Shown piece by piece: positions 1-64,000 of a stretch of 64,000 nucleotides of DNA. The notes under the pieces are model-generated. The model was not told where the DNA came from. It saw only the letters and a list, made by a program, of their open reading frames with translations, and ran no database searches. The number at the start of each line of letters is the position of its first letter. Within the stretch, counting starts at the first letter, position 1. This DNA is from a virus, in IMG/VR virus record IMGVR_UViG_3300049178_000049. One strand, given 5' to 3'. Both the position numbers and the translations under genes were made by a program.

Positions 1-1
1 G

Positions 2-151
2 GAGGGTCTGACGGATGATAGTCCTACTGCTGAGGTCGCATTCCTGGCGCAGGGCACCGATGGCCCGGGTCGCGCTGGCTACTGCGTCAGCGAGTTCGGT
101 AGTCAATGCGGCAACGCGCCGCTTCTTGGTGAGTTCGTCCTCGGTGATCAT
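2..151 (-). CDS. Partial hypothetical protein running off the left edge (MITEDELTKKRRVAAL...)
   Basis: ATG preceded by AAAGGA; frame open to the window end. Confidence 0.55.
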   Translation of the reverse strand, partial: MITEDELTKKRRVAALTTELADAVASATRAIGALRQECDLSSRTIIRQTL

Positions 152-175
152 GGGTGTCCTTTCAGGTGAACTCGT

Positions 176-616
176 TCATACCGTCGTCGCGTACTCGGGC
201 GGCGTCATCTCGGGTAGGTAGCGAAAGACAACGCGCCATACGGTTGGATTGGAGGCCCACGGCACATCGGGGTTCACGGTGTCCCAGCGTCGACGATACG
301 AGTCGATGGCAGGAACGAGATCCGCCATTCTCGCCTGATCGATGTCGGGTATCAGGTTGAGTCGGGCCATATCACCGAGCGCCGCCGCAGCAGCAGGTCC
401 AGGAATAGGCGTTAGACTGTCGACCAGCCGAACCCGGCTGGCTTCGATGATCGCCGCGCACACGGTCCGGATCTCTTCGCGCTCGTCACTGCGGATCGCG
501 AGGAGGTCCCCGATCTTGAGCTCGACGCCCGGATCGCAGGGGATGTGGAAGAGCGTCCGCTTTTGGGTGACGACATCCTCGTTCCATCGCGGGGAGACAA
601 TCTGGTACTCAGCCAT
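176..616 (-). CDS. ASCH/PUA-like domain protein
   Basis: Ends in W-x-x-NP-x-VW-x-V-x-F as in phage ASCH-like proteins; AAGGAG Shine-Dalgarno upstream. Confidence 0.5.
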   Translation of the reverse strand: MAEYQIVSPRWNEDVVTQKRTLFHIPCDPGVELKIGDLLAIRSDEREEIRTVCAAIIEASRVRLVDSLTPIPGPAAAAALGDMARLNLIPDIDQARMADLVPAIDSYRRRWDTVNPDVPWASNPTVWRVVFRYLPEMTPPEYATTV

Positions 617-644
617 TCTCGAACTCCTTCTTGCCAGTGGAATG

Positions 645-1160
645 CTACGGCATGACCACGGAGCGCAAGACCTCGTGGTCGGTGACAGGTAACGGAATGC
701 GGTGTAGCCCTTTGCCTGCGCGCCATGGCAGCCACAACGCGTTATTGCGCTCGTCGGCTACGACGATCTCCTGATAGCGCATGGCCGTCCTGAATCGTGG
801 TTCGTCGGTGACGGGGCAGTCCATCGTCAGGAGCACGTTGTGCCTGCCCTCCGTGTAGAGCTCCACGCGGCGGCTTGCGTCCACAGGGTCGACGGTTCCA
901 TCTGGACGCCGGGTGGGCATGGTCACACGCTGCTCCCAGGTCCATCTCTCGGGCTGGCAGCACACCACGTTCACGTAGTCCTCGGTCATGGGCGTGGCCA
1001 GGAGCTGCGCGTAGTGCTCCCATCGGCCAGACAGGCCACCTGTCATCGACCCGATGCGCACGGGAGCGATGCGGAGCAGGCCGCTCAGGTATCCCAACGC
1101 CAGCATCCCGATGGGCGAGGAGTCGGTGGTGGCAAGGTAGCGGATGAAGCGGCGGGGCAT
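645..1160 (-). CDS. Hypothetical protein, possibly a degenerate glycosyltransferase (GT-B) N-terminal domain
   Basis: Start MPRRFIRY overlaps the upstream stop (TGATG); weak resemblance to GT4 N-terminal lobes. Confidence 0.35.
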   Translation of the reverse strand: MPRRFIRYLATTDSSPIGMLALGYLSGLLRIAPVRIGSMTGGLSGRWEHYAQLLATPMTEDYVNVVCCQPERWTWEQRVTMPTRRPDGTVDPVDASRRVELYTEGRHNVLLTMDCPVTDEPRFRTAMRYQEIVVADERNNALWLPWRAGKGLHRIPLPVTDHEVLRSVVMP

Positions 1161-1318
1161 CACTTCCTCCAGAAGAGGAGCCACGCTGCCACGGCCGCAA
1201 TCGCGAGCTTGACCGGCGTGGACAGGCCACCCGTCGCGCTCTCCACGGCCGCGTCGTCTCCGACATACATCAACTGGTCTACGCCGCGGGCGGCCGGCTT
1301 GTGGTAGGTGATCTTCAC
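1160..1318 (-). CDS. 52-aa tail-anchored membrane protein with VGDD motif (missed by ORF track)
   Basis: My translation: MKITYHKPAARGVDQLMYVGDDAAVESATGGLSTPVKLAIAAVAAWLLFWRK; GTGA and TGATG overlaps with both neighbours. Confidence 0.8.
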   Translation of the reverse strand: MKITYHKPAARGVDQLMYVGDDAAVESATGGLSTPVKLAIAAVAAWLLFWRK

Positions 1319-1683
1319 GAAGCGCCCTTGGGCGGATCTGGGACGGCACCGATGGTTAGCATCGGGATCCGTACGGGCCCGTCCGGCACGTTCGGGTAGA
1401 TGCCCATCATCTTCTCGATCTCAAGGAGCGCCGCCTCAATCACCCGGTTGTCGATGTTCTGCGTCTCACCGTCCAGTCCCGAAAGGAGGACGGTCCCGCG
1501 AGCAATGCAGTCGCCAATATCTCGCACCGTTAGACCGGCGACAATCTGTCTCCCGCGCTCGCCATGCGCGGTCCACGGCTGACCGTCGTAGGGACGATCA
1601 CGAGCGCCACCCCAATCCTGCCCGGCAAGCAGGCGCTCCATACTCTCTGGCGTGTAGTCACCCTCGTTGTCGAACACCAGCAC
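1315..1683 (-). CDS. Hypothetical protein
   Basis: Coupled between neighbouring genes; plausible composition. Confidence 0.6.
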   Translation of the reverse strand: MLVFDNEGDYTPESMERLLAGQDWGGARDRPYDGQPWTAHGERGRQIVAGLTVRDIGDCIARGTVLLSGLDGETQNIDNRVIEAALLEIEKMMGIYPNVPDGPVRIPMLTIGAVPDPPKGAS

Positions 1684-2436
1684 CTATGCGACCTCGCGGT
1701 TCATGAAGCCATCGAGGTGGACCCAGACCAGCGGCTGCGGCGCGATCGAGTCCGGCAGGTGCCGGAGCAACGCCTCCAGCGCCGCTCGGTCGCTGTGCAA
1801 CTTCACCCCGAAGGTCTGCCGCACCGAGATGAAGAACGGGCGGCGGAACGGATAGGCGGTCGCTGCCGCGATCCAGCCGTCTCGCTCGGCCTGCGGAAGG
1901 TCGCCGAACGTCATGGCGGCGGTTGGCGCCTTGCTCAGATGGGTGTCGCCGGGCGGATTCGTGCCGCGCCGCCACATCCGCTCTGCCATCACCGCCGCGT
2001 CGATCTCGAGCATGCCGGAAGGGTCGAACATCCGGGCACCGCACAACTCCACGAGCGGTCGCGCGGTTACCGGCCGCGAGCCGATCCACAGTTCGACGGT
2101 CGTGGCGTTCACCCACGCGTCCCATGCGCGCAGGAGCGGCTCGTTGGTCGGCGGGGGCAGGCGGTAGGGGCTCCCCGACGCGAGCCGGCACACATCGGTC
2201 ACGTTGGTCCTGGCGTACCACTCGACGATCAGGAACGTCTTGTCGGCTGGGAATTGGCCAGCGATCTGGAGGTTGGTCAGCGCTGCGTTGCCGATATTCC
2301 GGTTCCCGAACAGGCTGATGTAGGGAGCCACCTTGCCGTCGACCACTCGCGGGCCGCCGCCCAGCATGTCGCGTGGGCTGAAGGCATCGTACAGAGTGGC
2401 GTCGATCCGTTCCTTGTAACCCAATAGGCGTGGCAT
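1684..2436 (-). CDS. Diverged paralog of putative capsid protein A
   Basis: MPRLLGYKER, LFGNRNIGNAALTNLQIAGQ, RPFFISVRQTF and LDGFMNREV align with 12310-12885, plus an insertion. Confidence 0.75.
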   Translation of the reverse strand: MPRLLGYKERIDATLYDAFSPRDMLGGGPRVVDGKVAPYISLFGNRNIGNAALTNLQIAGQFPADKTFLIVEWYARTNVTDVCRLASGSPYRLPPPTNEPLLRAWDAWVNATTVELWIGSRPVTARPLVELCGARMFDPSGMLEIDAAVMAERMWRRGTNPPGDTHLSKAPTAAMTFGDLPQAERDGWIAAATAYPFRRPFFISVRQTFGVKLHSDRAALEALLRHLPDSIAPQPLVWVHLDGFMNREVA

Positions 2437-2458
2437 GGCATCACCATGCCACAACTTC

Positions 2459-2686
2459 TCAGCAGGGCGGAAGCGGAACGGCCGGCTCGTACCAGTCAGA
2501 GCAGAACTCGTTGGGAGGACACGGGATCAGCGGGGTGCCGTAAAACGCCCGGTAGTTGGGCTCCCCACAGGTGCCGTACCTCCCACCCTGCACCCGGTAG
2601 AACTTGCAGTTGGAGCAGTTGGCGCCACCCACGGGCACCCGCATGGCGGGCCGATGATCGAAGGGAACTGTGAGTCGCGTCGCCAT
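2459..2686 (-). CDS. Small Cys-rich protein
   Basis: CSNCKF...C...C....C pattern. Confidence 0.55.
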   Translation of the reverse strand: MATRLTVPFDHRPAMRVPVGGANCSNCKFYRVQGGRYGTCGEPNYRAFYGTPLIPCPPNEFCSDWYEPAVPLPPC

Positions 2687-2752
2687 GGAGCAAAGGTACC
2701 GTAGCCGGAGGTGGTGCGGATCGGGTAACGTGACAGCGGAAAGGAGTTCGAC

Positions 2753-3478
2753 ATGGTTCAGTGGATGCGCGATGTCCAAGGAGACCCGGCCCGTTGCTCG
2801 TCTGAGGGATGCCCCCGCTTCGGCGGCGGATCCTGCCCGCGATGTGGTTATCCGCTAGCGTTCGCGCACCCTGACTGCGTATCAGATGCGCTGGCGATGG
2901 AGGCCGTGTACGTCGGCGGAACCGCGATGACAGTGAAGGGCAGCAGCGACGTTCCGGTCGGTGTGGTCAACGTCATCCAGCGCGATGCGTTCAGCAACTG
3001 CCAGCAGTACCTGATACCTCGCCATCTGCAGCCGGGCGAATGGGTGACATGGCGACCGGACTCCGGATCGCCGCTGGCCCGATGGATCATCCATGGCCAC
3101 GTGGAGGAGATGCGCAGCGGTACTCTGATTCTGCGGGTGTATCGTGTCGCCGGTCCTCATACGTCCGGGCGTCCACTCATCAACGATCTGCTGGACACCT
3201 GCGTCGCTCCGGGGACGATGCAGCGGTGGTACGGGCTCGACATCAAATACGATGGTCGCAGCCTCGGCGATCTGTTGACGATGCAGATGAACGAGGACCA
3301 GGCGCGCTGCGGGCTTGCCATGGCGAGCCCGCTGACCCCCGCCCAGCGCGCTGCGGTTTCTTTCTACTGGTCCGCTGAGTTGCGCCGAAGAATTGCCAGC
3401 CACCCTGCTTTCGAAGCCGAACGGTGGCGCGCCGACGAGCAACATACAAAGCGAATCATGGTCGACATCGACTGGTGA
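2753..3478 (+). CDS. Hypothetical protein with N-terminal Zn-finger-like Cys cluster
   Basis: AAGGAG Shine-Dalgarno; CPRC motifs. Confidence 0.6.
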   Translation: MVQWMRDVQGDPARCSSEGCPRFGGGSCPRCGYPLAFAHPDCVSDALAMEAVYVGGTAMTVKGSSDVPVGVVNVIQRDAFSNCQQYLIPRHLQPGEWVTWRPDSGSPLARWIIHGHVEEMRSGTLILRVYRVAGPHTSGRPLINDLLDTCVAPGTMQRWYGLDIKYDGRSLGDLLTMQMNEDQARCGLAMASPLTPAQRAAVSFYWSAELRRRIASHPAFEAERWRADEQHTKRIMVDIDW

Positions 3479-3590
3479 CCGGCGTGAACGCCGCGAGCCA
3501 GACCATCACCGGCATCGGCGATGTCAATGTCGTGACCAGCGAGCCGACGACGTTCAAGCTTGAACTTGGGCACGCCCGCCGACAAGTAAC

Positions 3591-4202
3591 TCAGCTGCTG
3601 AACAGCAGCCACAGGAACAGTGCGGCGCCGCCCACCAAAAGCACAGTCCCCAGGGTGCCCATCGAGGCGCCCGACAGCCAGGCCAGCGGGTCGTTGTTGT
3701 TTGTGAAGTTGTCCTCGCCCGCCGCGAAGTCTGGCACGGGCTTGTCCCGCACTTCCCAATGGGTGTGATTGGCCGAACTGGTCACGCCCACCTGGTCGCC
3801 TGCCACCACCTGCGCCCCCATCGGCGCCATCGAAGATGTCGCCGGCTCGAGGTGCGCCAGGAGATGGAACTTTCCGCTGTCATCCCCCTGGATGATGATG
3901 AACCACGGCCCGTAGCCGACAAACGGTGCAGCGGCGCCGCTGCCTACGGCGACCACAGTACCGCTCTCTGGGGCCACCACGGAGGTTCCAGCGGTGCCGG
4001 CGACATCCACTCCGGGGTGCTTGCACGGGTAGCCATGGACCCCACAGGAACCATCTGCGGGCGTGGCGCGCGCCTCGAGCCATCCCCCGTGCGCCCCCAC
4101 CTCGAGCGGGTAGACGGGCGGCTGGGGTCTGCCCGGTTCGGGCGTGGCTGTATCAACGGGCGTCGCGCCCAGCGCGCGACGCTGAATGCGGGCGTATGTC
4201 AT
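3591..4202 (-). CDS. M23 family peptidoglycan endopeptidase with C-terminal membrane anchor
   Basis: HPGVD (HxxxD) and HTH (HxH) zinc motifs; leader RRALGA; C-terminal TM helix. Confidence 0.85.
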   Translation of the reverse strand: MTYARIQRRALGATPVDTATPEPGRPQPPVYPLEVGAHGGWLEARATPADGSCGVHGYPCKHPGVDVAGTAGTSVVAPESGTVVAVGSGAAAPFVGYGPWFIIIQGDDSGKFHLLAHLEPATSSMAPMGAQVVAGDQVGVTSSANHTHWEVRDKPVPDFAAGEDNFTNNNDPLAWLSGASMGTLGTVLLVGGAALFLWLLFSS

Positions 4203-4211
4203 GTTGTTCGT

Positions 4212-6083
4212 TCAGCCGTAGTAGGGCTCGCCAACATCGTCCCTGATGAAGTGCGCTTCCCAGACGGGACGACCATCGGGGTACCGCTCCGGGGCATACT
4301 CGGATTCGGCGACCTCGGCTGGTTCAAACGCGCCAACCAGATCGGCACGGCTGAGATCCAGGAGCGATTCCTTGTGCGCCCTCGCCAGTTGCTTCTTGAA
4401 CTCCGCCAGGGTCATGCCAGTAAACCGCGGATCTCTCGTCGCGAGGCGATACGCTGCCGAAATGAACACCTTGTGGCCAGAGCGACCCTGGGTGCGTCCA
4501 TTGGGTCCTCGGGACCCCTTCACCTGAGGCAGCATCTCCCTCACGATCTTGGCGAACTCCGGCAGATCCATGCTGGCGACGGACTGCCGTTGTCGTGCGC
4601 TGCGGTCGCGGATCATGTGGAAGGTCGCACCGCGATCGACGATCTCGGACTCCTCGACTTCCTCGGGATCCGCATCCCCCCTGGCGTCCATCCGGGCGAG
4701 GTCCACGAGGCCCTGCTGGTTCGCTTCGACCAGCCTTCGCTTGAACAAAGAGGGCATGAACGCACGGAACCCCGGGGCTCGCTCCAGCGCGCGCCACGCG
4801 GCTGCAATGAACACCTTGTCTCCGAACCGCCCCATCGGCATCCCCGAGGGCCCGGGGCTCTCGGGGATGGCCGGTAGCGCAGCCTTCACCGCGCTGGCGA
4901 ACTCGGCCAGTGTCATCGGTTGCGGTGGCGGCGCCGCGTCCGCTTGTCCTGGCCTCGCCCCCTGCCCCGGTGCCCGGAGGACGCGCTTCAGATCGTCTGC
5001 CGTCGCCGCGCTTTTCACCAGGACGCGGTGATGGTGGCTGCGGAGCTGGTGCTCGTTCTCCGTGAAGAAGACGAACCGATCCACGAGTTGCGGGTATCGA
5101 TCCTGGATGTGCCGGAACAGATCGAGACCCGTGCGGGGCCCCAGCACGTTCACGTCGGAGATCACGAGACCGAACTCGTGGACCTCCAGATCGGCGATCG
5201 CGGCGCCGACGTTGTCGGCGAAAATGACGTGGGGGTTGGTTACGATCTGTTTCAGCATCCGGGCCAGCCTCGCCTGGATCTTCGGATCGTCCTCCATCAC
5301 CAGGATCTCGATGCCGAGTTGCTTGCCTGATGGGTTGCGCGTGGCACAGACGATGGCCTGGATCCCGTGCCCGAACTCGATGGTCCGGCACGGTTGGTCA
5401 TGCGCTGGCTGAAACTGCCGCAGCCGATGGTAGTTCTCGGTGGTATCGACTGAGCCGTACTTGTACCCGTGATCCTGCGCCCAGCGCTGGGCCTGGCGGA
5501 CGGTGTATCGATCCCCGCTGAACAGAAGACTCTGGACGCTGGAGTTCGGCCATCGTTCACCGGGGTTCGTGGACGGGTTGACCATGGACTCCGGGATGTC
5601 CTCCCAGGACATGTCCCAGGACATCTCTCGCCCATCATCGTCGAGTTCGACGTGGACCGTCGGCAACGCGAACTGTGCAAGGGGACCGGGCTCGTCGGTG
5701 CCAAGGCATACGCTCGCCAGTAGCGCGCCGAATGAGCGACCGGCGGCATCGGGATGAACACCGCGGATTCGTGTGTCGAAGTCGGCATCGGATGCCGATG
5801 TGACGTTCTTGAACATCGCCGCATACGGAAACCGCCCGAGTCCTGGATTCTTCTGAGCGATCCCATCCTCGAGCTCGCGCGCAGCCTGAATACCGGCCGC
5901 GCGGTTCATGACCGTGTCCGGCGCGACCTCCTCCCAGTCGCGACCCTCTGAAACATCGGGGGGTGGCTCAACATCGATCGACCACATCTGGAAGGCGTGC
6001 ACGTAGAGGGCGCGCGCGACGCCCTGGGCCACGTACGTGTCGATGTCCTTAGTGGGTGCTTGTTGGAACAGCGTTCTGGTCAT
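4212..6083 (-). CDS. Multidomain protein: two unknown domains, a response-regulator receiver domain, and two tandem copies of a helical domain
   Basis: REC signature ILVMEDD...ISD...FFT...LVK; duplicated KVFI(A/S)AA...FK..L..A....L.DL.R.D...EV.ESE unit; NP motifs at domain boundaries. Confidence 0.75.
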   Translation of the reverse strand: MTRTLFQQAPTKDIDTYVAQGVARALYVHAFQMWSIDVEPPPDVSEGRDWEEVAPDTVMNRAAGIQAARELEDGIAQKNPGLGRFPYAAMFKNVTSASDADFDTRIRGVHPDAAGRSFGALLASVCLGTDEPGPLAQFALPTVHVELDDDGREMSWDMSWEDIPESMVNPSTNPGERWPNSSVQSLLFSGDRYTVRQAQRWAQDHGYKYGSVDTTENYHRLRQFQPAHDQPCRTIEFGHGIQAIVCATRNPSGKQLGIEILVMEDDPKIQARLARMLKQIVTNPHVIFADNVGAAIADLEVHEFGLVISDVNVLGPRTGLDLFRHIQDRYPQLVDRFVFFTENEHQLRSHHHRVLVKSAATADDLKRVLRAPGQGARPGQADAAPPPQPMTLAEFASAVKAALPAIPESPGPSGMPMGRFGDKVFIAAAWRALERAPGFRAFMPSLFKRRLVEANQQGLVDLARMDARGDADPEEVEESEIVDRGATFHMIRDRSARQRQSVASMDLPEFAKIVREMLPQVKGSRGPNGRTQGRSGHKVFISAAYRLATRDPRFTGMTLAEFKKQLARAHKESLLDLSRADLVGAFEPAEVAESEYAPERYPDGRPVWEAHFIRDDVGEPYYG

Positions 6084-6274
6084 TGTCGCACCTCGGCACG
6101 AGGGGGCATGGCCCGCTTGCAGGCGAGGCACGTCACCCTGTCCCAGTCCTCGGTGCGAATGAACGACGGAGATTCCACCGTGACCGATGCATGATGAACG
6201 TGTTCGGATTCCCCTGCAACGTAATGCTCGGGCGCAATGCCGAGCAACATAGCGTCCGACAGCGCCACAGTCAC
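6080..6274 (-). CDS. Small hypothetical protein
   Basis: GGAGG Shine-Dalgarno, GTG start overlapping upstream stop; CxxC. Confidence 0.5.
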   Translation of the reverse strand: MTVALSDAMLLGIAPEHYVAGESEHVHHASVTVESPSFIRTEDWDRVTCLACKRAMPPRAEVRQ

Positions 6275-6816
6275 ACCTCCCTGGCTCGGTTGTCCTCGAC
6301 GACAAGCCGCAGCCGGCAGAGCGACCCCCCGGTGTGGAGCGCGCCGGGCACGTGCTTGTCGTCGCCGATCTCCCAGGCGCACTCGAAGGGCTCGATCGAC
6401 AACCGTCCGAACATGGAGATCGCTGCCAACTCGGCGACCGAGCTCGCCAACAGATGGATCCGCTTCGCCTGCGGGTTCATGGACCCTGGCTCGTACTCGA
6501 TCTTCTTCTGGTCCCCCCGGATGGTCGAGTGCTTGTGGCACCGGGGGCAGATGATCTGCACCCGCATGGGCTCGCCGGGCAGGGCGTAGACATCCAGGGT
6601 GAGCAGGAGGTCCCCGAACACTACCACCACCTCCTGCTTGCCTGCCGTAAGGCTGTGGGTGGATTGGAGGCCCGTGTGGTTGGTCAGGCCAGTAGGATCC
6701 GGGGCATCCCCGGCCAGTTGCACCACCTCGCGCTTTCCACTGGCAAGAGCCGATGGTCCGGCCAGCATCTGCTGTACGCGGGTGTCGGATAGGTCGACAT
6801 GAAGCGGGCGCGACAT
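6271..6816 (-). CDS. Hypothetical Zn-binding protein
   Basis: CPRCH plus further Cys; coupled to neighbours. Confidence 0.6.
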   Translation of the reverse strand: MSRPLHVDLSDTRVQQMLAGPSALASGKREVVQLAGDAPDPTGLTNHTGLQSTHSLTAGKQEVVVVFGDLLLTLDVYALPGEPMRVQIICPRCHKHSTIRGDQKKIEYEPGSMNPQAKRIHLLASSVAELAAISMFGRLSIEPFECAWEIGDDKHVPGALHTGGSLCRLRLVVEDNRAREV

Positions 6817-6817
6817 C

Positions 6818-7009
6818 CTACTCCGCCTTCCAGTCGCCGCGCTCGATGCGGTCGGCCATGACGTTCAGGGTCATCCGCTTCACCTTGGCCCACGTGACAT
6901 CCCCGCCGTGATCCTCGCCCTCCTTGATGAGTTCATCGAACTTCGCGGCCTCCTTGCGGAGATAGTCTACCACCTTGCGGATGGTCGCTGATTCGGTCTC
7001 GTTCGCCAT
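6818..7009 (-). CDS. Small hypothetical protein
   Basis: MANETESATIRK...; GGAG upstream of next gene. Confidence 0.5.
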   Translation of the reverse strand: MANETESATIRKVVDYLRKEAAKFDELIKEGEDHGGDVTWAKVKRMTLNVMADRIERGDWKAE

Positions 7010-7070
7010 GCCCCATGCTAGCCGGAGGGCAGCCAGATCGGGTAGCCTTTCCGCTCGAAAGGAGTTCGAC

Positions 7071-7410
7071 ATGCCAGACGACCCCGTTGCTGTTCTGATC
7101 CAGCAACTTCGTTCGCCCGCGCATCATGCGTGCTGCGAGTGCCTCGACATGACCAAGAATGAGCGTCCCTGCAGATACTGTAAGGGTAACGAGGCCAACG
7201 AGGTGCGGATGCAGCGGGCAGCAAAGGAACTCGAACGGTTGACAGAAGAACGGTCCAATGCCGAGCACGAGGTCGATCCGGTCAACCCGGCTCACTATCG
7301 CGGGGACACCGTCATGCGGATCATTGAGGACTTCGACCTCGGGTTCTGCCTCGGGAACGTCGTCAAGTACATCCTGCGCCACGCGGCGAAGGCCGGTCTT
7401 GAGGGGTCTT
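7071..7410 (+). pseudogene. DUF3310-like phage protein, truncated at the C-terminus
   Basis: VNPAHY...F.LGNVVKYI.R motif, but the expected DL.KA.WYL ending is absent; frame runs into thyX sequence. Confidence 0.65.
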
Positions 7411-7989
7411 GTCGAGGCCAAGCACGGCGACGAGAAGTTGCTCGCTTTCCTATGGGACAACAAACACGCGACCCCGTTCGAGATGGCCGGCGCGATCATC
7501 GAAGTCCAGGCCCCGATCTTCGTGTTCCGAGAATGGCATCGCCATCGCACACAGAGTTACAACGAGATGTCGGCGCGCTACACGCCGCTGCCCGACGTGA
7601 ACTACATCCCCACGGTCGAGCGCCTGCTGATGAACAGCAAGACCAACAAGCAGGCCGGCACGGTGAGGGGCGCTGCGGAGATGACCCAGCAGAACGCCGA
7701 GATTTACCTGCAGCAACTACGATAGGCCTACGTCGCCGACGAGCGTCTGTACAATCTTGCGCTCGCGGCCGGCGTCCCGAAGGAACTCGCGCGTGTGCAC
7801 CTGCCCGTCGGCCGCTACTCGCGGATGCGCGCCAGCGCCGTGTTGCGCAACTGGCTGTCGTTCCTGACGCTGCGCATGGCGCCAAGCGCGCAGTGGGAGA
7901 TCCGGCAGTACGCCAACGCGGTGCACGACCTGCTGGTCGAGCACTTCCCGCGAACGATGACCTTGTTCGATGGCAGTATAGCGCGCTGA
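7400..7989 (+). pseudogene. thyX: Flavin-dependent thymidylate synthase, 5'-truncated with an in-frame TAG at 7723-7725
   Basis: RHRTQSYNEMSARY signature, PKELAR, LRNWLSFLTLR..AQWEIR all in one frame across the TAG; no start codon or N-terminal segment. Confidence 0.85.
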
Positions 7990-8004
7990 AGCGGCGCTAA
8001 TCCG

Positions 8005-8265
8005 CTACTCCTTCTTCCGCCTCAACAGCAGGAACGCCCCCAGCGCCAGTCCCCCGATGAGCAGCACGCTCGTCGTGCTGGTCCCCTGCTGCGCTGCGAG
8101 CGCCGCCTGCAGATCACGGTTGCTCTGCGCAGCCGCGCCCTGCGCCTGTTGTGTCGAGCCGTAGATCTGCAGCACCGAGCCGGCATCGCTGATGAGCGTG
8201 TCGAACCAACTACCCATGCCGGAGTAGCCGGACCGAACCACCATGTCGTTCCTCATGTACGCCAT
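8005..8265 (-). CDS. Tail-anchored putative virion membrane protein
   Basis: Leader ...SGMGS; C-terminal TM plus RRKKE. Confidence 0.75.
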   Translation of the reverse strand: MAYMRNDMVVRSGYSGMGSWFDTLISDAGSVLQIYGSTQQAQGAAAQSNRDLQAALAAQQGTSTTSVLLIGGLALGAFLLLRRKKE

Positions 8266-8270
8266 GGCGC

Positions 8271-8711
8271 TCAACTCCGCCGCGCCAGCAGCACCGCCGC
8301 CAGGACTCCAGCGCCAGCCAGAGCCAGGAGGGTCGTGGTGGACATGCCGGACTGCGCTGGCATGATCACCGCTGGTTGCGGCGCCAGACCCGCGCCGAAT
8401 GCCTTCGCGATCGCGGAGAGAATGCCGGTACCGCTGTCCGAACTCGTGGGGGCACCAGGCGGGCTACCCGCCGGATGGGCCGGATCCGGGTCGACCGCGT
8501 AGCCCGGAGCCCGGTACGTCGACCCATCGGCGTTGAACGTGGTCATCCCACCGTCGGGGGTCGCACAGTAGTTGCCGGGCTTCCGGTACGGGTCGCCCAG
8601 CGGGATCTCGGAGCACTGGGTGGAGTCCGAGTAGTCGCCCATGCCCAGAAGGCCGCGTCGGCGGATAGCGGGGCGGGGTGCGGGGGTGCGGACGCGCTTG
8701 AAGTAGGACAT
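8271..8711 (-). CDS. Tail-anchored putative virion membrane protein
   Basis: MSYFKR...RRRGLLGMGD; C-terminal TM plus RRS. Confidence 0.8.
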   Translation of the reverse strand: MSYFKRVRTPAPRPAIRRRGLLGMGDYSDSTQCSEIPLGDPYRKPGNYCATPDGGMTTFNADGSTYRAPGYAVDPDPAHPAGSPPGAPTSSDSGTGILSAIAKAFGAGLAPQPAVIMPAQSGMSTTTLLALAGAGVLAAVLLARRS

Positions 8712-8714
8712 GGG

Positions 8715-8963
8715 TCACTCCTTGGACCAAAGCCAGTATGCCAGATACGCCAGCCCGCCCCAAAGCACGTACTGGATCAGGCCGGACGAGGCGACCGGGG
8801 CTGGAGCCGTGGTCGGCGGCATGGCTACAGTCGGGACAATTGGCACTACGATGGGCGGCGACATGCCGCCGGGCGACACGATGGTGCCCGTCGCGTCGTC
8901 GCCCATGCTTCCGCGACGGACCATGAACGACGACCGCGGCGTCTTGCGCATGGCGTAGCTCAC
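8715..8963 (-). CDS. Tail-anchored putative virion membrane protein
   Basis: GTG start MSYAMRK...RRGSMGDD; C-terminal TM. Confidence 0.8.
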   Translation of the reverse strand: MSYAMRKTPRSSFMVRRGSMGDDATGTIVSPGGMSPPIVVPIVPTVAMPPTTAPAPVASSGLIQYVLWGGLAYLAYWLWSKE

Positions 8964-9580
8964 GATGACGACCTCTTGCGAAAGAACAGGAAATAGGCGG
9001 CGAGGGCGGCGCCTCCCGCGATGAGCACGTTCCGCATCGTGTTGTCGCTCGACGGAGCGACCATGGCCGGTTCGCCTGTGTCCAGCGTGGGGATCGGGGG
9101 GATCGGCAGAGAGATCGGCGCTGGGCCCATGGCTACGCCGACATTGCTCGCGCCCCCTCCGCCCCCGCCTCCGGCATCCGTCGAAGACGACGGTGGTGCT
9201 GGTGTCGGTGGTGGCAAGAGCGTGCCCGGATCTACCGGCTGCGGGCGCGGCGCCGGGCCGACGTTCGACACGGTGTACGCGGGCGGTGGCTGCGGGGTGA
9301 TGTCCGTCGATGTGGTGACCGAGGTGTACGTCGCGCCGGGCGTGAAGCCAATCTTGTACGTTCCGGATGGAGTGCCGGTGGCGACCCCGGCACCTGCTGC
9401 ACCTGGGTCCATGGCCACCAGTCCCAGCGCCCCGCGCGCGATGCTCGCCATGGCACGATCCCTGGCTCGGGTCGCCCGCGCTCGCCGCAACTGCAGCGCC
9501 CGCCGCCCCGGCGAGTTGTCCGCCGACGCGATAGCGCGCACGCCGCGGGTCGCGCGGTCCGGGTCCCGCATGTACGACAT
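8960..9580 (-). CDS. Pro/Thr-rich tail-anchored putative virion membrane protein
   Basis: MSYMR basic leader...GALG; C-terminal TM plus RKR. Confidence 0.8.
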   Translation of the reverse strand: MSYMRDPDRATRGVRAIASADNSPGRRALQLRRARATRARDRAMASIARGALGLVAMDPGAAGAGVATGTPSGTYKIGFTPGATYTSVTTSTDITPQPPPAYTVSNVGPAPRPQPVDPGTLLPPPTPAPPSSSTDAGGGGGGGASNVGVAMGPAPISLPIPPIPTLDTGEPAMVAPSSDNTMRNVLIAGGAALAAYFLFFRKRSSS

Positions 9581-9921
9581 CAGTGGTGGCCCCCGTGCCC
9601 ACCATGATGGCCACCGCCATGGCGCCCGGACCCGAAGCTACCCCACGACGGCCCCCAACCCCGGGGACCGTACAAGTCGTAGCTGTCGTCGGGCTGCACG
9701 ATGACGACGGCAGGAACGATGGCGCTGGCACCGGCCTGGGAAGCGTCGGTCGCGGCAGCGATGTCCGCCGACGAAGCGTCGGTTCCCGACGAGGCAGGCG
9801 TGGTCGCGGTGACCGCAGCAGTCGAGGCTGAGGTCGATGCCGCCTGCGACGCTGCACTCTTCTTGTAGAAGTAGTAGCCCGCCGCTGCGGCCCCGATCAG
9901 CCAGAGAGTTGACGTCTTCAT
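9580..9921 (-). CDS. N-anchored Ala/Ser-rich membrane protein with His/Gly tail
   Basis: MKTSTLWLIGAAAAGYYFYKK; coupled stop/start. Confidence 0.7.
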   Translation of the reverse strand: MKTSTLWLIGAAAAGYYFYKKSAASQAASTSASTAAVTATTPASSGTDASSADIAAATDASQAGASAIVPAVVIVQPDDSYDLYGPRGWGPSWGSFGSGRHGGGHHGGHGGHH

Positions 9922-9923
9922 GG

Positions 9924-10253
9924 TCACTTCCTTCCCAGTTCGTAGCCGATCCACATGGGGATACCGATGGCCGCAAGCAGGGCCACCGGATACACCCACT
10001 TGTTCTGCTGGGCGTAGACGTAGCCGCGTAGGACCGGCAGAGCGTTCTGGATCCATGGCATTCCGATACCGGGCGGCGTCTCGGCGCAGACGCCCACTGG
10101 TTGGCCCCGATCGATGGCCTGGAGTTGCTGGATGCGGCAGACGACCTCGGGCATCGCCGGATCGCTGGCGACATCGAGCACCGTTCCGATGGTGCCAACG
10201 ACATCCCCCATGGCCTGGGAGGGTAGGCGTTTGCGGTAGCGCTGGTAGCTCAT
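9924..10253 (-). CDS. Tail-anchored putative virion membrane protein
   Basis: MSYQRYRKR...AMGD; C-terminal TM plus RK. Confidence 0.8.
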   Translation of the reverse strand: MSYQRYRKRLPSQAMGDVVGTIGTVLDVASDPAMPEVVCRIQQLQAIDRGQPVGVCAETPPGIGMPWIQNALPVLRGYVYAQQNKWVYPVALLAAIGIPMWIGYELGRK

Positions 10254-10397
10254 GGTTTGCCTTTCGTGGCGAGCCCGCCTGGGGTCGCCCGTCGCTGGGT
10301 CGACGCCTTTTCCGGGATTTGAGGTTCGACGTGGGAAAGGAGACCACGGCGCTCTCATCGCCGACTTGCATCGACGAGCGGCCTCAGGCGGGCTTGA

Positions 10398-10997
10398 TCA
10401 CGACCTCCCTTTCCTGTCGAAGGCGTGCTTGACGCCGAGTTTCTCCCACGCGAACCACGCCAGCGCCAGGACGCCGCCTGCCTTCAGCCAGAAGCCATAG
10501 TCCGTGCACGCACCAGCCTCGATGCATGCGGTCTGCTCCTGGTTCTTCGCCACATCCGCCGCCGACGAGATAGCGGTCGTGGTCACCAAAAGGAGCCCGC
10601 CGACGATGAGCACCGGCCACAGCCATGGGTGCCCACCTGCACTGAGGATGCCGCCGGTCGGCGACGGGCTCGAAAGCGTGGAGGGGCCGGCCAGCGCGAC
10701 CTGCGCGAGTTGCACCGCGCCGGCGGGGTTGACCGACAGATCGGCGACGGGGAGTGTCTGTCCCGGCATGAGTGCGGCGAGGAGCACCGAGAGCTTGGTG
10801 GCCAAGTCCTGCTCGATGGCCATGTCGCGCTGCGCCACGACACGCTGCGCATAGGCCAAGGGCCTGCGCACCTTGGCGGTTCCGGCGGTGACCTGATCGT
10901 TGAGCGCTCGGTACTTGAGCCACGAGGCCAGGCTGCCCCGCATCCTGGCGAGCTCGGCGGCGGCCCTCTGGACGTCTTGCGTGGTGATGGCGGTCAT
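10398..10997 (-). CDS. Putative virion membrane protein with two TM helices
   Basis: Two hydrophobic helices near the C-terminus; coupled start. Confidence 0.75.
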   Translation of the reverse strand: MTAITTQDVQRAAAELARMRGSLASWLKYRALNDQVTAGTAKVRRPLAYAQRVVAQRDMAIEQDLATKLSVLLAALMPGQTLPVADLSVNPAGAVQLAQVALAGPSTLSSPSPTGGILSAGGHPWLWPVLIVGGLLLVTTTAISSAADVAKNQEQTACIEAGACTDYGFWLKAGGVLALAWFAWEKLGVKHAFDRKGRS

Positions 10998-11551
10998 CGC
11001 TTGCGCTCCATGAGCCACCACACGGCCAGAATCCCGCCCGCCAGCATCAACGTGCCGCTGGAAAGCCCTGTGTCGGACACGGTCGCGCTGCCCGGTGCGG
11101 GTGGGATCCCCAGCGAATCAGCAAACGCCTGGAGCGTCTGGGTGACCTGTCCGAGGTGGGTAGTCACGAAGCTGACCGGGTCGGCGAACCCGGCATTCGC
11201 GTCGGCGATGGCCTGTTGGGACCCAGCGTCGTGGAATTGATTGTAGGCGTCGCTGGCTCGGCGCTGGTAGATCGTCAGGGCCGTGGTGGCAAGCCCGACG
11301 CCAATCGGTAGCAGCGTGATGCCCAGCAGGGCCACCGGAGCCGTGAATGGCGTGGTCACGAACTGGTACGCCGACGGTGCCCCAGGACCGAACCGATTGA
11401 CCTGGGCGACCAGATCGGCGGGCGTCGCATCCGCGGTGACATCGCCCACGGGCTGATGAACGGCTAGCCACGTGGCTCCGCGACGCCTGTAGGGACTCAG
11501 CCCGTGCGCGCGCTGCCATGCAGCGAAGTCGCGTGGCGCCATGTACGTCAT
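10994..11551 (-). CDS. Tail-anchored putative virion membrane protein
   Basis: MTY leader...PVGD; C-terminal TM plus RKR; ATG overlaps capsid B stop. Confidence 0.8.
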   Translation of the reverse strand: MTYMAPRDFAAWQRAHGLSPYRRRGATWLAVHQPVGDVTADATPADLVAQVNRFGPGAPSAYQFVTTPFTAPVALLGITLLPIGVGLATTALTIYQRRASDAYNQFHDAGSQQAIADANAGFADPVSFVTTHLGQVTQTLQAFADSLGIPPAPGSATVSDTGLSSGTLMLAGGILAVWWLMERKR

Positions 11552-12177
11552 CAGAGGTTGACGATCCGGAAGCCAGGGAAGTCGACGTGGAGCGTGCCCT
11601 GCGTCGGCGCGACGGGTGTTCCATTGAAGGTGATGGCTTGGTAGATCGGCACGAAGTTGAGGGTGGCGTTGGGCGCCCACTGCACGGGCGAGGGCAGGGG
11701 GACGACATTGTCCGGCCTCGAGAAGAGGGGGCCGCGCGGCGCGTTCTGGAACTGCCTCTGCGAGCCGCCGTCCACGATCTCGTACTGCAGATCGATGATG
11801 TCGGTGCTCACGACCTGTGTTGGCAAGGGGAAGGTCGACACCGGGCGCCAGCGACCGAAGTTGGTGGCGTTGTCGGGCGCGCTGGGAAACCAGAGCACGA
11901 GGGGGTAGTGCGTCTGGATGAACGGGCCATCCTGCGACACCGTGATGATCACCGGCGTGGCCCGCTTCCCCAGATCGGAGATGGTGAACGTCACCTCCCC
12001 CGACAGCGTGCTCTCGATCCACCGGCCGGGGATCTTGTTGATCTCGTCCCAGACCGTGTCCGGCTTCGTCTGCAGGGCGTTGACCTGCGCAATGAGCTGG
12101 TTGACGGTGTTCGTGAGGTTGGTGATCGCGACCTTGTGCGTCCGGACGGCGTAGGCCACTGTGGAATCGGTCGTCAT
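11551..12177 (-). CDS. Putative single jelly-roll capsid protein B
   Basis: Beta-strand-rich, 208 aa; I.DGGS.R.FQN.P...LP.P....PN..L pattern recalled from jelly-roll capsid proteins; adjacent to capsid A. Confidence 0.55.
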   Translation of the reverse strand: MTTDSTVAYAVRTHKVAITNLTNTVNQLIAQVNALQTKPDTVWDEINKIPGRWIESTLSGEVTFTISDLGKRATPVIITVSQDGPFIQTHYPLVLWFPSAPDNATNFGRWRPVSTFPLPTQVVSTDIIDLQYEIVDGGSQRQFQNAPRGPLFSRPDNVVPLPSPVQWAPNATLNFVPIYQAITFNGTPVAPTQGTLHVDFPGFRIVNL

Positions 12178-12247
12178 GTTGTCTCCCTTGCGGGGTATCT
12201 CCCGGCAAGCCGGGGTAGCATCACGCCAGGGAAACCCCGGCGGTGGC

Positions 12248-13002
12248 CAACTCGTGAACTCGGTAGAGCGCCCGACCAGCCGGTCAAGGCCAATCGGGCG
12301 CCGGGGCGGTCACTGCACGTCGCGAGTTTGCAAACCGTCGAGCATAAACAGAATGTTCAGGATGTCGTCCGTGTCAGCAGCGTTCAGCCCGTTGAGGGCG
12401 CTCGTCGTGCCGATCGCGAAGAAGTCCGCCTGGGCGGCGAAGTTCTGCCGGACGGGCACGATGATCGGCCTCGCGAGCTTCAGGATCGATGCCTGCTCCG
12501 GGGTGCCGTGCGAGAAGATCGACGCGGTGGAGTCGAAGCCCCACACGCCGCCGCCCGCCGGGTAGTACCAGCACGGCGCCTGGAACATCGGCTTGGTGCC
12601 AACGACCAGCGTCCAGAACAGCTGCGACGTCACGTTCAGGTAGTTGTCCCGACGGTTCGGCCCGTCGAAGAACATGAAGCAGCGCAGGGCCAGGATGACG
12701 TACGTCTGATCCGAGGCGAGTTGGCCGGCGGTCTGGAGGTTGGTCAGCGCCAGGTTGCCGATGTTGGCGTTGCCGAACAGCTTGGTGCTGTTCACGATGG
12801 GGGTGGCCGGGGCGCCCGTGGAGCGCACCAGCGTATCCCAGAGCGGCTGGTGGAGCCGCTCGCGGTATCCGTGGAGACGAGGCATCGAAGAGTTCCTTTG
12901 CGGTACGTTTGATTCGGCGACCGGGGAGGGATTTCCGCTGTCACCTGGCTGGGACCGCCAGCCACAACTCGTGAACTCGGTGTTCGATCTCGTGAACTCG
13001 GT
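12248..13002. repeat. Three copies of CTCGTGAACTCGGT flanking capsid gene A (12251-12264, 12968-12981, 12989-13002)
   Basis: Read directly; the first two share 17 identical nt (CAACTCGTGAACTCGGT). Confidence 0.9.
12310..12885 (-). CDS. Putative single jelly-roll major capsid protein A
   Basis: Beta-strand-rich, 191 aa; PLWDT...LF...TNL...GQL motif; strong RBS; flanked by structured intergenic regions; next to Arg-rich core gene. Confidence 0.55.
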   Translation of the reverse strand: MPRLHGYRERLHQPLWDTLVRSTGAPATPIVNSTKLFGNANIGNLALTNLQTAGQLASDQTYVILALRCFMFFDGPNRRDNYLNVTSQLFWTLVVGTKPMFQAPCWYYPAGGGVWGFDSTASIFSHGTPEQASILKLARPIIVPVRQNFAAQADFFAIGTTSALNGLNAADTDDILNILFMLDGLQTRDVQ

Positions 13003-13009
13003 CTACCGG

Positions 13010-13025
13010 CGCACCGCGCGGTGCG
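13010..13025. terminator. Perfect 16-bp palindrome CGCACCGCGCGGTGCG just after the core-protein stop; candidate terminator or processing hairpin
   Basis: Perfect dyad followed by TTTT on the plus strand. Confidence 0.4.
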
Positions 13026-13032
13026 TTTTGGA

Positions 13033-14514
13033 TCAGCCCCCGCCGCCGAACTTGCCGCCGAAGATGCCCGCGTACAGATCAGCAGATGCGTCGAATGCGG
13101 GCGTCACGCCCGGGATCCCCTTGGTGAAGGAGCGGGCAGGGATCGGCTGGATGAACGCCTGGGACGGGACCTGCTTCAGCATGGCCATGGAGCCGCTGGT
13201 GGGGCCCGGCAGGCCACCCAGGAGCACGTTGCCGAGCTCCTCGTCGACGCCCAGTTCCTCCTCCACTCCCATGCCCAGTTCCTGCTCCACGCCATCGGCG
13301 CCCACGGCCACGTAGTCGGACATGGTGATGCGCTCGTTGAGGGGTGGCGCTGCACCGACGGCCACGTAGTCGCCCATGTTGACGTAGTCGCCGACCGCCG
13401 ACTGAATGCTGGCCGGGGCAAACGCCGTCCAGAGCGAGGCCAGCGCCTGGAAGCCCGCGCCCATCATGGCCTGCTCACGGTACCTCGAGAGCGCGCCCAC
13501 CTTCTTCGTAACGAAGTTGGTGAGCAGCAGCGAGGCCACGGACAGCACGGGCCCCTGCAGCGTGCCCAGCGAGGACACGACCGGCAGCATGGGGCCGAAC
13601 TTGTTCACGACCATCCGGTTGGCCAGGAACGAGACGGCCACGGGGATGACGCGCTTGAGCTCGGTGAAAATGTCCCCGATGCCGGGATTCCGGCGGTACC
13701 GACGGTAGGATCGCCGACGCCCGCGCCGGTGCGACCGCCTGCGCCGCACGGTGTATCCGCGCCGGTGCGACCGCCGCCGCTTCCGGCGCCGACGCCCGGG
13801 GTTCATCCGGACGGTGGTGGCCTCGGGGCCCATCAGCATGTGCAGCCGCCGCGAGGACATCCGCTTGGTGGCGCGGCGCCCCTTGCGACGCCGCCGACTG
13901 GGCCGGGTCACCCGCACGCCATGAATGGTGGTGTGTACCGTACGGCGACGGCGCCTCCGCGACGCATGACTGCGGCGCGCGCGAGCGCGCTTCCGGTGCA
14001 CCGACTTCCGGGCGCGGCGCTTCTTGCCGCCCCCCGACCGGCGCGCACGCCGACGCTTGGTGCGGCCCAGCGCGCCCATCTTGCCGGCGCGCTTGCGGGC
14101 CCTCCAGTACCGCTTCATGGCGGCGCTTCGCTTCTTCGACCCTTTGGCCATTGAATTGCTCCTGGGGCTGCGGTTCTTGCGGCTGCGCCAGCCCTTGAGC
14201 GCTGCCCGTCGCCGTTTCTTGACCGCCCACGGGTGGGCGTTGCCGGCGCGGCGCCGCCCGGCGGGATTCCTTCGATGCTTCGCCCAGTAGTCCCTCAGCG
14301 GCTTGGGCATGCGATGACGCCGCCGGGTGCGGGTGCCGTGCTTCGCCCAGTAGCGGGCGAGTGCGACCGGCTGGCGAGCCTTGCGTCGCTTGTGATGCGG
14401 CGGGCGATCCGGCGCCCCGTAGCGGGGCCGACGCTTGCGAGCGGGGTTGCTCACCGCCGCGCTGCCACGGATCCGCAGCCCGCGACGCTTGCCGTTGACG
14501 AAGAGGATGGGCAC
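13033..14514 (-). CDS. Arg-rich (protamine-like) core protein with membrane domain and acidic tail
   Basis: About 275 N-terminal residues dominated by R/K/H with four NP motifs, then a hydrophobic helical domain, then GDYV/ELG repeats; probable GTG start. Confidence 0.8.
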   Translation of the reverse strand: MPILFVNGKRRGLRIRGSAAVSNPARKRRPRYGAPDRPPHHKRRKARQPVALARYWAKHGTRTRRRHRMPKPLRDYWAKHRRNPAGRRRAGNAHPWAVKKRRRAALKGWRSRKNRSPRSNSMAKGSKKRSAAMKRYWRARKRAGKMGALGRTKRRRARRSGGGKKRRARKSVHRKRARARRSHASRRRRRRTVHTTIHGVRVTRPSRRRRKGRRATKRMSSRRLHMLMGPEATTVRMNPGRRRRKRRRSHRRGYTVRRRRSHRRGRRRSYRRYRRNPGIGDIFTELKRVIPVAVSFLANRMVVNKFGPMLPVVSSLGTLQGPVLSVASLLLTNFVTKKVGALSRYREQAMMGAGFQALASLWTAFAPASIQSAVGDYVNMGDYVAVGAAPPLNERITMSDYVAVGADGVEQELGMGVEEELGVDEELGNVLLGGLPGPTSGSMAMLKQVPSQAFIQPIPARSFTKGIPGVTPAFDASADLYAGIFGGKFGGGG

Positions 14515-14758
14515 GAGATCGACACCGCGCGCATCCCCAACTTTAGTCAACCCCCTATTTTCGATTTCCTGTCAGTGGAAATCGCGCAACTACCTGATAG
14601 TATGTCCTGGCATCCTGCTGCCCCGGATGCCCAGACCGCCGGAACGTGAGCAAGCGCGCAAGTACGACGGCCATACCTACCGGCTGGGAATAAAGTTCGG
14701 AGGGATCCCGCAAGGGCGTTAAGGGCTTCCAGGACGCCTCCCTGGCAAGCAGCGGAGT

Positions 14759-15097
14759 TCAGTTCGGAGGGTCGTCGATCGTGTATGGGACGTAAGTGCC
14801 ATCAGGGCGAAGGAAGGCCCGGGTCGCTCCTTCGAGATGGGGGTCCGGGCCCCGTAATTCCCTGGCCGTGTGAATCGTTCGACATCGAGGGCATTCCACC
14901 GTCTGGCCGACTTTAACTCGTGCCGGGTGAAACACAGCGATCAGCCGACCTCGACTGAACCCGCAGCAAAGCAGCGGAATGAACCCGCGCTCGTTGATCA
15001 GCTTTGCCAGAAGCGGCTCGCCGATGTCATCCCATGAGCCGTTGACGACAACGAGATCGTCATAGCGAATCGTCTTGAGGTTGGCCCATTCATTCAT
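14759..15097 (-). CDS. Zn-ribbon hypothetical protein
   Basis: CC and CPRC motifs. Confidence 0.55.
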   Translation of the reverse strand: MNEWANLKTIRYDDLVVVNGSWDDIGEPLLAKLINERGFIPLLCCGFSRGRLIAVFHPARVKVGQTVECPRCRTIHTARELRGPDPHLEGATRAFLRPDGTYVPYTIDDPPN

Positions 15098-15109
15098 GGA
15101 GCCACAGTA

Positions 15110-15337
15110 TCACGGCTTGCTCGCGGCCTCTCGGGCCTCCTTCACCGCCACCATGAGGCTGTCATCCTCCTCCACCGGCAACCTGATGATGCCGGAACTC
15201 GGGTTCATGTGGTCAAGCTCGGTGGCCAGGCGGTCGGCCGATCTGCCTACCGCCATGCACGAGTCGATCGCCCGAAGGCAGGCTGCCTCCACCCTCGCAT
15301 TCACAACGCTACTCCCCTCGGGGAACTTCCTGGGCAT
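15110..15337 (-). CDS. Hypothetical protein
   Basis: GGAG RBS; coupled. Confidence 0.5.
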   Translation of the reverse strand: MPRKFPEGSSVVNARVEAACLRAIDSCMAVGRSADRLATELDHMNPSSGIIRLPVEEDDSLMVAVKEAREAASKP

Positions 15338-15349
15338 GGTCAACTCCTT

Positions 15350-15760
15350 CTAGTGCGGTGTTCTGCGCGGCCGGATCAGGTAGTCGTAGATCTTGTCCAT
15401 GACCGCTGCAACCTTGCTGGAGGCCTCGGCCGCCTTCTGGGCGACGCTCTCCATGTTCTCGGCGTATTCGCGCCGGGCGAGCGCCTCGTTCTCTCGGGCC
15501 TCCTTGTAGAGCGTCTCAAGCGTCGAGTGGTACTTCGCCTCGTACTCCGCCCGGAGATCGATCTGGAAGCGCTCGAGGCGCACGCGCTCTGCCGCCCACG
15601 CCTCACGCTCCTTGGCCCATGTCTCGCGTTCCCTGCCGTGATCTTCCGCTCGCTTGCTGTAGTAGCGGAACAGGTAGGCGATAACGCCAGCCAGCGCCAA
15701 GATCGCGGCGATCAACAGCGGGATGAGCGAGGTCGGAACGGGTGGCTCAGCAACGGGCAT
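15350..15760 (-). CDS. N-terminal TM plus coiled-coil protein (holin-like)
   Basis: Single TM helix followed by charged heptads. Confidence 0.5.
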   Translation of the reverse strand: MPVAEPPVPTSLIPLLIAAILALAGVIAYLFRYYSKRAEDHGRERETWAKEREAWAAERVRLERFQIDLRAEYEAKYHSTLETLYKEARENEALARREYAENMESVAQKAAEASSKVAAVMDKIYDYLIRPRRTPH

Positions 15761-15763
15761 GTG

Positions 15764-16315
15764 TCATCCATCGATTCCGCGCGCGAACACGCCCAGCGCC
15801 CCGCCCCACATCATGGCCAGGACGGTCTTCCTGGACTGGATGACCATGAGGCACTTCCCATCTGGGGTGGTGTAGAGGTCGGGTAGCGGGTCTCGTCCCT
15901 CGACCTCGCACCGTTCTCCATCCTCGTCCTCGAAGCAGAACCCCAGGCAGAACCCCAGGCGAGTAAGCGCCGAGATCTCGATGAACTCCCTGGGAACATC
16001 CACTTCGCCTCCGTTCGCATCCTGGCGGGTTGGGAGGTAGCACACCACGCCAGCGTCATGCTCGTGGATGTAGTTGACCGGGCGGCTCGGCCTTTTGAGC
16101 GTCTCGGGATCCACTTTGCCCGAGCGGTAGGTGACGAACTTGGCGGGCCCAGCGCGGTAGACCACATCCGGAATCCGGAACGACGACCGGAACTCGCCGA
16201 TCTGCCGGGGATCGAAGCGATGAAACTCCTGGTACTTGGCGACCGCCTGTTCAGCGTCGGCTTTGCGACTTGCCGCAAGTGCCTTCAGGAATGCCTTGGA
16301 TGCGGGCCGACTCAT
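15764..16315 (-). CDS. Hypothetical virion-module protein
   Basis: Y.EFH...P...Y.HEH...P.L pattern; coupled within the structural operon. Confidence 0.65.
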   Translation of the reverse strand: MSRPASKAFLKALAASRKADAEQAVAKYQEFHRFDPRQIGEFRSSFRIPDVVYRAGPAKFVTYRSGKVDPETLKRPSRPVNYIHEHDAGVVCYLPTRQDANGGEVDVPREFIEISALTRLGFCLGFCFEDEDGERCEVEGRDPLPDLYTTPDGKCLMVIQSRKTVLAMMWGGALGVFARGIDG

Positions 16316-17049
16316 CGGATCTCAGGCTCCAGAACATTGGTCCACAACCAGTAGGCGCCGAGGGCCAGGGCACCCCACTTGAGCACGTTGTAGATGTCCT
16401 GCAGATGGTCGACGACCGTCAGGGCGTCCTCGCCGATCTGCAGCACGGTCCCAGCTACGGCCCTCACCAGGGTCCACGCCTTGTCGAACGCGGACTGGAA
16501 CGCGGCCAGTGCTCCGACCCACCAAGGTGTGATGCAACCGATCACCAGGGCCGTGGCCATGGCATTCGAGGCCGCTCCCAGGGAGTCCGTCACCCAGCGC
16601 TTGAGCCCCACAGCGTTGATGGCACGCGTGCCCTGCGCATCGGCCTGATTCGCCGCCTGTAGGTAGTCGATGGATTTCTTTCCGGCGTTGGACAGATCGT
16701 CAGTCGCCTGCATGACGCTGTCCTGCGATGCGTTCGGCTCCTTGGCGGCCTGGTCGACCAGCGCTTGCGCTTGGCTGATCGTTGCCATGACCGAGCTGAC
16801 GATCGACCGGATGTCGCTCGCCGTGTAGAATCCAGTGGGTTGCCAGTTCTGGGCGAGGTCATTCACCCTGGCATCGAAGGGGGCCGTGGCGTCATTGGCC
16901 TGATTCAGGCAGCCTCCGATCACGGAGGGGGGCGCAGATTGCGTGTCATCCTGGTAGATCAGGACCCCAGAGACCGGATCGTAGATGTCGTCGCCGAGCG
17001 ACCGTCGTCTAACGTAGCGACGCGGAGGCGCCTTCCTGAGGTAACTCAT
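16312..17049 (-). CDS. Helical tail-anchored putative virion membrane protein
   Basis: MSYLRK...RRRSLGDD; C-terminal TM. Confidence 0.8.
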   Translation of the reverse strand: MSYLRKAPPRRYVRRRSLGDDIYDPVSGVLIYQDDTQSAPPSVIGGCLNQANDATAPFDARVNDLAQNWQPTGFYTASDIRSIVSSVMATISQAQALVDQAAKEPNASQDSVMQATDDLSNAGKKSIDYLQAANQADAQGTRAINAVGLKRWVTDSLGAASNAMATALVIGCITPWWVGALAAFQSAFDKAWTLVRAVAGTVLQIGEDALTVVDHLQDIYNVLKWGALALGAYWLWTNVLEPEIR

Positions 17050-17342
17050 CGAAGTGTCCTCCATGCGACGTAGGCAATGGCCGCGTAGGCGAGGAGCGTG
17101 GTCGGATCCCAGGAGCCATCGGCCCCACCCAGGCTGGCGATCCTGCCCTGGGGCAGAAACCCGGTGCCGACTCTTCGTGCGGAGGTTGGCAGTTTCCAGG
17201 CGGCGCGCTCGGCCGTCGCGCCGATCTCGCCCATCGCTCGAGGGACCGGGGGAGAACCGGCGTGGGTTCCTCCAGCGCCCGGGGCCTCGTAGTAGTCGAA
17301 GGCGTGCCGATCGTAGTTGTAGACCGAGTATCGCATGGGCAT
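17046..17342 (-). CDS. Tail-anchored putative virion membrane protein
   Basis: AMGE and SLGG motifs; C-terminal TM. Confidence 0.7.
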   Translation of the reverse strand: MPMRYSVYNYDRHAFDYYEAPGAGGTHAGSPPVPRAMGEIGATAERAAWKLPTSARRVGTGFLPQGRIASLGGADGSWDPTTLLAYAAIAYVAWRTLR

Positions 17343-17576
17343 TCATCGCAGGGACGCAGCACATAGCGCCGCGAATTCCAGAGCTGCCGGAGATACCTCT
17401 CGGAGGACCGTTCCGCCGCGCTGACCAATGGCGGCTGTCACAGCCATCCATAACTCGATCAATTCATCCGGCGAATTTACGTCGACCCGAAGTGGCTCAC
17501 GCGTCGAACCATTGACCGAGACAAGCGTCACCACTCCACCATGAGGCGCAACCCTGGTCAGGTAGTTCTTGGGCAT
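17343..17576 (-). CDS. Small hypothetical protein
   Basis: MPKNYLTR; start overlaps upstream TAA. Confidence 0.55.
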   Translation of the reverse strand: MPKNYLTRVAPHGGVVTLVSVNGSTREPLRVDVNSPDELIELWMAVTAAIGQRGGTVLREVSPAALEFAALCAASLR

Positions 17577-17965
17577 TACCGCCTCCGCTTCTTGGCGAAG
17601 TGCCACACCAGGAGCGCGCCAACACCAATCGTGATCCATCCCCCGGGCACGGCGTCCGAGATGTCCGAAAGCGCTGGGCTGGCTGGCGCGTTGGTCCCGC
17701 ACCCACAAGTCCCGCTGCAACTGCATCCCCCCATCGCCTCGTAGATATCGCCCATGCCCTGCGTCATGCGCTGGTTGGACACGCCGATCGGCTCGGGTGC
17801 CCCCGGGGCCGGGAGGATCGTCGAGCCGTACAGGGTCGGCGTGGACAACGACGACTCCTCCAGGATGCCAAGCGCTTGGGCGTCCGCTGCCTTGGCCTGA
17901 ACGGGAGAGCCGTGGCCCCAGCGAATGAGCGGTCCCCCGCGGTAGGTGTAGCCGTAGTTCCTCAT
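17576..17965 (-). CDS. Tail-anchored putative virion membrane protein with Cys cluster
   Basis: QGMGD...CSCSGTCGC; C-terminal TM plus KKRRR. Confidence 0.75.
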   Translation of the reverse strand: MRNYGYTYRGGPLIRWGHGSPVQAKAADAQALGILEESSLSTPTLYGSTILPAPGAPEPIGVSNQRMTQGMGDIYEAMGGCSCSGTCGCGTNAPASPALSDISDAVPGGWITIGVGALLVWHFAKKRRR

Positions 17966-18315
17966 GCTTGGCTCTCCATCTTGGCGATTGGCCAGCGCGT
18001 CCACTTCGGACCACCGTTGTAGCCGCAGCACATCACCTTGCCCTTCCACTCACAGCCCGGGGCTGAACAGGAGCGCTGAATGCTACCGCGAGTTAGGTGA
18101 CCGTTCACGCAATGGAACGAACGTGTCAGGCAGTTGTCGTCGTGATCATGGCCCGGTGGAGAGTAGTGGCCGACCGTCTTTTCGCAGACGAGACCGCCCC
18201 AAGCGAACGGTCCTCCGCAGTGGGGACACGCCGGCGGCGGCTCAATTGCGGTCACGGACACGGGCGGTTCTTCCGTGGGCACGAATAGCGACCCCTTGCG
18301 CTCCCATCCGATCAT
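17962..18315 (-). CDS. Cys/His-rich Zn-binding protein
   Basis: CPHC, C...C, CxxxxC motifs; coupled. Confidence 0.55.
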   Translation of the reverse strand: MIGWERKGSLFVPTEEPPVSVTAIEPPPACPHCGGPFAWGGLVCEKTVGHYSPPGHDHDDNCLTRSFHCVNGHLTRGSIQRSCSAPGCEWKGKVMCCGYNGGPKWTRWPIAKMESQA

Positions 18316-18557
18316 GGGCAGGGCTTTCTTTCGCCGTACCCTTGCGCCAGCGCGACCGGCACGGCCACTACCGGGAACCACCGCCCCGCGAGGCCGTAGA
18401 TCAGCGCCCAGACGAGCGAGCCGGTCCGCTTGTACCCGTGGTAGGTCAGCGCGATGGTCGCGCCCGTGCTCACGCCCTCCGAGGTGAGGATGTCATGGAT
18501 GGTCGAGCTTGTGGTCGAAGGCGGCGTCGCCGCGTCGCCCATGGGTTGCAGGTACAT
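18312..18557 (-). CDS. Small membrane protein
   Basis: MYLQPMGD; hydrophobic helices. Confidence 0.75.
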   Translation of the reverse strand: MYLQPMGDAATPPSTTSSTIHDILTSEGVSTGATIALTYHGYKRTGSLVWALIYGLAGRWFPVVAVPVALAQGYGERKPCP

Positions 18558-19246
18558 CAGCGCCTCCGCGTGGTGGGGATGGTCCGCCTGGAACGCCGCT
18601 TCTTGACCAGCACGTACCCCAGCCCGCCAGCGACACCCAGAAGGGCGAGCTTGCCGACATCCGACATCCCCGCCAGCGAGCCAAGGATGCCAGCGTCCGG
18701 TGCCAGCACGGTCTTACCGCTCTTGGTCACGATGGTCGGCGGCGAGATAGACAGGGTCGGGCCGCTGACCGTGGCCGGCGCACCGAGCGCGTCCGCGAAC
18801 ACCTGAATCTGCTGCCCCAGGACATCCACATCGGCCGCGATGTTCAGACATGTCGAAGCATCGCCCATGATTTGGCCCGAGGGTGCCGCCGCCTGCACCT
18901 TCTTGAACAGCGCCATCGTAGCAGGGCCCACCGCCCCGTCGGTCGAGATCTTGGAGTAACCCTTGGCCTGGGCGACGCGGTTGAGTTGCAGCTGGAACGC
19001 CCGCGAGGCGGCGAGGGCCGGGAAGTTCCTCGGCTTGCAGACGCCATTGATGTTGATGAAGTCCGCGATCGATGTCGAGGTCCCGGTCGTCGTCTGATTC
19101 ACGTCATCCGAGGGGTCGGCCTGGGAGGCATCCACCGCGCCAGATGCGCTCATGAAGCTTCCGAACTCGTCCGTCAGGCGAAGGAAAGGATCGGTCACCA
19201 GATCCGTTGCATCGCCCAGCGATTGCCGCTTCATGAGGTAGGTCAT
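18557..19246 (-). CDS. Tail-anchored protein with peptidoglycan-binding (PG_binding_1-like) domain
   Basis: KRQSLGD leader; FQLQLN...DGAVGPAT motif; C-terminal TM plus KKRR. Confidence 0.7.
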   Translation of the reverse strand: MTYLMKRQSLGDATDLVTDPFLRLTDEFGSFMSASGAVDASQADPSDDVNQTTTGTSTSIADFININGVCKPRNFPALAASRAFQLQLNRVAQAKGYSKISTDGAVGPATMALFKKVQAAAPSGQIMGDASTCLNIAADVDVLGQQIQVFADALGAPATVSGPTLSISPPTIVTKSGKTVLAPDAGILGSLAGMSDVGKLALLGVAGGLGYVLVKKRRSRRTIPTTRRR

Positions 19247-19698
19247 AGCGCGCTCCTTCGCTTGCTGAAGTGACGATAGAGCAAGTACGCCGCCACCCCG
19301 TAGGTGACGATACCGCCGGGGACGTCCGGCAGGAAGTCCAGTGGTCCGCTCACCGCAATCGGCATCGGCGCGGTGACCGGGGGCGGCGAGAGGTTCATCC
19401 CACGATCGCGCGCCCCCAGGACCGCTTGGATGTTGGCGCCCCAGGTCATCCTCTCCCAGTTGGGCCCGACGATCTGTAGCAGCGCTGCGGCCGTCGGCGC
19501 ATCCAGGTAGCCCGTGTTGGCCACGTCGGTCGCCCCCATCTGGTAGAGCAACTGCTGGAGGTGCCGGACCATGTTGATGACCATCGGGGTCTTGGGGTCC
19601 GTGGTCGCCGGCGCGATCATCAGGTACGGGATCGCCTGTGTGGCGTTGTGTTGCCCCATGCCGATGGCGTTCAGGAGATCGCGAGAGGTCTGCTTCAT
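19243..19698 (-). CDS. Tail-anchored protein with PG-binding-like domain
   Basis: IGMGQ leader; VRHLQQLL...G...TG.LD..T..AL; C-terminal TM. Confidence 0.6.
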   Translation of the reverse strand: MKQTSRDLLNAIGMGQHNATQAIPYLMIAPATTDPKTPMVINMVRHLQQLLYQMGATDVANTGYLDAPTAAALLQIVGPNWERMTWGANIQAVLGARDRGMNLSPPPVTAPMPIAVSGPLDFLPDVPGGIVTYGVAAYLLYRHFSKRRSAL

Positions 19699-21512
19699 GG
19701 CGTTGCCTTCTTGGGTCTGGTCAGCAGGGCCGCTACGACGACCGCCCCGCCGACCATCACCCAGGGCCAGATGGAGTGTCGAGGTGCCACCACTGGCGGC
19801 GGGGGTGGCTGCCCGCATTGCGAGGCCGCGAGAGCAACGCCTGCGGTGCCCGCCTGCGGCGGAATGCCGTAGGCCGCCGCCGCCGCCCCTGCGGCGGTGC
19901 CGGCAGCTGGATTACTGAGGACGTCGCAGGCAAGATTCCCCAGGATCGGAGCGACTCCCGCCGACACGGATGCGATGGCCTGCAGCGCCGTCAGGGGGTT
20001 GATCAGGATCATCGGATTCCAGAGCGCGCCGAAGATGTTCGGATCAGGGACCGACGAGAGCCACACTTTCAACACCAAGGGATTGGTCTTCGACCAGTCA
20101 CCTCTTGTAAGGTCCATCGGCGAAAGCGAAACCACCAGCGCCATGTTGGCCCCGGTCTTGATGTGCGTGGTCCTCGCCAGGGGCGCGCCGGCCGTCTTCA
20201 GGTTCCAGAGCGTGTGGAGGCGCACCGGCGTGCCTGACTGGATGCCTATCGCATCGAACCACGTCTTGGCATCGTCCGCTTGACCCTGCGACACATTGCC
20301 ATAGGCGTCGAACATGTAGCTCGACGGGTGCCGATTGCTCGCTGTGTCGAGATACGTCGTGGGCGTATCTCCGTTCCCGCTCGAGTCCTTGGCCTCGGTG
20401 AGCCGTGCCTTGAGCCATGCCAGCACCTCTGGGATCATCGGCCGGACGTTGGCGAGTTGAGGGCCTGCCGGCAGATCGCCGGGCGTCAGGTACATGATGT
20501 CCGGCGGCGCCGCGCGATTCGCGACGGTCGCGGATGGCGTCCCGACGCCCCAGACGCGCGGCGTGAACGTGGACGAATTGAACCCGAATGGCCCCACGAA
20601 CCAGTCGTAGGTCGGTCCATGGTCGGTGACGATCGGGGTGATTCCAGTGGTCGCCGCGACGGTCGCTGACGTGATAGCCCCCGACGGCGGCGTCGAGCAG
20701 AACGCCTGTATCGGCTGCCCCGCGGTGGCCCTCATCCAGTGACCCGGGATCCACTGGCCGTTCACCGTTGCGCCGTAGATCCACGTGAAGCCAGCGGGCG
20801 CTGGGGTACAGCCGGCTGGCACGGCATCGTCCCCCATCGCTCCCAGGAAGGCTGCGCAGCCATAGCACCCCAGGCCCAGGAGCGAGTTGACCTGGGGTGC
20901 CGTACGTCGGAGGCCCGTCGTGATGATTTCGGCCGTGATGCCAGTGGAAAGTGCGCGGGCCAGCGCCAGCGGGAAGGCGTTGGCCGGTGGAATCTTCTGC
21001 TGCTGCACGTAGCGGTTGAAGATGTCCGTCGTCCTGGTCCACAGGCTCTTGTCGATGGAGTCCAGGAAGGCGCGCATTGCCTTCTGGCGCTGGGGCTGGG
21101 GGATGGTCTGGAACCCCGAGATGATAAGTTGCGCCGCCTTCTGGCCGTAGCTGTCGAACGGCTCGCCCATCGGAGCGTCGCCCATGCCCGCCGGTTGCAC
21201 GGTAACCTGCTGGCCGCCGCCGGGAAGCGGGACCACGTTCGTGACGACCGGCCGCTTGTTCAGCCAGTGCGGGATCTGGCCGCCGTTGTACGTGCCGCGT
21301 GGTTGCCAGAACGTGGTGAACGCTCCCTGACCCGTGCCCTCATCCTTGATGTACTGCGGAACGTTGTAACCCGCCGTTCCATCGGTGGAGTCATCGTAGG
21401 TCCCGCGCGGCATCTGCTTGGTGACGAACGCCTGGCGCTGCAGGCCCTCGTCGCGGACGTTCTTGGGGAGCGCGAACCCTGCATCCCAGGCTGGTGGAAG
21501 GTTGTAGGCCAT
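19695..21512 (-). CDS. Large tail-anchored virion protein (~605 aa)
   Basis: Two N-terminal DEG....AF.T...PRGTY repeats; AGMGD and AMGDD internal motifs; C-terminal TM plus KK. Confidence 0.75.
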   Translation of the reverse strand: MAYNLPPAWDAGFALPKNVRDEGLQRQAFVTKQMPRGTYDDSTDGTAGYNVPQYIKDEGTGQGAFTTFWQPRGTYNGGQIPHWLNKRPVVTNVVPLPGGGQQVTVQPAGMGDAPMGEPFDSYGQKAAQLIISGFQTIPQPQRQKAMRAFLDSIDKSLWTRTTDIFNRYVQQQKIPPANAFPLALARALSTGITAEIITTGLRRTAPQVNSLLGLGCYGCAAFLGAMGDDAVPAGCTPAPAGFTWIYGATVNGQWIPGHWMRATAGQPIQAFCSTPPSGAITSATVAATTGITPIVTDHGPTYDWFVGPFGFNSSTFTPRVWGVGTPSATVANRAAPPDIMYLTPGDLPAGPQLANVRPMIPEVLAWLKARLTEAKDSSGNGDTPTTYLDTASNRHPSSYMFDAYGNVSQGQADDAKTWFDAIGIQSGTPVRLHTLWNLKTAGAPLARTTHIKTGANMALVVSLSPMDLTRGDWSKTNPLVLKVWLSSVPDPNIFGALWNPMILINPLTALQAIASVSAGVAPILGNLACDVLSNPAAGTAAGAAAAAYGIPPQAGTAGVALAASQCGQPPPPPVVAPRHSIWPWVMVGGAVVVAALLTRPKKATP

Positions 21513-21526
21513 CTTGGTTCCTTGGG

Positions 21527-22099
21527 TTAGGCCGCGACCGGCCAGACGGAAGCATCGACGATACGGCGTAGCATCTGCGGGGTCTTCTCGGCAGCGACCG
21601 GGTCCAGCACGATGCGGGTCCGGTTTCTGGGCTCGAGGGCCCGCGTGAACACGTGGCTGTGCTGGATGCGGCCGTCGTAGTACATGCGCTTGAAGGCGCA
21701 GGTGACGAAGTCCGGCTGCCCGCCAACCGACAGGATCGCAGACGCCAGCCAGAGCGCCCCGTCGTCGCAGTCGATGGACGGCCGATGACCGGCCAGGATC
21801 TGGCGGCTGATAATGTAGGGCGCCCGAACGAGCTCGGTCCGCCTGGGGTCCCGCATGTATCGGGTGCGCTGGAGCAGGCAATAGTACAGCGCCATGTACT
21901 CGGACGCGTAGTCCTTCGAGTCGAGGCCCTCGCACACTGCCTCGGCCAACTGGCGCGTCTCGAAGTGGTTGGCGTCGTCGAGCGCCGCCCTGCGCATGAC
22001 GTCGATGGTCTGCGGTGCCCCGAAGTAGCCGCTCCGGCTGGTCGGCGGCTCGTCGGCCATCCAGAACAGGCGCGACCCGCCGTACCCCAGACCGGACAT
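21527..22099 (-). CDS. Transglutaminase-like cysteine protease (candidate virion maturation protease)
   Basis: DCDD (Cys), SHVF (His), LDP (Asp) triad in the canonical order; alternative start at 22060. Confidence 0.8.
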   Translation of the reverse strand: MSGLGYGGSRLFWMADEPPTSRSGYFGAPQTIDVMRRAALDDANHFETRQLAEAVCEGLDSKDYASEYMALYYCLLQRTRYMRDPRRTELVRAPYIISRQILAGHRPSIDCDDGALWLASAILSVGGQPDFVTCAFKRMYYDGRIQHSHVFTRALEPRNRTRIVLDPVAAEKTPQMLRRIVDASVWPVAA

Positions 22100-22186
22100 C
22101 GGTTGGAGCGGCGGGACCGTCAGGCTATGGGGGGCTCGGTGCAAGCATGCCTTCACCCGGAAAAGATGAGAGGCGACCCGATAATC

Positions 22187-22606
22187 CTACACCGGATCGT
22201 CGGGCACGTGTTGTGCCTTGCGAAACGCCGCCATGGCACGCAACTGCCTGGCCACGCGTGCCGGGGTTGCCTGCCTGTATGCCACGACCGCCGCCAGCAA
22301 GTGCTCCGCTGACTGCCCGCCCTCTACGCGGAGATCGTCGCTGACATCTAGCGCAGCCATGAGCAAATCCTGCTCTGCATCGAACCGCCGCCGCTGTGAC
22401 ACGAATGCGGCCTTATCCAGGACGCCGGGCACGGCACGGCATACATCGTCGGCGCCAAGCGATACGAAGTCTCCAGAGTTACCGATCGGTTGCGATTGCC
22501 TGAATAGCAACCAACTCTGCATGTACACCGTCTTGAAGAAGACGCAGGTCACGAGGATGGCGACCAAGCAACCGAGGAGCGCGGCCAGGAAGATTTCCGC
22601 TGTCAT
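22187..22606 (-). CDS. Hypothetical protein with N-terminal TM
   Basis: MTAEIFLAALLGCLVAILV; coupled start. Confidence 0.5.
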   Translation of the reverse strand: MTAEIFLAALLGCLVAILVTCVFFKTVYMQSWLLFRQSQPIGNSGDFVSLGADDVCRAVPGVLDKAAFVSQRRRFDAEQDLLMAALDVSDDLRVEGGQSAEHLLAAVVAYRQATPARVARQLRAMAAFRKAQHVPDDPV

Positions 22607-23028
22607 GTCGGCGATGATACATCGCGCGCGCCGTACTTGGCGAGCCCCAAGAGCGTCTCCAGTGCCGCCACGTTGTCGACGCGCTCGACGCTTGTGGCGT
22701 CGTAGAACACCGAGTCGGTGCGGTCCACTCCTACCAAGATCACACGCGCAGTGCCCACCGCTAGGGCCGCGCCAAGCTCGACGTGGGATCCCCTGCCGAG
22801 CCGGGCGATCCCGATGAACAGATCGCACCATCCGGCGGCGAACAGTTCGCGCCGCGCGAGATCGCTGCGATCTCGGATGCCGCAGCGCTCATGCGAGCAG
22901 CGGTGCGCAAGATGCTCCGGCCACGGGAACGCGTTCTCCATCCCGCTGGCTTCCAGCGCGGCCGCGATCCGACATACTTCGTCGATCTGGTCTCGACTGG
23001 ATGCAATGTAGAACCGCCTCACGGGCAC
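22603..23028 (-). CDS. Nucleoside 2'-deoxyribosyltransferase/nucleotide N-hydrolase-like protein
   Basis: FYIAS...CDLFI......G.GSHVELGAALA Rossmann pattern. Confidence 0.6.
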   Translation of the reverse strand: MPVRRFYIASSRDQIDEVCRIAAALEASGMENAFPWPEHLAHRCSHERCGIRDRSDLARRELFAAGWCDLFIGIARLGRGSHVELGAALAVGTARVILVGVDRTDSVFYDATSVERVDNVAALETLLGLAKYGARDVSSPT

Positions 23029-23110
23029 TCATCGCCCGGCGGCGGGGCGAGTTGGAAGACCCGCTGAGCCTGAGTTCCCTGGTCATCGATCTCGGTTTCC
23101 ACTGTCATGT

Positions 23111-24811
23111 TCACTCTCCGATGAGGGCCGCCCCCACCTTCCGCAGCCAGTTGCGACCACCCTGCGTTGCCAGGGGCGAGGTACCCGGCAACTTTGCCAC
23201 CTTCTGCATGAACAGGTCAACGCCCGCCACCTGCTCGGTGTGGTGCTGCCGGATCCAGGCCAGGATGTCGGGCGGGATCATGGCCTTGGCGGTTTGGGCC
23301 ACGATGTTGGGGTCCTCGTCCCGACCGAAGGCCGCCTCGAGTTGGGAGATGATGAGCTTCAGCGTGCTGTCCTCGATCTTGGGGATCTCGATCGTCTCGC
23401 CAGCGTCCGTGGTCACCACCTTGGGCTTGGGCTTGACGGGCACCAACTTGTTGCCGACCTGCATCAGGCGCTCGCCGTTCTGCGCCGCCACGACCCGGGG
23501 ACGCTGCTGTTGCTGGGTCGCCACAGCGCGTGCCTGCGCCTGCTGCGGTTGCTGCGCCGCGGCGCGGTTCGCGACGATGCCGCCGATGCCTTCGATGGCC
23601 GCCGGGATCATGGCGATGGCCTCCTTGATCGTGGACCCCTCGCCATCCTCGCCATCGCCGAGTGCCTCCTTCAAGACCTTCATGTCCTTGATCTGTTCGA
23701 TCACGGACTTGTCCTTGCGCTCGCGGAGTTCCTTGTTCTCGGTGCGTAGCGCAGCGAGTTCAGTCTCCATGCGGCGGATCTCGGCGTTGAGCGTCGTGAC
23801 GGTGACATCCTTGGTCGTCGAGGTAGCGGTGGCCGCGACCTGGTGGGCGGTGTTGACCGCGGCGATCTCACGCTCGTAGCTGGCCTTCATGTTCGCCAGC
23901 ATGATCTCGTGGCTCTGCTGCACCTGCTTCATTGCTCGGTCGTGACGGTCCTCGAGCAGGCGAATTTCCTGCTGGTGACCCTCCTTGAGCATGCGGATCT
24001 CGCTGTCGTGCTGGGTGCGCAGCGCCGTCACGCGCGCGGAATCTCCATCGATCAGCTTGTCCAGCATCCGATCCCGGAACGGGTCCTCGGGCGGCTTCTG
24101 ATTCCTGGCCTGGGAGAGTTCTGCGCGGAGCTCGGCCATCTCCTTGGCCTGCGTCCGCTGTGATTCGCGCATCTGCTCGACCAGCATCGCCATGGCCGGA
24201 TCGATTCCCTTGGGCTCGTGTGCGCCCTGCTTGCTGACCATGCGCTCCATCATGTCGAGGGCGTGCTGAACCACGGTGCCGCTCTCGCCGTGGCTCGCTG
24301 GTGCTTGCGGTGGCGCCTGGGGTGCGTTCGAGGGCAGGCGATCGGTCCGGGGCTCGCCGGCGATCTCGATCGTCCGGTGAAGTCCCTTCTCGTACTGGTA
24401 GCTGCCGTCGGCGCCCTGCCTCGTCACGCGCAGCGCGAAGGTGCCCCCGCCGTACTCGCGCGCGATGAAAGCCTCGTCGATCGTGTGGTCGAAGGTGCCC
24501 AGGTAGCCCTTCACCTTGACGTTGTCGTTCTTGCGGGTGTCCCAGCATGTCGCTGGCTCGGTGCGTCGGAGTTGCACCTTGAACGCGCCCTGGGTGCCGA
24601 TGGTCTCGAGCCACGCCTTGAGCGACTGCTCCTCATCGTCGCGGATCTTCCTCATCGTCGGGGAGAGTTTCTCGCGCTGGGGCTCGGGCTTCTTGGACTC
24701 CTCCGGCGCACTCACCGACTCCCTGGGAGTCTCTTCAGGCGATGCTGGAGCCGACTGCTCGGTGTCCGCGTCCGTGTCTTCGGCGGCGGCGACGGTCGCG
24801 CGGCCCTTCAC
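23111..24811 (-). CDS. Large coiled-coil protein (possible scaffold or membrane organiser)
   Basis: GTG start overlapping upstream TGA; long charged heptad region. Confidence 0.7.
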   Translation of the reverse strand: MKGRATVAAAEDTDADTEQSAPASPEETPRESVSAPEESKKPEPQREKLSPTMRKIRDDEEQSLKAWLETIGTQGAFKVQLRRTEPATCWDTRKNDNVKVKGYLGTFDHTIDEAFIAREYGGGTFALRVTRQGADGSYQYEKGLHRTIEIAGEPRTDRLPSNAPQAPPQAPASHGESGTVVQHALDMMERMVSKQGAHEPKGIDPAMAMLVEQMRESQRTQAKEMAELRAELSQARNQKPPEDPFRDRMLDKLIDGDSARVTALRTQHDSEIRMLKEGHQQEIRLLEDRHDRAMKQVQQSHEIMLANMKASYEREIAAVNTAHQVAATATSTTKDVTVTTLNAEIRRMETELAALRTENKELRERKDKSVIEQIKDMKVLKEALGDGEDGEGSTIKEAIAMIPAAIEGIGGIVANRAAAQQPQQAQARAVATQQQQRPRVVAAQNGERLMQVGNKLVPVKPKPKVVTTDAGETIEIPKIEDSTLKLIISQLEAAFGRDEDPNIVAQTAKAMIPPDILAWIRQHHTEQVAGVDLFMQKVAKLPGTSPLATQGGRNWLRKVGAALIGE

Positions 24812-25257
24812 GCCTTCGCTCCTGGCGGTAGGGCAGGGGGCTCGACAGCGGATGTCTGCTCGGGCTCGGTCTCCGGATCCGGATCGGGGAGGGTAATATC
24901 CTCGATTACCTCCATTCCCTGCTCGGCGAGTTCTCGCCACTCCTTGATGAGCGGCTTGAGCCGCTGGCTGTCGCCGGTCTTCGCGGCGAGATCCTCGAGT
25001 TCCTTGACGAGCGTGAGGCCGCTCGTGATGAGCCCGGTGAACACCGCTGCGGTCTCCTCGTGCAGCACATCGGGCGTCTGCGTGACGAGGTCCTCGATGG
25101 AACCGTCCATCTCCTCCATCTCGGTCACGACCGACTCGATGAAGGGCAAGAGGTTGTTCTTCAAATAGGCCGACATCTCGGCGGCGGTCGTCAGGGGGCC
25201 GCCCGGCAATGAAGAGATGACGGCCTTCAGGTCTTGCTTCAGTTGCTCGATGCTCAT
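24808..25257 (-). CDS. Acidic helical hypothetical protein
   Basis: MSIEQLKQDL; coupled. Confidence 0.65.
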   Translation of the reverse strand: MSIEQLKQDLKAVISSLPGGPLTTAAEMSAYLKNNLLPFIESVVTEMEEMDGSIEDLVTQTPDVLHEETAAVFTGLITSGLTLVKELEDLAAKTGDSQRLKPLIKEWRELAEQGMEVIEDITLPDPDPETEPEQTSAVEPPALPPGAKA

Positions 25258-25952
25258 GGGGTCTCCGTGTGGTGGGTTGCGCGGGGCTGCAGGTTGGCGC
25301 CGACGCACGAGCGGCAGCGCATCTGGACATCTAGCTCGTGCTCCTCGAACCGGTTGCCGCACACCTGGCAGGCGATGGTCGGCGTCTCGGCCATGGACTG
25401 AGCGATCAGGCGCTCCGCTTCCGCTGCCTCGGACTGTTCGGTTGCGCGCGCGACCTCCCAGTCGGCAACATCTGCGCGGAACCTCTGGCCAGCGGCTGAA
25501 TCCCAGAACCTCAACTGTGTTTGGTCGGCGATCCTATTAGTGGTCGGCAACTGAGGCTCCCACCTGTTGCACTCCACTACCGGAAGCGCCCCCAAGGGTA
25601 TCTCGATCCCGGTGTCCGGGTAGCAGTAGTGGTGCGTCTGGACGTGGAACGCTGCTGGGGCGCGGTAGACCGTCCCCTGCGGCGTCTCCTGCGCCCCTTG
25701 TGCCCCCTGGGGGAGCGCGATGCGCAGTTGGACCGCGCCAGGAGTCGCCGCGTCCACCTGCACGATGAGCCTGTGGTAACGCCGACAGGGTCCGGCATGG
25801 CACAAGGATGGCCTCGCTGGCGGATCGGCGCGCTGAGGTGGGATCACGGGGGCTCCGTCGGGGCCGATGGGCGGCAACGGAGACACCTCGAACCCGTCTT
25901 GGAGTTCCGAACGGGGATCTTGGGTCTTCATAGGGTCAGCCTGAGGCATCAT
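25254..25952 (-). CDS. Hypothetical protein with Cys motifs
   Basis: First gene of the leftward arm; C-terminal CQVC...CRSC. Confidence 0.6.
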   Translation of the reverse strand: MMPQADPMKTQDPRSELQDGFEVSPLPPIGPDGAPVIPPQRADPPARPSLCHAGPCRRYHRLIVQVDAATPGAVQLRIALPQGAQGAQETPQGTVYRAPAAFHVQTHHYCYPDTGIEIPLGALPVVECNRWEPQLPTTNRIADQTQLRFWDSAAGQRFRADVADWEVARATEQSEAAEAERLIAQSMAETPTIACQVCGNRFEEHELDVQMRCRSCVGANLQPRATHHTETP

Positions 25953-26059
25953 GCGCGCTCCCGTGGGCTTCCAGTGGACTCGAGGAGCGCTTTCGGAGCG
26001 CTTTCGAGGCATGTAGATCTGTGGTCTGTAGCCCATGGGCGCTGGTCCAGGGGTTGCTA

Positions 26060-26330
26060 GACCCCACTCCGGAGGCCAAACCGGGTCCGGAACCCTCCCA
26101 AGTGCTAGTCAGGAGGCACTCCGGGAGTGGTGAAAATCGACCAGATCTGACGCCCCCCTGTCAGGGTTCCGACACTTTTCACCACTCCGGAGTGGGTCCG
26201 AGCGCCTAAGCCCAGCGGAGGCTCCGGAGTGGCCCGACTTTCCGCTGGCAAGGTCCCTGCAGTACCTCTTTCCGACCCGGCGATTCCCGTCGGGACCTTG
26301 ACACCCTCCTGGAGGGTCAGAAAGGCTAGG
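26060..26330. promoter_or_regulatory. Divergent control region with CACTCCGGAGTG-like palindromes, a 13-bp inverted repeat and TTGACA
   Basis: Palindrome copies at 26065, 26117, 26183, 26222; IR 26124-26136/26176-26188; TTGACA 26298-26303; strand switch point. Confidence 0.7.
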
Positions 26331-26333
26331 CCC

Positions 26334-26537
26334 ATGGGGTTCATCGAGCGCCGTCTCGTAGACGACGAGGTAGTGGAGACTGATCTCCAGATCCTCAACC
26401 GCGCGCGCAACCGGTGCGCGTACGCCGGGAATCGGAACGCTCTCGTAGAGTGGACCATGTCGGATGCCTGGACCACGCCCGCGACCCGATCCGTTGGCGA
26501 GTGTCCGGACGTGTCGGGCGAACTGGGAGGCGCGTAG
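26334..26537 (+). CDS. Small hypothetical protein
   Basis: First ATG after TTGACA; coupled to the next gene. Confidence 0.4.
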   Translation: MGFIERRLVDDEVVETDLQILNRARNRCAYAGNRNALVEWTMSDAWTTPATRSVGECPDVSGELGGA

Positions 26538-26539
26538 CC

Positions 26540-27208
26540 ATGGGGCGAGGCATTGACTACAGCGGTCCGCTCGGTACGTGCAACCGCGACCCGGAGACAG
26601 GGATCCGCTACGGCGTGATCCCGCTCGGCGCACTGGGCGAATTCGCCCACGAGAGCTTCGAGCCCGAGTACGCGCACAACTGCCCGCACTGCGGCGAGGA
26701 CATCGACACCGACGAGGAGTGGGAGACCGATGCCTGCCCCACCTGCGGCAAGGAATCGGACGAGGACGACCGCTGGGGCGACGAGCCCATCGGCTATTCG
26801 CTGCGCGGGGCTGGCTACGAAGGCTTCCAGGATTCCGCAGGTGATGCGTGGTTCACGTTGTCCCCGTACTACACGCGTGCCGCGTTCTGTTCACCGTGCG
26901 CGCCCGGTGCCTGCTACCTGACCTCACCGTGCGACGAAGGGGAACGAGCCTACTGTCCGGGTCCGGACTGGTTTGACAAGGACGATCCCGCACCGTTCCA
27001 GATCTATAGCGTCGCCACAGGCAGGCGCGTTCCTGCTGTCGGCGACAAACTCACAGCCACCGAGCCGGGTGAGTGCTTCGAGACCGGCAGGGTGTACACG
27101 GTGATCGCCGTGTACGACGGGAAGATGGATCTGGAGTGCGCCGCGCTGGATACGACGGTTTCCGGTGTCCAGATCGACGATCCGAGCCTGCAACCCTACA
27201 AGGGGTAG
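26540..27208 (+). CDS. Acidic Zn-ribbon phage protein
   Basis: GGAGG RBS; CPHC...CPTC and CSPCAPGAC motifs. Confidence 0.7.
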   Translation: MGRGIDYSGPLGTCNRDPETGIRYGVIPLGALGEFAHESFEPEYAHNCPHCGEDIDTDEEWETDACPTCGKESDEDDRWGDEPIGYSLRGAGYEGFQDSAGDAWFTLSPYYTRAAFCSPCAPGACYLTSPCDEGERAYCPGPDWFDKDDPAPFQIYSVATGRRVPAVGDKLTATEPGECFETGRVYTVIAVYDGKMDLECAALDTTVSGVQIDDPSLQPYKG

Positions 27209-27344
27209 CCCCGATTCTGGTCTGGGAAGTCTGACAGCCACGACACAAGGCATCGCAAGGTGCGATCGCCCCACGACTCTCGCTGTCAGGCTTCCCAGAC
27301 TGTACTCTGCTACCCACCCCCCACACCTCATGGAGGTTCAGATT

Positions 27345-27689
27345 ATGGCACGCAGAATGACTGACATCGATGCGACAGGGATGACCGAGACTGACGCCGC
27401 AGCATTCGTGGACGCACTACGGCGTCTGAACGGTTACGAAGCCAAGTTCAGGCGACTCATGGTTGGCGCCCAACTCGACCAACCCACCGACTGGTTCATT
27501 GTCTCCGTGCCACATCCTAAGGTTGCTGACGCCAACAAGGCATGGCGCTGGTGGAAAGCTGGCCAGTGGCATACCCGCATCGATGACCGCCGATCGTACC
27601 GCGGTGGCACTTACCAATCCGCCGCCCACGAGTTGGGGTATCTCGAAGTGATGCCAGTCGACCCTATCGCAGGACCGGAGCGGTCGTAG
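27345..27689 (+). CDS. Hypothetical protein
   Basis: GGAGG RBS. Confidence 0.6.
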   Translation: MARRMTDIDATGMTETDAAAFVDALRRLNGYEAKFRRLMVGAQLDQPTDWFIVSVPHPKVADANKAWRWWKAGQWHTRIDDRRSYRGGTYQSAAHELGYLEVMPVDPIAGPERS

Positions 27690-27691
27690 CC

Positions 27692-27865
27692 ATGGCGCGC
27701 AAACCTCGCGTTGTCGCGGTAGAGTGCGAAACCCCGTCGGGATGGCGTTGGCTCAAGCGCTACGTACGCGGCGCAGTCCTGCTGGCCGACAATCGGTTCC
27801 GCGTGACGGATGAGTCGGAGTGGCGCAATGCCTGCAGGCTGCGGTCCGGTAGGGAGGTATCCTGA
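27692..27865 (+). CDS. 57-aa hypothetical protein (not in ORF track)
   Basis: MARKPRVVAVECETPSGW...; TGATG overlap with the next gene. Confidence 0.5.
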   Translation: MARKPRVVAVECETPSGWRWLKRYVRGAVLLADNRFRVTDESEWRNACRLRSGREVS

Positions 27866-28221
27866 TGGAGGCGATCGTTGCGACTCGTCCCGCTGGAGTA
27901 ATCGTAGTCGCTTACGGGGTCGGCGCCGAGATCCACGTGCGCGTGCTTGTCCGTCGCAGCGCAGGGTACACGGCGCACGGATTCACGGGCCATCGCATCC
28001 AGCGCCTGTTTCTCACGCGTCGCCACGCTTCGCGCCTGACGCTCCCGGCGCCGATTCTGGCGCGGCGTGCCAAGCACAGTTCACCCACACGCTACGCCAT
28101 GTCCGATGTCGAGTTGTCGCAGACGACTCGCCCGGCGCATGGCTGGACGCTGGCAAGCGCGGCGCTGATCTTGCTCGTGGTACTGCTGGCGTGCTACGCC
28201 AGCCACGTGCGACCCTGGTAG
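27865..28221 (+). CDS. Hypothetical protein with C-terminal TM
   Basis: Coupled start; TM helix. Confidence 0.5.
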   Translation: MEAIVATRPAGVIVVAYGVGAEIHVRVLVRRSAGYTAHGFTGHRIQRLFLTRRHASRLTLPAPILARRAKHSSPTRYAMSDVELSQTTRPAHGWTLASAALILLVVLLACYASHVRPW

Positions 28222-28462
28222 TCCGGCGCGGTTTCCGTCGATCCTGTCAGGCATGCCGCTGGCAAGATGGACAGACATCGCGACACGCAAACCCTCAAAC
28301 CCTGAAACCTCCTGGAGGTCCGATAATGGAATCGTTCATCGCACAACTTCTGTGGGTAGCCGTAGGAGATTACTACGAAGGCATGTGGCCGCTCGACCGC
28401 GACACTTTCGCTACGCTCTGCGCAATTCAGCACGATCTCAGTTTCCTGTGGGAGATGTAGCC

Positions 28463-28804
28463 ATGGCTCGCCGCAAGCACACCTACATTGCTGCAGTCTG
28501 GCAACGCGACATCGCGTCCGGTCGCGGCAACTATCGCCGTCTCTCCCCAATCCACAACCTCGGCTCCGACCTCACGCATGCTTGTGAGCGGGCCCGGAAC
28601 ATGCTTCCTGTCCCATTCGTAGAGGGTACCGCCTATACGTGGCAGCGGGACCTCGAACATGCTCCGTACGCCGTGATCGAGCGGCGCGAGATGCGGCGAC
28701 TCCCCAGCGGGCGGATCATGCACATCATCGTGGGACGACACGAGTATGTGGAGCCTGAGGTGCGGATCGTCCCTTCCGTGGGTGAACTGGGGTGGACGCC
28801 ATGA
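28463..28804 (+). CDS. Hypothetical protein
   Basis: MARRKHTY; GGAG RBS. Confidence 0.55.
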   Translation: MARRKHTYIAAVWQRDIASGRGNYRRLSPIHNLGSDLTHACERARNMLPVPFVEGTAYTWQRDLEHAPYAVIERREMRRLPSGRIMHIIVGRHEYVEPEVRIVPSVGELGWTP

Positions 28805-29118
28805 TCGATGCAGCCACAATTCACGGCCTGATTGTGCAGTCTGGTCGGCGGCAAATTGCTACGGCGGCAGTGGCGAAAGCCATTCTCAACTCGGGCGCCA
28901 AGTCCTCCGATCTGGAAGATCTGCTGTGTCAGATCGCAGGAAACGCGGCCAACGCGATCTGTAACTCCGTGCACGAAGCGGCATCGGGCGCGCTGTGTCA
29001 CGAGGGGCCCGATGGCTTCTGCACCGCGTGCTGCGTGGAAATGACAGTGTGCGACGTGTGCAACGGGATCGGCTACCACCGCGAGGGATGTACACTGATC
29101 GGAGGGGATGCCCTGTGA
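28801..29118 (+). CDS. Cys-rich hypothetical protein
   Basis: CTACC...CDVC; ATGA overlap. Confidence 0.55.
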   Translation: MIDAATIHGLIVQSGRRQIATAAVAKAILNSGAKSSDLEDLLCQIAGNAANAICNSVHEAASGALCHEGPDGFCTACCVEMTVCDVCNGIGYHREGCTLIGGDAL

Positions 29119-29375
29119 GTCACGGCCTGCAGACCCTGACGAACAGCGCGCGCAATCGCTTGGATCTCGCACGAGAGGCGTGCGCGCACTGGGATTACGA
29201 GAGCGACGGGGAGGGGCATCCGTGCTGCAAGGCTGTACAGGTTGCCCTGGAAGCGTACCGTGACGCTCGCAAGGTGATCCGACGCGCTACCCGTCCGTAA
29301 CGCAAGGCGTGATGCCCGTCGGCGCCTGCAGCATCCGTTGCGGGGTCGCTGGACACCACGACAACCGAGGAAACC

Positions 29376-29981
29376 ATGTCTACCAAGCATGCCAAGCTGA
29401 CCCGCGAATCGCTCGCCAATCTCGCCACCGTGAACCTAGCAAGCGTCGAGCCGGAGACCATCTCGCCCAAGGAGCACTTCGACGACCCCGAGGACGTTGC
29501 GTGGGTCATCGACCAACTCGAGCGCGGCAACGACTGGGCGTGGTGCGATGCCACGGTGACCGCCGAGTACGACGGCCTCACTGGGCGCGCAACCCTCGGC
29601 GCATGCTCGTACAAGAGCGAGGCGGACTTCCGCGAGCACTGCATGCCCGACATGACCAGCGAGGCGCTCGATGAGCTATGGCGCCAGCTCGAGCTCCGCA
29701 CGCCCGCCGGCCGCGCCAAGGCGCTCGCCGCATCGTCGCGCCAGGCCATCACGACCAACTACCGCGGCCCGACCGACAGTCGAGGCTCGCGCGTCATCGC
29801 CCGCTGCGAGGCGAAGCGGATCTCGGTCTCCTGGGATCAGGCGCTGGACGCCGGCGCCAACCACGCCGCTGCAGCGCTGCAACTCATGGATCAGCTCGGG
29901 TGGTCGGAGCGCAACGACCTCGTGGTGGGCGGCACGCGGAACGGCTACGTGTTCGTGCAGGTGCCGAAGGCGAGGCCGTGA
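29376..29981 (+). CDS. Hypothetical phage protein
   Basis: GAGG RBS; high-GC3 codon pattern. Confidence 0.7.
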   Translation: MSTKHAKLTRESLANLATVNLASVEPETISPKEHFDDPEDVAWVIDQLERGNDWAWCDATVTAEYDGLTGRATLGACSYKSEADFREHCMPDMTSEALDELWRQLELRTPAGRAKALAASSRQAITTNYRGPTDSRGSRVIARCEAKRISVSWDQALDAGANHAAAALQLMDQLGWSERNDLVVGGTRNGYVFVQVPKARP

Positions 29982-30161
29982 TGCGTCGCTGCGGCCAGTA
30001 TATCGCCGTCTACCTGTTCTGGCGGTTTTTCGCGTTCGAGACTCACGTCGGCTGCGGGAGTGGTTCTGAATCCCCTCTAGCACACAGGGCCGCTGCGCCC
30101 GTCGAGGCCCCGATCCCGGTCGGGCCCTAGCCGGACTCAACGTCCAAAAGGAGCACACGTC

Positions 30162-30434
30162 ATGTCAATCGACCGCTGCGCCAACGTCAAAACCATCGTC
30201 GAATCCACCATCTCCGCCGGTGACACGGTCGCCGACCAGCCGGAGAGCAACGGGCATTACACTGTCATGGTCGCCACCACAGAAACTCGCGCGAACGACC
30301 TGGCGTTCCGTCTGCAACGCGCGCTGGTGGCGGCGGGGTTCCTCCGCCCGTACATGCGCACGACGATCACCCCGACGGACGGCACCGCGACGCTCGAGTT
30401 GATCGTCGGTGTCGGCGACATCCGGTCACTGTAA
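30162..30434 (+). CDS. Hypothetical protein
   Basis: AAGGAG RBS. Confidence 0.6.
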   Translation: MSIDRCANVKTIVESTISAGDTVADQPESNGHYTVMVATTETRANDLAFRLQRALVAAGFLRPYMRTTITPTDGTATLELIVGVGDIRSL

Positions 30435-30787
30435 GGGCAGACACCCGATCCTTTGAGACAGTCGTAACCAACAAATGGCCCTCATGGAGGGCAGGAAGAG
30501 AGATGGACCATGGGTTCAAAGCGTACGAAGGCACAGGACACCGAGCGCACCGAGTCGATCCGCCATCTGCGGCGCATGCTCAAGCCAGGGGACAACACCT
30601 CATGGTCCCTTGGTACCGAGCGGTACTACGTCGGGTTCGTCGGTCCGCTCCGCAGCGGAACTCGACTCGTCATCCTGCCATGAAACCGCCGCAGCCGAAA
30701 CGTATGCTGCATCCCTGATTCCGCCCCCGCGCCGGAGTATCCCCTTAGAACCTCAACCTACCCACCCAACTGGCAAGAAGATCGCCC

Positions 30788-31231
30788 ATGCACACCCTCA
30801 TCCCGAACCCCGATCCCGCACTCCGCATCCTGTTGCACCGCAGCGGCTCCGGCAGTCTGTTCGTCACCGTAGAGGAACTCGAGACCGACGCCATCGGCAG
30901 CCCCCAATGGCGGCCCGGTGATGACAGCCGCACCGAGAAGATCCGCAAGAGGGCGGCCCTCGCGCTGATCGCGCACGCCAAGCCTTCCGCCGTCAGATCG
31001 ACTGCCCCGGTCGTCCTCGGCACCTGTACGCACGATGCGACCACGTATCGATGCACCACCCATCGTTTGGATGGTGTTCTCGTGCTGGTGATCGAGCACG
31101 AAGATCTGGACGCCGCTGGGATGACCCGGTGGGTCAAGGAAAGCACCGCATCGCTTACCGACTCGAATGGAGAGTCACTCTTCGGACTGGTCGATGCTGA
31201 CAATCTGATCGACTGCCTGTTCAGGGACTGA
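30788..31231 (+). CDS. Hypothetical protein
   Basis: Plausible start and composition. Confidence 0.55.
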   Translation: MHTLIPNPDPALRILLHRSGSGSLFVTVEELETDAIGSPQWRPGDDSRTEKIRKRAALALIAHAKPSAVRSTAPVVLGTCTHDATTYRCTTHRLDGVLVLVIEHEDLDAAGMTRWVKESTASLTDSNGESLFGLVDADNLIDCLFRD

Positions 31232-31379
31232 GTAGGGACCACTGCCACCCCGGTTACCCCCCCCGCCGGGGTACAGGCGAAACCGGCGGCGAGCCAACTC
31301 GGCAGAAACCGAGTGAGGGGTCGCCGGTCTGCGGGATCTGCCCTACCCGCACTGATGATGCCAGGGCCCGAGGACAGTT

Positions 31380-31826
31380 ATGAACAAACACGGTGAACAC
31401 TTGCAAGCCGGAACTCGCGTCGCGGTCGTTGGCGGCGAGCACGCCGGGCGAACCGGGGTTGTGGTGGACCCCATGCCTCTGCTGCGCCCCGCGGTTCCAC
31501 CGCACCTGCTGTCGCAGATGCCCAATGCTGGGCTTTGGACCGGGATGCTTGGCCACGAAGTCGTGTTGCTTGATGCTGAGTCTGGTCAGGCGAACGGTGC
31601 TGGAGGTCGCGGTGGGCGGCGCGTGCTCATCGAGCATGCGCACCTGCAGGTACCGCGATGCCACGCCGCGCCGACAGAGGCAGCGCTACCACCCATCCCC
31701 GAGCCTGGGTTCTACTGGGCGCGGCTCGGTCTCGTCCAGATCGTTGGCGAGGCGGTTGATCGGTCCGACTACTTCGGCGACATCGTAGTGGTCGAGTGGG
31801 GCACTAAGATGGATCCGCCGTCATGA
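31380..31826 (+). CDS. Hypothetical protein, SH3/KOW-like
   Basis: GTRVAVVGGEHAGRTGVV KOW-like pattern. Confidence 0.45.
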   Translation: MNKHGEHLQAGTRVAVVGGEHAGRTGVVVDPMPLLRPAVPPHLLSQMPNAGLWTGMLGHEVVLLDAESGQANGAGGRGGRRVLIEHAHLQVPRCHAAPTEAALPPIPEPGFYWARLGLVQIVGEAVDRSDYFGDIVVVEWGTKMDPPS

Positions 31827-32533
31827 CCATCACCCACCGCTATTACGCCGATGTCACCTACCGCATCCGCCTCATGGTGGAGAGCACCGACACCGAATCC
31901 GCGCAGGAGGTCGCGCGGCGCACCGCGCTCCGGCGCCCCGGGGTTCAGCCGGAACATCTTGCCAGTGTCATCGTGACGCCGCTTACCGAGCTCGAACAGA
32001 AGGAGATCGGCAACCGCCACGCATGGCAAGAGCACCAGGCGCTACGGGATCGGGGCACCTTCGACCAGCGCACGCGATGGTCGTCGTGCATCCTGCCCGA
32101 CGAGGAACTCCTTGGCATCGTACGGACCGAGTTGTTCCGGTCCTTCGGGCTATTCACGAAACGCCGGCAGATGACATTCGCTGACGTTCCACACCCTGTG
32201 GATTTCCGCGGGATTTGGGAGTGTCTACGGGGAACGGCAGCTGGGGTAGTTGGGGTGGCGTCGAAGTCGCTCGCCGACATGGTGACCTGGGAGACGGCCC
32301 CCAACCCGCGCCTCACCGCCCCGGAATACCGCGCACTCCTACGCATTCAGGAGACGGTCGCCGAGATCCGGCGGCATCCCTGGATGCAGGGCACCGGTGG
32401 CGAGCCGGTGTCTGCCGAGGTGCGAGAACACCGGGGGACCTGCAAGAAGTGCGGCGGCATGACCTTCGAGCGGTCGGCCCTGGTCACCATCCAGTGGGCG
32501 GGGCGGTGCCTCAGCAGAGAATATGTGCTGTGA
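31823..32533 (+). CDS. Hypothetical protein with C-terminal Zn ribbon
   Basis: CKKCG; ATGA overlap. Confidence 0.6.
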   Translation: MTITHRYYADVTYRIRLMVESTDTESAQEVARRTALRRPGVQPEHLASVIVTPLTELEQKEIGNRHAWQEHQALRDRGTFDQRTRWSSCILPDEELLGIVRTELFRSFGLFTKRRQMTFADVPHPVDFRGIWECLRGTAAGVVGVASKSLADMVTWETAPNPRLTAPEYRALLRIQETVAEIRRHPWMQGTGGEPVSAEVREHRGTCKKCGGMTFERSALVTIQWAGRCLSREYVL

Positions 32534-32781
32534 TCGGGCTTTGAACCCGACGAGCGTCGTCGCAGAAACTCAAACGTTGGCCAAGGAGTGTTGTCCATGA
32601 CGAAATCAGAAGCGAGAGCCATCGAGCAACGCGCGGGCCGCGCACTTCGCAGCATCGAAGGCACCGGCATGCCTTGGACGAAGATGCCGCAGGAACTGCA
32701 GCAGGAAGTCTTGCAGGCGCTACAAGATGCGCGCAGCGAGGTTACGTGCATCCTCGAGATGGCACAGGCCGAGTTGCACAA

Positions 32782-33210
32782 GTGATCGCCATGACGAACG
32801 CGAGCATCACGAACGAGCAGATCATCGCGCTGCGCGACGGACCGCGAGGACTCGAAGACGAAGCCCTGCGCGCGATCTGCGTCGTCGCGCTACAGGTTGC
32901 CGTTCCGACCGGACTTCACCCGTTCTGTCGCGTCTGCAGCTGGCGCAAGGGTGGACGTGATTCCTGGGACGGCGTGCGCTGCAAATGCAAACTGAGCGCA
33001 CCGCCGTACTTCACTTGCGGCACATGCGGATCGTATGGGCGAGTACCGTACGACCTCGGCACGCAACCTTGCCCGTCGTGTGATGGAAGCGGGCTGGTCG
33101 ATCCATCGCAGATCGCCATCGCGCGCGAGCACTGCGCCGTGGCGTGGAACGCGTGGACAACGCGACCGGACAACACGATGCCAGTTCCCGACGACAACCC
33201 TCGGGTCTAG
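32782..33210 (+). CDS. Cys-rich Zn-finger protein
   Basis: CRVC, CGTC, CPSCDGSG. Confidence 0.55.
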   Translation: MIAMTNASITNEQIIALRDGPRGLEDEALRAICVVALQVAVPTGLHPFCRVCSWRKGGRDSWDGVRCKCKLSAPPYFTCGTCGSYGRVPYDLGTQPCPSCDGSGLVDPSQIAIAREHCAVAWNAWTTRPDNTMPVPDDNPRV

Positions 33211-33641
33211 TACCCCCTCAACGGAGCACCATGCAACTCAACGTCAGCGCCTTGTCCCTGTCCACCGAAGGCGAACCCGCAGCGGCTCGTCGCATCACGG
33301 GCAACCGAGGATGCAACCTGTGGATCGGCGGCGTCGTGCTCACCGGAACCGCCGAGACATTCCGCGAACTCGCGCGTGCAGCCAGCGACGCAGCAGAGAT
33401 CGAGGAAGAGTGCGACAAGCTCAAGAAACAGCCGCATGCATTCGAGCGGTGGTACGTCGGGGATTTGGCTGATCGCATCTGCGGTTTCTGCGGGGAGTCG
33501 CAACACGACCCGCGCCACGTGTTGCGGACAGTTCTGACCGACGGTTGACCGGGGTCGCACCGCATCGGTGATTCTACTATCGCCTCACTTCGCTCCACCC
33601 TTCAGTTGTCACGTTCGATTTACGCTCTACACCGAGGTCGT

Positions 33642-34022
33642 ATGCGCACCCGTGCTCACGAAATCCCCACCGCTCCACTGTACGACGATGAAGTAGTCGT
33701 GATCGACGATCCTGACGAGGGCGCCACCGTCGTGGAGTCGCGCACGATGGTCGGTGTCCCGATCCAGATCAGTCGGAAGGGGACGCTGGATCTGGACATG
33801 ACGCTCCGGCAGCCAGCCGAGACGCACTACTTTGTGCGCGCTGGCTTCGAGAGCGGGGCCCCGACGGACGTGATCGCCGACTCGATCGCGGCTGGCGAGG
33901 AGTGGGTCATCGGGCCTGCGTGCCTGGCGCGCGACAACTGGATCCTTCTGGTCAACCTCTCGGATCCGGCGGTACCAGCTGACCGGCGAATCGCTGCGTG
34001 GCGCCCCATCAAGGTGAGGTGA
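33642..34022 (+). CDS. Hypothetical protein
   Basis: GAGG RBS before MRTRAHEI. Confidence 0.55.
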   Translation: MRTRAHEIPTAPLYDDEVVVIDDPDEGATVVESRTMVGVPIQISRKGTLDLDMTLRQPAETHYFVRAGFESGAPTDVIADSIAAGEEWVIGPACLARDNWILLVNLSDPAVPADRRIAAWRPIKVR

Positions 34023-34994
34023 GGTTTATGGGTTTTAATCGCTCCAGCCTGGAACTGGTCATCCCGGCCGAGGTTACTGCTTTGGTCGCCCAAGCCGAGC
34101 TCGGCCAAGCCACATGGGAGGCCGTTGGGATGCTTGAGAAGGCCCTCATGGGTCTGGTGACCTATCCCACCTACAAGCGCCTCTCCCCTGCGGAGAGGGC
34201 GCGGATCGGCGGCATGAATCAAACCACTGCTCGGCAGAAGATGGGGATCAAGTGACCTTCACACCATCTTACTGACGCGATGGCACAGAGAGGCCGAAAT
34301 CCAGGCGGCGCGCGTCCGCATTTGCACGCTGATCAACGCGCGAACTCCATCCTGAGTGGTACCGTATCTGCAACCAAGGAGATCAACGTGACGACGACGA
34401 AGCATCCTGAGGGGACGCCCCCGGAGGGCGGGGTCCCGCAACCCAAGGCGAGCAAGACGGCCGGGGGCGACGGTACGGCGGCGGTTGGTAGCAACGCCGG
34501 CGGAGGCGGTGGTGGTGGTGGTGGATGGGTCTGGACCGGTTCCAGGGCTGCGCTTCCGACCGGCTCTCCGATGACCAGCGACCGTCCGTGCATCAGCGTA
34601 CGCGGTCTCATGGTGCACGCCGGTGTCAAGGTGACCTACCTTTGCCACATCGCCGGACTGGCGGTGAAGGTCCGCATGGAAGACGGGTCCGAGGAGATCC
34701 TCCACCCGCATTGCTTCCCGGAGTTGCGGCAATGAGCCACTGCCCCGGATGCGAGGCGCGACGCGCCGAGATCGGCGAGTCCGATGAGTTGATCGCGTTG
34801 CGGCGTACCTGCCACGACTTCGTGGCTGCAACCCGTGAACTCTTGGAAGCGACTCGAGAGCATCGGCGCCCCGATGCGCCGGCTCGCCGTGATGCGGAGC
34901 GCAAGCTGGAGATCGCCGACCGCGCACTGGCCGATGCCGCCCGCGCCTACGCGAAGGTGGGTGACGATCCGAAGCCGATCAGCGAAGGAGTTCG

Positions 34995-35657
34995 ATGATG
35001 CGCCAACCATTCCCCCTGCAGTGGCCCGCTGGCTGGGCTCGCACGGAGCCCGACAAGCGCGAGCGGGCTCTGTTCCGCGTGACCCTCACCGAGGGGATCC
35101 ATGACCTTCTGGACGAGCTCCGCCTGATGGGCGCCGCCAACGTGGTCATCACCAGCAACCTTCCCACTGGAAGCAAGGGGTTGCCCTACGCCAACGGCAA
35201 GGCGGACGACACCGGCGTCGCTGTCTGGTGCGTGATCGATGGCGTCGAGCGGGTGTTCCCCTGCGATCGGTGGACAACCGCCGCCGCCAACCTCCGCGCC
35301 ATCGGCAAGACCGTGGAAGCCATCCGCAAGATCGGCGACTGGGGCGCGGCAGATCTGGTGACCCGAGCGTTCTCGGGGTTCGCAGCGCTGCCGCCGGGAA
35401 GCACGGCGGTAGCCCCGAACCCGGGCTCCAACCCCAAAAGGCCCTGGCGCGAGGTGTTCCAGGCACTGGGTAGCGCATCTGATATCTTCGACAGCGTGAT
35501 CCCGGATAGACACCGCGGACTCGTGCTCAAGATCGTGCGTGAGCGGCATCGGGAAGCCATGCGGAAAGCCCACCCGGACGCGGGCGGCACCCACGAGCGG
35601 GCGCTTGAACTCAACGTGGCACTGCAAGAGGCCGAGGCCGAGTTGGGAGGCGTGTGA
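34995..35657 (+). CDS. Phage J-domain protein
   Basis: N-terminal PLQWP.GW.RT domain; C-terminal KAHPDAGG...LN.A. Confidence 0.8.
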   Translation: MMRQPFPLQWPAGWARTEPDKRERALFRVTLTEGIHDLLDELRLMGAANVVITSNLPTGSKGLPYANGKADDTGVAVWCVIDGVERVFPCDRWTTAAANLRAIGKTVEAIRKIGDWGAADLVTRAFSGFAALPPGSTAVAPNPGSNPKRPWREVFQALGSASDIFDSVIPDRHRGLVLKIVRERHREAMRKAHPDAGGTHERALELNVALQEAEAELGGV

Positions 35658-35683
35658 TGCCCGACCCTGAACGAGGAACTCCT

Positions 35684-35971
35684 ATGACGCGCGCGCTCTG
35701 TCTGCTGGCGCTCGCCGCCTGTACCACTGAGCCCGTCTCCGATGTGCCCCGCAGTGAGGCATGTCAGCAGCAGGCCACCGCTTGGTGCGACGTGGTGGCG
35801 CCACGTGCCCCGGGTTGCCCCATCATCTATCGCTACTGGTGCGGCTCGGAAGGGAGCGTCGACAGGGGGGCCCAGAATGCCTGCCTGGAGGCCGTGGCCA
35901 CGATGGAGCGGACCTGGGATGGGTCGTACCCAGTGCCCGACGCCTGCCAGCGTACCTGGGCGGTTCCCTGA
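35684..35971 (+). CDS. Cys-rich lipoprotein
   Basis: Lipobox LAAC. Confidence 0.6.
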   Translation: MTRALCLLALAACTTEPVSDVPRSEACQQQATAWCDVVAPRAPGCPIIYRYWCGSEGSVDRGAQNACLEAVATMERTWDGSYPVPDACQRTWAVP

Positions 35972-36155
35972 CCATGAGCGAGTTCTTGACGCGCGACGAG
36001 CGCATGGATCAGTTGGCGGCACGGGACCACGAGACGGATCACGAGCATGCGGTCAAACTCGCTCGCGCGCTCCTCGGACGAGATGGGGCCAAGTGGCATG
36101 ATATCGACCAGCGCCTCGCCCGTGCCGTGCTGCGGTTGGAACTCGAGATTCCGCG

Positions 36156-37079
36156 GTGACCGCCTACAACGAGAACGACGCCTTCGCAGCCGCTTGGCTG
36201 GAGAGCCTCATCGCCCATGACCACATCGCCCCAGGACAAGTCGACCGCCGTTCCATCGCCGATCTCAGCCCCGCAGATGTCGCTGGGCCTGGACAGCGGC
36301 ACTTCTTCGCCGGAATCGGTGGGTGGTCCCACGCCCTCCGCCTCGCCGGCATCTCCGATGACGCCGACATCTGGACTGGATCCTGCCCCTGCCAGCCGTT
36401 CAGCGACGCGGGCAAGGGGGAAGGAATTCGCGACCCTCGACATCTTTGGCCAGCATGGTTCGCACTCATCGCAGAGTGTCGCCCTCCAATCATCCTTGGA
36501 GAGCAGGTTGCGAGCAAGGATGGCCTCGGGTGGCTCGACGTTGTTTTCGCTGATCTGGAACGATGCGGTTACACCGTCGGGGCGGCGGATCTGTGCGCTG
36601 CGGGCGTCGGTGCGCCGCACGCCAGACAGCGGCTGTACTTCATGGCCTACACCGGCGGCGCGGGACTGGAAGTCGAGCGCCTCGAACATGCACGGAGAGA
36701 ACTCCCGGCCGCTGAACGAGGTGGCGAGGCTGAGCCACTGGCCAACCCCCGACGCTCACGCTCGCGGAACGGTCCAGCCGCCCGAGGGCATGACCAGGGA
36801 GAGCGGAGCGAAGGTCCAACTGACCTTGCACGGAGCGGCGGCGCTATCCCTCCGGGCGCAACTGGCGGATCCTGGGCCGATGCCGATTGGGTCCTCTGCC
36901 GAGACCCAAACGGCGGACCGCCCGTCGCCCGGCCAGTTGAACCCGGAACATTCCCGTTGGTTACAGGGCTACCCGGCCGCGTGGGGCTTCTGCGGGGCTA
37001 CGGCAACTCGATCGTCCCGCAAGTAGCGGCGGAGTTCATCCTGGCTGCCTTAGAATCTATCGCACAGCAGACCGCGTGA
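36156..37079 (+). CDS. C5-cytosine DNA methyltransferase, alpha subunit (motifs I-VIII and X)
   Basis: FFAGIGG, PCQPFS, GEQV, RQRLYF, YGNSIV. Confidence 0.9.
   Translation: MTAYNENDAFAAAWLESLIAHDHIAPGQVDRRSIADLSPADVAGPGQRHFFAGIGGWSHALRLAGISDDADIWTGSCPCQPFSDAGKGEGIRDPRHLWPAWFALIAECRPPIILGEQVASKDGLGWLDVVFADLERCGYTVGAADLCAAGVGAPHARQRLYFMAYTGGAGLEVERLEHARRELPAAERGGEAEPLANPRRSRSRNGPAARGHDQGERSEGPTDLARSGGAIPPGATGGSWADADWVLCRDPNGGPPVARPVEPGTFPLVTGLPGRVGLLRGYGNSIVPQVAAEFILAALESIAQQTA
36217..37026 (+). CDS. Overlapping alternate-frame ORF, probable methyltransferase beta subunit (motif IX); start uncertain (36217, 36277 or 36520)
   Basis: Two WPTP repeats and GQLNPEHSRWLQGYP motif IX-like segment, nested in the alpha gene. 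Confidence 0.7.
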   Translation: MTTSPQDKSTAVPSPISAPQMSLGLDSGTSSPESVGGPTPSASPASPMTPTSGLDPAPASRSATRARGKEFATLDIFGQHGSHSSQSVALQSSLESRLRARMASGGSTLFSLIWNDAVTPSGRRICALRASVRRTPDSGCTSWPTPAARDWKSSASNMHGENSRPLNEVARLSHWPTPDAHARGTVQPPEGMTRESGAKVQLTLHGAAALSLRAQLADPGPMPIGSSAETQTADRPSPGQLNPEHSRWLQGYPAAWGFCGATATRSSRK

Positions 37080-37094
37080 GATGTCGCGATGCCC

Positions 37095-37123
37095 TTGCCA
37101 GTGGAAAGCCTGATGTGCATGAT
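37095..37123 (+). promoter_or_regulatory. Sigma70-like promoter TTGCCA-17-CATGAT upstream of the parB-like gene; its -35 lies inside the 15-bp repeated motif
   Basis: TTGCCA 37095-37100, 17-nt spacer, CATGAT 37118-37123. Confidence 0.55.
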
Positions 37124-37305
37124 GTTCAGGAACGAGATGAGGGTGACACGTGATTTTGCTCCAGCGCGGTCAGGCGCTGGGCCGGCGATGGCAGTAGCCC
37201 GCGAAGTGGCGCATCACCCCGCCGCTGACCGCGAAGGATGACGGCTCCCCTCCCAATCCGCTGTCGTCCCTGCCCCTTTTCTTTCCCACCGACAGGAGAT
37301 CGACC

Positions 37306-38697
37306 ATGCCCAGCCCCGAGTTGTTTCTGGATCCCGATCCGCGTGAAGAAGAAGACTACGACGACAGCGCGCCGGGGTCCCTGGATGAAGATGATGAAGA
37401 TCCTGAGCCTGTGACCTACGAGGACGAGCCTCCCGATGCGGGCCCTGAGGACGCGGAGGACGACTCGGACAGCGAAGAGGAAGAGGAAGAGGCCAACTCG
37501 GAGGAGTTCGACGAGGACGCGGAGGGCCAGGCGATTGTGGACGCGGAGATCGCCGGACGCGCGCCTCGGTGGGTTCGGGCTGGCGATCTGCTGCTCGAGT
37601 ACAAGCACTGGCGCAATCCCCGTACTCTCACGGGCCTCGATCCGATCTCACTGCAGGCGCTCGCGGACGACATTCGCAAGAAGTCCGTCCCGACCGGCAC
37701 ATCGGTGATGGCCGGGATCGAGGAGTCACTCTGGGTGGTCCGTATCGCCAGAGGCAACCAGGTCGACCAACTCGTCATCGATGGGCAACGCCGGATGCGC
37801 GCCCTGGAGTTGACTGATCTGGGAGCGGATGCCTTGGTTCCCGTGCGGGACCGCGAACCCGAACCCGTGACGTGGACCAAGGAACTCGCTCAGCGCTACT
37901 TCGCAGAGGTCCACAAGACCGTTGCGCTTCGCGAGGGCCTCAGCGCGTACGAGCTCAGCGAAAGTGCGCAGGATCTCCGCGCCAGCAACGATCCCGACAC
38001 CAGCAACACCTACACGATGGCCAAGATCGGCGAGATTCTGGGCCGGTCCGAGTCCTGGGTCTCCAAGATCCTGACTGCCCGCAAGTCCGCCAGCGTCAAG
38101 CTGCTGGGCCGCTGGCGCGACGGCGAGATTTCCGAAGAACAGTTCCGCGATCTCGCCGCTGGCTCCAAGGGATCGGAGCAGGACAGCGCCGCCGACAAGG
38201 TGGCCGGCGCTAGAGCCGCGGGCGACAAGGCGGAGGCGCGCCGGTCGGCCAAGGAACAGAAGGAGATCGCCAAACGCGATGCAATGGCCACCCGGGACTT
38301 CGCGAAGGCAGCCAAGGCTGAGGCGAAGGCCAAGGCGAAAGCCGACAAGGAGGCCGTGCGCCAGGCCAAGAGGCAGTCCAAGGGCAGGGGCAAGAAGGGC
38401 CCAGTGGTCAGCGGTCCTCAGTCCGATCTTCCGCTTGCCCCCCCGCCCCAGCCCGAGAAGCCTGCCCAGGCACCGCCCAGTCCCAAGCCCCTGCAGCGCG
38501 TCATCGTGGACGATCTGATCACGATGACCGAGCGGAAACCACCGACGCACGATCTGGTGAAGGGCATCGTCATGGGCATCTTGGTGGCGTCGGGTCGCCT
38601 GGACATGGCGGCGCTGCCCAAGCAGTGGCACCAGTACGTCAACCACGCCACCGGCACCACGCCGTCCAAGCCCGCCAAGAAGCGCAAGGGCAGGTAG
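37306..38697 (+). CDS. ParB/KorB-like protein with acidic N-terminus, HTH and K/A/P-rich tail
   Basis: LVIDGQRRMRA ParB-N motif; HTH MAKIGEILGRSESWVSKIL. Confidence 0.75.
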   Translation: MPSPELFLDPDPREEEDYDDSAPGSLDEDDEDPEPVTYEDEPPDAGPEDAEDDSDSEEEEEEANSEEFDEDAEGQAIVDAEIAGRAPRWVRAGDLLLEYKHWRNPRTLTGLDPISLQALADDIRKKSVPTGTSVMAGIEESLWVVRIARGNQVDQLVIDGQRRMRALELTDLGADALVPVRDREPEPVTWTKELAQRYFAEVHKTVALREGLSAYELSESAQDLRASNDPDTSNTYTMAKIGEILGRSESWVSKILTARKSASVKLLGRWRDGEISEEQFRDLAAGSKGSEQDSAADKVAGARAAGDKAEARRSAKEQKEIAKRDAMATRDFAKAAKAEAKAKAKADKEAVRQAKRQSKGRGKKGPVVSGPQSDLPLAPPPQPEKPAQAPPSPKPLQRVIVDDLITMTERKPPTHDLVKGIVMGILVASGRLDMAALPKQWHQYVNHATGTTPSKPAKKRKGR

Positions 38698-38821
38698 CAT
38701 TCGCGCGGAATCCTCCGCGCAGCGCGACCGGCCGTTCTTCGATGACAATCCGGTCGCGCAACCTTTCGCGGCGGTCTGTCCATCTTGAGATTGGACCGCC
38801 TTGTGTGCCAGGATTCACCGC

Positions 38822-39169
38822 ATGGGCGCTATCCTGGATCTCTGGAAAAGCGAGCGCGGCATCGTCGCGGTCGCCCTCATCGCTGCAGCCACCACGCTCT
38901 GCGGCCTGGGAGTCATCGCGGTTGACCAGTGGCTCGACTACACGAAGTGGATCTTCGTGACCTACGCTGCTGCCAAGACCGTGACCGGCGCTGTGGGGAT
39001 TGCCGCAGCACAACCGAGGACCGCACCGGCGGCATGGCAGCAGATCGAGCCGTTGATCACGAGCATCGTGGCCAAGATGGCGGCCGAACGGGTTCCGGCC
39101 AAACCGGAGCCTACCCCGCCTACGCCACCAGTCGCCATCGTCCCACCGCCCCCGCCGAAGGTCGGGTGA
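38822..39169 (+). CDS. Small membrane protein (holin-like)
   Basis: Two hydrophobic helices. Confidence 0.5.
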   Translation: MGAILDLWKSERGIVAVALIAAATTLCGLGVIAVDQWLDYTKWIFVTYAAAKTVTGAVGIAAAQPRTAPAAWQQIEPLITSIVAKMAAERVPAKPEPTPPTPPVAIVPPPPPKVG

Positions 39170-39410
39170 TCGCGATGCCTAACGACGTAGTGCGACACCG
39201 GCCCATTTCGCCTCCGGACCTTACATCGATCTGTCCGAACTGCAGTCCGCTTGAGCCGGAGGTAGTGCCGCCGCTCGACTTCGACGGCGTGTTCGGTCCC
39301 AAGCCACCGATCCCGCATGACTACAACCGCCGCGCGGGCGCGGACGGCGTCCGTCAACGCGCCCGATCCAACGTCGTCGTTCTGGGCGATCCGCCCGTGA
39401 AAGGCCAACC

Positions 39411-39809
39411 ATGACCCGGCTCGTCTCCGTCTGCCTTCTCAGTATTGTCAGCACGATTCTGTTCGGCATCACCATGATGCCCGCGTGCACCATGAGCCAA
39501 CGCCAGGACACCATCCACGCCAGCGTCGTCGCCGTGGATGGTGCGCGCCGTGCCTTTGTCCCCTGGGACAAGGCGCACCAGCAAGGCATCGTCGACGCCG
39601 ACAAAGCGGCCGGCAAGTCGCGGGAACAGGTACAGGCGGACATCGCCGACTACCGCGCGACTCAGGAGAAGATCAAGGAAGGGTTCACGGTGGCATACCG
39701 AGCCCTCACCCTGGCCGCCCTGCAGAACGACGATCCGAGCCTCACGACCGCGATCACGCAGGGCGCAGCTGTGGTTCACGATGTCCAGATCCTCATGGGG
39801 AGCAAGTGA
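39411..39809 (+). CDS. Putative lipoprotein, helical
   Basis: Signal-like N-terminus ending MPAC. Confidence 0.55.
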   Translation: MTRLVSVCLLSIVSTILFGITMMPACTMSQRQDTIHASVVAVDGARRAFVPWDKAHQQGIVDADKAAGKSREQVQADIADYRATQEKIKEGFTVAYRALTLAALQNDDPSLTTAITQGAAVVHDVQILMGSK

Positions 39810-39811
39810 AC

Positions 39812-40108
39812 ATGTCCACCGAGACCGACAAGGCTGTCCAGGTCCTGGCCATCGCCTCCGCCGCCATGAAGGGGATCGAGATCGTGGCCGATGCAGGTCG
39901 AGGCATCCTGGCGAACGCGCAAACGACCAGCGCGATCACGGCCGTGCTGCAAGGCCTCGTGGGCTTGTCCGATGCCATCCAGCGTGGCCTACAGGGGACG
40001 GATACCCCGGAGAGCATCACCGCTTCCATCGCCGAGCTCGAGGCGTCCCTGGCTGGCAACAACGCCGCCATCGATGCGGACATCGACAGCAAGTTCCCGA
40101 CCGGCTGA
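39812..40108 (+). CDS. Amphipathic helical hypothetical protein
   Basis: Coupled; Ala-rich helices. Confidence 0.6.
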   Translation: MSTETDKAVQVLAIASAAMKGIEIVADAGRGILANAQTTSAITAVLQGLVGLSDAIQRGLQGTDTPESITASIAELEASLAGNNAAIDADIDSKFPTG

Positions 40109-40113
40109 TCGAC

Positions 40114-40695
40114 ATGCCGCGCGCCAAGGTGCCGCGCTGCACCTACAAGGAGGGCAGTCGCCGGTGCCCGATGGATGGATCCGGCGAGCCGCCGCTGTGC
40201 GCCCCTCACCGCGTGGCGCTCGCTGAGGCGAGCCGCCCCAAGCCGCCGGCGCGCGTGCTTCTGGACTCGCTGAGCGACTGGCTGCAGGGCAACCCCATCA
40301 ACCGGGATGCCACCCTGGGCGCCGCGGAGGCCTTCCTGAACCAGTGGGTCGCTGGCATCGGCGGCGACTACCGGCCGGACATCGCCGGGGTCTCGGAGGA
40401 TGCGGCGCATCGGCGGGCCCAGGCGGGCGCTGGTCGTCCGTGGAACTGGAACATCCCGCATGCTGGACAGCGGCAACAACCACCCCCGCACGATCCGGAT
40501 GCCGAACTCCGCAAGGCGCGGGCGGCGGCACGGCAGGTGCTGGGGTTCGGGCCTACCGAAGTGCTGGATGTCGATGCGATCAAGGCTCGCCACCGCCAAC
40601 TCGTCAAGAAGCACCACCCTGACCATGGTGGATCGACCAAGAAGATGGCGACGATCAACCTCGCGCGCGATGTATTGATGGTCGAGTTTGGCTAG
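40114..40695 (+). CDS. Second J-domain protein with N-terminal Cys/His cluster
   Basis: VLG...IKARHRQLVKKHHPDHGG...IN.A. Confidence 0.85.
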   Translation: MPRAKVPRCTYKEGSRRCPMDGSGEPPLCAPHRVALAEASRPKPPARVLLDSLSDWLQGNPINRDATLGAAEAFLNQWVAGIGGDYRPDIAGVSEDAAHRRAQAGAGRPWNWNIPHAGQRQQPPPHDPDAELRKARAAARQVLGFGPTEVLDVDAIKARHRQLVKKHHPDHGGSTKKMATINLARDVLMVEFG

Positions 40696-40930
40696 CAGCA
40701 GTTGAATTTGGAGGTCTGACAGGAGCTCGCCGTGCTTCCATTGGTCTGTGGTGGTGCTTGAACATCGCCGCCGCCGCTTATGATGCGGAGGTGTTCCAGA
40801 TTGAGCACGAGCGGACGATGGAGGGCGGTCGAGGACTTGATGGTTCGCTTCATGGGTGGCTGAATATCGCGGGTCGCCCGCCAGCGTCAACCCTTGCCAG
40901 CGTGAGAGTTGTCGCGTTACGCTCCATTGC

Positions 40931-41665
40931 GTGGTTGCCGATCCGAACTTCGACACTGATGTAGCGCGCGCCAAGGTGGTCTATGACCAACTCGGGGTAT
41001 GGATCGACAGGTACCACGGCGGGTTGCCGTCGGGGTGGGTCGCCTCGATCATCCTGCACGAGAGCGGCGGCAACTTCGGGGCACCCGGCGATCCCACGCT
41101 CGGCGAAGTTGGGTACATGCAGGTGGCGGCCTATGTTCCGCCCCTCTTCGGCTACGATGTGAGCGCCACCTCGGATCCAGAGAGCAACATCGCCATCGGC
41201 GTGTTGGAGTACGAGTACGAGGCGGTCCTCTGGCTGCTTTCCTTCCCCGAGGCAACGCTCGGGACTGACGACTCCTGGAAGCTCGCACGCCTAGCGTTCG
41301 CTGTCGGACGCGCAGGATCCCACCAACTCGCTCAGCTCGCGCAGGTGGCCCTGGGCGGACTCACGCCGGGGGACGTCTATCACGACATCGCTCGGTGGAC
41401 GGCGTCAACCGGCGCCGTTCCGTTGGGAAGTCAGGGCGCCGCGAAGGTCGCCGCACGCGTGCTCGACATCGACCGGCAGTGGGCGATCGGCCAGGCAGTC
41501 TCATCTGGCCTGAGTGGGCCGCCGATGATCATTCCCGACCCGCCGGCGGGGCCATACACCATCCCGCCGGACGCCGCCCCCTATTTCACCGAGCCGATTT
41601 CTGGTACGCTCATGACCATCATCGGAGGTGCTCTCGTTCTGGGGTACCTGCTCCTCACGAGGTAA
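40931..41665 (+). CDS. Lytic transglycosylase (SLT-like) with C-terminal membrane anchor
   Basis: IILHESGG (catalytic Glu), GYMQV, NI..G; C-terminal TM; probable GTG start. Confidence 0.8.
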   Translation: MVADPNFDTDVARAKVVYDQLGVWIDRYHGGLPSGWVASIILHESGGNFGAPGDPTLGEVGYMQVAAYVPPLFGYDVSATSDPESNIAIGVLEYEYEAVLWLLSFPEATLGTDDSWKLARLAFAVGRAGSHQLAQLAQVALGGLTPGDVYHDIARWTASTGAVPLGSQGAAKVAARVLDIDRQWAIGQAVSSGLSGPPMIIPDPPAGPYTIPPDAAPYFTEPISGTLMTIIGGALVLGYLLLTR

Positions 41666-41667
41666 AC

Positions 41668-42138
41668 GTGCCAGTACCCCCATCCCGCGCAGGCAAGATC
41701 GCGCCAGTCTCGCTGGACCCGAGCGTCGCCCAGGTCCGGGCGCCAGCCGCAACGACGGGCGACGCCGAGAATCGCAACGAGATCTCCACCTACTTGACCA
41801 AGGCGGGTGGGACTCAGATCCTGTACAACGCCGATCGGATGTGGGCGAAGGTCACCCTGACACTCAAGACGGCAGGCCCCGTGGCGGTCGGGCAGCACGC
41901 CAGCCTGACGCCGGTGCTCTCGGGACGCGGGCAGTTACTGCAGACCGGCGTGCCAACGCCCTTCAACGTGGCGAAGGGGCACCGCCTTTACATCGCAGCG
42001 ACCAGCGTGAATCCGGTCTCCGTGCTGGTCGAGGCATACCCGTGGCTCGAGACCCTCACCGGGCTAGCAGGCGCGACCTCGGGCGTCGTCCCGGCGGGTC
42101 CAGCTGCCATGCTTTCCACTGGAAAGGCTGGTCGGTGA
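41668..42138 (+). CDS. Beta-rich putative structural protein
   Basis: Alternating beta pattern; follows the SLT gene. Confidence 0.55.
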   Translation: MPVPPSRAGKIAPVSLDPSVAQVRAPAATTGDAENRNEISTYLTKAGGTQILYNADRMWAKVTLTLKTAGPVAVGQHASLTPVLSGRGQLLQTGVPTPFNVAKGHRLYIAATSVNPVSVLVEAYPWLETLTGLAGATSGVVPAGPAAMLSTGKAGR

Positions 42139-42139
42139 G

Positions 42140-42925
42140 ATGTCATTCCCTCAGCCGCAAGCGACGCCGTACGCCGTCAACAACTACGGGTTCTTCCGTC
42201 TGAACACGCCGCTCTCCTGTCCGGGGGATATGTACGAGTCTGACCAGGGCGGTCATGCCTTCTGCGTCGGCCCCAATAGCGACATCGCAAACGTCAACAT
42301 GGCGTACTTCGACGATCAGGTGCCCACGTTCATGCAATTCATTACGATCTCGCCCACCCGATCGTTCACAGGGCAGATCAACGCACGTAACGAGGCTACG
42401 TATTCCCCTGCGGGACGGCCAGGGAGAATCCTGTTCTGGTCGGATGACATCTACGATCCGAACTTCAAGCCGCGGGCGTTTTCAACTGGGGACGCGATCC
42501 AGTTCGTGCCGCCGCTGCTCGATGTGGTTCAATATTTCACGCCGCTCGCCTCTGTGATTCCGCCGCGGATCAACAAAGAATTCGTGTTCCAGAATTACGT
42601 GGTCCCAGGTGGCCATGTGCTTTACATCGTCATGCCGTACTACGGGAGGCGTTACGCATTCGTGAACTTCACGAACCGTAACAACGTATCGCCGAATACG
42701 TTCGGTATCAGCGGTGTCAACTACGCCATAACCGACGACAGCAGTAGTAATCCATTCCATCAGGAGACTACGCTTCTGGCCCCAGCAGCGGTCGCGCCGG
42801 GCGCATCGGTCCAGCACATCATCCGAGCGACCTCGGACGGAATGTTCGATGCCATGGTCTTCTCTCTCACCAACGGCGGTCCAGCCCCCCTGCGTGTCGA
42901 TGTCGCCGATCAGGATGGGCCATGA
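42140..42925 (+). CDS. Beta-rich putative structural (vertex/penton-like) protein
   Basis: Aromatic/Asn-rich beta-sandwich composition. Confidence 0.55.
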   Translation: MSFPQPQATPYAVNNYGFFRLNTPLSCPGDMYESDQGGHAFCVGPNSDIANVNMAYFDDQVPTFMQFITISPTRSFTGQINARNEATYSPAGRPGRILFWSDDIYDPNFKPRAFSTGDAIQFVPPLLDVVQYFTPLASVIPPRINKEFVFQNYVVPGGHVLYIVMPYYGRRYAFVNFTNRNNVSPNTFGISGVNYAITDDSSSNPFHQETTLLAPAAVAPGASVQHIIRATSDGMFDAMVFSLTNGGPAPLRVDVADQDGP

Positions 42926-43278
42926 CATTCGCTGCCACCCTTGCCGCAGCAGCGGGACAATCGTACGACGATCTGGCGCTGCGATCGATCGCTAATCAAG
43001 TTAAGAGCAGACTAACCGTCTTCTGCTCGCAGAACCTGTCGCTGTTTCCGGAATCGCAACCCACGGCACACCCGGTCAGTAACTGGCTCACGATCCTCTC
43101 TGCGATCGCCGACCAACTGCCAGGAGCCAATATCACGCTCACCCAACTGACGCAGGCTGCCAAGTCACTCTATGGCCTGTGCTGGATGGCAAGCTTTCTT
43201 CAGGGGAGCGGTGGAATCACCGTCTCTCAAGGGAACACGTTGCTGGCAAGCTACAACGCCAACATCGCATTTCCGTGA
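42922..43278 (+). CDS. Hypothetical helical protein
   Basis: ATGA overlap. Confidence 0.6.
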   Translation: MTFAATLAAAAGQSYDDLALRSIANQVKSRLTVFCSQNLSLFPESQPTAHPVSNWLTILSAIADQLPGANITLTQLTQAAKSLYGLCWMASFLQGSGGITVSQGNTLLASYNANIAFP

Positions 43279-43285
43279 AAATGTC

Positions 43286-43870
43286 TCAGCGTCGCACTAG
43301 GCGCTTGATGATCTCCTGGAAGTGGGGATTGAATAGCGCGTTCGCACTCCGCCGACGGCGGATCCTGCCGATGATCTCCGCAGCGGACATCCTGGTCGCG
43401 CGCGCCATCGCCAATGCTGCCACGAGCGCCGATCGGTTGAGGCCCATCGCGCAGGTCACGAGCACACGGTGGCTCGCAAGAAGTGCATCGCCGACGTCCT
43501 TGGCCGTGAGTACGGTGTGCCTGAGTTCCTGATGATCAAGTACGTCATCCGGGAGCGGGCAACGGAGCACGCGCCCATGGAAGGCGATCTCGCGCGGCTG
43601 AAGTTCCTGTGCGCATAGCACCAGAAGATCAAACTCTGGCAGTTCGCGATCGAACGGCGGCTTGCCGCCCACCCACAGGCGGGTAGCCACGTTGGAGGCA
43701 TCGAGTCGCTCCTGATGCGCGGCCATTTTGCGTCTCCGATGTTCAGCTGATAGCCACCCGCCGCGCTGCGCTGCCGGTGAGCCCTCGTGGGTCCTGCAGA
43801 AGAGACTCCCGGGCTGTCGTGGTTCCGGGCATCGCCGGCCGTCGCCCCCAGGCGCGATGCAACCGCTCAT
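43286..43870 (-). CDS. Dual-specificity protein phosphatase
   Basis: LVTCAMGLNRS (CX5R) with upstream PDD acid loop. Confidence 0.85.
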   Translation of the reverse strand: MSGCIAPGGDGRRCPEPRQPGSLFCRTHEGSPAAQRGGWLSAEHRRRKMAAHQERLDASNVATRLWVGGKPPFDRELPEFDLLVLCAQELQPREIAFHGRVLRCPLPDDVLDHQELRHTVLTAKDVGDALLASHRVLVTCAMGLNRSALVAALAMARATRMSAAEIIGRIRRRRSANALFNPHFQEIIKRLVRR

Positions 43871-44241
43871 TCGGCCGGACGTCGCCGACGGCAAGAGTTG
43901 GACTCGATGCCGCCTTCTGGATATGGCAACCTCCCGGCGAGTCGCTCGACCTTGAGTTTCTCGATGTGCACCAGCGCGAGTTGCAAGATCGCCGCATAGG
44001 ACACCGTAAGACTCTCCGGGACAAACGAAGTCTTGAGGACATGCGTCTCTCCGGTCTCGTGGTTGTAGCGCTCGAATTCACGGTGAATCGCGAATGTGAT
44101 ACGGCCATCCCACCGGCACTGCGAGAACACGGCGACCAAGTGATCCGAGTTGCGCAGAGGCGGGTCCAGATCCACCCACTTTTCCCGGGTGGGTGCATTT
44201 GGTTCCTCGTTGATGGCAGCAGATCTCGATGAGGGTGGCAT
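43867..44241 (-). CDS. Hypothetical protein, possibly PC4-like ssDNA-binding fold
   Basis: Short beta-rich domain; weak resemblance. Confidence 0.4.
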   Translation of the reverse strand: MPPSSRSAAINEEPNAPTREKWVDLDPPLRNSDHLVAVFSQCRWDGRITFAIHREFERYNHETGETHVLKTSFVPESLTVSYAAILQLALVHIEKLKVERLAGRLPYPEGGIESNSCRRRRPAE

Positions 44242-44488
44242 CGATGAAAGGGTACCCAATCCGGATGAACCGATCCACCCCAGGGTTGGGGTGCAATGGT
44301 ATGCTACACTCTACAGGTAGCGTCCTTGACGGACCCGCCGTGCGCTGGTACCACTACGAGGGTCGGCCAGCCGCAAGGCTATGCACAACATCTCATCGAC
44401 GGATACTCAACTCGGTATCGTACCCGAGTCCTCGTGAACCGTCAGATGACGAGGCCTGCTCCCTTGATCGGGTCGCGACTGGTCGACT

Positions 44489-45337
44489 TCAATCCAGAAG
44501 CCCGGACACCAGCCCGGCGCCGATCGCATCGAGTTCGTCCTGCGACACGGCGTCCACGTAGCGCGCGGCCGTGTTCATGGACTCCCACCCCATGAACTTC
44601 TGGAGCTTGATGATTGCGTTGGGATCCCCGCGTAGCTGCTCGAGGTAGCGGGTGGCGAAGGTGTGGCGGAAGCGGTGGGGGTTCATGTCGGTGATGCCAA
44701 CCTCGGAGGCCGCGCGGCGCGCGGCGCGCCAGACCTTCACGCTCGCCACCTTGGGGTCCTGGGAGCGCGCGATGAGATCCCTGACGCGGTCCCAGCCCTT
44801 GATCTGGACCAAGGCTTCAAGATGGGCGCGGAGGGGTTCCGCTGCGAACTCGAGCCGCTTTCTACCCTTGGCCTCGTAGACCAACTTGCCGGTGTCAAGC
44901 GCTCGCAGGATCTCGGTCCGGCGCAGCCGAAGGACGTCGCCCGAGCGGAAGCCGCGGATCGCCATGATCAGCAGTACCTGCCTCATGGCCTCCGAGGGCA
45001 TCCTGCAGGTCTGCAAATGCTTGATCAGCCGCCGCAGCGCCACCATGGCGAGCGGTTGTTTGGTATGGACGCGGCGAGCCGGTGGCAGGCGAATATCCCC
45101 GAGCCGCTTGCCGAACTCGGGGTCCTCGATGTACAGCGCCCAGGCCCTGAGCGCGGCCAGGTTCGAGCGGAGGGTGTTGGGGGCCAGATTGCCGCCGACG
45201 AGCCGATGCGTCAGTCCCTTGCGGTCGGCCGCGCAACTGCGAAGGTTCGTGACGTAGGCGTCTGCAGTGCTCTCCGTACGCCCGCGCTCCAGGAGCCATG
45301 CCTTAAACCTGCCCAGGTTTTGATCGGTGATGTCCAT
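44489..45337 (-). CDS. Tyrosine recombinase/integrase
   Basis: GFRSGD (R), HRFRHTFAT (HxxR), MGW...TAARY (W and Y). Confidence 0.92.
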   Translation of the reverse strand: MDITDQNLGRFKAWLLERGRTESTADAYVTNLRSCAADRKGLTHRLVGGNLAPNTLRSNLAALRAWALYIEDPEFGKRLGDIRLPPARRVHTKQPLAMVALRRLIKHLQTCRMPSEAMRQVLLIMAIRGFRSGDVLRLRRTEILRALDTGKLVYEAKGRKRLEFAAEPLRAHLEALVQIKGWDRVRDLIARSQDPKVASVKVWRAARRAASEVGITDMNPHRFRHTFATRYLEQLRGDPNAIIKLQKFMGWESMNTAARYVDAVSQDELDAIGAGLVSGLLD

Positions 45338-45359
45338 CGTGCTGCGGTAGGATACCACC

Positions 45360-46121
45360 ATGCGTGGTGCTCATCGCTTGGTCCCTAACCCGCCTTGGGC
45401 CACCAAGATCATTGCCGACACGTACGATTCGCTCAGGGGTATGGGCGTGCCCGCCCGGTGGTTACCTCAACTCCAGGATGTTGTGCCCATCGGCGGCGAG
45501 GCCGTCGAGGCGAGTGTCCGAGAGTACGGGTGTGGGCAGTACGGGTGCGTGTATCCGACGCTCGATGACCATGTCGTCCTGAAACTGACCGCCGACGATA
45601 CCGAGGCGGAGTTCGCCGCAGAACTGGCGGGTACACTCGAGCGACCGATCTGCGTTCGCTACTTCATGGTGATCCGGCCGGAGGGCGCCTTGGACCAGAA
45701 GAGAAGTCCAGTGTACTTGCTCTGGCGCGAAAGCGCTGATTATGTCGGCAAGATCGATGTCTTCATGGACGAGCGGACTGACAGTTCACGACAGGGCGAC
45801 CGCGCGATGTTGCTCATCAACGAGCAATGGGATGCTGCGCAGCACGCCTATAAGGCACTCCACGGGCTCGTTGAAGGTGGCCGACCACACGATGTCATGC
45901 GCCACGCAATCGCTGCGTGGCTCGAAACATGTGAGGCGATGGCGCGGCAGACCCAGGTGCCCGAGTTACGCGAGCTCGGCGATGGTCTCGTCGAAGTCTA
46001 CCGCGCTCAGAACATCTTCTTCGGGGACATCCACGCCGGCAACCTAGGACTCGTCCATCGCACCGATGGTGACCACTGGGTGGTCACGGACCCGGGCCAT
46101 ATCGCGGTCGTAGATCTCTAG
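45360..46121 (+). CDS. Ser/Thr kinase-like (ePK/APH fold) protein
   Basis: GCGQYGCVY, VLKLT, GDIHAGN, TDPG. Confidence 0.8.
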   Translation: MRGAHRLVPNPPWATKIIADTYDSLRGMGVPARWLPQLQDVVPIGGEAVEASVREYGCGQYGCVYPTLDDHVVLKLTADDTEAEFAAELAGTLERPICVRYFMVIRPEGALDQKRSPVYLLWRESADYVGKIDVFMDERTDSSRQGDRAMLLINEQWDAAQHAYKALHGLVEGGRPHDVMRHAIAAWLETCEAMARQTQVPELRELGDGLVEVYRAQNIFFGDIHAGNLGLVHRTDGDHWVVTDPGHIAVVDL

Positions 46122-46394
46122 GGGTCTCGCCGCTGACATACGCTACGGGTGGTGCTGGCCGTCTGTCCAGCGTGCCGCAAAACGCGCCTGCTGTGACGAG
46201 GGCGCACGATCCTCATCGCGAGTGGCGTATCGTGGTCGCCATGTGGCGGCTACATGTTCTCGCCGAGTTCCTCTACTGGTATGGGCTCTTGGAGATCGGG
46301 CTGGAGATGATCCATGGGACGTACGATCCAGACGAGGATCGTCGTGAGGTTTCGGATTTTCCGACCCCCTTCGATGGCTCAGCAGGGCAAGTCG

Positions 46395-46823
46395 ATGGGT
46401 GACGACACCCCACCGAAGGGTCCAACGATCTCCGTGCTGCCGGGGAAGATTCTGGATCTTCGACCCTTACTTAAACGCAAGATAGAAGACTCTTGTCAGC
46501 ATCACTACGCGACCGTCTCGATGACGGCGGCGGAACTCTCCTGCGACAATTGCGGCGCTGATCTAGATCCCTGGACGTTCATACGAAATCTTTGTGAGCA
46601 CGATGAGTTGATGACCTCCTGGCGCCAGGAGCAGGAGTCAGCGGTCGACGCCAAAATCGAGGAAGGCAACAAGATCATCGCGCGGATGAACGACACGATC
46701 ACTCGTCTGAATGCGGAGATCTCCCACCTCACAGACGTGAAGAACAAGTTGTGGAACGAGCACACGCCGGATGGCCGTCTGTTGGTCGACGCAGCGCGAC
46801 GACATCGACCGAGGAAGAAATGA
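46395..46823 (+). CDS. Zn-finger plus coiled-coil protein
   Basis: CQH...CDNC; heptad C-terminus. Confidence 0.6.
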   Translation: MGDDTPPKGPTISVLPGKILDLRPLLKRKIEDSCQHHYATVSMTAAELSCDNCGADLDPWTFIRNLCEHDELMTSWRQEQESAVDAKIEEGNKIIARMNDTITRLNAEISHLTDVKNKLWNEHTPDGRLLVDAARRHRPRKK

Positions 46824-47914
46824 CCGCCTTCACGCGCCTCGGCTCCTCCCTCTGGGACTGGGAGCCATGGGCGGATCTCGCCCCGTTACCGCGCGTCCTG
46901 TGGCTGGCGTTGTACACCTCCGCCGAGGCCAAGCGCCATGTTCCGGGGCTGTGGCACGGTGGCATCCCATCCATGGCAGATGCCGCCCGCCTGCCCCCAG
47001 ATGACGTCATCGACGCGCTGGACAAACTCCTGGCTCGAGAGCTCGTCGAGTACGACGCCAAATTCCGGGTCCTGCGCCTCTGCGAGCTGCCAGATGCCGG
47101 CGAGTACCCGTCCAACGGCAAGGTGATCTTGGGGTGGTGGACGAAGTTCAAGACGGTGCCGGCGTGCCCGGTCCGGGACAGTCACGTCAGGCTTCTGGCG
47201 TGGATCTGTGACGAGGGGTCACGCGCGACCGGCAAGGCCATGAGCCCCCATCATCAATTAGCATGGCAGGAAACGTTCGCCACGATCGTGGTGCCGCAAC
47301 CACGCCGCCGCGGCGTACGCCGTCTCGCCGATTCGGACACTGGGACGTCCGTTCAGCCCTCCCTTTTTCCTCCCCCGGTTGCCTCAGGGTCTGGAAACGG
47401 TATCACTCCGCAGCGTGAGTCGGGTTATCCACAGCATCCACAACCCGCTGTGGATAACTCTGCCGCTCTGCATCAACCGAATGAAATCAGCGGTCCGGAA
47501 ACCGTATCCGATACCGTATCGGATACCAACAGGATCCCGGATCCCGGATCCCGGATCCCGGAGGATCTGATCTCTTCCGGAGAGGGGGATCGGGGGGGAG
47601 GGGCACGCCCCGTGCTAACGCTGGTGCCACCGTTCACCGCTGCAGAGGTCATCCGCGAGTTGTCCCAAGGCAGGTGGGACCCAGCGTTCGACAGGAGCCA
47701 CCAGAATGCGCTCAGCGCGATGATCCCGGTATGGGTCGCCGGTCGGGTGACCCTGGCCGACATCGCGCTCCTGCGCGAGTACAGCGCGATTTCGGGCCAG
47801 CGGATGAGCGCTCGCTGGCTGGTGGGGTGTGACATCGTTGCCGAGGTGAGCAAGGCACGAAGGACGCTGGATCTGCGTGACGTGCGAGCCAAGGCCATGG
47901 CAGACTCGCTCTGA
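46820..47914 (+). CDS. Phage replication initiator (lambda O-like, N-terminal wHTH)
   Basis: N-terminal wHTH-like region; low-complexity middle that coincides with origin-like DNA repeats. Confidence 0.7.
   Translation: MTAFTRLGSSLWDWEPWADLAPLPRVLWLALYTSAEAKRHVPGLWHGGIPSMADAARLPPDDVIDALDKLLARELVEYDAKFRVLRLCELPDAGEYPSNGKVILGWWTKFKTVPACPVRDSHVRLLAWICDEGSRATGKAMSPHHQLAWQETFATIVVPQPRRRGVRRLADSDTGTSVQPSLFPPPVASGSGNGITPQRESGYPQHPQPAVDNSAALHQPNEISGPETVSDTVSDTNRIPDPGSRIPEDLISSGEGDRGGGARPVLTLVPPFTAAEVIRELSQGRWDPAFDRSHQNALSAMIPVWVAGRVTLADIALLREYSAISGQRMSARWLVGCDIVAEVSKARRTLDLRDVRAKAMADSL
47424..47562. promoter_or_regulatory. Putative replication origin inside the initiator gene
   Basis: Perfect DnaA boxes TTATCCACA 47425-47433 and TGTGGATAA 47449-47457; 23-bp palindrome 47504-47526; (GGATCCC)x4 47532-47559. 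Confidence 0.75.
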
Positions 47915-47931
47915 ACGAAGGGGTTCACGAG

Positions 47932-48216
47932 ATGGCGAAGTTCCGAAAGAAACCAGTGGTGGTCAGCGCAGAGCAGTTTTTTCCCGACAAGAAGCCTTGG
48001 CCCGCTGGTGTCGAGGAAGAGATGGGTGCACCGTGCCCGTGCACCGATCCGCAATGCGACGCTGGCGGACCAACCGGCCGGCACATCGTGCGTACGCTCG
48101 AGGGCAATCATATCGCGTCTCCCGGCGACTGGATCATCACTGGCGTCAAGGGCGAGCGCCATCCCTGCAAGCCGGACATCTTCGAGGCCACGTACGACGC
48201 GGTGGAGAGCGTTTGA
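47932..48216 (+). CDS. Conserved phage protein (PGDYG-like)
   Basis: KFRKKPVVV...TLEG...SPGDWII.GVKGE..PCKPDIF..TY. Confidence 0.8.
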   Translation: MAKFRKKPVVVSAEQFFPDKKPWPAGVEEEMGAPCPCTDPQCDAGGPTGRHIVRTLEGNHIASPGDWIITGVKGERHPCKPDIFEATYDAVESV

Positions 48217-48303
48217 TGCCCAAGTTCAGGAGCACGCCCGTCGAGATCCGCGACGCCGTCGAGCGGATCATGGTCACTCGGTCGACGCAGCATTGAGCGC
48301 CCA

Positions 48304-48759
48304 GTGCCGGCCACCTGCGCTATCTGCCTGCAACCCATCGTTGCTCGCAACGATGTTCGAGTGTTCGGCACCGAGGTGATGCACCGAGCGTGCGCTACAT
48401 CAGGACAGGACACCATCGGACAGAGGCAGTTGCGAGAGATCGCCGAATTACGCAGCGCCCTGATCTCGGCGCGGGAGAGCGAACGACGCCAGCTCGTGGC
48501 GGTCCAACAGGAGCGACGACGCGCGCTGAACTCCGAACGCGCAGCGCGCATGGCGGATGAGCGTGTTGACAACGCTGGCCTTGAGCGGGATGAGGCGGTG
48601 AGCCGACAAGTTCAGGCCGAAGTCGCCCGGGATGCCGCCATTCGGGAGCGGAACGCCGCTCGTGCTGAGGTCGCCAAGCGCACCGCGTCAGAACCCTCCC
48701 ACACGGAAGACCAGCGAGACGCGACGGTCATTCGCATGTCGTTGCTTGACATGGACTGA
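48304..48759 (+). CDS. Zn-finger plus coiled-coil protein
   Basis: CAIC...H..C then heptads. Confidence 0.6.
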   Translation: MPATCAICLQPIVARNDVRVFGTEVMHRACATSGQDTIGQRQLREIAELRSALISARESERRQLVAVQQERRRALNSERAARMADERVDNAGLERDEAVSRQVQAEVARDAAIRERNAARAEVAKRTASEPSHTEDQRDATVIRMSLLDMD

Positions 48760-48830
48760 TTGTGCTACAAACGTAGACGCGTCGTCGCAGTGTCAGGCAA
48801 GCGGAGAATTCGCTCCGCCCCAGAGATTCA

Positions 48831-49100
48831 TTGGCATCGCGACGACGCAACCGAGTTCAGATGCCGTCCAGGCGACGCAACCAGTTAACAGACGCGCTGC
48901 AGGCCAACCGTGACCTGCGCAACCAACTCGAGGGCTTCGAGTTCCCGTTGCAGAAGCGTATCCGCGAGCTTGAGCAAGAGCGCGACGCGGCGGTGGCGCG
49001 GAGCCGTGAACTGGTCGCCGAGAACGAGGTGTACGCCAAGGTGATGCCCGGGCTGGTTACGCTGCTGAACCATCTGCTTGCCAGTGGAAAGATGCGGTAG
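48831..49100 (+). CDS. Coiled-coil hypothetical protein
   Basis: Heptad pattern. Confidence 0.5.
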   Translation: MASRRRNRVQMPSRRRNQLTDALQANRDLRNQLEGFEFPLQKRIRELEQERDAAVARSRELVAENEVYAKVMPGLVTLLNHLLASGKMR

Positions 49101-49607
49101 ATGGCCACCTCCGACTGGTGGTGCTCCCCACCGGAGATCGCGGAGCCTCTCGAGGAGTTCTACGAGGGGCCCGTTGGCATCGACCCGTGCTCGAACGAGC
49201 GGTCGATCGTCCGAGCGGTCGTGGCCTTGACCTCAGGCGGCCTGATCGCGCCTTGGCGCACCAGCAAGCGCACCGGGTACCAGAACGACCCGTACTCCCA
49301 GGCCGATGCCTGGACCGCCAAGATGCTCGCCGAGCTCGCCTGCGGCAATGTGGGTGAGCACATCCGGCTGTCGATGTTCTCGACCTCGGCGAAATGGTGG
49401 GCGGACATGTGCACGAGGCCGAGACGCAACCCGCGCATCCTGGCGCTCAAGCGGATCGCGTTCCTGGACCCATTCGCTGACAAGACAGGACAGAAGCGCA
49501 TGAGTTGCCGGTTCGAGCCGGCGCTGACCTACTTCGGCCCCAGTCCGGAGAGGTTCACCAAGGTGTTTGCGCACCTGACGAGATGGACTACATGGGGGAG
49601 ATCATGA
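49101..49607 (+). CDS. Phage Dam-like adenine methyltransferase with variant NDPY motif
   Basis: W.SPPEI...IDPCS...NDPYS...W; short phage Dam-family layout. Confidence 0.6.
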   Translation: MATSDWWCSPPEIAEPLEEFYEGPVGIDPCSNERSIVRAVVALTSGGLIAPWRTSKRTGYQNDPYSQADAWTAKMLAELACGNVGEHIRLSMFSTSAKWWADMCTRPRRNPRILALKRIAFLDPFADKTGQKRMSCRFEPALTYFGPSPERFTKVFAHLTRWTTWGRS

Positions 49608-49711
49608 GCGACGAGATCCGAGGCATTTATGTCGGCCACGATGAAGAGGGTTGACCAGGAGGAGATTCGGTGCCGCGATGCTCTGGAGGCAGCGCTCGCC
49701 AAGGTGCGCGA

Positions 49712-50026
49712 GTGAAGACCACGATCACGATCCTCGTCGGCACGCGCGAGAATCCAGAACAGATCCGTGTCGCGGCCACGGTCCTCGGCACGTGGGCCTA
49801 CCACAGGTACAAGTACGATGGGTACACGGTCACCCACGTCCCGTCGGGCCTGAGCCTGAATGATCTATGCGCAGACTTGGCGCTGTCCGATGCACAACGC
49901 ATCGCGCGACGTCTGCAGCGCGAGTTCAGCAAGCGGCACTGGCGACACAAGGACATCAGCGCGGTGCCCGATGACGACCGCTGGGCATTCCTCTCGGTTG
50001 TAGCCGAGGAGTTGGTGGGGCCATGA
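49712..50026 (+). CDS. Hypothetical protein
   Basis: GTG start; YTVTHVPSGL. Confidence 0.55.
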   Translation: MKTTITILVGTRENPEQIRVAATVLGTWAYHRYKYDGYTVTHVPSGLSLNDLCADLALSDAQRIARRLQREFSKRHWRHKDISAVPDDDRWAFLSVVAEELVGP

Positions 50027-50874
50027 AGGAGCGCCCCATCTTGTTCACCGGTCCATCCACCCCGATGGTGATGGACGGCACCAAGACCCAGACGCGGCGG
50101 ATCGTGGATCTGGATCGCCTGAGCGTTGACCTACCCGGTGAGGTGCGTTCCGACCTCTGGGACGAGATGCCAGCAAGCGAACGCCGAGTCGGAGCGAAGG
50201 GAAAACACCGCGCCCGTCTCAACCCCCAGGGCGCCGTGTTCGCGATCCTCAAGACCGGCGAGTGGCTCGGCCTGAAACCGGGCGAGTTCAACTTCCGGTG
50301 CCAGTTGGTGGACGGCACCACGCATCTGGCGGACCACGGCAACGGCAAGAAGGTCTGGACTGTTACGCCAGTGGGAGAGCAACGGATCTGGGTACGCGAG
50401 GCGTGGCGCACCGAAGAGTTGGACAATGGGACCGACGGGATCCGCTTCCCAGATAGCGCGTTCGTGCGGATCGAGAACAGTCAGGAAGCAGCGGTTCAGT
50501 GGGTTGTCGCCCACGACAAACATGGCGACCACTGGCGTCCGGGTATCTTCATGCCTCGCTGGGCTTCACGCACCAACCTCATTCCCATCCAGGCCCGGCT
50601 GATGCTGTTGCGCGACATTACGGACGATGACGCGCGGGCCGAAGGGGTGACGTTCACTGATTACGGACGGGACGGATATCAGGAGCAGCGGGCGGGCTGG
50701 CACTATGGACCATCGAAGAATGATGAGCAGTGTCTTCGTAGTCCATGCGACGGATTCGCTAATGCCTGGAACAACATCCATGCAGGTGAGAACTGGAATC
50801 TCAAACCGGGGCCATCGCCCTGGGACCAGAACCCCTGGGTGTGGGCGTACACCTTCAGGAAGGAGGCGACGTGA
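50023..50874 (+). CDS. ASCH-like conserved phage protein
   Basis: MKERPILF...KTQTRR...WVRE...WRPGIFMPRWASR...NPWVW. Confidence 0.75.
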   Translation: MKERPILFTGPSTPMVMDGTKTQTRRIVDLDRLSVDLPGEVRSDLWDEMPASERRVGAKGKHRARLNPQGAVFAILKTGEWLGLKPGEFNFRCQLVDGTTHLADHGNGKKVWTVTPVGEQRIWVREAWRTEELDNGTDGIRFPDSAFVRIENSQEAAVQWVVAHDKHGDHWRPGIFMPRWASRTNLIPIQARLMLLRDITDDDARAEGVTFTDYGRDGYQEQRAGWHYGPSKNDEQCLRSPCDGFANAWNNIHAGENWNLKPGPSPWDQNPWVWAYTFRKEAT

Positions 50875-51111
50875 CCGCAGAAACGTACAAGCTGAGACTT
50901 GATGAACGCCCTCATATCAACGGCCTCCTGCTTGATACTGAGATGGCCCGCGTTGCAGCTGAAGCAAGTGGCGATGCGGATCGCGTCGAGGTATTCCGGG
51001 GACGGGTGGCGGCGCTTCGTAGACTTCTAGCAGCGTTTCCGTTTCCCATGGTTCTATGACGATCCCCGACGGACATCGGATGCACGGTGTTGCCTTCAGG
51101 AAGGTGAACTA

Positions 51112-51393
51112 ATGGCTGGCATAGAGCATGGTCCCGACGGTGAAGATCGACCCACGGTGAGTGCGGAGATCCGCAACATCGTCAAGAACATCATCGACAC
51201 CGCCTTGATGGCCGCCGGAAACCGACCAGCGGATGCCCACATTCTGCTGATCCAGGTCATCGCGGTTGCCTGTCAGGTCCTTGCCAAGAGCGGCAGGGGC
51301 CACACGATCGCGCTGTTCGACGCTACGATCGGTGTCCTACAAAGCACCCGTGACTCGCTCAAGATCGGTGGCGGGGAGCGTGGTCAGGGCTGA
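51112..51393 (+). CDS. Hypothetical protein
   Basis: AAGG RBS. Confidence 0.5.
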   Translation: MAGIEHGPDGEDRPTVSAEIRNIVKNIIDTALMAAGNRPADAHILLIQVIAVACQVLAKSGRGHTIALFDATIGVLQSTRDSLKIGGGERGQG

Positions 51394-51395
51394 TC

Positions 51396-52475
51396 ATGGG
51401 GGACATCGAGTGGACGGACGAGACCTGGAACCCGACCGACGGGTGCAAGGTGTGCTCGCCAGGGTGTGCCAACTGCTACGCGATGCGGTTCGCGGGCAGG
51501 TTCGCCAAGCCGGGCGAGCGCTACCACGGCCTCGTGACCATCGGGAAGAACAGGCGCGCCATCTGGTCAGGGAGAGGTAGGCTTGACGCTGGAAAGTTGG
51601 CCAAGCCACTGCACTGGAAGAGGCCCCGGCGGATCTTCGTGAACTCGATGTCCGACCTCTTCTACGAGGAGTTCACGAACGAGGAGATCGCGGCGGTGTT
51701 CGGCGTGATGGCGGCGTGCCCGCAGCACACGTTTCAGTTCCTGACCAAGCGGGAGATGCGGATGCGCGAGTGGTTCAAGTGGTTGGAGGACAGCATCGAG
51801 GCGGAGGCCATCGAATGGTCCGGTCGCGACTGCGCCATCAGCATCGACGAGGCGCGGCGCGATTGCCTGCTGGAGTATCTCGACGAGACCGCTTGCGCGG
51901 CACTCGCAGGGCACTTCGACTGCTGCCACCTCGGTCTGACCACGAACACGAACCGCGCTTGGCCGCTTGTCAACGTCTGGCCAGGCGTGAGCGTCGAGGA
52001 CCGCAAGCACGGCGTGCCGCGGATCGACGAGCTGCGGCAGGTGCCCGCCGTAGTGCGCATGCTGTCCTGTGAGCCGCTGCTCGAGGACCTCGGCGCGCTT
52101 GATCTGACCGGAATCGGATGGCTGATCGCGGGCTGCGAGAGCGGGCCCAAGGCCAGGCCGGTCGATCCCGACGCATACAGGTCGCTGCGCGAACAATGCG
52201 CAGCGGCACGCGTGCCGTTCTTCTTGAAACAGGCACGCGAAGACGTCGAGCGCTGTACCGAGGGTTGCGGCGAGATCGTGCGCTACACCGCGACCGGTCC
52301 TGGCGACGCACTCGCCGCTTGCGGTTGCACCGTCGAGGGTCCCGAGTCGTGCAACCCGACCGGTATCATGTTCGGAGAGGACTCCAAGCGCAAGGCTGGC
52401 GGCATCATCGGCCTTCCCTACCTCGATGGCGTCCAGCACCGCGCGTTCCCCGACACAAAGGAGATGAGACCATGA
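51396..52475 (+). CDS. DUF5131 (Gp37/Gp68) family protein
   Basis: IEWTD.TWNP..GC...SPGC.NCYA, FVNSMSDLF, LSCEPLL, GCESG. Confidence 0.9.
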   Translation: MGDIEWTDETWNPTDGCKVCSPGCANCYAMRFAGRFAKPGERYHGLVTIGKNRRAIWSGRGRLDAGKLAKPLHWKRPRRIFVNSMSDLFYEEFTNEEIAAVFGVMAACPQHTFQFLTKREMRMREWFKWLEDSIEAEAIEWSGRDCAISIDEARRDCLLEYLDETACAALAGHFDCCHLGLTTNTNRAWPLVNVWPGVSVEDRKHGVPRIDELRQVPAVVRMLSCEPLLEDLGALDLTGIGWLIAGCESGPKARPVDPDAYRSLREQCAAARVPFFLKQAREDVERCTEGCGEIVRYTATGPGDALAACGCTVEGPESCNPTGIMFGEDSKRKAGGIIGLPYLDGVQHRAFPDTKEMRP

Positions 52476-53281
52476 TCCCGACGTTCAGCGTGCAGGCTAC
52501 GGTGTGCCCGAAGTGCAACCACCAGCACGCCGGTCCCGAGATCGGCTTCATCTGTGTTGGTTGTCCGTGTCCAGAGCGTCCAGAACTACAAGGAGATGAC
52601 ATCGTGGAAGAGAGCTCAACGCCCGTGAACAAGCTTGCCGTGATTTCAGTCCCCACCAGAGTACTCGAGGCTGTGGCGAAGTGGGCAGGAACCGACGAGA
52701 CGAGACCCCACCTTCACCAGGTGCTCTTTTCAAAGGGTGTCATGGTCGCTGTCGACGGCCATCGCATGGTGATCGTCCCGTGTGAGACCTTCGGTCTGAC
52801 GGTCGGCGTAGATCGAGAGTACCTGTTGGCGGCGGTCGCCGCTCAACGAGTAATGAAGATCGAGCAACCCCAGGTCATCACCATCGAGCCAACCGAGGAT
52901 CCGATGTTCGTCCGCCTGGGATTGGTGCCGACGAGTCGCGGGAGGAGCAGTGAGCGGGACGCCGCTCGTGCTGAGGTCGCCAAGCGCACCGCGCCGGGGC
53001 TGATCGTCAGGGCAGCCGCGTCCGAGAAATTCCCTCCTTATGAGCAGGTGGTACGCGATTCCGAGAAGAAGACACCCTTCGCTGGTCCAGAGGGATACGG
53101 CTTCAACCTGCGATACATCGACGCCATCGCGGAAGTCGATGCCGCAACGTGCGACGCCGATAACGTCCCGGCACAATCACGAGGCGTTAAAATCATCTCG
53201 TGGAGTTCGGATCGCCTTGGTCCAATGGTGTTCGTGAACGAAGCAGGGGTGAAGTTCCTCATCATGCCGATGCGCATATGA
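52472..53281 (+). CDS. DNA polymerase III beta sliding clamp-like protein
   Basis: DETRPHL..V...VAVDGHRM, FPPYEQV, GFN.RYI; N-terminal Zn-ribbon may be separate (alternative start near 52626). Confidence 0.7.
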   Translation: MIPTFSVQATVCPKCNHQHAGPEIGFICVGCPCPERPELQGDDIVEESSTPVNKLAVISVPTRVLEAVAKWAGTDETRPHLHQVLFSKGVMVAVDGHRMVIVPCETFGLTVGVDREYLLAAVAAQRVMKIEQPQVITIEPTEDPMFVRLGLVPTSRGRSSERDAARAEVAKRTAPGLIVRAAASEKFPPYEQVVRDSEKKTPFAGPEGYGFNLRYIDAIAEVDAATCDADNVPAQSRGVKIISWSSDRLGPMVFVNEAGVKFLIMPMRI

Positions 53282-53667
53282 AGCGGTCTCCGCTCAGGCG
53301 AGCGAAGCCACTTCGTAGAAGAGCGTGGCTGAGGTCGCGAGGCGACACGCGGTACCGGCGCCGGTCGCGCGATCTCTCGTACATGACCTGGATCTGGTGG
53401 CAACCATGCTGCGCGAGTTCGTTCGCCACTACGCCTTGCTACGGCAACGTCGAGGCGGATCATGCAGGTCGCCGCGGGATGGGCCAGAAGGCCGATGATC
53501 GGACCTGCATCCCCTTGTGCCGCAATCACCACCGAGAGCGCGCGGACTTCTCGGGCACCTTCAAGGGATGGACCCAGAGTGGTATGAGGATCTGGCTGAA
53601 CATCATGATCTCGAGCCACCAGACGCGATACGCTGAGCGAGTTTCCACTGGCAAGGAGCGTTCATGA
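53278..53667 (+). CDS. DUF968/HNH-like Zn protein
   Basis: PCC...H...GMG.KADD...IPLCR.HH. Confidence 0.7.
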   Translation: MKRSPLRRAKPLRRRAWLRSRGDTRYRRRSRDLSYMTWIWWQPCCASSFATTPCYGNVEADHAGRRGMGQKADDRTCIPLCRNHHRERADFSGTFKGWTQSGMRIWLNIMISSHQTRYAERVSTGKERS

Positions 53668-53930
53668 GGAGAAACCGCGCGCCAGCCGTGACCATCACCG
53701 ATGAGCAACGGAAGAAGATGGACGACGCCGTTCTGGCCGTGATCCGATCCTATGGGCGCGAGCGCGCTGGCGTGATCATGGCGTCCCCCGTCGTCATGGA
53801 TGTGCTCAAGGAGTTGCCGGAAGACAAGCCTGACTACCGTTACGTGGGTGAAGCGCTGCAACGTCTGAAGACCGCGGGCCGGATCGAGCTCGTTCATGGC
53901 CTATGGCGGACCACCAGTCCGACTTCGTGA
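53664..53930 (+). CDS. Small wHTH-like protein
   Basis: ALQRLKTAGRIELVHGLW. Confidence 0.5.
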   Translation: MRRNRAPAVTITDEQRKKMDDAVLAVIRSYGRERAGVIMASPVVMDVLKELPEDKPDYRYVGEALQRLKTAGRIELVHGLWRTTSPTS

Positions 53931-54001
53931 ATAAGAAATCCCTCTCGGTTCCGAAGTGAGGCTGGTACGCTGCTCCGCATCAACATACGGGGCCCGACGC
54001 C

Positions 54002-56590
54002 ATGCCTGACGCCATCAAGAAATACGTATCGTTCCTGAACGTCCCGGCCGGAACTCAGGCGACGCTTCCTCACGGTCTGGTGATGAACGGCCAGCCGCTG
54101 GCCCCTGATCACCTGGAGTTCAGCGGCAGCGATGCGCCGAACTTCGACTGGGTATCCAGTGACACGGTCAACCTGACCGTGGAGAACAATGGCACGGCCA
54201 ATGGGTCGATGCTGGTCTTGGCGGAGGCGTGGCACCCTATCGAGCGCTCGTTCGGTATCCAGCCGGACGATGGCTCACTGGCGCTGCACCTGACTCCCAG
54301 GCCCTTCATCGTCAAATCCGGGTCGACGTCCGGAGGTGGAGGGCTCACGAGCGTGGCCCACGATGCCACGCTGACCGGCAACGGCACGACACTCAATCCT
54401 CTGGGCAGGTCGGCCCTCACCGGAGACGTTACGGTGGCGGCCACCTCCAACGCCTCCAGCATCTCGAACGGCGTCGTGACCAACGCCAAACTCGCGACGA
54501 TGCCGGGATCCACGCTGAAGGGGAACGACACCGGAGGGGCGACCACACCTGCCGATCTGACTGCGACCCAGGCCAAGGCGCTCCTTGCGATCACCCCAGG
54601 CGATATCACGGGCCTTGCCGCGATCGCGACCTCCGGGTCGGCGGGCGATCTGGTAGCGGGCACCGTGCCGAGTTCCAGAATGCCGGGGCTGACGGGCGAT
54701 GTGAACTCCAGTTCCGGCACGGTCGCCACCACCATCGCCAACAACGTCGTGACCAACGCCAAGCTCGCGCAGATGCCGGCGACGACGCTGAAGGGGAACG
54801 ACACCGGGGGGTCATCCAACCCATCCGACTTGACCGCGACCCAGGCAAAGGGACTCCTTGCGATCACGCCTGGGGACATCACCGGGCTCGCCGCGATCGC
54901 GACGTCGGGATCAGCCACAGATCTGGTTGCGGGCACAGTGCCGAGCGCGCGCATGCCCGCGCTGACCGGGGATGTGACCTCGAGCGCCGGGTCGACCGCG
55001 ACGACCATCGCGAACGGGGTTGTCACCAACGCCAAACTTGCCCAGATGCCGGCCACAACCCTGAAAGGCAACAGCACGGGTGGCTCAGCGAATCCGGCGG
55101 ACCTCACCGCGACCCAGGCCAAGACGCTGCTCGCGATCACCGCTGGCGACGTGTCCGGGCTCGCCGCGATCGCGACGTCCGGATCCGCGAGTGATCTAGT
55201 CGCCGGGACGGTCCCGGCCGCTAGAATGCCCGCGTTGACCGGCGATGTCACCTCCAGCGCTGGCAGTACAGCGACGACCATTGCTAACAACGCGGTGACC
55301 AACGCCAAGCTCGCGCAGATGCCGGCGACGACGCTGAAGGGGAACAGCACCGGCGGCGCTGCGAACGCTGCGGATCTGACCTCGACGCAGGCCAAGGGGT
55401 TACTGGCGATCACGGCGGGTGATGTGTCCGGGCTCGCCGCGATCGCGACCTCGGGATCGGCCAGCGATCTGGTCGCCGGCACGGTTCCGGCCGGGCGGAT
55501 GCCCGCGCTCACAGGAGATGTCACGAGCTCGGCGGGAAGCACAGCGACGACCATCGCCAACAGCGCAGTGACCAACGCCAAGTTGGCCAACATGCCAGCG
55601 ACCACGGTGAAGGCCAACGTAACAGGGGGATCTGCTGCCCCGACGGACACGCTGATCTCGGCACTCTCCGCGCTTATCGGCGTCAAGCTCGGTCTGTTCA
55701 GCGACGGGAGCGATGGCGCAGCCACGATGGATGGATCCACGGCCGTCACTGGATGCACCCTCGCCAGCTCCACCTACACAGCGACACGGGCGCTGTTCTT
55801 CACGGATCTGACCGTCAACAACGGGGTGACCCTCCTGCCAAGTGGCTTCCCAATCTACGTGATGGGTACGCTGACGAACAACGGGGATGTCAACTCGAAC
55901 GGCAATTCGGCCTCGGGCGCCACAGGCGGCGGTGCCACGTGGGTTACGGGCAGCGCGAACGCCTACCTACCTGCTGGCTCAGGAGGATCGAACGCCAGCA
56001 GCGGAATCGGCGGCAATGGCGGGTCATCTCTCAACTGTCCTCGAGAATTCAGTTCGGCCGCCGCCAATGGCGGTGCTGCTGGTGCCGTCGGAACGGCTGG
56101 AGGCGCAGGCCATGGCGGTGGCGGCGGTGGTGGTGGCCCTGTATTAGGCAATGCTGGCGGCAACGGCGGGACGCTCAGCAACCTCAATGCTGGTCTGGGA
56201 GACGCGCACGAACGCGAGGTCGCGATCAGCGGCCACTCGATCGGCACCGCAATGGGCGCTGGAACCGGCGGAGGTGCTGGCGGTGGAGCTGGCTCTGGAA
56301 CCGGCGCGGGTGGGGGAAGTGGCGGCGGCGGTGGCTGGATGGTGATCGTTGCCTACGCCATGGCGGGTTCCGGTACATACCGCGCTAGGGGAGGGAATGG
56401 GGCGGCCGGATCCTCTGGAAACGGAGGCGGTGGAGGCGGTGGGGGTGGTGGGGTGGTTGTCATCTCGACCGGGAGCACCAGTCCTCCTGTCCCAGATGTC
56501 ACCGGCGGTACCGCCGGGGCGGGTTCGGGCACGGCCGCTGCCGGGGGTAAGGGCGGCGACGGGATCGCCATCGTCTTCAAGGGTCCCTGA
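54002..56590 (+). CDS. Spike/fibre-like protein with 4.5 tandem 91-aa repeats and Gly-rich C-terminus
   Basis: Repeats start at 54416, 54689, 54962, 55235, 55508 (273-bp period). Confidence 0.8.
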   Translation: MPDAIKKYVSFLNVPAGTQATLPHGLVMNGQPLAPDHLEFSGSDAPNFDWVSSDTVNLTVENNGTANGSMLVLAEAWHPIERSFGIQPDDGSLALHLTPRPFIVKSGSTSGGGGLTSVAHDATLTGNGTTLNPLGRSALTGDVTVAATSNASSISNGVVTNAKLATMPGSTLKGNDTGGATTPADLTATQAKALLAITPGDITGLAAIATSGSAGDLVAGTVPSSRMPGLTGDVNSSSGTVATTIANNVVTNAKLAQMPATTLKGNDTGGSSNPSDLTATQAKGLLAITPGDITGLAAIATSGSATDLVAGTVPSARMPALTGDVTSSAGSTATTIANGVVTNAKLAQMPATTLKGNSTGGSANPADLTATQAKTLLAITAGDVSGLAAIATSGSASDLVAGTVPAARMPALTGDVTSSAGSTATTIANNAVTNAKLAQMPATTLKGNSTGGAANAADLTSTQAKGLLAITAGDVSGLAAIATSGSASDLVAGTVPAGRMPALTGDVTSSAGSTATTIANSAVTNAKLANMPATTVKANVTGGSAAPTDTLISALSALIGVKLGLFSDGSDGAATMDGSTAVTGCTLASSTYTATRALFFTDLTVNNGVTLLPSGFPIYVMGTLTNNGDVNSNGNSASGATGGGATWVTGSANAYLPAGSGGSNASSGIGGNGGSSLNCPREFSSAAANGGAAGAVGTAGGAGHGGGGGGGGPVLGNAGGNGGTLSNLNAGLGDAHEREVAISGHSIGTAMGAGTGGGAGGGAGSGTGAGGGSGGGGGWMVIVAYAMAGSGTYRARGGNGAAGSSGNGGGGGGGGGGVVVISTGSTSPPVPDVTGGTAGAGSGTAAAGGKGGDGIAIVFKGP

Positions 56591-56640
56591 TCGGGCCTCC
56601 ACCTTGTGGGCCCTGTATTCTGCTGGCATGATGCTCAGCC

Positions 56641-56973
56641 ATGTCGATCAACATCACCTCAGGCAAGGCACGCACCATCCCATTCACCGTAACACTCTCC
56701 AACGGACAGACGGACACCTCGACGCCAGCAAGCGTCGGGTTCGCCCCCGCTGACCCGAACATTGTCGCTCGCATTGACCCAACGAACCCACGCGTGCTCG
56801 GCGTCTACGCCAAGGGGACGGCGGTGGGCAACGGCAATGGCGTTGGTATAAACGTCGGCGTCGGTGGTCGTACTTTCACGCAGGTCGTATTCGGGGTAGC
56901 GCCGACGGTCTCGAGCATCCAGGAAGGCACACCCGGCGACGAGATCGATCCGCCAGACTACCTGCTGACTTAG
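56641..56973 (+). CDS. Small beta-rich (Ig-like) protein
   Basis: Beta composition; follows the spike gene. Confidence 0.55.
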   Translation: MSINITSGKARTIPFTVTLSNGQTDTSTPASVGFAPADPNIVARIDPTNPRVLGVYAKGTAVGNGNGVGINVGVGGRTFTQVVFGVAPTVSSIQEGTPGDEIDPPDYLLT

Positions 56974-57021
56974 ATCCTGGCCTGTACAGTAAGGCAACAG
57001 GCCGAGTTCAAGGAGTTCATA

Positions 57022-57183
57022 ATGGTTCTGTTCGGAATGGTGAGGCCGCCGCATGACCACACGATTGCTGCCGAGCTCGCCCATGAGATGTGCCCGCGTT
57101 GTCGCTGGGATGACCTCGCCTGGAGCATCGGGCTGCTGGCATTCCTGGCGATGTTCGGCCTTACGGTCTGGGCGCTGTCATGA
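57022..57183 (+). CDS. 53-aa membrane protein (not in ORF track)
   Basis: AAGGAG RBS; CPRC then TM helix; ATGA overlap with the next gene. Confidence 0.55.
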   Translation: MVLFGMVRPPHDHTIAAELAHEMCPRCRWDDLAWSIGLLAFLAMFGLTVWALS

Positions 57184-58154
57184 ACTCCTCGCCCCGTCGC
57201 ATCTACCTGCCCGTGGTCGGCGCCACCCCGCCCGTAGCGGTAGCCCAGCGCATCGCCGCCGCCGAACTCGACGAGCCCCGGTGCATCTGGTGTGATCGGC
57301 CGCGCTCTCGACATGCTCAGGCCGTCGATCTGGGGGACGGGACCTCGATGATACCCGCGTGCGAACTCATCAATGGTGGCGGGAAGTACCCCGGCGACCG
57401 ACGAGCCGCGCAGGCGCCGTCAACCGGTCCCAGGATCCGTCCGCTGTCCGCGCGCATGGCGATCGCCGAGTCCCTGACGCTGCGCGATGCCATGGAGATC
57501 GCTGGCTCGCTGGGCGAACCCAGCAAGATGCCCGGGGCCTCCTACGGCCTCGACGCTTTCCAGTGCCGCACCGGATCACGCTTGGCACCGGACCCGGCCT
57601 CGACGTGTCATGGTTGCTACGCCCGCAAGAACTTCTACCGGACGTGGCGCCCCGCTCGCATCGCGCGCGCGCGCCGCGAGGCAGGTATCCTCCACGCCTA
57701 CTGGATCGAGGCGATGATCGCCATGATCTGGCACTACGTTGGCGCGGGCGGAGAACCGGCTTTCCGCTGGCACGACAGCGGGGATCTGCACGGTCCCTGG
57801 CACCTGGCCGCGATCTGCGCGGTGGCCGAGGCTACCCCGGATGTCCGCCACTGGCTCCCCACGCGCGAGTATGACGATGTGGCTACGTTCCTTCGCGCTG
57901 GCGGGAAGATCCCGACTAACCTGACCGTGCGGCTGTCGGCACACTACATCGGCAGGCCGGTGAGCCCAGCAGATCTTCCTGTGGAACTCCTGGGGCTCCC
58001 TACCTCGACGACGCACCACAAGGGCGAGGCGCCGCCCATCCGGCAGAAGGGCGCCATCGTGTGCCACGCCATCGACTCAGCGGTGAACATGTGCAGGAAG
58101 TGCAGGGCCTGCTGGGATGGCAGGGTGACGAACGTCTCGTATAGGATGCACTAA
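57180..58154 (+). CDS. GP88-like Fe-S protein
   Basis: SKMPG...C..G.....C..CYA...FRWHDSGD...C..C..CW. Confidence 0.75.
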   Translation: MNSSPRRIYLPVVGATPPVAVAQRIAAAELDEPRCIWCDRPRSRHAQAVDLGDGTSMIPACELINGGGKYPGDRRAAQAPSTGPRIRPLSARMAIAESLTLRDAMEIAGSLGEPSKMPGASYGLDAFQCRTGSRLAPDPASTCHGCYARKNFYRTWRPARIARARREAGILHAYWIEAMIAMIWHYVGAGGEPAFRWHDSGDLHGPWHLAAICAVAEATPDVRHWLPTREYDDVATFLRAGGKIPTNLTVRLSAHYIGRPVSPADLPVELLGLPTSTTHHKGEAPPIRQKGAIVCHAIDSAVNMCRKCRACWDGRVTNVSYRMH

Positions 58155-58168
58155 AAGGAGTTCGGGAG

Positions 58169-58432
58169 ATGCCACGACTTCACGGGCACTGGAGCAGAGA
58201 CGACAGCACCGGAGATCTGCAAACTCTCCACGTTATCGAGGCTGCGAAAGGCGATTGGGATCGGCGTCGTGACCTGAAATTCGACCGTCATGGCGACGTA
58301 GTTCTGGTGACGATCCTCGATAAGGGGGGCGCACCCGAGACCCAAAATCTGCCACTGGACCACGCAGCCTTGGAGTTGCTCCACGAGAAACTGGGCGAGT
58401 ACCTGAAGCAGATGATGGCAGGGTCACGATGA
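58169..58432 (+). CDS. Hypothetical protein
   Basis: AAGGAG RBS. Confidence 0.6.
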   Translation: MPRLHGHWSRDDSTGDLQTLHVIEAAKGDWDRRRDLKFDRHGDVVLVTILDKGGAPETQNLPLDHAALELLHEKLGEYLKQMMAGSR

Positions 58433-58857
58433 CGAAGGTGATTAAGGCGAACGGCAACGAGGATCTCAAGGGGGCGGCAGACCTGCTCAAGCGGTGTACC
58501 GGCGGCGACGGTGTGTTCACATGGCACCCAGTGAACCTGACGTGGAAGGCATGGAAGGCCAAGCTCAGCACGTCAGGCCATGATCCGCGTGATCGCGATC
58601 CGAACTATCCAACGCATTCGGGCACGCTGCTCCGCACCGAGCGCGGCGTGTTCGGCTGCGGGTCGATCGGGACGTTCTTCGCTGGCACGAAAAGGGCAGA
58701 CGGCTCCATTGATCGCTTGGGTGCCTCCCTTGACCAGCACCTGGATGTCGATGCCGAGATCATCCTTGAGTACGCCGACCCGGACTACGGCAAGCACGGG
58801 TGTCATCGCGATGCAACCACTGGCGCCATCGTGTGCAGGTGTCCAGATGAGTGGTGA
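58429..58857 (+). CDS. Hypothetical protein
   Basis: ATGA overlap. Confidence 0.55.
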   Translation: MTKVIKANGNEDLKGAADLLKRCTGGDGVFTWHPVNLTWKAWKAKLSTSGHDPRDRDPNYPTHSGTLLRTERGVFGCGSIGTFFAGTKRADGSIDRLGASLDQHLDVDAEIILEYADPDYGKHGCHRDATTGAIVCRCPDEW

Positions 58858-59218
58858 CATGGTGCGCATCCTGGCCTGCGGAACGCATGGCCAGACCATG
58901 TGGCAAGGCCACATCATGTGCGACGGCTGCGGGGAGACGTACCAGACCAGAGAGCCGAAGAAGGCGCGTTTTGCTCCTGAGGTCTGCCGGTGCGGTCAAA
59001 GGCTCATGCCACCGCCGGAAATCGCCATCGGCGGCGATCTGCTGGGCGCGCATGCGACGGGATTGGCGATTCATCCCGATGGAACCATCGAACCGATGAT
59101 GCCCCATGATGGCGCCGACTGGACCGCGCGACCGATCTGCTACCTGTGCTTCCGCAAGGTAGCCAAGAAGTTCGGCGGGCGTCTCCCTGTCGAGCGGATC
59201 CGAGGACTGGCAAATTGA
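58847..59218 (+). CDS. Zn-ribbon hypothetical protein
   Basis: CDGC, CRC, CYLC. Confidence 0.55.
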   Translation: MSGDMVRILACGTHGQTMWQGHIMCDGCGETYQTREPKKARFAPEVCRCGQRLMPPPEIAIGGDLLGAHATGLAIHPDGTIEPMMPHDGADWTARPICYLCFRKVAKKFGGRLPVERIRGLAN

Positions 59219-59806
59219 AGCGCCAGCGCAGCCACAGGCGGCACCGCCGCCGCGATGCCGGCAGGAGAGCGGTCAGGCGTTGGTTGTGCGCGCTTGATCG
59301 AATGGGCGTGCCCTTGGAAATCCTGTTCGGCCCGCTCATTCTCTGGTGTGGCCGATGAGCAACTGCGGCAACTGCAGGGGAACCATGCTGGGCGTGGTGC
59401 GGGGCGTCCTCGATTTTCCAGGCGGCGAGTACGCGCTTTGTGCGCGGTGCCTGGGGCCGGACGCCGTCAAGCCTGTGCGCTCGCCTGAGTTGGTGGCCGA
59501 GGTCCTGCGGCACATCGCCGAGATCCGTAGTACAGGCAGCATCCAACGCTCCGGGAGTGGCGATCCCCAACGACGGAAGAAAGCGCGATGATGAGTGACA
59601 GGCAGCGGCGAGCGCGACTTCGCCTGATCCGAAAACTGGTCGAGGGTCCATCGGAGCCCGACATGGCGGTCCTGGACACGTACCAAGCCAATGACGAAGA
59701 CACCCTGGCCATCGCGGAAGGCACCAGCCAGCAGGCCGGCGCCCAATGGATCGCGATGAAAAGGGGCCAGATCGATTCGTGTCCACGCTTGAAGTAAGGA
59801 GATCGA

Positions 59807-60643
59807 ATGAAACTCTCGGTCAGGAAGCGATGGGGCTTCGTGCACGTGCGCGGAGGACGCGTTCTCACGGTCAGCCACGACCACCAGATCTCAACATCTA
59901 CCTTCGACCGCCAAGCCGACGAGGCGATGGCCCCGACCCCGGAGTCCTCGCTCCGGCTGGGCGCGAAGCCCAACCAGAAGCGAACGTTCGATGCCAAGTG
60001 GGTCACTGCGAAGGTCGGCGATCTCGCGGTCGAGATCGTCGTGCAGAAGACGGGCAAGATCCTCGGATACACCTATCTCTGCGGCGATGCGATCAACGTG
60101 GTCCGCTATGTGAACGAGGGCGAATCGGAGCGAGTGGCGTCATGGTTCACGCTTGGCCGAGGTATGCGCTTCACCATTCCGCTGGAACTCGAGCTCGAGC
60201 CGTTCATCGCTGCCGTGATGGGCATCAAGTACAGCGGAGCGGACGTTGCCTGCGCGCGTCTTGAGGTGTCCGATGACGTCTACATGGAGGCCGCGTTGAA
60301 TGGCCTACTGGCCGCCTACGCCTACGAAGCGGATGGCACCGAGGCAACAACGCACATGATGGTGAGCGCCTTCGTTCGCAAGCCGAAGTGCATGGGCACG
60401 GTCCACTGCCAGCCGAAGAAGCACGCCCAGGACTTCGCTGCCCAGCCGTTCCTTCACGAGTTGCTGCTGTCCAGCCCAGAACTGATCGACCATCCGTTCG
60501 TAGCGCCGCCCGGTCCTGCCATCGAACCGCCGATCGGGATCCCCGGGATGAGAAGCACGATCATGGTTCCCTACTGGTTCACAATCGCGTTTCTCTTCGG
60601 TTGCATCGGTGCGCGCGTGGACTTCAGGCGTGTGTCATCTTGA
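59807..60643 (+). CDS. Hypothetical protein
   Basis: AGGAG RBS; 278 aa. Confidence 0.65.
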   Translation: MKLSVRKRWGFVHVRGGRVLTVSHDHQISTSTFDRQADEAMAPTPESSLRLGAKPNQKRTFDAKWVTAKVGDLAVEIVVQKTGKILGYTYLCGDAINVVRYVNEGESERVASWFTLGRGMRFTIPLELELEPFIAAVMGIKYSGADVACARLEVSDDVYMEAALNGLLAAYAYEADGTEATTHMMVSAFVRKPKCMGTVHCQPKKHAQDFAAQPFLHELLLSSPELIDHPFVAPPGPAIEPPIGIPGMRSTIMVPYWFTIAFLFGCIGARVDFRRVSS

Positions 60644-60735
60644 TGCGCCAACTCGTCGCGCTTGTAGTTCCACCGGCACGCAGGTACCCTTCTTGCCTGA
60701 AGGCGCGTTCTTTCCAGGCCCGCGCCAGGAGCAAC

Positions 60736-61371
60736 ATGGCGAGATCCCGACTACACCGCCGGTACGTCAAGAAGACCTTCAAGGCGAACCCTCCGCTGTT
60801 CACGGACCTCGTGGAGTTCGTGATCCCGGGATTCGGAGGGTTCGCGGCCACCCGGTTCGTGACGCGCGTCGCCATGACCCAGGTCGCGCAGCGAGCGCCA
60901 TCCTGGGGCAAGCACGCCGGGGCGGTCGCCTCGGTCGGCTCGTTCTTGGCGGCATGGTTTCTGGCCCACAAGTGGAAGTGGCTCGAAAAGTGGCACACCC
61001 CCATCGTGGTGGGCTCGGCGATCGCAGCCGGGCAGTCGCTGCTCCAGATCTACGCCCCGAACCTTCTGGGGTGGATCGTGTCGGACGCGACGCCCGAGCT
61101 CGCAGCCGGCACCGCCCAGGCCGCGCTCACCGCGCCGGACCAGCAACTGGCCCAATTGCACCTGCAGCCGACCAACGAGGATCCCAACGAGTTCACCTAC
61201 AACGACTCGTATGACGCCGGACGGTACAACGGCCAGCAGGGTCCAGGCTCCATGAAGGTAGGCCCCTTGCCGCCCAACCAGCCGGTACAATCGCCACCGG
61301 CCACCGACGGTTCAGACTTGGCGATCGATGACGCCATCGGCACCGCGAACCTGGGCGTGTTCGCCAACTAG
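60736..61371 (+). CDS. Paralog of the membrane domain of the Arg-rich core protein
   Basis: Basic leader ending KANP, then FT.L...VIP....F.A.R.V...V.SV.S.L...F...K...G....A..SL....AP aligning with 13033-14514. Confidence 0.75.
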   Translation: MARSRLHRRYVKKTFKANPPLFTDLVEFVIPGFGGFAATRFVTRVAMTQVAQRAPSWGKHAGAVASVGSFLAAWFLAHKWKWLEKWHTPIVVGSAIAAGQSLLQIYAPNLLGWIVSDATPELAAGTAQAALTAPDQQLAQLHLQPTNEDPNEFTYNDSYDAGRYNGQQGPGSMKVGPLPPNQPVQSPPATDGSDLAIDDAIGTANLGVFAN

Positions 61372-61383
61372 GAGGTTCCACGC

Positions 61384-61728
61384 ATGTCCTACTTCCGCAG
61401 GCAGCGAGCGCTCTCCGGGGTCTCGACGACCTTCCCAGTCCACCGGAAGTCGCGCGTCCCGTTCGGCGCGCTGGGATCACTGGGCGATGACACGACAGGC
61501 GCAACCTCCATTACCGTTCCGACGCTGCCAGCGCCCGCCCCGGACCCGGCCAGTTTACAGTGGCAAGCGAACGTCCTGTCGCAGCTTCAGGCGGGCGTCG
61601 CCACCTTGCAGAAGGCCGAGCTCCAGAAGTGGCTCCAGATCATCGCCACCGTCTCCATCCCCCTGTCGGCGGCGATCTGGAAGATGATCTTCAAGAAGGG
61701 GGCCCAGAACATCTCGACCGGGGTGTAG
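61384..61728 (+). CDS. Tail-anchored putative virion membrane protein
   Basis: MSYFRRQR...GALGSLGDD; TM plus KK. Confidence 0.8.
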   Translation: MSYFRRQRALSGVSTTFPVHRKSRVPFGALGSLGDDTTGATSITVPTLPAPAPDPASLQWQANVLSQLQAGVATLQKAELQKWLQIIATVSIPLSAAIWKMIFKKGAQNISTGV

Positions 61729-61875
61729 GTCGCTCGGTCCCGGCAGATCACGACCGTAGACAGCGTGCCGCACGATGCTCTAGATGAGAGCGCGCTAATT
61801 GTCCACAGTATCATGCGGCGCAAGCCATAATGCGGGTTCGCCGAGCCATCCATCGAATCGGCAAGGAGAGCGACA

Positions 61876-62364
61876 ATGAAGACGTTCATGATTGCTGTAT
61901 GTCTGCTAGGTGCATGCGCGATTACTCCGCGTGAGTCTGCGCTGAATCAGTCGATCACCACGACTACATATTGCGACCCCATAACTGGACTTTGCTGGGA
62001 AGAAGAAGTATCACCGACCGGTGGCGGGGGCGGTGGTGGAGGTGGTGTCGCTGTCAATGGGGTGTTCGCCTGCGCATATTCCACCGCAGTGTACGATTGC
62101 GGGGTGTACCAAGGGTTCGCGGCAAGCGGTAGCAACTCGTACCTGACTGGCGATGTCATATTCAGCGCTGAGGGCGACCCTAACTTCCAGCCAAATCTTG
62201 GCTACTCGGTCACATGCGCGATTGCGTCGGGCCCCGCCTATTCCTACGACTTGGCGCAATGCATCCTGAGACAGGGGCCGCATCACTGGACCTGCGACAT
62301 TTCGCGCGGAGAAATGTGGTCCACGTGCTGTCTCGGAAGTTCCGTCTGCGCCCCGACGAGTTGA
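61876..62364 (+). CDS. Cys-rich lipoprotein
   Basis: Lipobox LGAC; many Cys; distinct codon usage. Confidence 0.65.
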   Translation: MKTFMIAVCLLGACAITPRESALNQSITTTTYCDPITGLCWEEEVSPTGGGGGGGGGVAVNGVFACAYSTAVYDCGVYQGFAASGSNSYLTGDVIFSAEGDPNFQPNLGYSVTCAIASGPAYSYDLAQCILRQGPHHWTCDISRGEMWSTCCLGSSVCAPTS

Positions 62365-62420
62365 TTCTCACGGCGTCGGCCCGGCGGTACTTGGACACCG
62401 CTCCATGATAGGCTTCTTTC

Positions 62421-63269
62421 ATGGCGCGCATCCCACCATCTGCATCTGCCCTCCCATCCAACCGCCAGCCCCGCGAGGATGGCACCAAGTACCGAGTCCG
62501 AGATCGTGAAGGCGATCCGCCCAAGGTGTGGGACGACGGCGACGGCCAGGGGTTGACGTACCAGCAGGCGCTCGTCGCGCGCGACCGCGTGAGCGCCTCG
62601 AAGAGGAGTCGCAGCATGGTGATCGAGCCGATGCCGAACGCTGATCAAGTCGGCGCCCATGACCTGTCGTTCGCCCCGGAGGTCTTGTGCGACGGACCCC
62701 CTGGTTGTCTCGCGGCGACCGCCAAGCCCCCGGGCCAGTCTGGAACCGACTACCAGATAGCGGCGCCGCTGGCTCCGACGCAGATCCAGGGCGACGGCGT
62801 GGTCAGTTCGATTCCGACTGGGCATCAGTTGCTGGTGAACGGTCAACTGCAGCCGGTGCCGACTCGAGTCCACAAGGGCGACACCGTGGAGTGCCGCTCC
62901 TTGGCCCAAGAACTTGCCTCCGCTCGCGCAGCGGCCTCCGCAGCGGTTGCCCAGGTCATTCAGGCGAAGCGCCGCATCCCGATGGATGTGACGGTGCGCC
63001 AGCCCGCGCCCCGCGTCGCCCCGCCACCACCGGATCGCACAGTGTCGAGCAGGCCGGTCGTGGTGCGACTGGGCGCGCCCACGCCGACACCGCCCAAGCC
63101 GCTGCCGTCGCCGCTCAAGGTCGCCACGCTCGAAGACGGGGATGTCCTGCCGGATGACGCGCTCACCGACGCGGATCTGCCAGATATCGCCGGCGACCTG
63201 GGCGGCGGCCCCAGCGACGCGGATGTCGAGCATGCCAGGAAGCAGGCCGAGACAGAGCGGGCAAGGTGA
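62421..63269 (+). CDS. Pro-rich hypothetical protein
   Basis: 282-aa ORF, plausible. Confidence 0.6.
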   Translation: MARIPPSASALPSNRQPREDGTKYRVRDREGDPPKVWDDGDGQGLTYQQALVARDRVSASKRSRSMVIEPMPNADQVGAHDLSFAPEVLCDGPPGCLAATAKPPGQSGTDYQIAAPLAPTQIQGDGVVSSIPTGHQLLVNGQLQPVPTRVHKGDTVECRSLAQELASARAAASAAVAQVIQAKRRIPMDVTVRQPAPRVAPPPPDRTVSSRPVVVRLGAPTPTPPKPLPSPLKVATLEDGDVLPDDALTDADLPDIAGDLGGGPSDADVEHARKQAETERAR

Positions 63270-63451
63270 ATATGTCGCGTCCAACCCCGCCAGTCGCCTA
63301 TGCTGTCGCAACCGAGCACTGCACGAAGTGCGGGACCACGCCGGGCACATCCTGCAAGGTCGAGATCTTCGGCCGACTGACTGACGGCGCCCACCGGAAG
63401 CGGCTTGATGCTGCTCTTGAACTCCCCGGGCGGCGGTAGTACGTTCGACCC

Positions 63452-63808
63452 ATGGCATTCACCGGCACCGCTACCATCAAGCAGATCTCCGACCGTATCG
63501 TCCGGATCACGGGACTGTCGCTGGCCGGAAGTGCCAGCGGAACGATCGGCCTTCATGGGGCAACAGGCACCCCGCCCGATGTTACGCTCCCGATCACCTT
63601 CCAGCCCAGCGTGTACACGTACGGCAATCCGGGTTCCGAGGTACCGCTGGCCGATTCTGTGCAGATCGTGACCCAGAACACCGGGTCCGGAAGCATCGAC
63701 GTCAGCAAGACCGGGACGACCGCAGCTGATTTCCGCATCAGTCTGCACAACACGAGCGGATCGGCCACAGCGAACTCCCTCGAGATGTACATCTCGTTCC
63801 ACGACTGA
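63452..63808 (+). CDS. Small beta-rich putative structural protein
   Basis: MAFTGTATIKQ; Thr/Ser/Gly-rich beta pattern. Confidence 0.6.
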   Translation: MAFTGTATIKQISDRIVRITGLSLAGSASGTIGLHGATGTPPDVTLPITFQPSVYTYGNPGSEVPLADSVQIVTQNTGSGSIDVSKTGTTAADFRISLHNTSGSATANSLEMYISFHD

Positions 63809-63813
63809 GTGCG

Positions 63814-63999
63814 TCAGTCGAGTTGGACGGTGAGCGACGCCATCGGCTCTCGCGGGATGAGGTCGTCCCAGGAATAGGCGTAGCGACCGATGTGTAGGAG
63901 TCGCGGTCTGGTGTCGACATGGATCGGAATGCCGGCCTGAGCTAGGCGGTGGCAGAACGACCAGTCCTCGGCAAGGTAGCGGGTTACGCTACCTTCGAC
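63814..63999 (-). CDS. C-terminus of a GT2-like glycosyltransferase (partial)
   Basis: My translation: YLAEDWSFCHRL..AGIPI.VD....L.H.G. Confidence 0.7.
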   Translation of the reverse strand, partial: VEGSVTRYLAEDWSFCHRLAQAGIPIHVDTRPRLLHIGRYAYSWDDLIPREPMASLTVQLD

Positions 64000-64000
64000 G

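Follow-up and report, generated by a model that had tools for sequence, protein, structure and literature searches.

The window is a 64,000-nucleotide stretch of DNA from a lineage of uncultivated viruses whose genomes are 75–86 kb in length and encode a single-jelly-roll capsid-like protein. No relatives of the lineage were found among GenBank phages. Twelve related genomes were examined over the region, giving 68 orthologues in 10 families for the conservation survey, and the 79 ORFs of one complete relative (G002) were searched against Pfam and PHROG.

Tail-anchored genes and their leader

An M-x-Y leader or a junction of the form hydrophobic-(G/S/A)-(D/G) is encoded by each of fifteen tail-anchored genes in the window, most of which combine the leader, the junction, and a basic stretch. 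They are listed below with the junctions found in their orthologues.

1160..1318, minus strand: tail-anchored protein, 52 aa; leader (M)KITYHKPAARGVDQLMYVGDD
3591..4202, minus strand: M23-type peptidase with a C-terminal membrane anchor, 203 aa; leader MTYARIQRRALGA; matches PHROG peptidase/endolysin families, and the G002 orthologue is Peptidase_M23; leader ...[AS]LGA-TPV conserved in six relatives
8005..8265, minus strand: tail-anchored protein, 86 aa; MAYMRNDMVVRSGYSGMGS (MAY...GMGS); leaders of orthologues end in GVGD or GFGS
8271..8711, minus strand: tail-anchored protein, 146 aa; leader MSYFKRVRTPAPRPAIRRRGLLGMGD; junctions GMGD, GMGG, GFGA, AFGG, SGLG, and GLGT in eight orthologues
8715..8963, minus strand: tail-anchored protein, 82 aa, GTG start; leader (M)SYAMRKTPRSSFMVRRGSMGDD
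8960..9580, minus strand: tail-anchored protein, 206 aa; start MSYMRDPDR, long basic leader, candidate junction ALGL/VAMD; orthologues in G001–G003 start M[GSA]Y..D[RK].TRGVGA
9924..10253, minus strand: tail-anchored protein, 109 aa; leader MSYQRYRKRLPSQAMGD
10994..11551, minus strand: tail-anchored protein, 185 aa; 37-residue leader MTYMAPRDF...HQPVGD; leaders of orthologues have 10–37 residues and all end in [LMV]-[GA]-D (example, MTYLRPMGDD)
16312..17049, minus strand: tail-anchored protein, 245 aa; leader MSYLRKAPPRRYVRRRSLGDD; eleven orthologues with an M-[ST]-Y start and junction LGD, LGG, [LM]SG, or MAD, followed by acidic residues; orthologue in the 43% GC relative, MAYTLPRDRQRHRRHVRRMRQYRAMGD
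17576..17965, minus strand: Cys-rich tail-anchored protein, 129 aa; start MRNYGY; relatives start M-[KR]-[YF]
18312..18557, minus strand: membrane protein, 81 aa; minimal leader MYLQPMGD
18557..19246, minus strand: tail-anchored protein, 229 aa; leader MTYLMKRQSLGD; [LMV]-G-D in 9/9 orthologues after leaders of 8–25 residues (examples, MGYLSMGD and MTYMKSLVPGRPWNRGPLGPMGD)
19243..19698, minus strand: tail-anchored protein, 151 aa; atypical start MKQTSR; conserved I-G-[MVI]-G-x near residue 12–15
19695..21512, minus strand: tail-anchored protein, 605 aa; start MAY; two internal junction sites
61384..61728, plus strand: tail-anchored protein, 114 aa, outside the structural block; MSYFRRQRALSG...GSLGDD; M-x-Y...[AL]-[LA]-[SGA]-G retained by the orthologues in all four complete genomes

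The protein at 8960–9580 has no clear junction, and the protein at 19243–19698 has no M-x-Y start. Most gene starts have a GGAG/AAGGA-like Shine-Dalgarno sequence 5–12 nucleotides upstream or a stop/start overlap.

The original prediction described a leader ending in (L/M/V)-G-D on many membrane proteins, and every motif that it listed is present in the sequence. Of its positions, 21527 and 22099 bound the enzyme gene and 61384 is the start of the plus-strand gene; each of the others marks the stop codon, at the low end of a minus-strand ORF, and not a motif. Several of those ORFs were over-extended upstream, and the gene bounds have been revised. The GMGD of 17576–17965 is at residue 71, whereas a conserved ALG of this protein is found near residue 32. 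The GMGD and AMGDD of 19695–21512 are internal, at residues 110 and 226, and do not belong to a leader. The members at 8005–8265 and 8960–9580 had not been resolved as genes in that first reading.

M-[ST]-Y starts are observed in eight genes of the window, compared with 0.2 expected from composition, and [LMVI]GD occurs in the first 50 residues of nine out of ten leader proteins (chance expectation, p = 0.05 per protein). A chance origin of the pattern in the window is excluded. Both AGY and TCN serine codons are used at position 2, so the constraint acts at the protein level. An all-against-all BLAST detected similarity in the leaders and C-terminal anchors and nowhere else; the tagged proteins are therefore not paralogues, in keeping with the earlier description of one leader on otherwise unrelated domains. 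The C-terminal anchors noted earlier are also present, and share a helix that contains GG, along with an aromatic end and basic tail.

Conservation of the leader and junction-like sites elsewhere

Conservation in homologs had been put forward as a check on the motif. M-x-Y/F is retained in 64 of the 68 orthologues, and [LMVIF]-G-[DG] in 51 of the 68, compared with 10 of 92 control segments. The junction is loose, and a more permissive pattern, [LMVIF][GSA][DGA], is common in the controls too (56 of 92 segments). Leaders range from 6 to 37 residues across the orthologues and vary in sequence, with the minimal ones consisting of only 6–8 residues; the position of the junction is conserved, while the spacer drifts.

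The enzyme described below and the leaders are both present in 12/12 related genomes examined over the region. Relatives that keep the code span 43–69% GC and probably infect different hosts. The distant relative of 43% GC has the same gene order as the window and keeps the leader code in part, so base composition does not explain the pattern. The survey supports a leader that is common to the proteins and under selection.

Junction-like sites were also identified in three further proteins, listed here.

13033..14310, minus strand: Arg-rich protamine-like protein, pI 12, fused to a hydrophobic domain plus an acidic tail; start possibly up to 14550
21527..22099, minus strand: transglutaminase-like Cys-His-Asp enzyme, 190 aa, candidate processing protease; alternative GTG start at 22156
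23111..24700, minus strand: scaffold-like protein with a coiled coil, immediately upstream of the enzyme

The Arg-rich protein contains NPGIGD (nucleotides 13672–13680) exactly at the boundary between its basic and hydrophobic parts, and its relatives have NPGLGD or NPAGGD at the equivalent boundary. The scaffold-like protein contains EALGDGEDGE (nucleotides 23654–23662) after the coiled coil; seven aligned orthologues have LGD, AGD, IGS, LSD, FAGD, IGGD, or FGAE in one column block. The disordered N-terminus of the enzyme contains a conserved hydrophobic-[SA]-G (PMSGLGY, nucleotides 22091–22099). The two internal sites of the 605-aa protein, GMGD (nucleotides 21177–21185) and AMGDD (nucleotides 20829–20837), are both at domain boundaries, and both align as hydrophobic-[GSA]-D with variable flanks in seven orthologues. 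Domain-boundary sites in proteins lacking a tail anchor fit proteolysis better than a membrane-insertion signal.

The transglutaminase-like enzyme

The enzyme has 386 homologues, and the 120 of these that are listed are 65–98% identical. Across 25 sequences that share 63–86% identity with the window protein, D110-C111-D112-D113, H149, and D166 do not vary. The gene is among the most conserved of the block (73–75% identity, compared with 40–60% for its neighbours).

The AF2 model (pLDDT 80) has a transglutaminase-core alpha/beta fold, and matches transglutaminase-like domain proteins among the Foldseek AFDB clusters with E 2e-9. VIA Z values are 14.8 to 3kd4, 11–12 to FXIII/TG2/TG3, 11.0 to 3isr, and 9.1 to LapG. 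The sequence matches no Pfam family at E ≤ 0.01 (Transglut_core or BTLCP, for example), no PHROG, and, in a profile search at E ≤ 10, no PDB sequence. By modelled fold and residue order together, the predicted protein is a member of the transglutaminase-like (papain-like) Cys-His-Asp superfamily, which upholds the earlier assignment of this gene as transglutaminase-like. Solved fold relatives include proteases (3kd4, 3isr, LapG, CPR-C4, and vasohibin). The fold is also found in transglutaminases, PNGase, the cell-wall isopeptidases PeiP/PeiW, and non-enzymes such as Rad4, and thus does not establish proteolysis.

Two other identities were considered for the enzyme. An adenain/Ulp1-like (clan CE) protease was rejected on the order Cys-His-Asp and on the matches listed, which include no adenain/Ulp1 structure. 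A tailed-phage prohead protease (assemblin-like) beside portal and HK97-type capsid genes was rejected, as no such Pfam family is found in the 79 ORFs of G002 or the window proteins tested. None of these three families is among the PHROG families listed (25 of 50 matched).

A proposed role for the tag and its relation to known systems

Two conserved genes without a leader lie within the structural block.

11551..12177, minus strand: second conserved structural protein, 208 aa, adjoining the capsid-like gene; 58–93% identity in relatives
12310..12885, minus strand: single-jelly-roll capsid-like protein, 191 aa, conserved more strongly than any other gene of the block; 70–99% identity in relatives

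The model of the capsid-like protein is a beta-sandwich (AF2, pLDDT 73). The highest-scoring structural match is 6oj0, a capsid protein of SPV1 (Foldseek E 1e-3, VIA Z 8.0, 5% identity), and further matches are to other viral jelly-roll capsid proteins (VIA Z: SPMV 7.6, PRD1 P3 6.0, HCIV-1 5.9, and P23-77 VP17 5.6). All of these Z values, that of SPV1 included, are in the middling range. The adjoining protein has no Pfam match, and an Atlas search gave no clear lead. An SLT-like protein without a family match is also encoded, with an ESGGN motif read from its translation. Gene order and the moderate capsid fold match (Z 8.0) suggest that the tagged proteins are part of the virion.

The original interpretation, a packaging/targeting tag removed at G-D, is supported in part: the tag and its conservation, the anchors, the fold and triad of the enzyme, and the linkage of the genes are shown, whereas cleavage, the enzyme responsible, the bond cut, and a location in the virion are inferred. 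The leader may be an address tag for the virus particle that is likely removed at the junction by the co-encoded enzyme during maturation; the probability of this reading is about one half. The tag would consist of Met, a small residue, Tyr, an optional Arg-rich spacer, and hydrophobic-(Gly/Ser/Ala)-(Asp/Gly), and would act jointly with the C-terminal membrane anchor. In the most likely particle, a jelly-roll capsid would be combined with a lipid membrane and with a DNA core of protamine-like character. During its maturation, the transglutaminase-fold enzyme would cut at or beside the junction. Its other targets would be both internal sites of the 605-aa protein, the boundary in the Arg-rich protein that separates the DNA-condensing part from the hydrophobic one, the scaffold-like protein, and perhaps its own N-terminus. 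To our knowledge, no maturation protease of transglutaminase fold has been described for any virus.

The leader could instead be an uncleaved docking motif, in which M-x-Y and hydrophobic-G-D bind a common partner (the capsid inner face, a scaffold, or DNA) and are retained after maturation, while the enzyme would have another task, such as cutting peptides of the cell wall during entry or exit or cross-linking particle proteins. Leaders with a net charge of up to +6 could bind DNA or acidic lipids, minimal leaders are short for a propeptide, and the solved relatives of the enzyme include true transglutaminases and PeiP/PeiW, which are from archaeal proviruses. Conservation is strong on the junction and not on the spacer, however, and the domain-boundary sites inside multi-domain proteins are hard to square with N-terminal docking. 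A wall-cutting role is also already covered by the M23 peptidase and the SLT-like protein. Docking is considered unlikely, at under half the weight of the address tag.

Less likely again is a signal for export or membrane insertion that the host machinery reads, with any cutting performed by a host protease and the viral enzyme unrelated. The basic C-terminal tails suggest a cytoplasmic C-terminus; the N-terminal domains would then lie beyond the cell membrane and need a signal for export. Conserved Cys pairs, often seen in exported proteins, are also present in several of the mature domains. Against this, the Arg-rich leaders of 6–37 residues, judged by eye for Sec, Tat, and lipoprotein signal-peptide features, have no hydrophobic stretch or h-region and no lipobox Cys after the junction, and the scaffold-like and Arg-rich proteins, which are soluble, have junction-like sites too. 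Persistence of the code from 43 to 69% GC, probably in different hosts, fits a virus-encoded reader.

A pattern without function, either a relic of duplication among genes of one block or a by-product of the Arg, Gly, and Ala favoured at 65% GC, is highly improbable and largely refuted by the similarity of the termini alone, the fixed junction beside a drifting spacer, the use of both serine codon families, the persistence of the code at 43% GC, and counts far above the composition expectation.

Phage T4, a tailed phage, has a capsid targeting sequence (CTS) of about 10 residues, and the proteins that carry it are soluble and internal. The tag is removed by the prohead protease gp21, a serine protease of assemblin-like fold that cuts after Leu/Ile-x-Glu. 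This CTS is a short N-terminal tag that directs otherwise unrelated proteins into the assembling particle (PMC3012670). The leader described here likewise is one N-terminal tag shared by unrelated proteins of a single virus, but has a hydrophobic-Gly-Asp motif, a Cys-His-Asp transglutaminase-fold candidate enzyme, and mostly membrane-anchored cargo.

LapG is a periplasmic, calcium-dependent protease with one class of adhesin substrates. It removes an N-terminal module by cutting between the small residues Ala108 and Ala109 (PMC3032545). The enzyme here resembles LapG, one of the bacterial transglutaminase-like cysteine proteinases (BTLCP), in fold (VIA Z 9.1, Foldseek prob 0.98–1.0) and in the order Cys-His-Asp, but has no sequence match to any Pfam family and no signal peptide, and would have about 15–18 substrates.

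The adenovirus protease adenain, poxvirus I7, and ASFV pS273R are viral maturation cysteine proteases that trim core, scaffold-like, and membrane-associated precursors, including Arg-rich DNA-condensing proteins, at short Gly motifs ((M/I/L)XGG-X, (M/I/L)XGX-G, AG-X, and GG-X). They belong to clan CE and have the order His-Asp/Glu-Cys. The likeness is one of concept only, as the order differs and the fold searches returned no adenain-like structure. The "eukaryotic-virus-like" label of the original prediction is accordingly not supported as worded; it is also unnecessary, since the T4 CTS and LapG provide precedents.

Double-glycine bacteriocin leaders are non-hydrophobic, N-terminal, and end in small residues cut by a papain-like cysteine peptidase (C39). 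Gly-Gly forms the end of these leaders, which are acidic or amphipathic in character and linked to ABC export. The Pfam hits include neither a C39 nor an ABC-transporter family.

Among jelly-roll membrane viruses (SPV1, Sphaerolipoviridae, and PRD1-like viruses), SPV1 (Portogloboviridae) provides the best structural match of the capsid-like protein. The present lineage can be set beside these viruses by its Arg-rich core-like protein, many membrane proteins, and lack of a detectable packaging ATPase. The SPV1 genome is about 20 kb, compared with 75–86 kb here, the match to its capsid protein is moderate, and the ICTV profile mentions no leader code for SPV1. No terminase or P-loop ATPase was detectable in the lineage. 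A Walker A motif is absent from every plausible ORF of the window and four complete relatives, an FtsK/HerA-type packaging ATPase, as in PRD1-like viruses and sphaerolipoviruses, was not found in the same sequences, and no ATPase family is among the G002 Pfam hits or the PHROG families listed (25 of 50 matched).

A broader reading is offered tentatively, and is clearly less likely than the address tag itself. The window and its relatives may represent an undescribed bacterial virus lineage (75–112 kb, 43–69% GC) with a portoglobovirus-like particle, in which a single-jelly-roll shell and a lipid membrane would enclose protamine-condensed DNA loaded without a packaging ATPase. Its membrane would be filled by means of a two-part code (an M-x-Y...hydrophobic-G-D leader and a GG/aromatic/basic tail anchor) that is read and then erased by a transglutaminase-fold protease. 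The hosts are probably bacteria, based on MAG labels.

Leader and tail anchor of fifteen genes in the window

The original prediction held that many membrane proteins share a basic leader ending in (L/M/V)-G-D, and every motif that it listed is found in the window. Most of its coordinates marked the low end, with the stop codon, of minus-strand ORFs, which in some cases were over-extended. Gene starts were redefined here from conserved starts, most of them with either a Shine-Dalgarno-like sequence or an overlap of stop and start. Two further members had looked like gaps or short ORFs:

8960-9580, minus strand, protein beginning MSYMRDPDR
8005-8265, minus strand, protein beginning MAYMRNDMVV, with a GMGS junction

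Fifteen tail-anchored genes in the window have either the M-x-Y start or the junction motif, or combine the two. A complete leader consists of Met, a small residue, Tyr, a usually Arg-rich stretch, a hydrophobic residue, Gly (Ser/Ala), and Asp (Gly/Ala). M-[ST]-Y starts number 8, against 0.2 expected from composition in approximately 75 genes, and [LMVI]GD is present in the first 50 residues of nine out of ten leader proteins, with a chance of 0.05 per protein. The Ser codons at position 2 are mixed (AGC, AGT, TCC, and TCG), so the constraint acts on the protein.

All 15 leader genes encode a hydrophobic helix at the C-terminus, in most cases with a basic tail after it. These anchors are alike, with the pattern hydrophobic-hydrophobic-x-G-G-x-x-L-x-x-aromatic-hydrophobic and then a K/R tail (examples are VLIAGGAALAAYFLFFRKR and VLWGGLAYLAYWLWSKE, and positions 8005-8060, 8960-9030, and 3591-3650), and may be the second half of an address code. 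The mature domains encoded at 8271-8711, 9924-10253, 17576-17965, 18557-19246, and 19695-21512 contain conserved Cys pairs or clusters (for example, QCSEIP...NYCATP, VVCRIQ...VGVCAETP, and CSCSGTCGCG). These suggest disulfides or metal sites, which bears on the side of the membrane that the domains face.

Conservation of the leader was assessed in ten families, comprising 68 orthologues drawn from 12 genomes whose start could be resolved. The M-x-Y/F start is present in 64 of the 68, and the strict junction [LMVIF]-G-[DG] lies within the first 45 residues of 51, compared with 10 of the 92 control segments taken elsewhere in these proteins. The motif thus holds in homologues, as the original prediction required. 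A permissive junction, [LMVIF][GSA][DGA], matches 56 of the 92 control segments and was dropped as a statistic; only the strict pattern discriminates, and reliance is therefore placed on that pattern and its position. Junction variants include LGG, MGG, FGA, LGA, [LM]SG, and MAD, giving a consensus of hydrophobic, small, and Asp or Gly. Leader length is free to vary within a family while both end elements are kept, as in MGYLSMGD and MTYMKSLVPGRPWNRGPLGPMGD, or in MTYLRPMGDD of a relative and the 37-residue leader of its window counterpart. The pattern extends in part to a distant AT-rich relative (43% G+C), where 16 ORFs separate the enzyme from the Arg-rich gene and 8 of them have Tyr no later than position 4 (M-Y, M-x-Y, or M-x-x-Y). 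Several of these ORFs contain LFGD, LTGD, or AMGD, and all are tail-anchored.

The leaders were compared with known signal types, and four were rejected. A lipobox does not fit, as no Cys follows the junction, and Tat or Sec signals have a hydrophobic core that the leaders lack. The hydrophobic segment that follows the Gly of a prepilin leader is absent. A double-glycine leader does not fit either, as these leaders are basic, not acidic, and their second-last residue is hydrophobic.

Three other proteins encoded in the window were noted beside the leader set:

About 9580-9921, minus strand, leaderless protein of approximately 113 aa, whose N-terminal membrane anchor (MKTSTLWLIGAAAAGYYFYKK) is followed by a middle part rich in Ser/Thr/Ala and a C-terminus rich in Gly/His (GGGHHGGHGGHH)
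15764-16315, minus strand, 183-aa Cys-rich soluble protein within the block, 51-80% identical in relatives and present in the AT-rich relative too
40841-41662, plus strand, SLT-like protein with an ESGGNF motif read from the translation and a C-terminal membrane anchor

The 183-aa protein matches no family; it may act in assembly or form part of a vertex. The SLT-like gene lies outside the structural block and on the opposite strand; its product has no Pfam or PHROG match and no M-x-Y leader.

The transglutaminase-like enzyme and internal junction sites

The candidate processing protease is a 190-aa protein (21527-22099, minus strand), and its linkage to the leader code is seen in every relative examined. 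It has 386 homologues, with 65-98% identity among the 120 listed, and retains 73-75% identity in relatives where the proteins encoded next to it share 40-60%. Residues D110-C111-D112-D113, H149, and D166 are invariant. The AF2 model (pLDDT 80) has a transglutaminase-like fold, with residues 1-28 disordered. Structural matches are as follows.

Structural matches of the enzyme model (VIA Z unless stated)
3kd4, putative protease: 14.8
Factor XIII, TG2, and TG3 cores: 11-12
3isr, putative cysteine protease: 11.0
PNGase: 9.9
LapG: 9.1
Vasohibin: 8.6
PeiP: 8.5
CPR-C4 protease: 8.4
AlphaFold DB transglutaminase-like clusters: Foldseek E 2e-9

The enzyme has no Pfam or PHROG match, and its profile has no PDB sequence match. 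The same profile, run against 1.8 billion representatives, recovers 186 clusters at E <= 1e-10, the best being the enzyme of the AT-rich relative. Scanned against viral contigs, it returns only contigs already found by the capsid scan. The fold is confirmed by the model and the Cys-His-Asp triad by its invariance; proteolysis is a candidate chemistry. A complex prediction, with alignment, that paired residues 29-190 of the enzyme with residues 1-40 of the 18557-19246 protein has a score of 0.00, which weighs neither way.

Junction-like sites are also present outside the N-terminal leaders:

19695-21512, 605-aa protein, two internal sites that are hydrophobic-[GSA]-D in seven orthologues
13033-14310, Arg-rich protein, NPGIGD exactly between the basic half and the hydrophobic half
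Coiled-coil (scaffold-like) protein upstream of the enzyme, conserved LGD/AGD/LSD/IGGD after the coiled coil
Enzyme, conserved hydrophobic-[SA]-G in its own disordered N-terminus

The two sites of the 605-aa protein lie at apparent domain boundaries. The Arg-rich proteins of relatives have NPGLGD or NPAGGD at the same basic/hydrophobic boundary.

Proposed targeting and processing, and known systems

Because such sites are not confined to leaders, we favour a processing signal, rather than one for membrane insertion or for docking alone. Leader and tail anchor (GG/aromatic/basic) would jointly mark proteins for the particle membrane. During maturation, the enzyme would then trim the leaders and would also cut the core, scaffold-like, and 605-aa precursors. 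From these patterns we infer leader cleavage, the responsible enzyme, the scissile bond, and a location in the virion. The leader could instead be a docking motif that stays uncleaved, with the enzyme acting on the cell wall or as a cross-linker; given the internal sites, this is unlikely, though it is the strongest alternative. Somewhat less probable again is an export signal read by the host. A leader pattern due to ancestry or composition is very improbable. In an all-against-all BLAST, similarity is confined to the leaders and the C-terminal anchors, and the proteins are therefore not paralogues.

Among bacterial viruses, the nearest functional counterpart is the capsid targeting sequence of T4, a conserved tag through which diverse internal proteins are sent into the scaffolding core (PMC3012670). 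For the enzyme, the closest analogue, and the most instructive relative, is LapG, which shares the transglutaminase-like fold. LapG is a Cys-His-Asp enzyme that cuts LapA between Ala108 and Ala109 and thereby removes its N-terminal module (PMC3032545). The proteases of adenovirus, poxvirus, and ASFV are analogous in concept only; they differ from the enzyme in triad order and fold class, and none was matched. By analogy with T4 and LapG, the originally predicted cleaved targeting tag appears reasonable, while its "eukaryotic-virus-like" label is unneeded. The general plan of a targeting leader and a maturation protease is already known, and the present system may be a variant of it in a possibly new lineage. 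A literature search found no transglutaminase-like maturation protease in phages or other viruses. If the processing reading holds, a new enzyme family would join the few known viral maturation proteases, and a simple rule would describe how one virus marks more than 12 unrelated proteins for its particle. The virion membrane proteins of the whole lineage could then be annotated from sequence alone, and a leader of approximately 8-25 residues with a tail anchor could act as a cargo-loading tag.

The particle and the lineage

Capsid-like protein A (191 aa; 12310-12885, minus strand) is the most conserved gene product of the block, with 70-99% identity. It has no Pfam or PHROG match. Its model (pLDDT 73) is a jelly-roll-like sandwich, and the best match by two methods is a capsid protein of Sulfolobus polyhedral virus 1 (SPV1; Foldseek E 1e-3, VIA Z 8.0). 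Lower-ranking matches include jelly-roll capsid proteins of other viruses. The tool grades all these scores as middling. An Atlas look-up points weakly to the capsid families of PM2 and PRD1. The second capsid-like protein (11551-12177, minus strand) has no clear Atlas lead, no Pfam match, and one weak PHROG match (E 0.005), in a family without an assigned function. A diverged capsid-like paralogue (1684-2454, minus strand; 30-33% identity, with large insertions) is kept in at least one relative (L005:17673-18410) and could be a vertex or minor capsid protein.

No Walker A motif is present in a plausible ORF of the window or of four complete relatives (G001-G004; L010-L013 and L017-L030). In complete genome G002, 79 ORFs plus three ORFs include no terminase, portal, HK97 capsid, tail, or ATPase family among the Pfam hits and the 25 listed of 50 matched PHROG families. 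Together with the Arg-rich protein and the modelled jelly-roll of the capsid-like protein, these absences suggest that the particle is loaded without a packaging motor. The Arg-rich protein and many membrane proteins of the lineage form a suggestive parallel with an SPV1-type virus. The lineage looks unusual in combining a putative jelly-roll capsid protein and an Arg-rich core-like protein with no detected terminase or P-loop ATPase and no GenBank phage relatives. Through it, a particle design known to date from archaeal viruses alone could extend to bacteria.

The window is 65% G+C, and its accessory genes (tyrosine integrase, DUF5131, GP88, C5 methyltransferase, and M23-type peptidase) are typical of bacterial viruses. 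The tightly packed genes of the minus-strand block, approximately 1100 to 26100, have no Pfam or PHROG match. The same block is present in the same order on nine IMG/VR contigs; four of these have terminal repeats and are complete genomes, with lengths of 75.6-86.4 kb. Three more relatives are 73-89 kb contigs in MAGs labelled Peribacteria, Galbitalea, and Myxococcales, labels that are unreliable as host assignments. Gene order is also the same in the AT-rich relative, represented by ENA contigs of 83 and 112 kb (L041 and L042; 82.8 and 111.9 kb). These have the scaffold-like gene, the enzyme, approximately 16 small tail-anchored genes, the Arg-rich gene, and the 191-aa and 208-aa capsid-like genes. 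Its 191-aa protein retains the MPRLHG start and the DGLQTRDVQ end. Nothing similar was found in 50,697 GenBank phage records, searched with the DNA of 8000-22200 and with the capsid-like protein and enzyme as protein, and no described virus group of this kind was found in the literature. The lineage may itself be new.

Approximately 950 bp separate the scaffold-like gene and the enzyme in the window, and the stretch at 22187-23028 is missing in relatives (in L003, for example, the genes are approximately 150 bp apart). It contains a 141-aa ORF (22606-23028) and looks like an insertion specific to the window genome, since this ORF has no homologue in the relatives' loci compared. The hits listed for G002 (L010-L013) include no recognisable DNA polymerase or helicase. 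This genome encodes an Acb2/Tad1-hairpin domain protein (anti-defence sponge family), an ice-binding-like domain protein, PAPS reductase, a QueD-like enzyme, Dam and C5 methyltransferases, and a RusA-like resolvase.

What the first reader, a model, noticed from the sequence alone, without database searches (positions are those of the whole stretch)
5320..14514. A second recurrent signal, x-N-P, at module boundaries
Seen: VSNP, RRNP, RMNP and RRNP punctuate the Arg-rich protein, the last exactly at the basic/membrane boundary. KANP marks the same boundary in 60736-61371. VNPSTNP (~5570) and TRNP (~5330) separate domains of the 4212-6083 protein. Inference: a second cleavage or packaging code for core polyproteins, distinct from the G-D code of membrane proteins.
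Basis: partly seen in the sequence, partly recalled or inferred. Interest (0 to 1): 0.7.

Follow-up and report, generated by a model that had tools for sequence, protein, structure and literature searches.

The report
Conserved Asn-Pro punctuation of virion proteins
An Asn-Pro pair marks the ends of protein modules in two unrelated protein families of a large group of uncultured ~80-kb bacterial viruses far more often than chance allows. Whether it is a cutting site, a docking tag or only a hinge has not been tested.

Summary
All listed NP sites are at the stated coordinates.

**Arg-rich protein (13033-14514, minus).** Its C-terminal helical domain defines a family of at least 406 sequence clusters.
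- At the basic/helical boundary, Asn is present in 125 of 126 aligned representatives and Pro in 118 of 126.
- In the polybasic N-terminal extensions, 289 of 472 Asn are followed by Pro, against 22 expected.
- Ser-Pro and Thr-Pro are not enriched.

**60736-61371.** This protein is a short-leader paralogue with the same boundary NP.

**4212-6083 family (19 homologues).**
- NP follows the N-domain in 17/17 fused forms and ends module 2 in 13/13.
- NP flanks most lineage-specific inserts.
- NP is absent at the REC/helical junctions.

Codons at NP vary, so the constraint is on the protein.

Cleavage is not shown. No protease with such specificity is known. One natural gene fission drops the NP, and one NP lies inside the folded REC domain. 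My odds are: processing site about 0.4, non-cleaved docking or packaging tag about 0.3, structural hinge about 0.25. An earlier scan note on another genome describes a similar 80-kb virus. It did not address this motif.

The parts
13033..14514 (-). Gene for the Arg-rich protein (493 aa). Layout: polybasic N-terminal domain (aa 1-277, 42% Arg+Lys), helical amphipathic domain, then an acidic repeat tail. The probable start is the GTG at 14514, which gives MPILFVNG.
   Evidence: The family N-terminus consensus is M-P-[IL]-x-[YF]-V-N-[PG]. Orthologues with an ATG at this position are seen.
14443..14448 (-). NP site 1 (VSNP, aa 23-24). It is conserved in L001-L003 and is the site after which relatives carry NP-terminated inserts.
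14263..14268 (-). NP site 2 (RRNP, aa 83-84), conserved in the three close relatives.
13798..13803 (-). NP site 3 (TVRMNP followed by an Arg run, aa 238-239). The element G..T-[VL]-[RK]-[MY]-N-P-[SG]-RRRRR recurs across the family.
13684..13689 (-). NP site 4, the boundary NP (YRRYRRNP-G, aa 276-277). Asn is present in 125/126 aligned family representatives and Pro in 118/126. It sits two residues before a confidently predicted 31-residue helix.
13390..13683 (-). Helical amphipathic domain (about aa 278-375): three long helices with pLDDT above 86.
   Evidence: The best weak fold match is SPV1 VP3.
13036..13389 (-). Acidic repeat tail (GDYV / EELG repeats) and conserved C-terminus (LYAGIFGG). 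It is predicted to be disordered.
60736..61371 (+). Short-leader paralogue of the helical and tail domain. It has a 17-aa basic leader and then KANP.
   Evidence: N10 and P11 invariant in A1. Ten B-type representatives all carry NPP at the boundary.
60787..60792 (+). Boundary NP of the paralogue.
4212..6083 (-). Multi-module protein (623 aa). Order of parts: helical N-domain, linker, small beta-alpha-beta module 2, receiver (REC) domain, two helical repeats.
   Evidence: PF00072..
5562..5579 (-). Linker NPs (VNPSTNP, aa 169-174) between the N-domain and module 2. They lie in a stretch with pLDDT below 50. An NP is present here in 17/17 fused homologues.
5331..5336 (-). NP (TRNP, aa 250-251) directly after the last strand of module 2 and before REC. 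It is present in 13/13 homologues that have module 2.
5232..5237 (-). NP (TNPH, aa 283-284) inside the REC domain, so not at a boundary. It is conserved in the REC-bearing homologues P0151, P0153, P0160 and P0161. It reads Ser-Pro in P0159 and Asp-Pro in L014.
5844..5849 (-). NP (KNPG, aa 79-80) at the end of a helix inside the N-domain. The Asn is invariant in the family but the Pro is not conserved.
21527..22099 (-). Context only. Transglutaminase-core-like Cys protease candidate in the same minus-strand late operon. No link to NP is shown.
   Evidence: feature score 0.97 to PF01841-bearing viral clusters. (present in 3/3 complete relatives). (intein-like insert at the catalytic Cys in one relative). 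Pfam itself gave no hit.

Best explanation
NP is a specifically selected, protein-level short linear motif. It terminates exchangeable modules in at least two unrelated virion-operon protein families of this virus group.

The mechanism I think most likely is proteolytic processing. On this reading the multi-module precursors are cut at or next to Asn-Pro.
- The protamine-like domain would be divided into basic peptides and detached from the helical domain.
- The N-domain and module 2 would be released from the 4212-6083 protein.

**Shown:**
- the motif exists;
- it is extremely conserved;
- it is specific for Asn, with Ser, Thr and Asp not substituting;
- it lies in disordered linkers or at domain edges;
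- it flanks lineage-specific inserts;
- the constraint is not at DNA level.

**Inferred:**
- that a bond is broken;
- which bond is broken;
- by what agent, whether a viral or host endopeptidase or Asn-succinimide self-cleavage.
For: 1. **Conservation beyond a generic turn.** At the boundary, Asn is 125/126 and Pro 118/126 among representatives less than 50% identical to each other.
2. **Asn specificity.** In the basic extensions N-P is enriched 13.6-fold. S-P (0.9x), T-P (1.1x) and D-P (1.6x) are not. One third of all Pro residues there are in NP.
3. **The same dipeptide in a second, unrelated family.** It lies in a variable-length disordered linker (pLDDT below 50). It is present whichever module follows: module 2, two kinds of insert, REC or the helical domain.
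4. **Inserts and indels come as NP-terminated units in both families**. This is the pattern expected when new cargo must be flanked by processing sites.
5. **A natural fission drops the NP.** In L014 the N-domain is a separate gene and neither new end carries NP. The NP is therefore junction-specific, and the modules can work as separate polypeptides.
6. **The constraint is on the protein.** Codons at orthologous NPs vary (AAC/AAT, all four CCN codons).
7. **Precedents.** Asn-Pro is the scissile bond in RsgI autoproteolysis (PMC10328401) and, from my own knowledge, in FlhB/YscU and reovirus mu1. Phage P1 DarA and DdrB, proteins of the polyvalent type, are processed before packaging (PMC5512222).
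Against: - No cleavage product has been observed by any means.
- No endopeptidase is known that cuts Asn-Pro, and Pro at P1' blocks most proteases (established knowledge).
- Known Asn-Pro self-cleavage needs a folded beta-turn context such as NPTH. That context is absent here. The sites are predicted disordered and are followed by G, S, A or R.
- The only protease candidate found is transglutaminase-like.
- NP is missing at the REC/helical and helical/helical junctions.
- NP is kept at the C-terminal end of P0167, where no module follows.
- NP283 is a conserved turn inside REC.
- NP in the C-domains is at the chance level, so it is not avoided there.
- The first NP lies only 7 residues from the N-terminus. 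Cutting there would release a tiny, yet highly conserved, hydrophobic peptide.
Confidence: 0.4

Rival explanations
1. NP is a docking or packaging tag that is not cleaved. A short hydrophobic or amphipathic strand followed by an Asn-Pro turn binds a virion component. Candidates are the inner capsid face, a membrane protein or a chaperone. Binding would recruit the basic protein and the cargo modules into particles. Examples of the strand plus turn are MPIMYV-NP, TVRM-NP and YRMRS-NP.
For: - Asn specificity and extreme conservation fit recognition by a partner.
- The N-terminal octapeptide M-P-[IL]-x-[YF]-V-N-P is found in 39 of 86 long forms, and similar elements recur internally.
- Residues at -3 and -5 of the boundary are aromatic or Met, alternating with Arg. 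This is what a beta-augmentation motif would look like.
- A conserved 7-residue N-terminal piece makes more sense as a ligand than as a released peptide.
- Both families are encoded in the virion-gene operon. The Arg-rich gene always lies directly upstream of the two candidate capsid genes.
Against: - No partner has been identified and no binding test was run.
- In the 4212-6083 family the residues before NP vary (D, R, G, A, S, E, V, Q, P), so only the NP itself would be recognised. That is little for a binding motif.
- The NPs in poly-Arg runs have no hydrophobic strand.
- Docking does not explain why inserts need an NP on both sides.
Confidence: 0.3
2. NP is a purely structural hinge. An Asx-Pro turn or helix N-cap would break the helical, Ala/Arg/Lys-rich basic segments so that they can wrap DNA, much like the neutral residues between Arg blocks of protamines or the SPKK/SPRRR turns. 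It would also cap the first helix of the helical domain and give flexible joints between modules.
For: - The boundary NP is two residues before a confident 31-residue helix.
- NP79 ends a helix and NP283 is a loop inside REC. This lineage therefore also uses NP as an ordinary turn.
- NP is followed by a small residue and then a run of Arg/Lys. This resembles S-P-R-R-R.
- At the N-terminal motif, Pro is replaced by Gly in the window's own clade (VNG). Asn-Gly is another strong turn former.
- NP is retained at the end of module 2 even when nothing follows.
- Asn-Pro cannot deamidate (established chemistry), so it is the only stable Asn in a long-lived disordered region.
Against: - A generic turn or cap should tolerate Ser, Thr and Asp. 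None replaces Asn among 126 boundary positions or about 30 junctions. S-P and T-P are at chance in the basic domains although Ser and Thr are two to three times commoner than Asn.
- A DNA-wrapping role cannot explain the same motif in the linkers of the non-basic 4212-6083 family.
- The spacer between the last structured residue of the N-domain and the NP varies from about 3 to 12 residues, so NP is not a cap of that fold.
- NP is lost when the gene is split.
Confidence: 0.25
3. NP reflects chance, amino-acid composition or a DNA-level signal, such as a repeated nucleotide motif, a recombination joint or a methylation site, that merely happens to encode Asn-Pro.
For: - Indels among close relatives are bounded by repeats encoding NPAR. 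Recombination between such repeats could therefore create NP-to-NP units.
- The whole rough proteome of the window has a slight NP excess (44 against 29.9).
Against: - There are 289 observed against 22 expected across 101 diverged proteins, and no excess in their C-domains.
- Excluding the two proteins, the window shows no significant excess (35 against 28.3).
- Orthologous NPs use AAC or AAT and all four Pro codons, with variable flanks.
- Near-invariance at the boundary across at least 126 clusters requires selection on the protein.
Confidence: 0.03

Closest known systems
Adenovirus core-precursor maturation (pVII and pX/Mu cut by adenain at (M/I/L)XGG-X or (M/I/L)XGX-G). Cited from my own knowledge.
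   Same: - An Arg-rich DNA-condensing precursor carries short conserved motifs that delimit basic peptides.
- pX also joins an Arg-rich peptide to a hydrophobic C-terminal part.
- A virus-encoded Cys protease gene lies among the structural genes.
   Different: - The motif is N-P, not Gly-based.
- No clan CE protease was found. The candidate here is transglutaminase-like.
- There is no homology.
- Cleavage is not shown here.
- The host is bacterial.
Asn-Pro autoproteolysis (asparagine peptide lyases): FlhB/YscU NPTH and reovirus mu1 Asn42-Pro43 (my own knowledge), and the anti-sigma factor RsgI (PMC10328401).
   Same: - The same dipeptide is the functional unit.
- The Asn is strictly required and conserved.
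- In mu1 the cut releases a small N-terminal hydrophobic peptide from a virion protein.
   Different: - Those sites are single and sit in a folded beta-turn with conserved neighbours such as Thr-His.
- Here there are up to 9 sites per protein, in predicted disorder, followed by G, S, A or R.
- There is no sequence or fold similarity.
SPKK/SPXX turns of histone H1 and sperm H2B, and the SPRRR repeats of the hepatitis B core C-terminal domain. Cited from my own knowledge.
   Same: - A small polar residue plus Pro, followed by basic residues, is repeated within a protamine-like nucleic-acid-binding tail.
- A turn formed by a side-chain-to-backbone hydrogen bond is expected.
   Different: - Asn replaces Ser/Thr. 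S-P and T-P are not enriched at all.
- The same motif also marks linkers of a non-basic protein.
- No phosphoregulation is possible.
Polyvalent proteins of phages and conjugative elements, and processing of phage P1 DarA/DdrB before packaging (PMC5512222).
   Same: - The 4212-6083 family has a variable, shuffled multi-domain architecture next to virion and lysis genes.
- Its module 2 fold also occurs fused to methyltransferase, peptidase and NUDIX entries.
- Release of domains by proteolysis is a proposed theme for this class.
   Different: - The protein is much smaller, with 2-6 modules.
- No embedded metallopeptidase domain was found.
- The REC domain is not a reported polyvalent module: 'receiver' has 0 occurrences in that paper.
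- No cleavage motif is defined for that class.
Picornavirus-type 2A 'StopGo' peptides (D-x-E-x-N-P-G / P). Cited from my own knowledge.
   Same: N-P-G occurs at several sites: KNPG, TNPG, RMNPG and RRNPG.
   Different: - None of the three window proteins has NPGP.
- The upstream D-x-E is absent.
- 2A works only on eukaryotic ribosomes.
- I rejected this comparison.

Membership tests
Asparagine peptide lyase self-cleavage sites (FlhB/YscU NPTH type; reovirus mu1 type) | Conserved Asn-Pro dipeptide with a strictly conserved Asn | tested here: met
   Asn 125/126 and Pro 118/126 at the boundary. 17/17 and 13/13 at the junctions of the 4212-6083 family.
Asparagine peptide lyase self-cleavage sites (FlhB/YscU NPTH type; reovirus mu1 type) | The site is embedded in a folded beta-turn with conserved following residues (Thr-His in FlhB/YscU) | tested here: not met
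   Following residues are G/S/A/R and then basic or hydrophobic. AF2 places the sites in low-confidence coil.
Asparagine peptide lyase self-cleavage sites (FlhB/YscU NPTH type; reovirus mu1 type) | Sequence or fold homology to FlhB-C or mu1 | tested here: not met
   No Pfam, PHROG or PDB-profile match. Fold searches gave no such hit.
Asparagine peptide lyase self-cleavage sites (FlhB/YscU NPTH type; reovirus mu1 type) | The peptide bond is actually broken | not testable with these tools
   This needs protein chemistry or proteomics.
Viral core-precursor processing by a virus protease (adenovirus type) | Consensus (M/I/L)XGG-X or (M/I/L)XGX-G at the cut sites | tested here: not met
   The sites are x-N-P.
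Viral core-precursor processing by a virus protease (adenovirus type) | A virus-encoded maturation protease | tested here: inconclusive
   A transglutaminase-core-like Cys protease candidate lies at 21527-22099 (a language-model feature match only; Pfam gave no hit). It is conserved in 3/3 complete relatives. Its specificity is unknown.
Viral core-precursor processing by a virus protease (adenovirus type) | An Arg-rich DNA-condensing precursor delimited by repeated short motifs | tested here: met
   42% Arg+Lys over 277 aa with 4 NPs. The family median is 4 NPs per long form. DNA binding itself was not tested.
SPKK/SPXX DNA-binding turn motifs | Ser or Thr before Pro, followed by two basic residues | tested here: not met
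   Asn occupies the position. S-P is at 0.9x and T-P at 1.1x of expectation. Basic residues follow from position +3.
Helix N-cap / Asx-Pro turn (generic structural motif) | Located immediately before a helix or in a tight turn | tested here: met
   The boundary NP is two residues before H54-84 of the model. NP79 is at a helix end and NP283 is in a REC loop.
Helix N-cap / Asx-Pro turn (generic structural motif) | Interchangeable with Ser, Thr or Asp at the cap position across homologues | tested here: not met
   There is no S, T or D among 126 boundary positions, and none at the two junctions of the 4212-6083 family. Only the intradomain REC site varies, to Asp in L014 and to Ser in P0159.
2A StopGo peptides | N-P-G-P with upstream D-x-E, on a eukaryotic ribosome | tested here: not met
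   There is no NPGP in the three window proteins. The virus carries bacterial-type genes: M23 peptidase, integrase, DUF5131.
Polyvalent proteins (Iyer et al. 2017) | Variable multi-domain architecture built from exchangeable modules in a phage late-gene context | tested here: met
   19 homologues show at least 6 architectures. The gene lies next to an M23 peptidase gene. The module 2 fold recurs in methyltransferase, peptidase and NUDIX fusions.
Polyvalent proteins (Iyer et al. 2017) | Embedded processing peptidase (MPTase) or other signature effector domains | tested here: not met
   Pfam finds only the REC domain. A DGNHR-containing insert in P0154 looks ParB-like by eye, but Pfam gave no hit.

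The most novel reading that the evidence does not exclude
The virus group uses Asn-Pro as a true scissile code. On this reading, enzyme-free Asn-succinimide (asparagine-lyase) chemistry, or a protease with a so far unknown Asn/Pro specificity, cuts a membrane-tethered protamine-like precursor at several sites inside the assembled particle. The cuts would yield Mu-like basic peptides that each begin with Pro, like the native Met-Pro N-terminus. The same code would free cargo modules of a small polyvalent protein. This would be the first multi-site Asn-Pro processing system, and the first maturation code for a tailless membrane-containing bacterial virus.
Probability: 0.12. Interest if true: 0.85.

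Novelty: new variant of a known kind. Interest (0 to 1): 0.62.

Why it matters
The Arg-rich/helical protein is a hallmark gene of a large, uncharacterised group of about 80-kb tailless viruses. It has at least 406 clusters at 50% identity and always lies next to the two candidate capsid genes. The group is known only from metagenomes.

A two-residue motif that is nearly invariant and 13-fold enriched gives a concrete experimental handle on how these particles are built. It bears on how DNA is condensed without an obvious packaging motor, how a protamine-like domain is tied to the internal layer, and how cargo modules are added.

If NP is a cut site, it defines a new protease or self-cleavage specificity and a ready-made rule for predicting mature virion proteins across hundreds of genomes. 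If it is a docking tag, it is a portable packaging signal.

There is also a practical point. Gene callers systematically truncate this gene just after the boundary NP, so databases under-represent the basic domain.

Tried and rejected
- **DNA-level motif.** Rejected, because codons and flanks vary at orthologous NPs.
- **Composition or chance.** Rejected.
- **Gene split at the boundary NP in the Arg-rich family.** 24 of 150 representatives appear to start just after the NP. All 3 I could check (P0074, P0007, P0025) are truncated gene calls whose upstream frame carries the full basic domain and the NP. P0058 had no DNA available.
- **Known families.**
  - Pfam and PHROGs gave nothing for the Arg-rich protein, its paralogue or module 2.
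  - The PDB profile search gave only spurious Utp24 hits at E 0.05.
  - tblastn and blastn against 50,697 phage records found no match.
- **Fold searches.**
  - The model of aa 1-262 of the 4212-6083 protein had no PDB match.
  - AFDB clusters identified only module 2 as a small recurrent domain.
  - The C-domain of the Arg-rich protein gave only a weak BFVD hit to SPV1 VP3 (E 0.039).
- **2A-like NPGP.** Absent.
- **More relatives of the 4212-6083 N-domain in IMG/VR.** Only the three known contigs were found.
- **Literature.** Searches for an Arg-rich core protein in jelly-roll membrane phages found nothing. The SPV1/SEV1 papers say nothing about NP.
- **Rfam scan of the interrupted capsid-gene loci.** No hit.
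- **Complex prediction.** Not used, because no specific partner could be named with enough reason.

Full report
**What the window is.** The window has about 65% G+C, no tRNA genes and no match in the cultured-phage collection. Genes identified by Pfam include an M23 peptidase, a tyrosine integrase and DUF5131. Close relatives are IMG/VR contigs of 80-83 kb with direct terminal repeats, rated complete. First-stage notes describe a tailless, membrane-containing virus with two small capsid proteins. I did not test the capsid fold. The three proteins in the finding are encoded at 13033-14514 (-), 4212-6083 (-) and 60736-61371 (+).

**The observation.**
- The Arg-rich protein has 4 NPs against 0.85 expected. 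Four of the 8 Asn in its 277-aa basic domain are followed by Pro (p 6.5e-4).
- The 4212-6083 protein has 5 NPs against 1.0 expected.
- With these two proteins removed, a rough gene call of the rest of the window gives 35 NPs against 28.3 expected. The signal therefore belongs to particular proteins and not to the genome's composition.

**The Arg-rich family.**
- *Close orthologues.* Four related contigs keep 5 to 9 NPs each. In the most distant one (L004, capsid-gene identity 50%), 9 of 11 Asn in the basic domain are NP (p 6e-10).
- *Paralogue.* The protein at 60736-61371 aligns over its whole length with the C-terminal part of the Arg-rich protein, and the alignment starts at the NP. It is a paralogue with a 17-residue leader.
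- *Size of the family.* A profile of this C-terminal part found 406 clusters at E <= 0.001 among 1.84 billion representatives.
- *Boundary.* In the 126 of the best 150 representatives that cover the boundary, Asn is present in 125 and Pro in 118. These are the most conserved positions of the family. The consensus is [RY]-R-[MY]-R-[SR]-N-P-[GSA].
- *Basic extensions.* These were not part of the profile, apart from about nine residues before the boundary. In the 101 extensions of 40 aa or more, 289 of 472 Asn are followed by Pro against 22 expected. The C-domains have 29 against 29.8.
- *Specificity.* Only Asn shows the effect. N-P is enriched 13.6-fold, S-P 0.9, T-P 1.1 and D-P 1.6.
- *Context.* Arg/Lys occupy positions -2 and -1, a small residue or Arg occupies +2, and Arg/Lys run from +3 to +6.
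- *Recurrent elements ending in NP.*
  - The N-terminus M-P-[IL]-x-[YF]-V-N-P occurs in 39 of 86 long forms. The window's clade has N-G at this position.
  - G..T-[VL]-[RK]-[MY]-N-P comes before the last Arg block.
  - In other clades a roughly 40-aa basic module ends in Y-R-M-R-S-N-P and is sometimes duplicated.
- *Indels.* Among close relatives, indels come as NP-terminated units inserted after the first NP.

**Structure of the Arg-rich protein.** AlphaFold2 on aa 226-493 with 64 sequences gave mean pLDDT 68. Three long helices have pLDDT above 86, and the first begins two residues after the NP. The basic part and the acidic tail are low-confidence coil. The helices are amphipathic rather than clearly membrane-spanning. 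The only fold lead is a weak match to SPV1 structural protein VP3. This agrees loosely with an earlier scan note on another genome.

**The 4212-6083 family.**
- *Architectures.* Nineteen homologues were found, with at least six architectures.
- *Model.* AlphaFold2 on aa 1-262 (mean pLDDT 81) shows four parts in order.
  - A helical N-domain with a hairpin runs to aa 159.
  - A linker at aa 164-176 has pLDDT below 50 and contains both NPs of VNPSTNP.
  - A beta-alpha-beta module 2 spans aa 183-246.
  - TRNP follows directly after the last strand of module 2.
- *First junction.* In the alignment, an NP follows the N-domain in all 17 fused forms, after a spacer of variable length. This holds whatever comes next: module 2, two kinds of insert, or the C-terminal helical domain.
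- *Second junction.* Module 2 ends in V-C-x-[TRS]-[RSD]-N-P in 13 of 13.
- *Inserts.* The inserts in P0154, P0168 and P0161 are flanked by NP on both sides.
- *Exceptions.*
  - There is no NP between REC and the helical repeats (0/5) or between the repeats (0/4).
  - The insert of P0152 and P0155 lacks the downstream NP.
  - NP79 is a loop inside the N-domain whose Pro is not conserved.
  - NP283 lies inside REC.
- *Family total.* 46 NPs against 10.9 expected.
- *Natural experiments.*
  - In L014 the N-domain is a separate gene ending in ..SWR. The next gene starts MTPPSANGNW.., so the NP is gone when the modules are not fused.
  - P0167 ends six residues after the module 2 NP, and an unrelated gene follows.

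**What this excludes.**
- Chance and composition are excluded.
- A DNA-level signal is excluded, because orthologous sites use AAC or AAT and all four Pro codons.
- A generic turn or helix cap does not explain the absolute preference for Asn over Ser, Thr and Asp. It also does not explain the same dipeptide in variable-length disordered linkers of an unrelated protein.
- A 2A-type signal is excluded.
- Homology to known Asn-Pro self-cleaving domains is excluded.

**What remains.** NP is a specifically selected short linear motif at module ends. Three mechanisms fit.
- *Processing (about 0.4).*
  - For: it best explains why inserts carry an NP on both sides, why NP is junction-specific, and why Asn is irreplaceable.
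  - Precedents: RsgI (PMC10328401), FlhB/YscU and reovirus mu1 (my own knowledge), and processing of phage P1 DarA/DdrB (PMC5512222).
  - Against: no enzyme for N-P is known. Self-cleavage normally needs a folded context. Several junctions lack NP.
- *A non-cleaved docking or packaging tag (about 0.3).* It explains the conserved hydrophobic strands before several NPs, especially the N-terminal octapeptide.
- *A structural hinge (about 0.25).* It fits the helix that follows the boundary NP and the N-G variant, but it fits the Asn specificity poorly.

A transglutaminase-like Cys protease candidate is encoded in the same operon and conserved in 3/3 complete relatives. One relative carries an intein-like insert at its catalytic Cys. 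Nothing links this candidate to NP.

**Verdict.** The interpretation as a cleavage or packaging code is plausible but unproven. The motif appears to be undescribed.

Noticed in passing
L021:1471-3030 (IMGVR_UViG_3300019360_000002), homologue of window 21527-22099 (-): The transglutaminase-like Cys protease candidate of a distant relative carries an intein-like insertion of about 330 aa exactly at the presumed catalytic Cys. The junctions read ..PQID / CLPQGT.. and ..TVSN / CDDMAG... This suggests the enzyme is active and important.
   Followed up: partly
L004:7779-9204 and L018:2599-3941 (orthologues of window 12310-12885): The very conserved 191-aa candidate capsid gene is 99.5% identical among close relatives. 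In two distant relatives it is interrupted after about residue 45 by an insertion of 0.7-0.8 kb that changes the frame. In L018 the insertion holds a 226-aa ORF. No Rfam intron model matched.
   Followed up: partly
L008:5161-6000, L010:4900-6000, L018:1059-1835: Public gene calls systematically truncate the Arg-rich gene at an internal Met just after the boundary NP. In L008 a spurious antisense ORF is called over the basic region. 24 of the 150 best family representatives look like this, and 3 of 3 checked are truncations.
   Followed up: yes
L014:3001-4757: Natural fission of the 4212-6083 type protein. The N-domain (148 aa) and the rest (438 aa: module 2, REC and helical repeats) are separate genes that overlap by 4 nt.
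   Followed up: yes
window 5340-5555 (-), module 2 of the 4212-6083 protein: This small beta-alpha-beta domain also occurs as a stand-alone 72-aa protein (TM 0.77). It is also fused to entries named DNA methyltransferase, peptidase and NUDIX hydrolase in AFDB clusters. It has no Pfam model.
   Followed up: partly
C-terminus of the Arg-rich family (for example L003:3301-3981, ..YDNPADLYAGIF..): A further semi-conserved NP sits just before the C-terminal L-Y-x-G-I-F motif in some members. 22 of the 29 C-domain NPs cluster there. The window's own protein lacks it.
   Followed up: no
window 13036-13683 (-): The best viral fold match of the helical domain is structural protein VP3 of Sulfolobus polyhedral virus 1 (Foldseek E 0.039, probability 0.97, TM by target 0.46). 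The match is weak, but it agrees with an earlier scan note that links a similar virus to SPV1.
   Followed up: no
P0154 (homologue of 4212-6083), aa about 300-480: An extra insert of about 185 aa containing a D-G-N-H-R motif, which looks ParB/Srx-like by eye, is flanked by NP on both sides. Pfam gave no hit.
   Followed up: partly

Follow-up and report, generated by a model that had tools for sequence, protein, structure and literature searches.

A polybasic protein family encoded next to putative capsid genes in an apparently undescribed virus lineage: a candidate DNA-condensing core protein

Adenoviruses, baculoviruses, and some archaeal viruses condense their genomes with protein. To our knowledge, the well-studied dsDNA viruses of bacteria all use an ATP-driven motor that pumps naked DNA into a shell made beforehand, and we know of no bacterial dsDNA virus that compacts its DNA with a protamine-like protein. 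A gene in a 64,000-nucleotide stretch (the window) of the IMG/VR virus record IMGVR_UViG_3300049178_000049 (source genome, 79,753 bp) raises the question of whether such a virus exists. The 493-aa product consists of three segments, i.e., a polybasic domain (aa 1 to 275), a helical module (aa 276 to 363), and a tail (aa 364 to 493; Table 1). An earlier note on this DNA had read it as a core protein of the adenovirus pVII type that tethers condensed DNA to an internal membrane.

Table 1. Coordinates of the gene, its segments, and related features in the window
Feature	Coordinates	Strand	Basis or remark
Polybasic/helical/tail gene	13033..14514	-	493 sense codons and a stop codon; begins with GTG (14514)
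Polybasic domain, aa 1-275	13690..14514	-	Composition, family alignment
Helical, moderately hydrophobic module, aa 276-363	13426..13689	-	Composition, AlphaFold model, paralog
Conserved tail, aa 364-493	13036..13425	-	Net charge -10; alignment, column conservation
Candidate internal start: AGGAG (14159-14163), then ATG (14149-14151; Met122)	14149..14163	-	Conserved Shine-Dalgarno sequence and ATG
Upstream element AGGGGGTTGACT	14545..14556	-	Kept in 9 of 10 relatives; ends 30 nt upstream of the start codon
Putative major capsid protein A, 191 aa	12310..12885	-	Synteny, low-confidence jelly-roll model
Second putative capsid protein B, 208 aa	11551..12177	-	Always after protein A
Helical-module paralog	60736..61371	+	hhalign probability 95%, E = 2.6e-8, 83 columns; BLASTP E = 3e-4
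M-[S/T/A]-Y leader starts	19246, 17049, 10253, 8711, 8265, 4202; 61384	-; + (61384)	Leader plus [LM]-G-D
M23 peptidase, virion-type, with M-[S/T/A]-Y leader	3591-4202	-	Pfam

The gene and its protein family

On the minus strand, the longest frame of the locus spans positions 13033 to 14550. We aligned the family and compared the DNA upstream of the gene in nine relatives; both place the start at the GTG codon, which gives the N terminus M-P-I-L-F-V-N-G; the motif is kept in the relatives as [M/V]-P/G-I-L/M-F/Y-V-N-P/G. The gene limits proposed in the earlier note (i.e., 13033 to 14514) are thus borne out. The TTG codon at 14550 was rejected as a start, since conservation among the relatives begins only at the GTG/ATG codon of the PILFVN motif. 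The GC3 value of the gene (0.87) is typical for real genes in this window, which has a G+C content of 65%. The front of about 275 residues that the note had described as rich in Arg, Lys, and His has this composition (90 Arg, 25 Lys, 13 His, 2 Asp, and 1 Glu residues; 41.8% Arg plus Lys; net charge, +112).

A homolog search with the membrane domain, as the note had suggested, was successful when the non-basic part containing this domain was used. A word-indexed search with this part revealed 34 clusters at 90% identity that share the architecture, several of which derive from contigs of 72 to 89 kb. A profile built from the C-terminal 220 residues of eight loci and searched against 1.84 billion representative proteins detected at least 204 clusters at 50% identity, all of metagenomic or viral origin; for 97 of these, the E value was below 1e-30. 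Since the same architecture recurs in both cluster sets, it is not a product of chance. Nearly all full-length members carry an N-terminal extension of 150 to 445 aa with 35 to 55% Arg plus Lys and almost no Asp or Glu, and net charges range from +69 to +136 at 35 to 55% Arg plus Lys across more than 100 family members. The extreme charge is kept everywhere, and the charge itself is therefore under selection. Proteins of the family that start with MAK, as well as short ones (about 200 to 260 aa), also occur in databases.

Comparisons of close relatives yielded dN/dS ratios of 0.26 to 0.40 for the basic part and 0.06 to 0.22 for the rest of the protein, and all indels were in frame. Purifying selection acts on the frame.

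The family has no named counterpart in the resources that we searched. The whole protein matched no Pfam family at an E value of ≤0.1 and no PHROG, and Pfam and PHROGs together returned nothing usable for the protein and nine neighbors. Neither half of the protein matched PDB chain sequences meaningfully (one stray match; E = 0.94). Among 50,697 phage genomes (INPHARED), there was no DNA or protein match apart from one at E = 10 to a tape measure gene; no provirus copy turned up when 185,579 prokaryote genomes were scanned with one pattern; and the ESM Atlas returned unnamed viral clusters only. We found no account of this protein family or virus lineage in the literature, and the lineage appears to be undescribed. 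New findings are how large and broad the family is and four features described below, i.e., the regular RRNP motifs, a conserved ribosome-binding site within the gene, the helical-module paralog, and the constraint on the tail in place of the basic part.

Genomic neighborhood

The window is collinear with an IMG/VR genome, G001 (82,646 bp; 123-bp direct terminal repeats; CheckV completeness, 100%), at about 80% nucleotide identity. We compared nine IMG/VR loci on contigs of 55 to 86 kb, and five of these genomes are complete (i.e., they have direct terminal repeats and a CheckV completeness of 100%). The gene order up183-up136-up77-polybasic gene-191-aa protein-208-aa protein-membrane proteins is the same in all nine loci. 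The polybasic gene thus keeps a fixed place in a morphogenesis block, with genes for virion membrane proteins on one side and the jelly-roll-like genes on the other, which suggests a role in the virion.

The earlier note had placed the gene directly upstream of capsid genes. The position is confirmed, with a spacer of 147 nt to the gene for the 191-aa protein A, but the capsid identity is weakly supported (pLDDT, 56; Z score, 7.1). Protein A is represented by 647 clusters and is 70 to 99% identical among the relatives, compared with 37 to 77% for the polybasic protein. Its AlphaFold model is mostly beta and of low confidence (pLDDT, 56; pTM, 0.52). An all-against-all structural search with this model returned the single jelly-roll capsid protein of SPV1 (6oj0) first (Z score, 7.1; 124 aa; rmsd, 3.7); the coat protein of satellite panicum mosaic virus (Z score, 5.8) and sphaerolipovirus capsid proteins (Z scores, 4.7 to 4.9; HHIV-2, 4.9) followed. 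These Z scores are in a range that the search tool rates as common. Foldseek searches of PDB and BFVD gave weak matches as well, mostly to jelly-roll coat proteins. The 208-aa protein B showed no sequence similarity to protein A. Judging from the gene order and the model, these neighbors are likely to be capsid genes. Protein A also has a diverged paralog in the window (1684 to 2454; E = 5e-15).

At least 10 small proteins of the operon end in a hydrophobic segment followed by a basic tail, and C-terminal hydrophobic anchors with basic tails are the usual signature of membrane-containing virions. The 79 open reading frames of the window contain 11 Pfam families (DUF5131, GP88, C5 methylase, ThyX, integrase, M23 peptidase, DUF5907, receiver domain, phosphatase, DnaJ, and one coiled-coil match), and none of these is structural. 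Terminase, portal, HK97 capsid, and tail families were absent from the 79 frames in the Pfam search, and the portal, HK97, and tail families were also absent from the remaining 17 kb of G001, where we found an AAA ATPase (PF00004), a PAPS reductase, and a nucleotidyl transferase. Searches for TerL, FtsK/HerA, and the poxvirus A32 ATPase gave no match at an E value of ≤1 in the five complete relatives, and the same searches recovered these families in control genomes; Terminase_6N had no match in G001. Pfam identified no protease family among the window frames, and a relaxed Pfam search of the operon was also negative. The M23 peptidase, the integrase, and the usage of Shine-Dalgarno sequences point to a bacterial host.

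Segments, motifs, and a predicted internal start

The basic domain contains conserved islands, i.e., the N-terminal PILFVNG motif, MAKGSKKRS...KRYWRARKRAGK-G, and RMNPGRRRR. R-Y-W motifs occur at aa 54 and aa 135, and the relatives carry one or two copies of A-R-Y-W. The most regular feature of the domain is the dipeptide Asn-Pro, usually in the context R-R-N-P. In 115 proteins of the family, we counted 487 Asn-Pro dipeptides within the basic domains against 37 ± 6 in shuffled sequences (i.e., a 13-fold enrichment), a count to which the placement of the domain boundary at an Asn-Pro adds at most one per protein, and 69% of the Asn residues precede Pro. The window protein has Asn-Pro at residues 23, 83, 238, and 276. 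The last of these, at the entry of the helical module, is invariant. Relative L011 carries five tandem Y-R-R-N-P-R-R-R units.

By analogy with known motifs, RRNP may be read in three ways. It may form a turn that offers the neighboring arginines to DNA, in the way of SPKK or AT-hook motifs. It may start a helix, with Asn as the cap and Pro at N1; Asn-Pro is a common helix-start motif. Finally, it may be a site of self-cleavage of the kind that is mediated by Asn in reovirus mu1 (N42-P43) and in the NPTH motif of FlhB/YscU.

An AGGAG sequence lies seven nucleotides upstream of an in-frame ATG codon (Met122) within the basic domain. In 9 of 10 homologs, AGGAG or GAGGAG precedes the conserved ATG (Met-Ala-Lys/Arg/Gly) by 7 to 12 nt even though the flanking residues differ; L011 has AAGGA instead. 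The sequence uses the rare Arg codon AGG, which accounts for 6 of the 90 Arg codons in the basic domain. Additionally, 48 of the 171 database gene calls of the family begin at a Met of this type. These features suggest a nested isoform of 372 aa, with a predicted net charge of +72 in its basic part. The GTG start itself has no Shine-Dalgarno sequence at the usual distance. The conserved element upstream of it contains TTGACT, which resembles a -35 hexamer. As a repeated late-promoter motif, this element was rejected, because the window holds a single exact copy and no full sigma-70 consensus.

The helical module opens with an invariant R-R-N-P-G motif. The note had described amphipathic or transmembrane helices here. 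Helices were indeed modeled, but they are weakly hydrophobic, and it is possible that they insert into a membrane. AlphaFold predicted three or four helices (pLDDT, 65 to 77) in an otherwise poor model of the C-terminal 220 aa (overall pLDDT, 53); a fold search with this model returned generic helical matches only (Z scores, ≤7.4), and the model was set aside. The 19-residue Kyte-Doolittle maximum of the module is 1.46. In 10 homologs, the best 19-residue segments had summed Hessa-scale dG values of +3.9 to +7 kcal/mol, compared with -1.8 to +2.6 for the clearer neighboring anchors, so that the module is weaker than most of the tail anchors nearby. The module may form a membrane hairpin or an oligomerization bundle, and the predicted helices allow a soluble or peripheral bundle equally as well as membrane insertion. 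Its paralog elsewhere in the window has a basic leader of just 19 aa, which ends in K-A-N-P, and a tail unlike that of the polybasic protein. By this comparison, the module can be separated from the rest of the protein.

The tail is the best-conserved segment of the protein. In 20 diverse members, columns conserved at ≥90% make up 35 of the 130 tail positions, 10 of 90 in the helical module, and 6 of 254 in the basic part. Its motifs are AFAPAS, PIPARSFTK, Y-x-G-I-F-G-G, three EELG-type units, and three hydrophobic-G/S-D-Y units (VGDY, MGDY, and MSDY). The GDY/SDY and ELG repeats reported in the note are therefore present; the tail that it called acidic is mildly so (net charge, -10). Its further proposal, that the tail neutralizes the basic part until cleavage, is untenable, because a charge of -10 cannot offset one of +112. 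AlphaFold predicts the tail to be disordered (pLDDT, <50), and segments that are disordered yet conserved are typical for short linear partner-binding motifs. Since the tail is the most conserved segment, motifs for partner docking or processing are suggested, and they are more likely than a masking function. The hydrophobic-G/S-D-Y units are similar to an [LM]-G-D motif in at least seven late membrane proteins of the window, where it comes after a basic leader of the form M-[STA]-Y.

These motifs bear on whether the protein is a precursor that is cut, at Asn-Pro or hydrophobic-Gly/Ser-Asp sites, into several protamine-like peptides and a helical/tail fragment. Such processing, a variant of the core-protein role discussed below, would account for the excess of Asn-Pro, for the presence of this dipeptide at the basic/helical boundary in both the protein and its paralog, and for the likeness of the tail units to the late-protein leaders. 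However, cleavage is hypothetical, with no protease found by Pfam in the window, and Asn-Pro is also a helix-start motif, while known Asn-Pro self-cleavage requires a folded context. The tandem units of L011 look like a repeated binding or turn unit, not like cut sites. We consider a cleaved precursor unlikely.

Candidate roles of the polybasic protein

We favor, with modest confidence, a role of the 493-aa protein in condensing the DNA in the virion core. The virus would be an uncultured bacterial virus with a genome of about 80 kb, tailless and probably equipped with a membrane. Extreme positive charge is the one feature under selection across the whole N-terminal half, which makes nucleic acid binding its natural function. 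The breadth of the polybasic family (≥204 clusters), the purifying selection, the invariant gene order, the jelly-roll-like conserved neighbor, and the anchored small proteins are consistent with this role, as is the lack of matches to known packaging ATPases in the five complete relatives and to portal, HK97, and tail families in the window and the rest of G001. The missing packaging ATPase makes protein-based condensation attractive. On the other hand, our searches linked the protein to no DNA-binding protein by homology, the capsid assignment of its neighbors depends on a low-confidence model, and the helices have a weak transmembrane propensity. Moreover, the AAA ATPase of G001, which lies outside the operon, or an unrecognized motor could package the DNA.

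As a core protein, it would act through its three segments. The RRNP-punctuated polybasic domain would bind dsDNA and neutralize its charge. The genome has about 159,500 phosphates, all of which would be neutralized by about 1,400 copies and half of which by about 700; copy numbers of this order are plausible for a large capsid. The helical module would insert into the viral membrane, lie on it, or oligomerize; that it tethers condensed DNA to the membrane is a tentative proposal. The disordered tail (GDY, EELG, and PIPARSFTK) would dock the nucleoprotein to another virion component or be removed at maturation. The protein itself would thus be present in the virion. If the helices are embedded in a membrane, the DNA and the basic domain must be on its cytoplasmic face, because a domain with a charge of +112 cannot cross the membrane. 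By the positive-inside rule, the membrane would then be built around the nucleoprotein, in place of a vesicle of the PRD1 type that is filled by a motor.

The gene also adjoins the capsid-like genes as would be expected of an assembly or scaffold protein, whose tail and helical module organize the capsid or membrane lattice and whose basic part recruits DNA or balances charge, in the manner of PRD1 P30 or the tape-measure-like proteins of large jelly-roll viruses. The strong conservation of the tail and the helical module, and the existence of a paralog that lacks a long basic domain, fit such a function. However, the basic domain varies 2.5-fold in length (179 to 445 aa) at similar genome sizes, which makes it ill-suited to a ruler, and its extreme charge is maintained everywhere, so that we regard a scaffold as quite unlikely. 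It is very improbable that the protein is a non-structural DNA binder that stays outside the virion and acts on the host nucleoid, by compaction or shutoff, or in viral replication: polybasic proteins bind any DNA, but this gene keeps its position within the morphogenesis block in 9 of 9 loci, and its hydrophobic module and tail share the style of the virion membrane proteins. Lastly, a membrane-active polycation for entry or lysis, combining a cell-penetrating Arg-rich domain with membrane helices, is hardly credible even though the Arg-rich region adjoins hydrophobic helices and the virion-type M23 peptidase has a similar leader, since a basic stretch of 275 residues is far longer than those used by known lytic or penetrating peptides, the helices are weakly hydrophobic, and the gene lies among capsid genes and not in a lysis cassette.

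The proposed core protein may be compared with several known systems. The Arg-rich adenovirus proteins pVII and pX (Mu) condense dsDNA in a jelly-roll capsid and are made as precursors, whose capsid-contacting ends are trimmed by a viral cysteine protease at sites of the (M/I/L)xGx-G type. The window protein is 2.5 times longer, has about twice their share of Arg, and carries a helical module and a tail; its host is probably bacterial, and a packaging ATPase, which adenovirus possesses, is not detectable in its relatives. The pVII-type condensation proposed in the earlier note agrees with the charge, the position, and the absent ATPase. Since no homology to pVII or other known basic core proteins was detected, the likeness is one of analogy and not of membership.

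Protamines and baculovirus P6.9 are extremely rich in Arg, have almost no acidic residues, and act by charge neutralization; they are 50 to 60 residues long with no attached modules. The baculovirus case is mentioned in PMC6669607. The window protein differs from these proteins in its conserved islands (R-Y-W, MAKGSKKRS, and RMNPGRRRR) and its regular RRNP punctuation.

Sulfolobus polyhedral virus 1 (SPV1; Portogloboviridae) infects archaea and has a genome of 20 kb; its VP4 is the top structural match for the 191-aa neighbor, and its nucleocapsid protein VP1 wraps the DNA as an ordered filament. PDB sequence searches detected no relation to VP1. The J protein of phiX174 binds the genome with a basic N-terminal part and is anchored to the interior of a jelly-roll capsid by a hydrophobic C-terminal part. 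This division of labor is like the one proposed here, although J has fewer than 40 residues, serves a single-stranded DNA genome, and has no PHROG homology to the window protein. SSIP-1 (Salisaeta icosahedral phage 1) is a large tailless membrane-containing bacteriophage. None of its 24 annotated proteins that were checked across the structural region is polybasic, and 10 operon proteins gave no significant tblastn match to its genome (best E value, 0.06); thus, SSIP-1 has no counterpart of the polybasic protein.

A more specific form of the core-protein proposal is that, in a widespread lineage of tailless bacterial viruses of about 80 kb, the packaging motor has been replaced by a membrane-associated protamine-like protein with two nested isoforms (full length and from Met122), perhaps fragmented at Asn-Pro or Gly-Asp. 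This protein would collapse the genome, and the jelly-roll shell and the membrane would form around the resulting nucleoprotein. We find this combination doubtful. Assembly around nucleoprotein is known among dsDNA viruses in polyomaviruses and papillomaviruses and has been inferred for some archaeal viruses; we know of no bacterial virus that uses it.

If the proposed core function is true, it suggests that some bacterial dsDNA viruses would condense their genomes with protein, by a route different from that of the well-studied ones. The polybasic family provides a handle for tests of this proposal, being encoded by one gene with separable modules and clear motifs, and it is a marker by which the lineage can be traced in metagenomic data.

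Candidate expression signals of the basic-domain gene

Element AGGGGGTTGACT, which contains a TTGACT resembling a -35 hexamer, lies upstream of the gene for the 493-aa protein with the basic domain, its downstream end 30 nt from the GTG start codon. Since neither a -10 consensus nor a Shine-Dalgarno sequence is present here, the mRNA may lack a leader or have only a short one. A candidate internal start lies within the basic domain, where AGGAG precedes an in-frame ATG (Met122) by 7 nt. All 10 homologs carry such a Shine-Dalgarno-like sequence with its ATG (AGGAG type in nine; AAGGA in L011, a relative from IMG/VR). The conservation of this pair, despite the differing residues around it, suggests a nested 372-aa isoform translated from Met122. 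The stop codon of the gene is directly followed by a GCACCGCGCGGTGC palindrome, after which come the two copies of CCGAGTTCACGAG.

The repeats of the L011 homolog are located directly N-terminal to its helical module. The RRNP unit (i.e., Arg-Arg-Asn-Pro), which is enriched in the basic domain of this family, can be expanded by tandem duplication.

Features discussed in this part, with their coordinates
Feature	Sequence	Position	Strand	Remark
AGGGGGTTGACT	window	14545-14556	-	conserved in 9/10 relatives
AGGAG + in-frame ATG (Met122)	window	14149-14163	-	conserved across homologs
CCGAGTTCACGAG, two copies	window	12968-13001	-	in 147-nt spacer between stop codon and capsid-like gene
Homolog of basic-domain protein	L011 (IMGVR_UViG_3300036868_000046)	5995-7482		five tandem Y-R-R-N-P-R-R-R units
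Helical-module paralog	window	60736-61371	+	hhalign probability 95%
Diverged 256-aa paralog of 191-aa capsid-like protein	window	1684-2454	-	BLASTP E 5e-15
M23 peptidoglycan peptidase	window	3591-4202	-	E 9e-11
Leader-bearing proteins	window	starts 19246, 17049, 10253, 8711, 8265, 4202	-	shared N-terminal pattern
Leader-bearing protein	window	start 61384	+	same pattern
1177-aa ORF, Walker A motif (GEMGTGKT)	G001	67608-71141	-	
Classic AAA ATPase (PF00004)	G001	21765-22520		in part outside window coverage

ATPases in complete relatives

Five complete relatives (G001 to G005; 79 to 86 kb), all with direct terminal repeats, yielded no match at E ≤ 1 to TerL, FtsK/HerA, or the A32 ATPase; Terminase_6N, searched for in G001 only, also had no match there. 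The G001 segment bearing the Walker A ORF has no counterpart in the window and faces the window region at about 28.8 to 31.8 kb.

Paralogs and shared leaders

The capsid-like paralog, 10 kb away from the main copy, is 33% identical to it across 130 aa (BLASTP). The helical-module paralog has a 19-aa basic leader ending in K-A-N-P and a tail unrelated to that of the 493-aa protein, and it adjoins a leader-bearing anchored protein (61384-61728). At least seven window proteins start with M-[S/T/A]-Y-x-[K/R] and continue through a basic stretch to [LM]-G-[D/A/S] (roughly 0.6 such starts expected by chance among approximately 90 ORFs), and most of them end in a hydrophobic anchor and a basic tail. 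The M23 peptidase, which combines an M-T-Y leader of this kind with a C-terminal anchor, is a candidate virion-borne entry enzyme.
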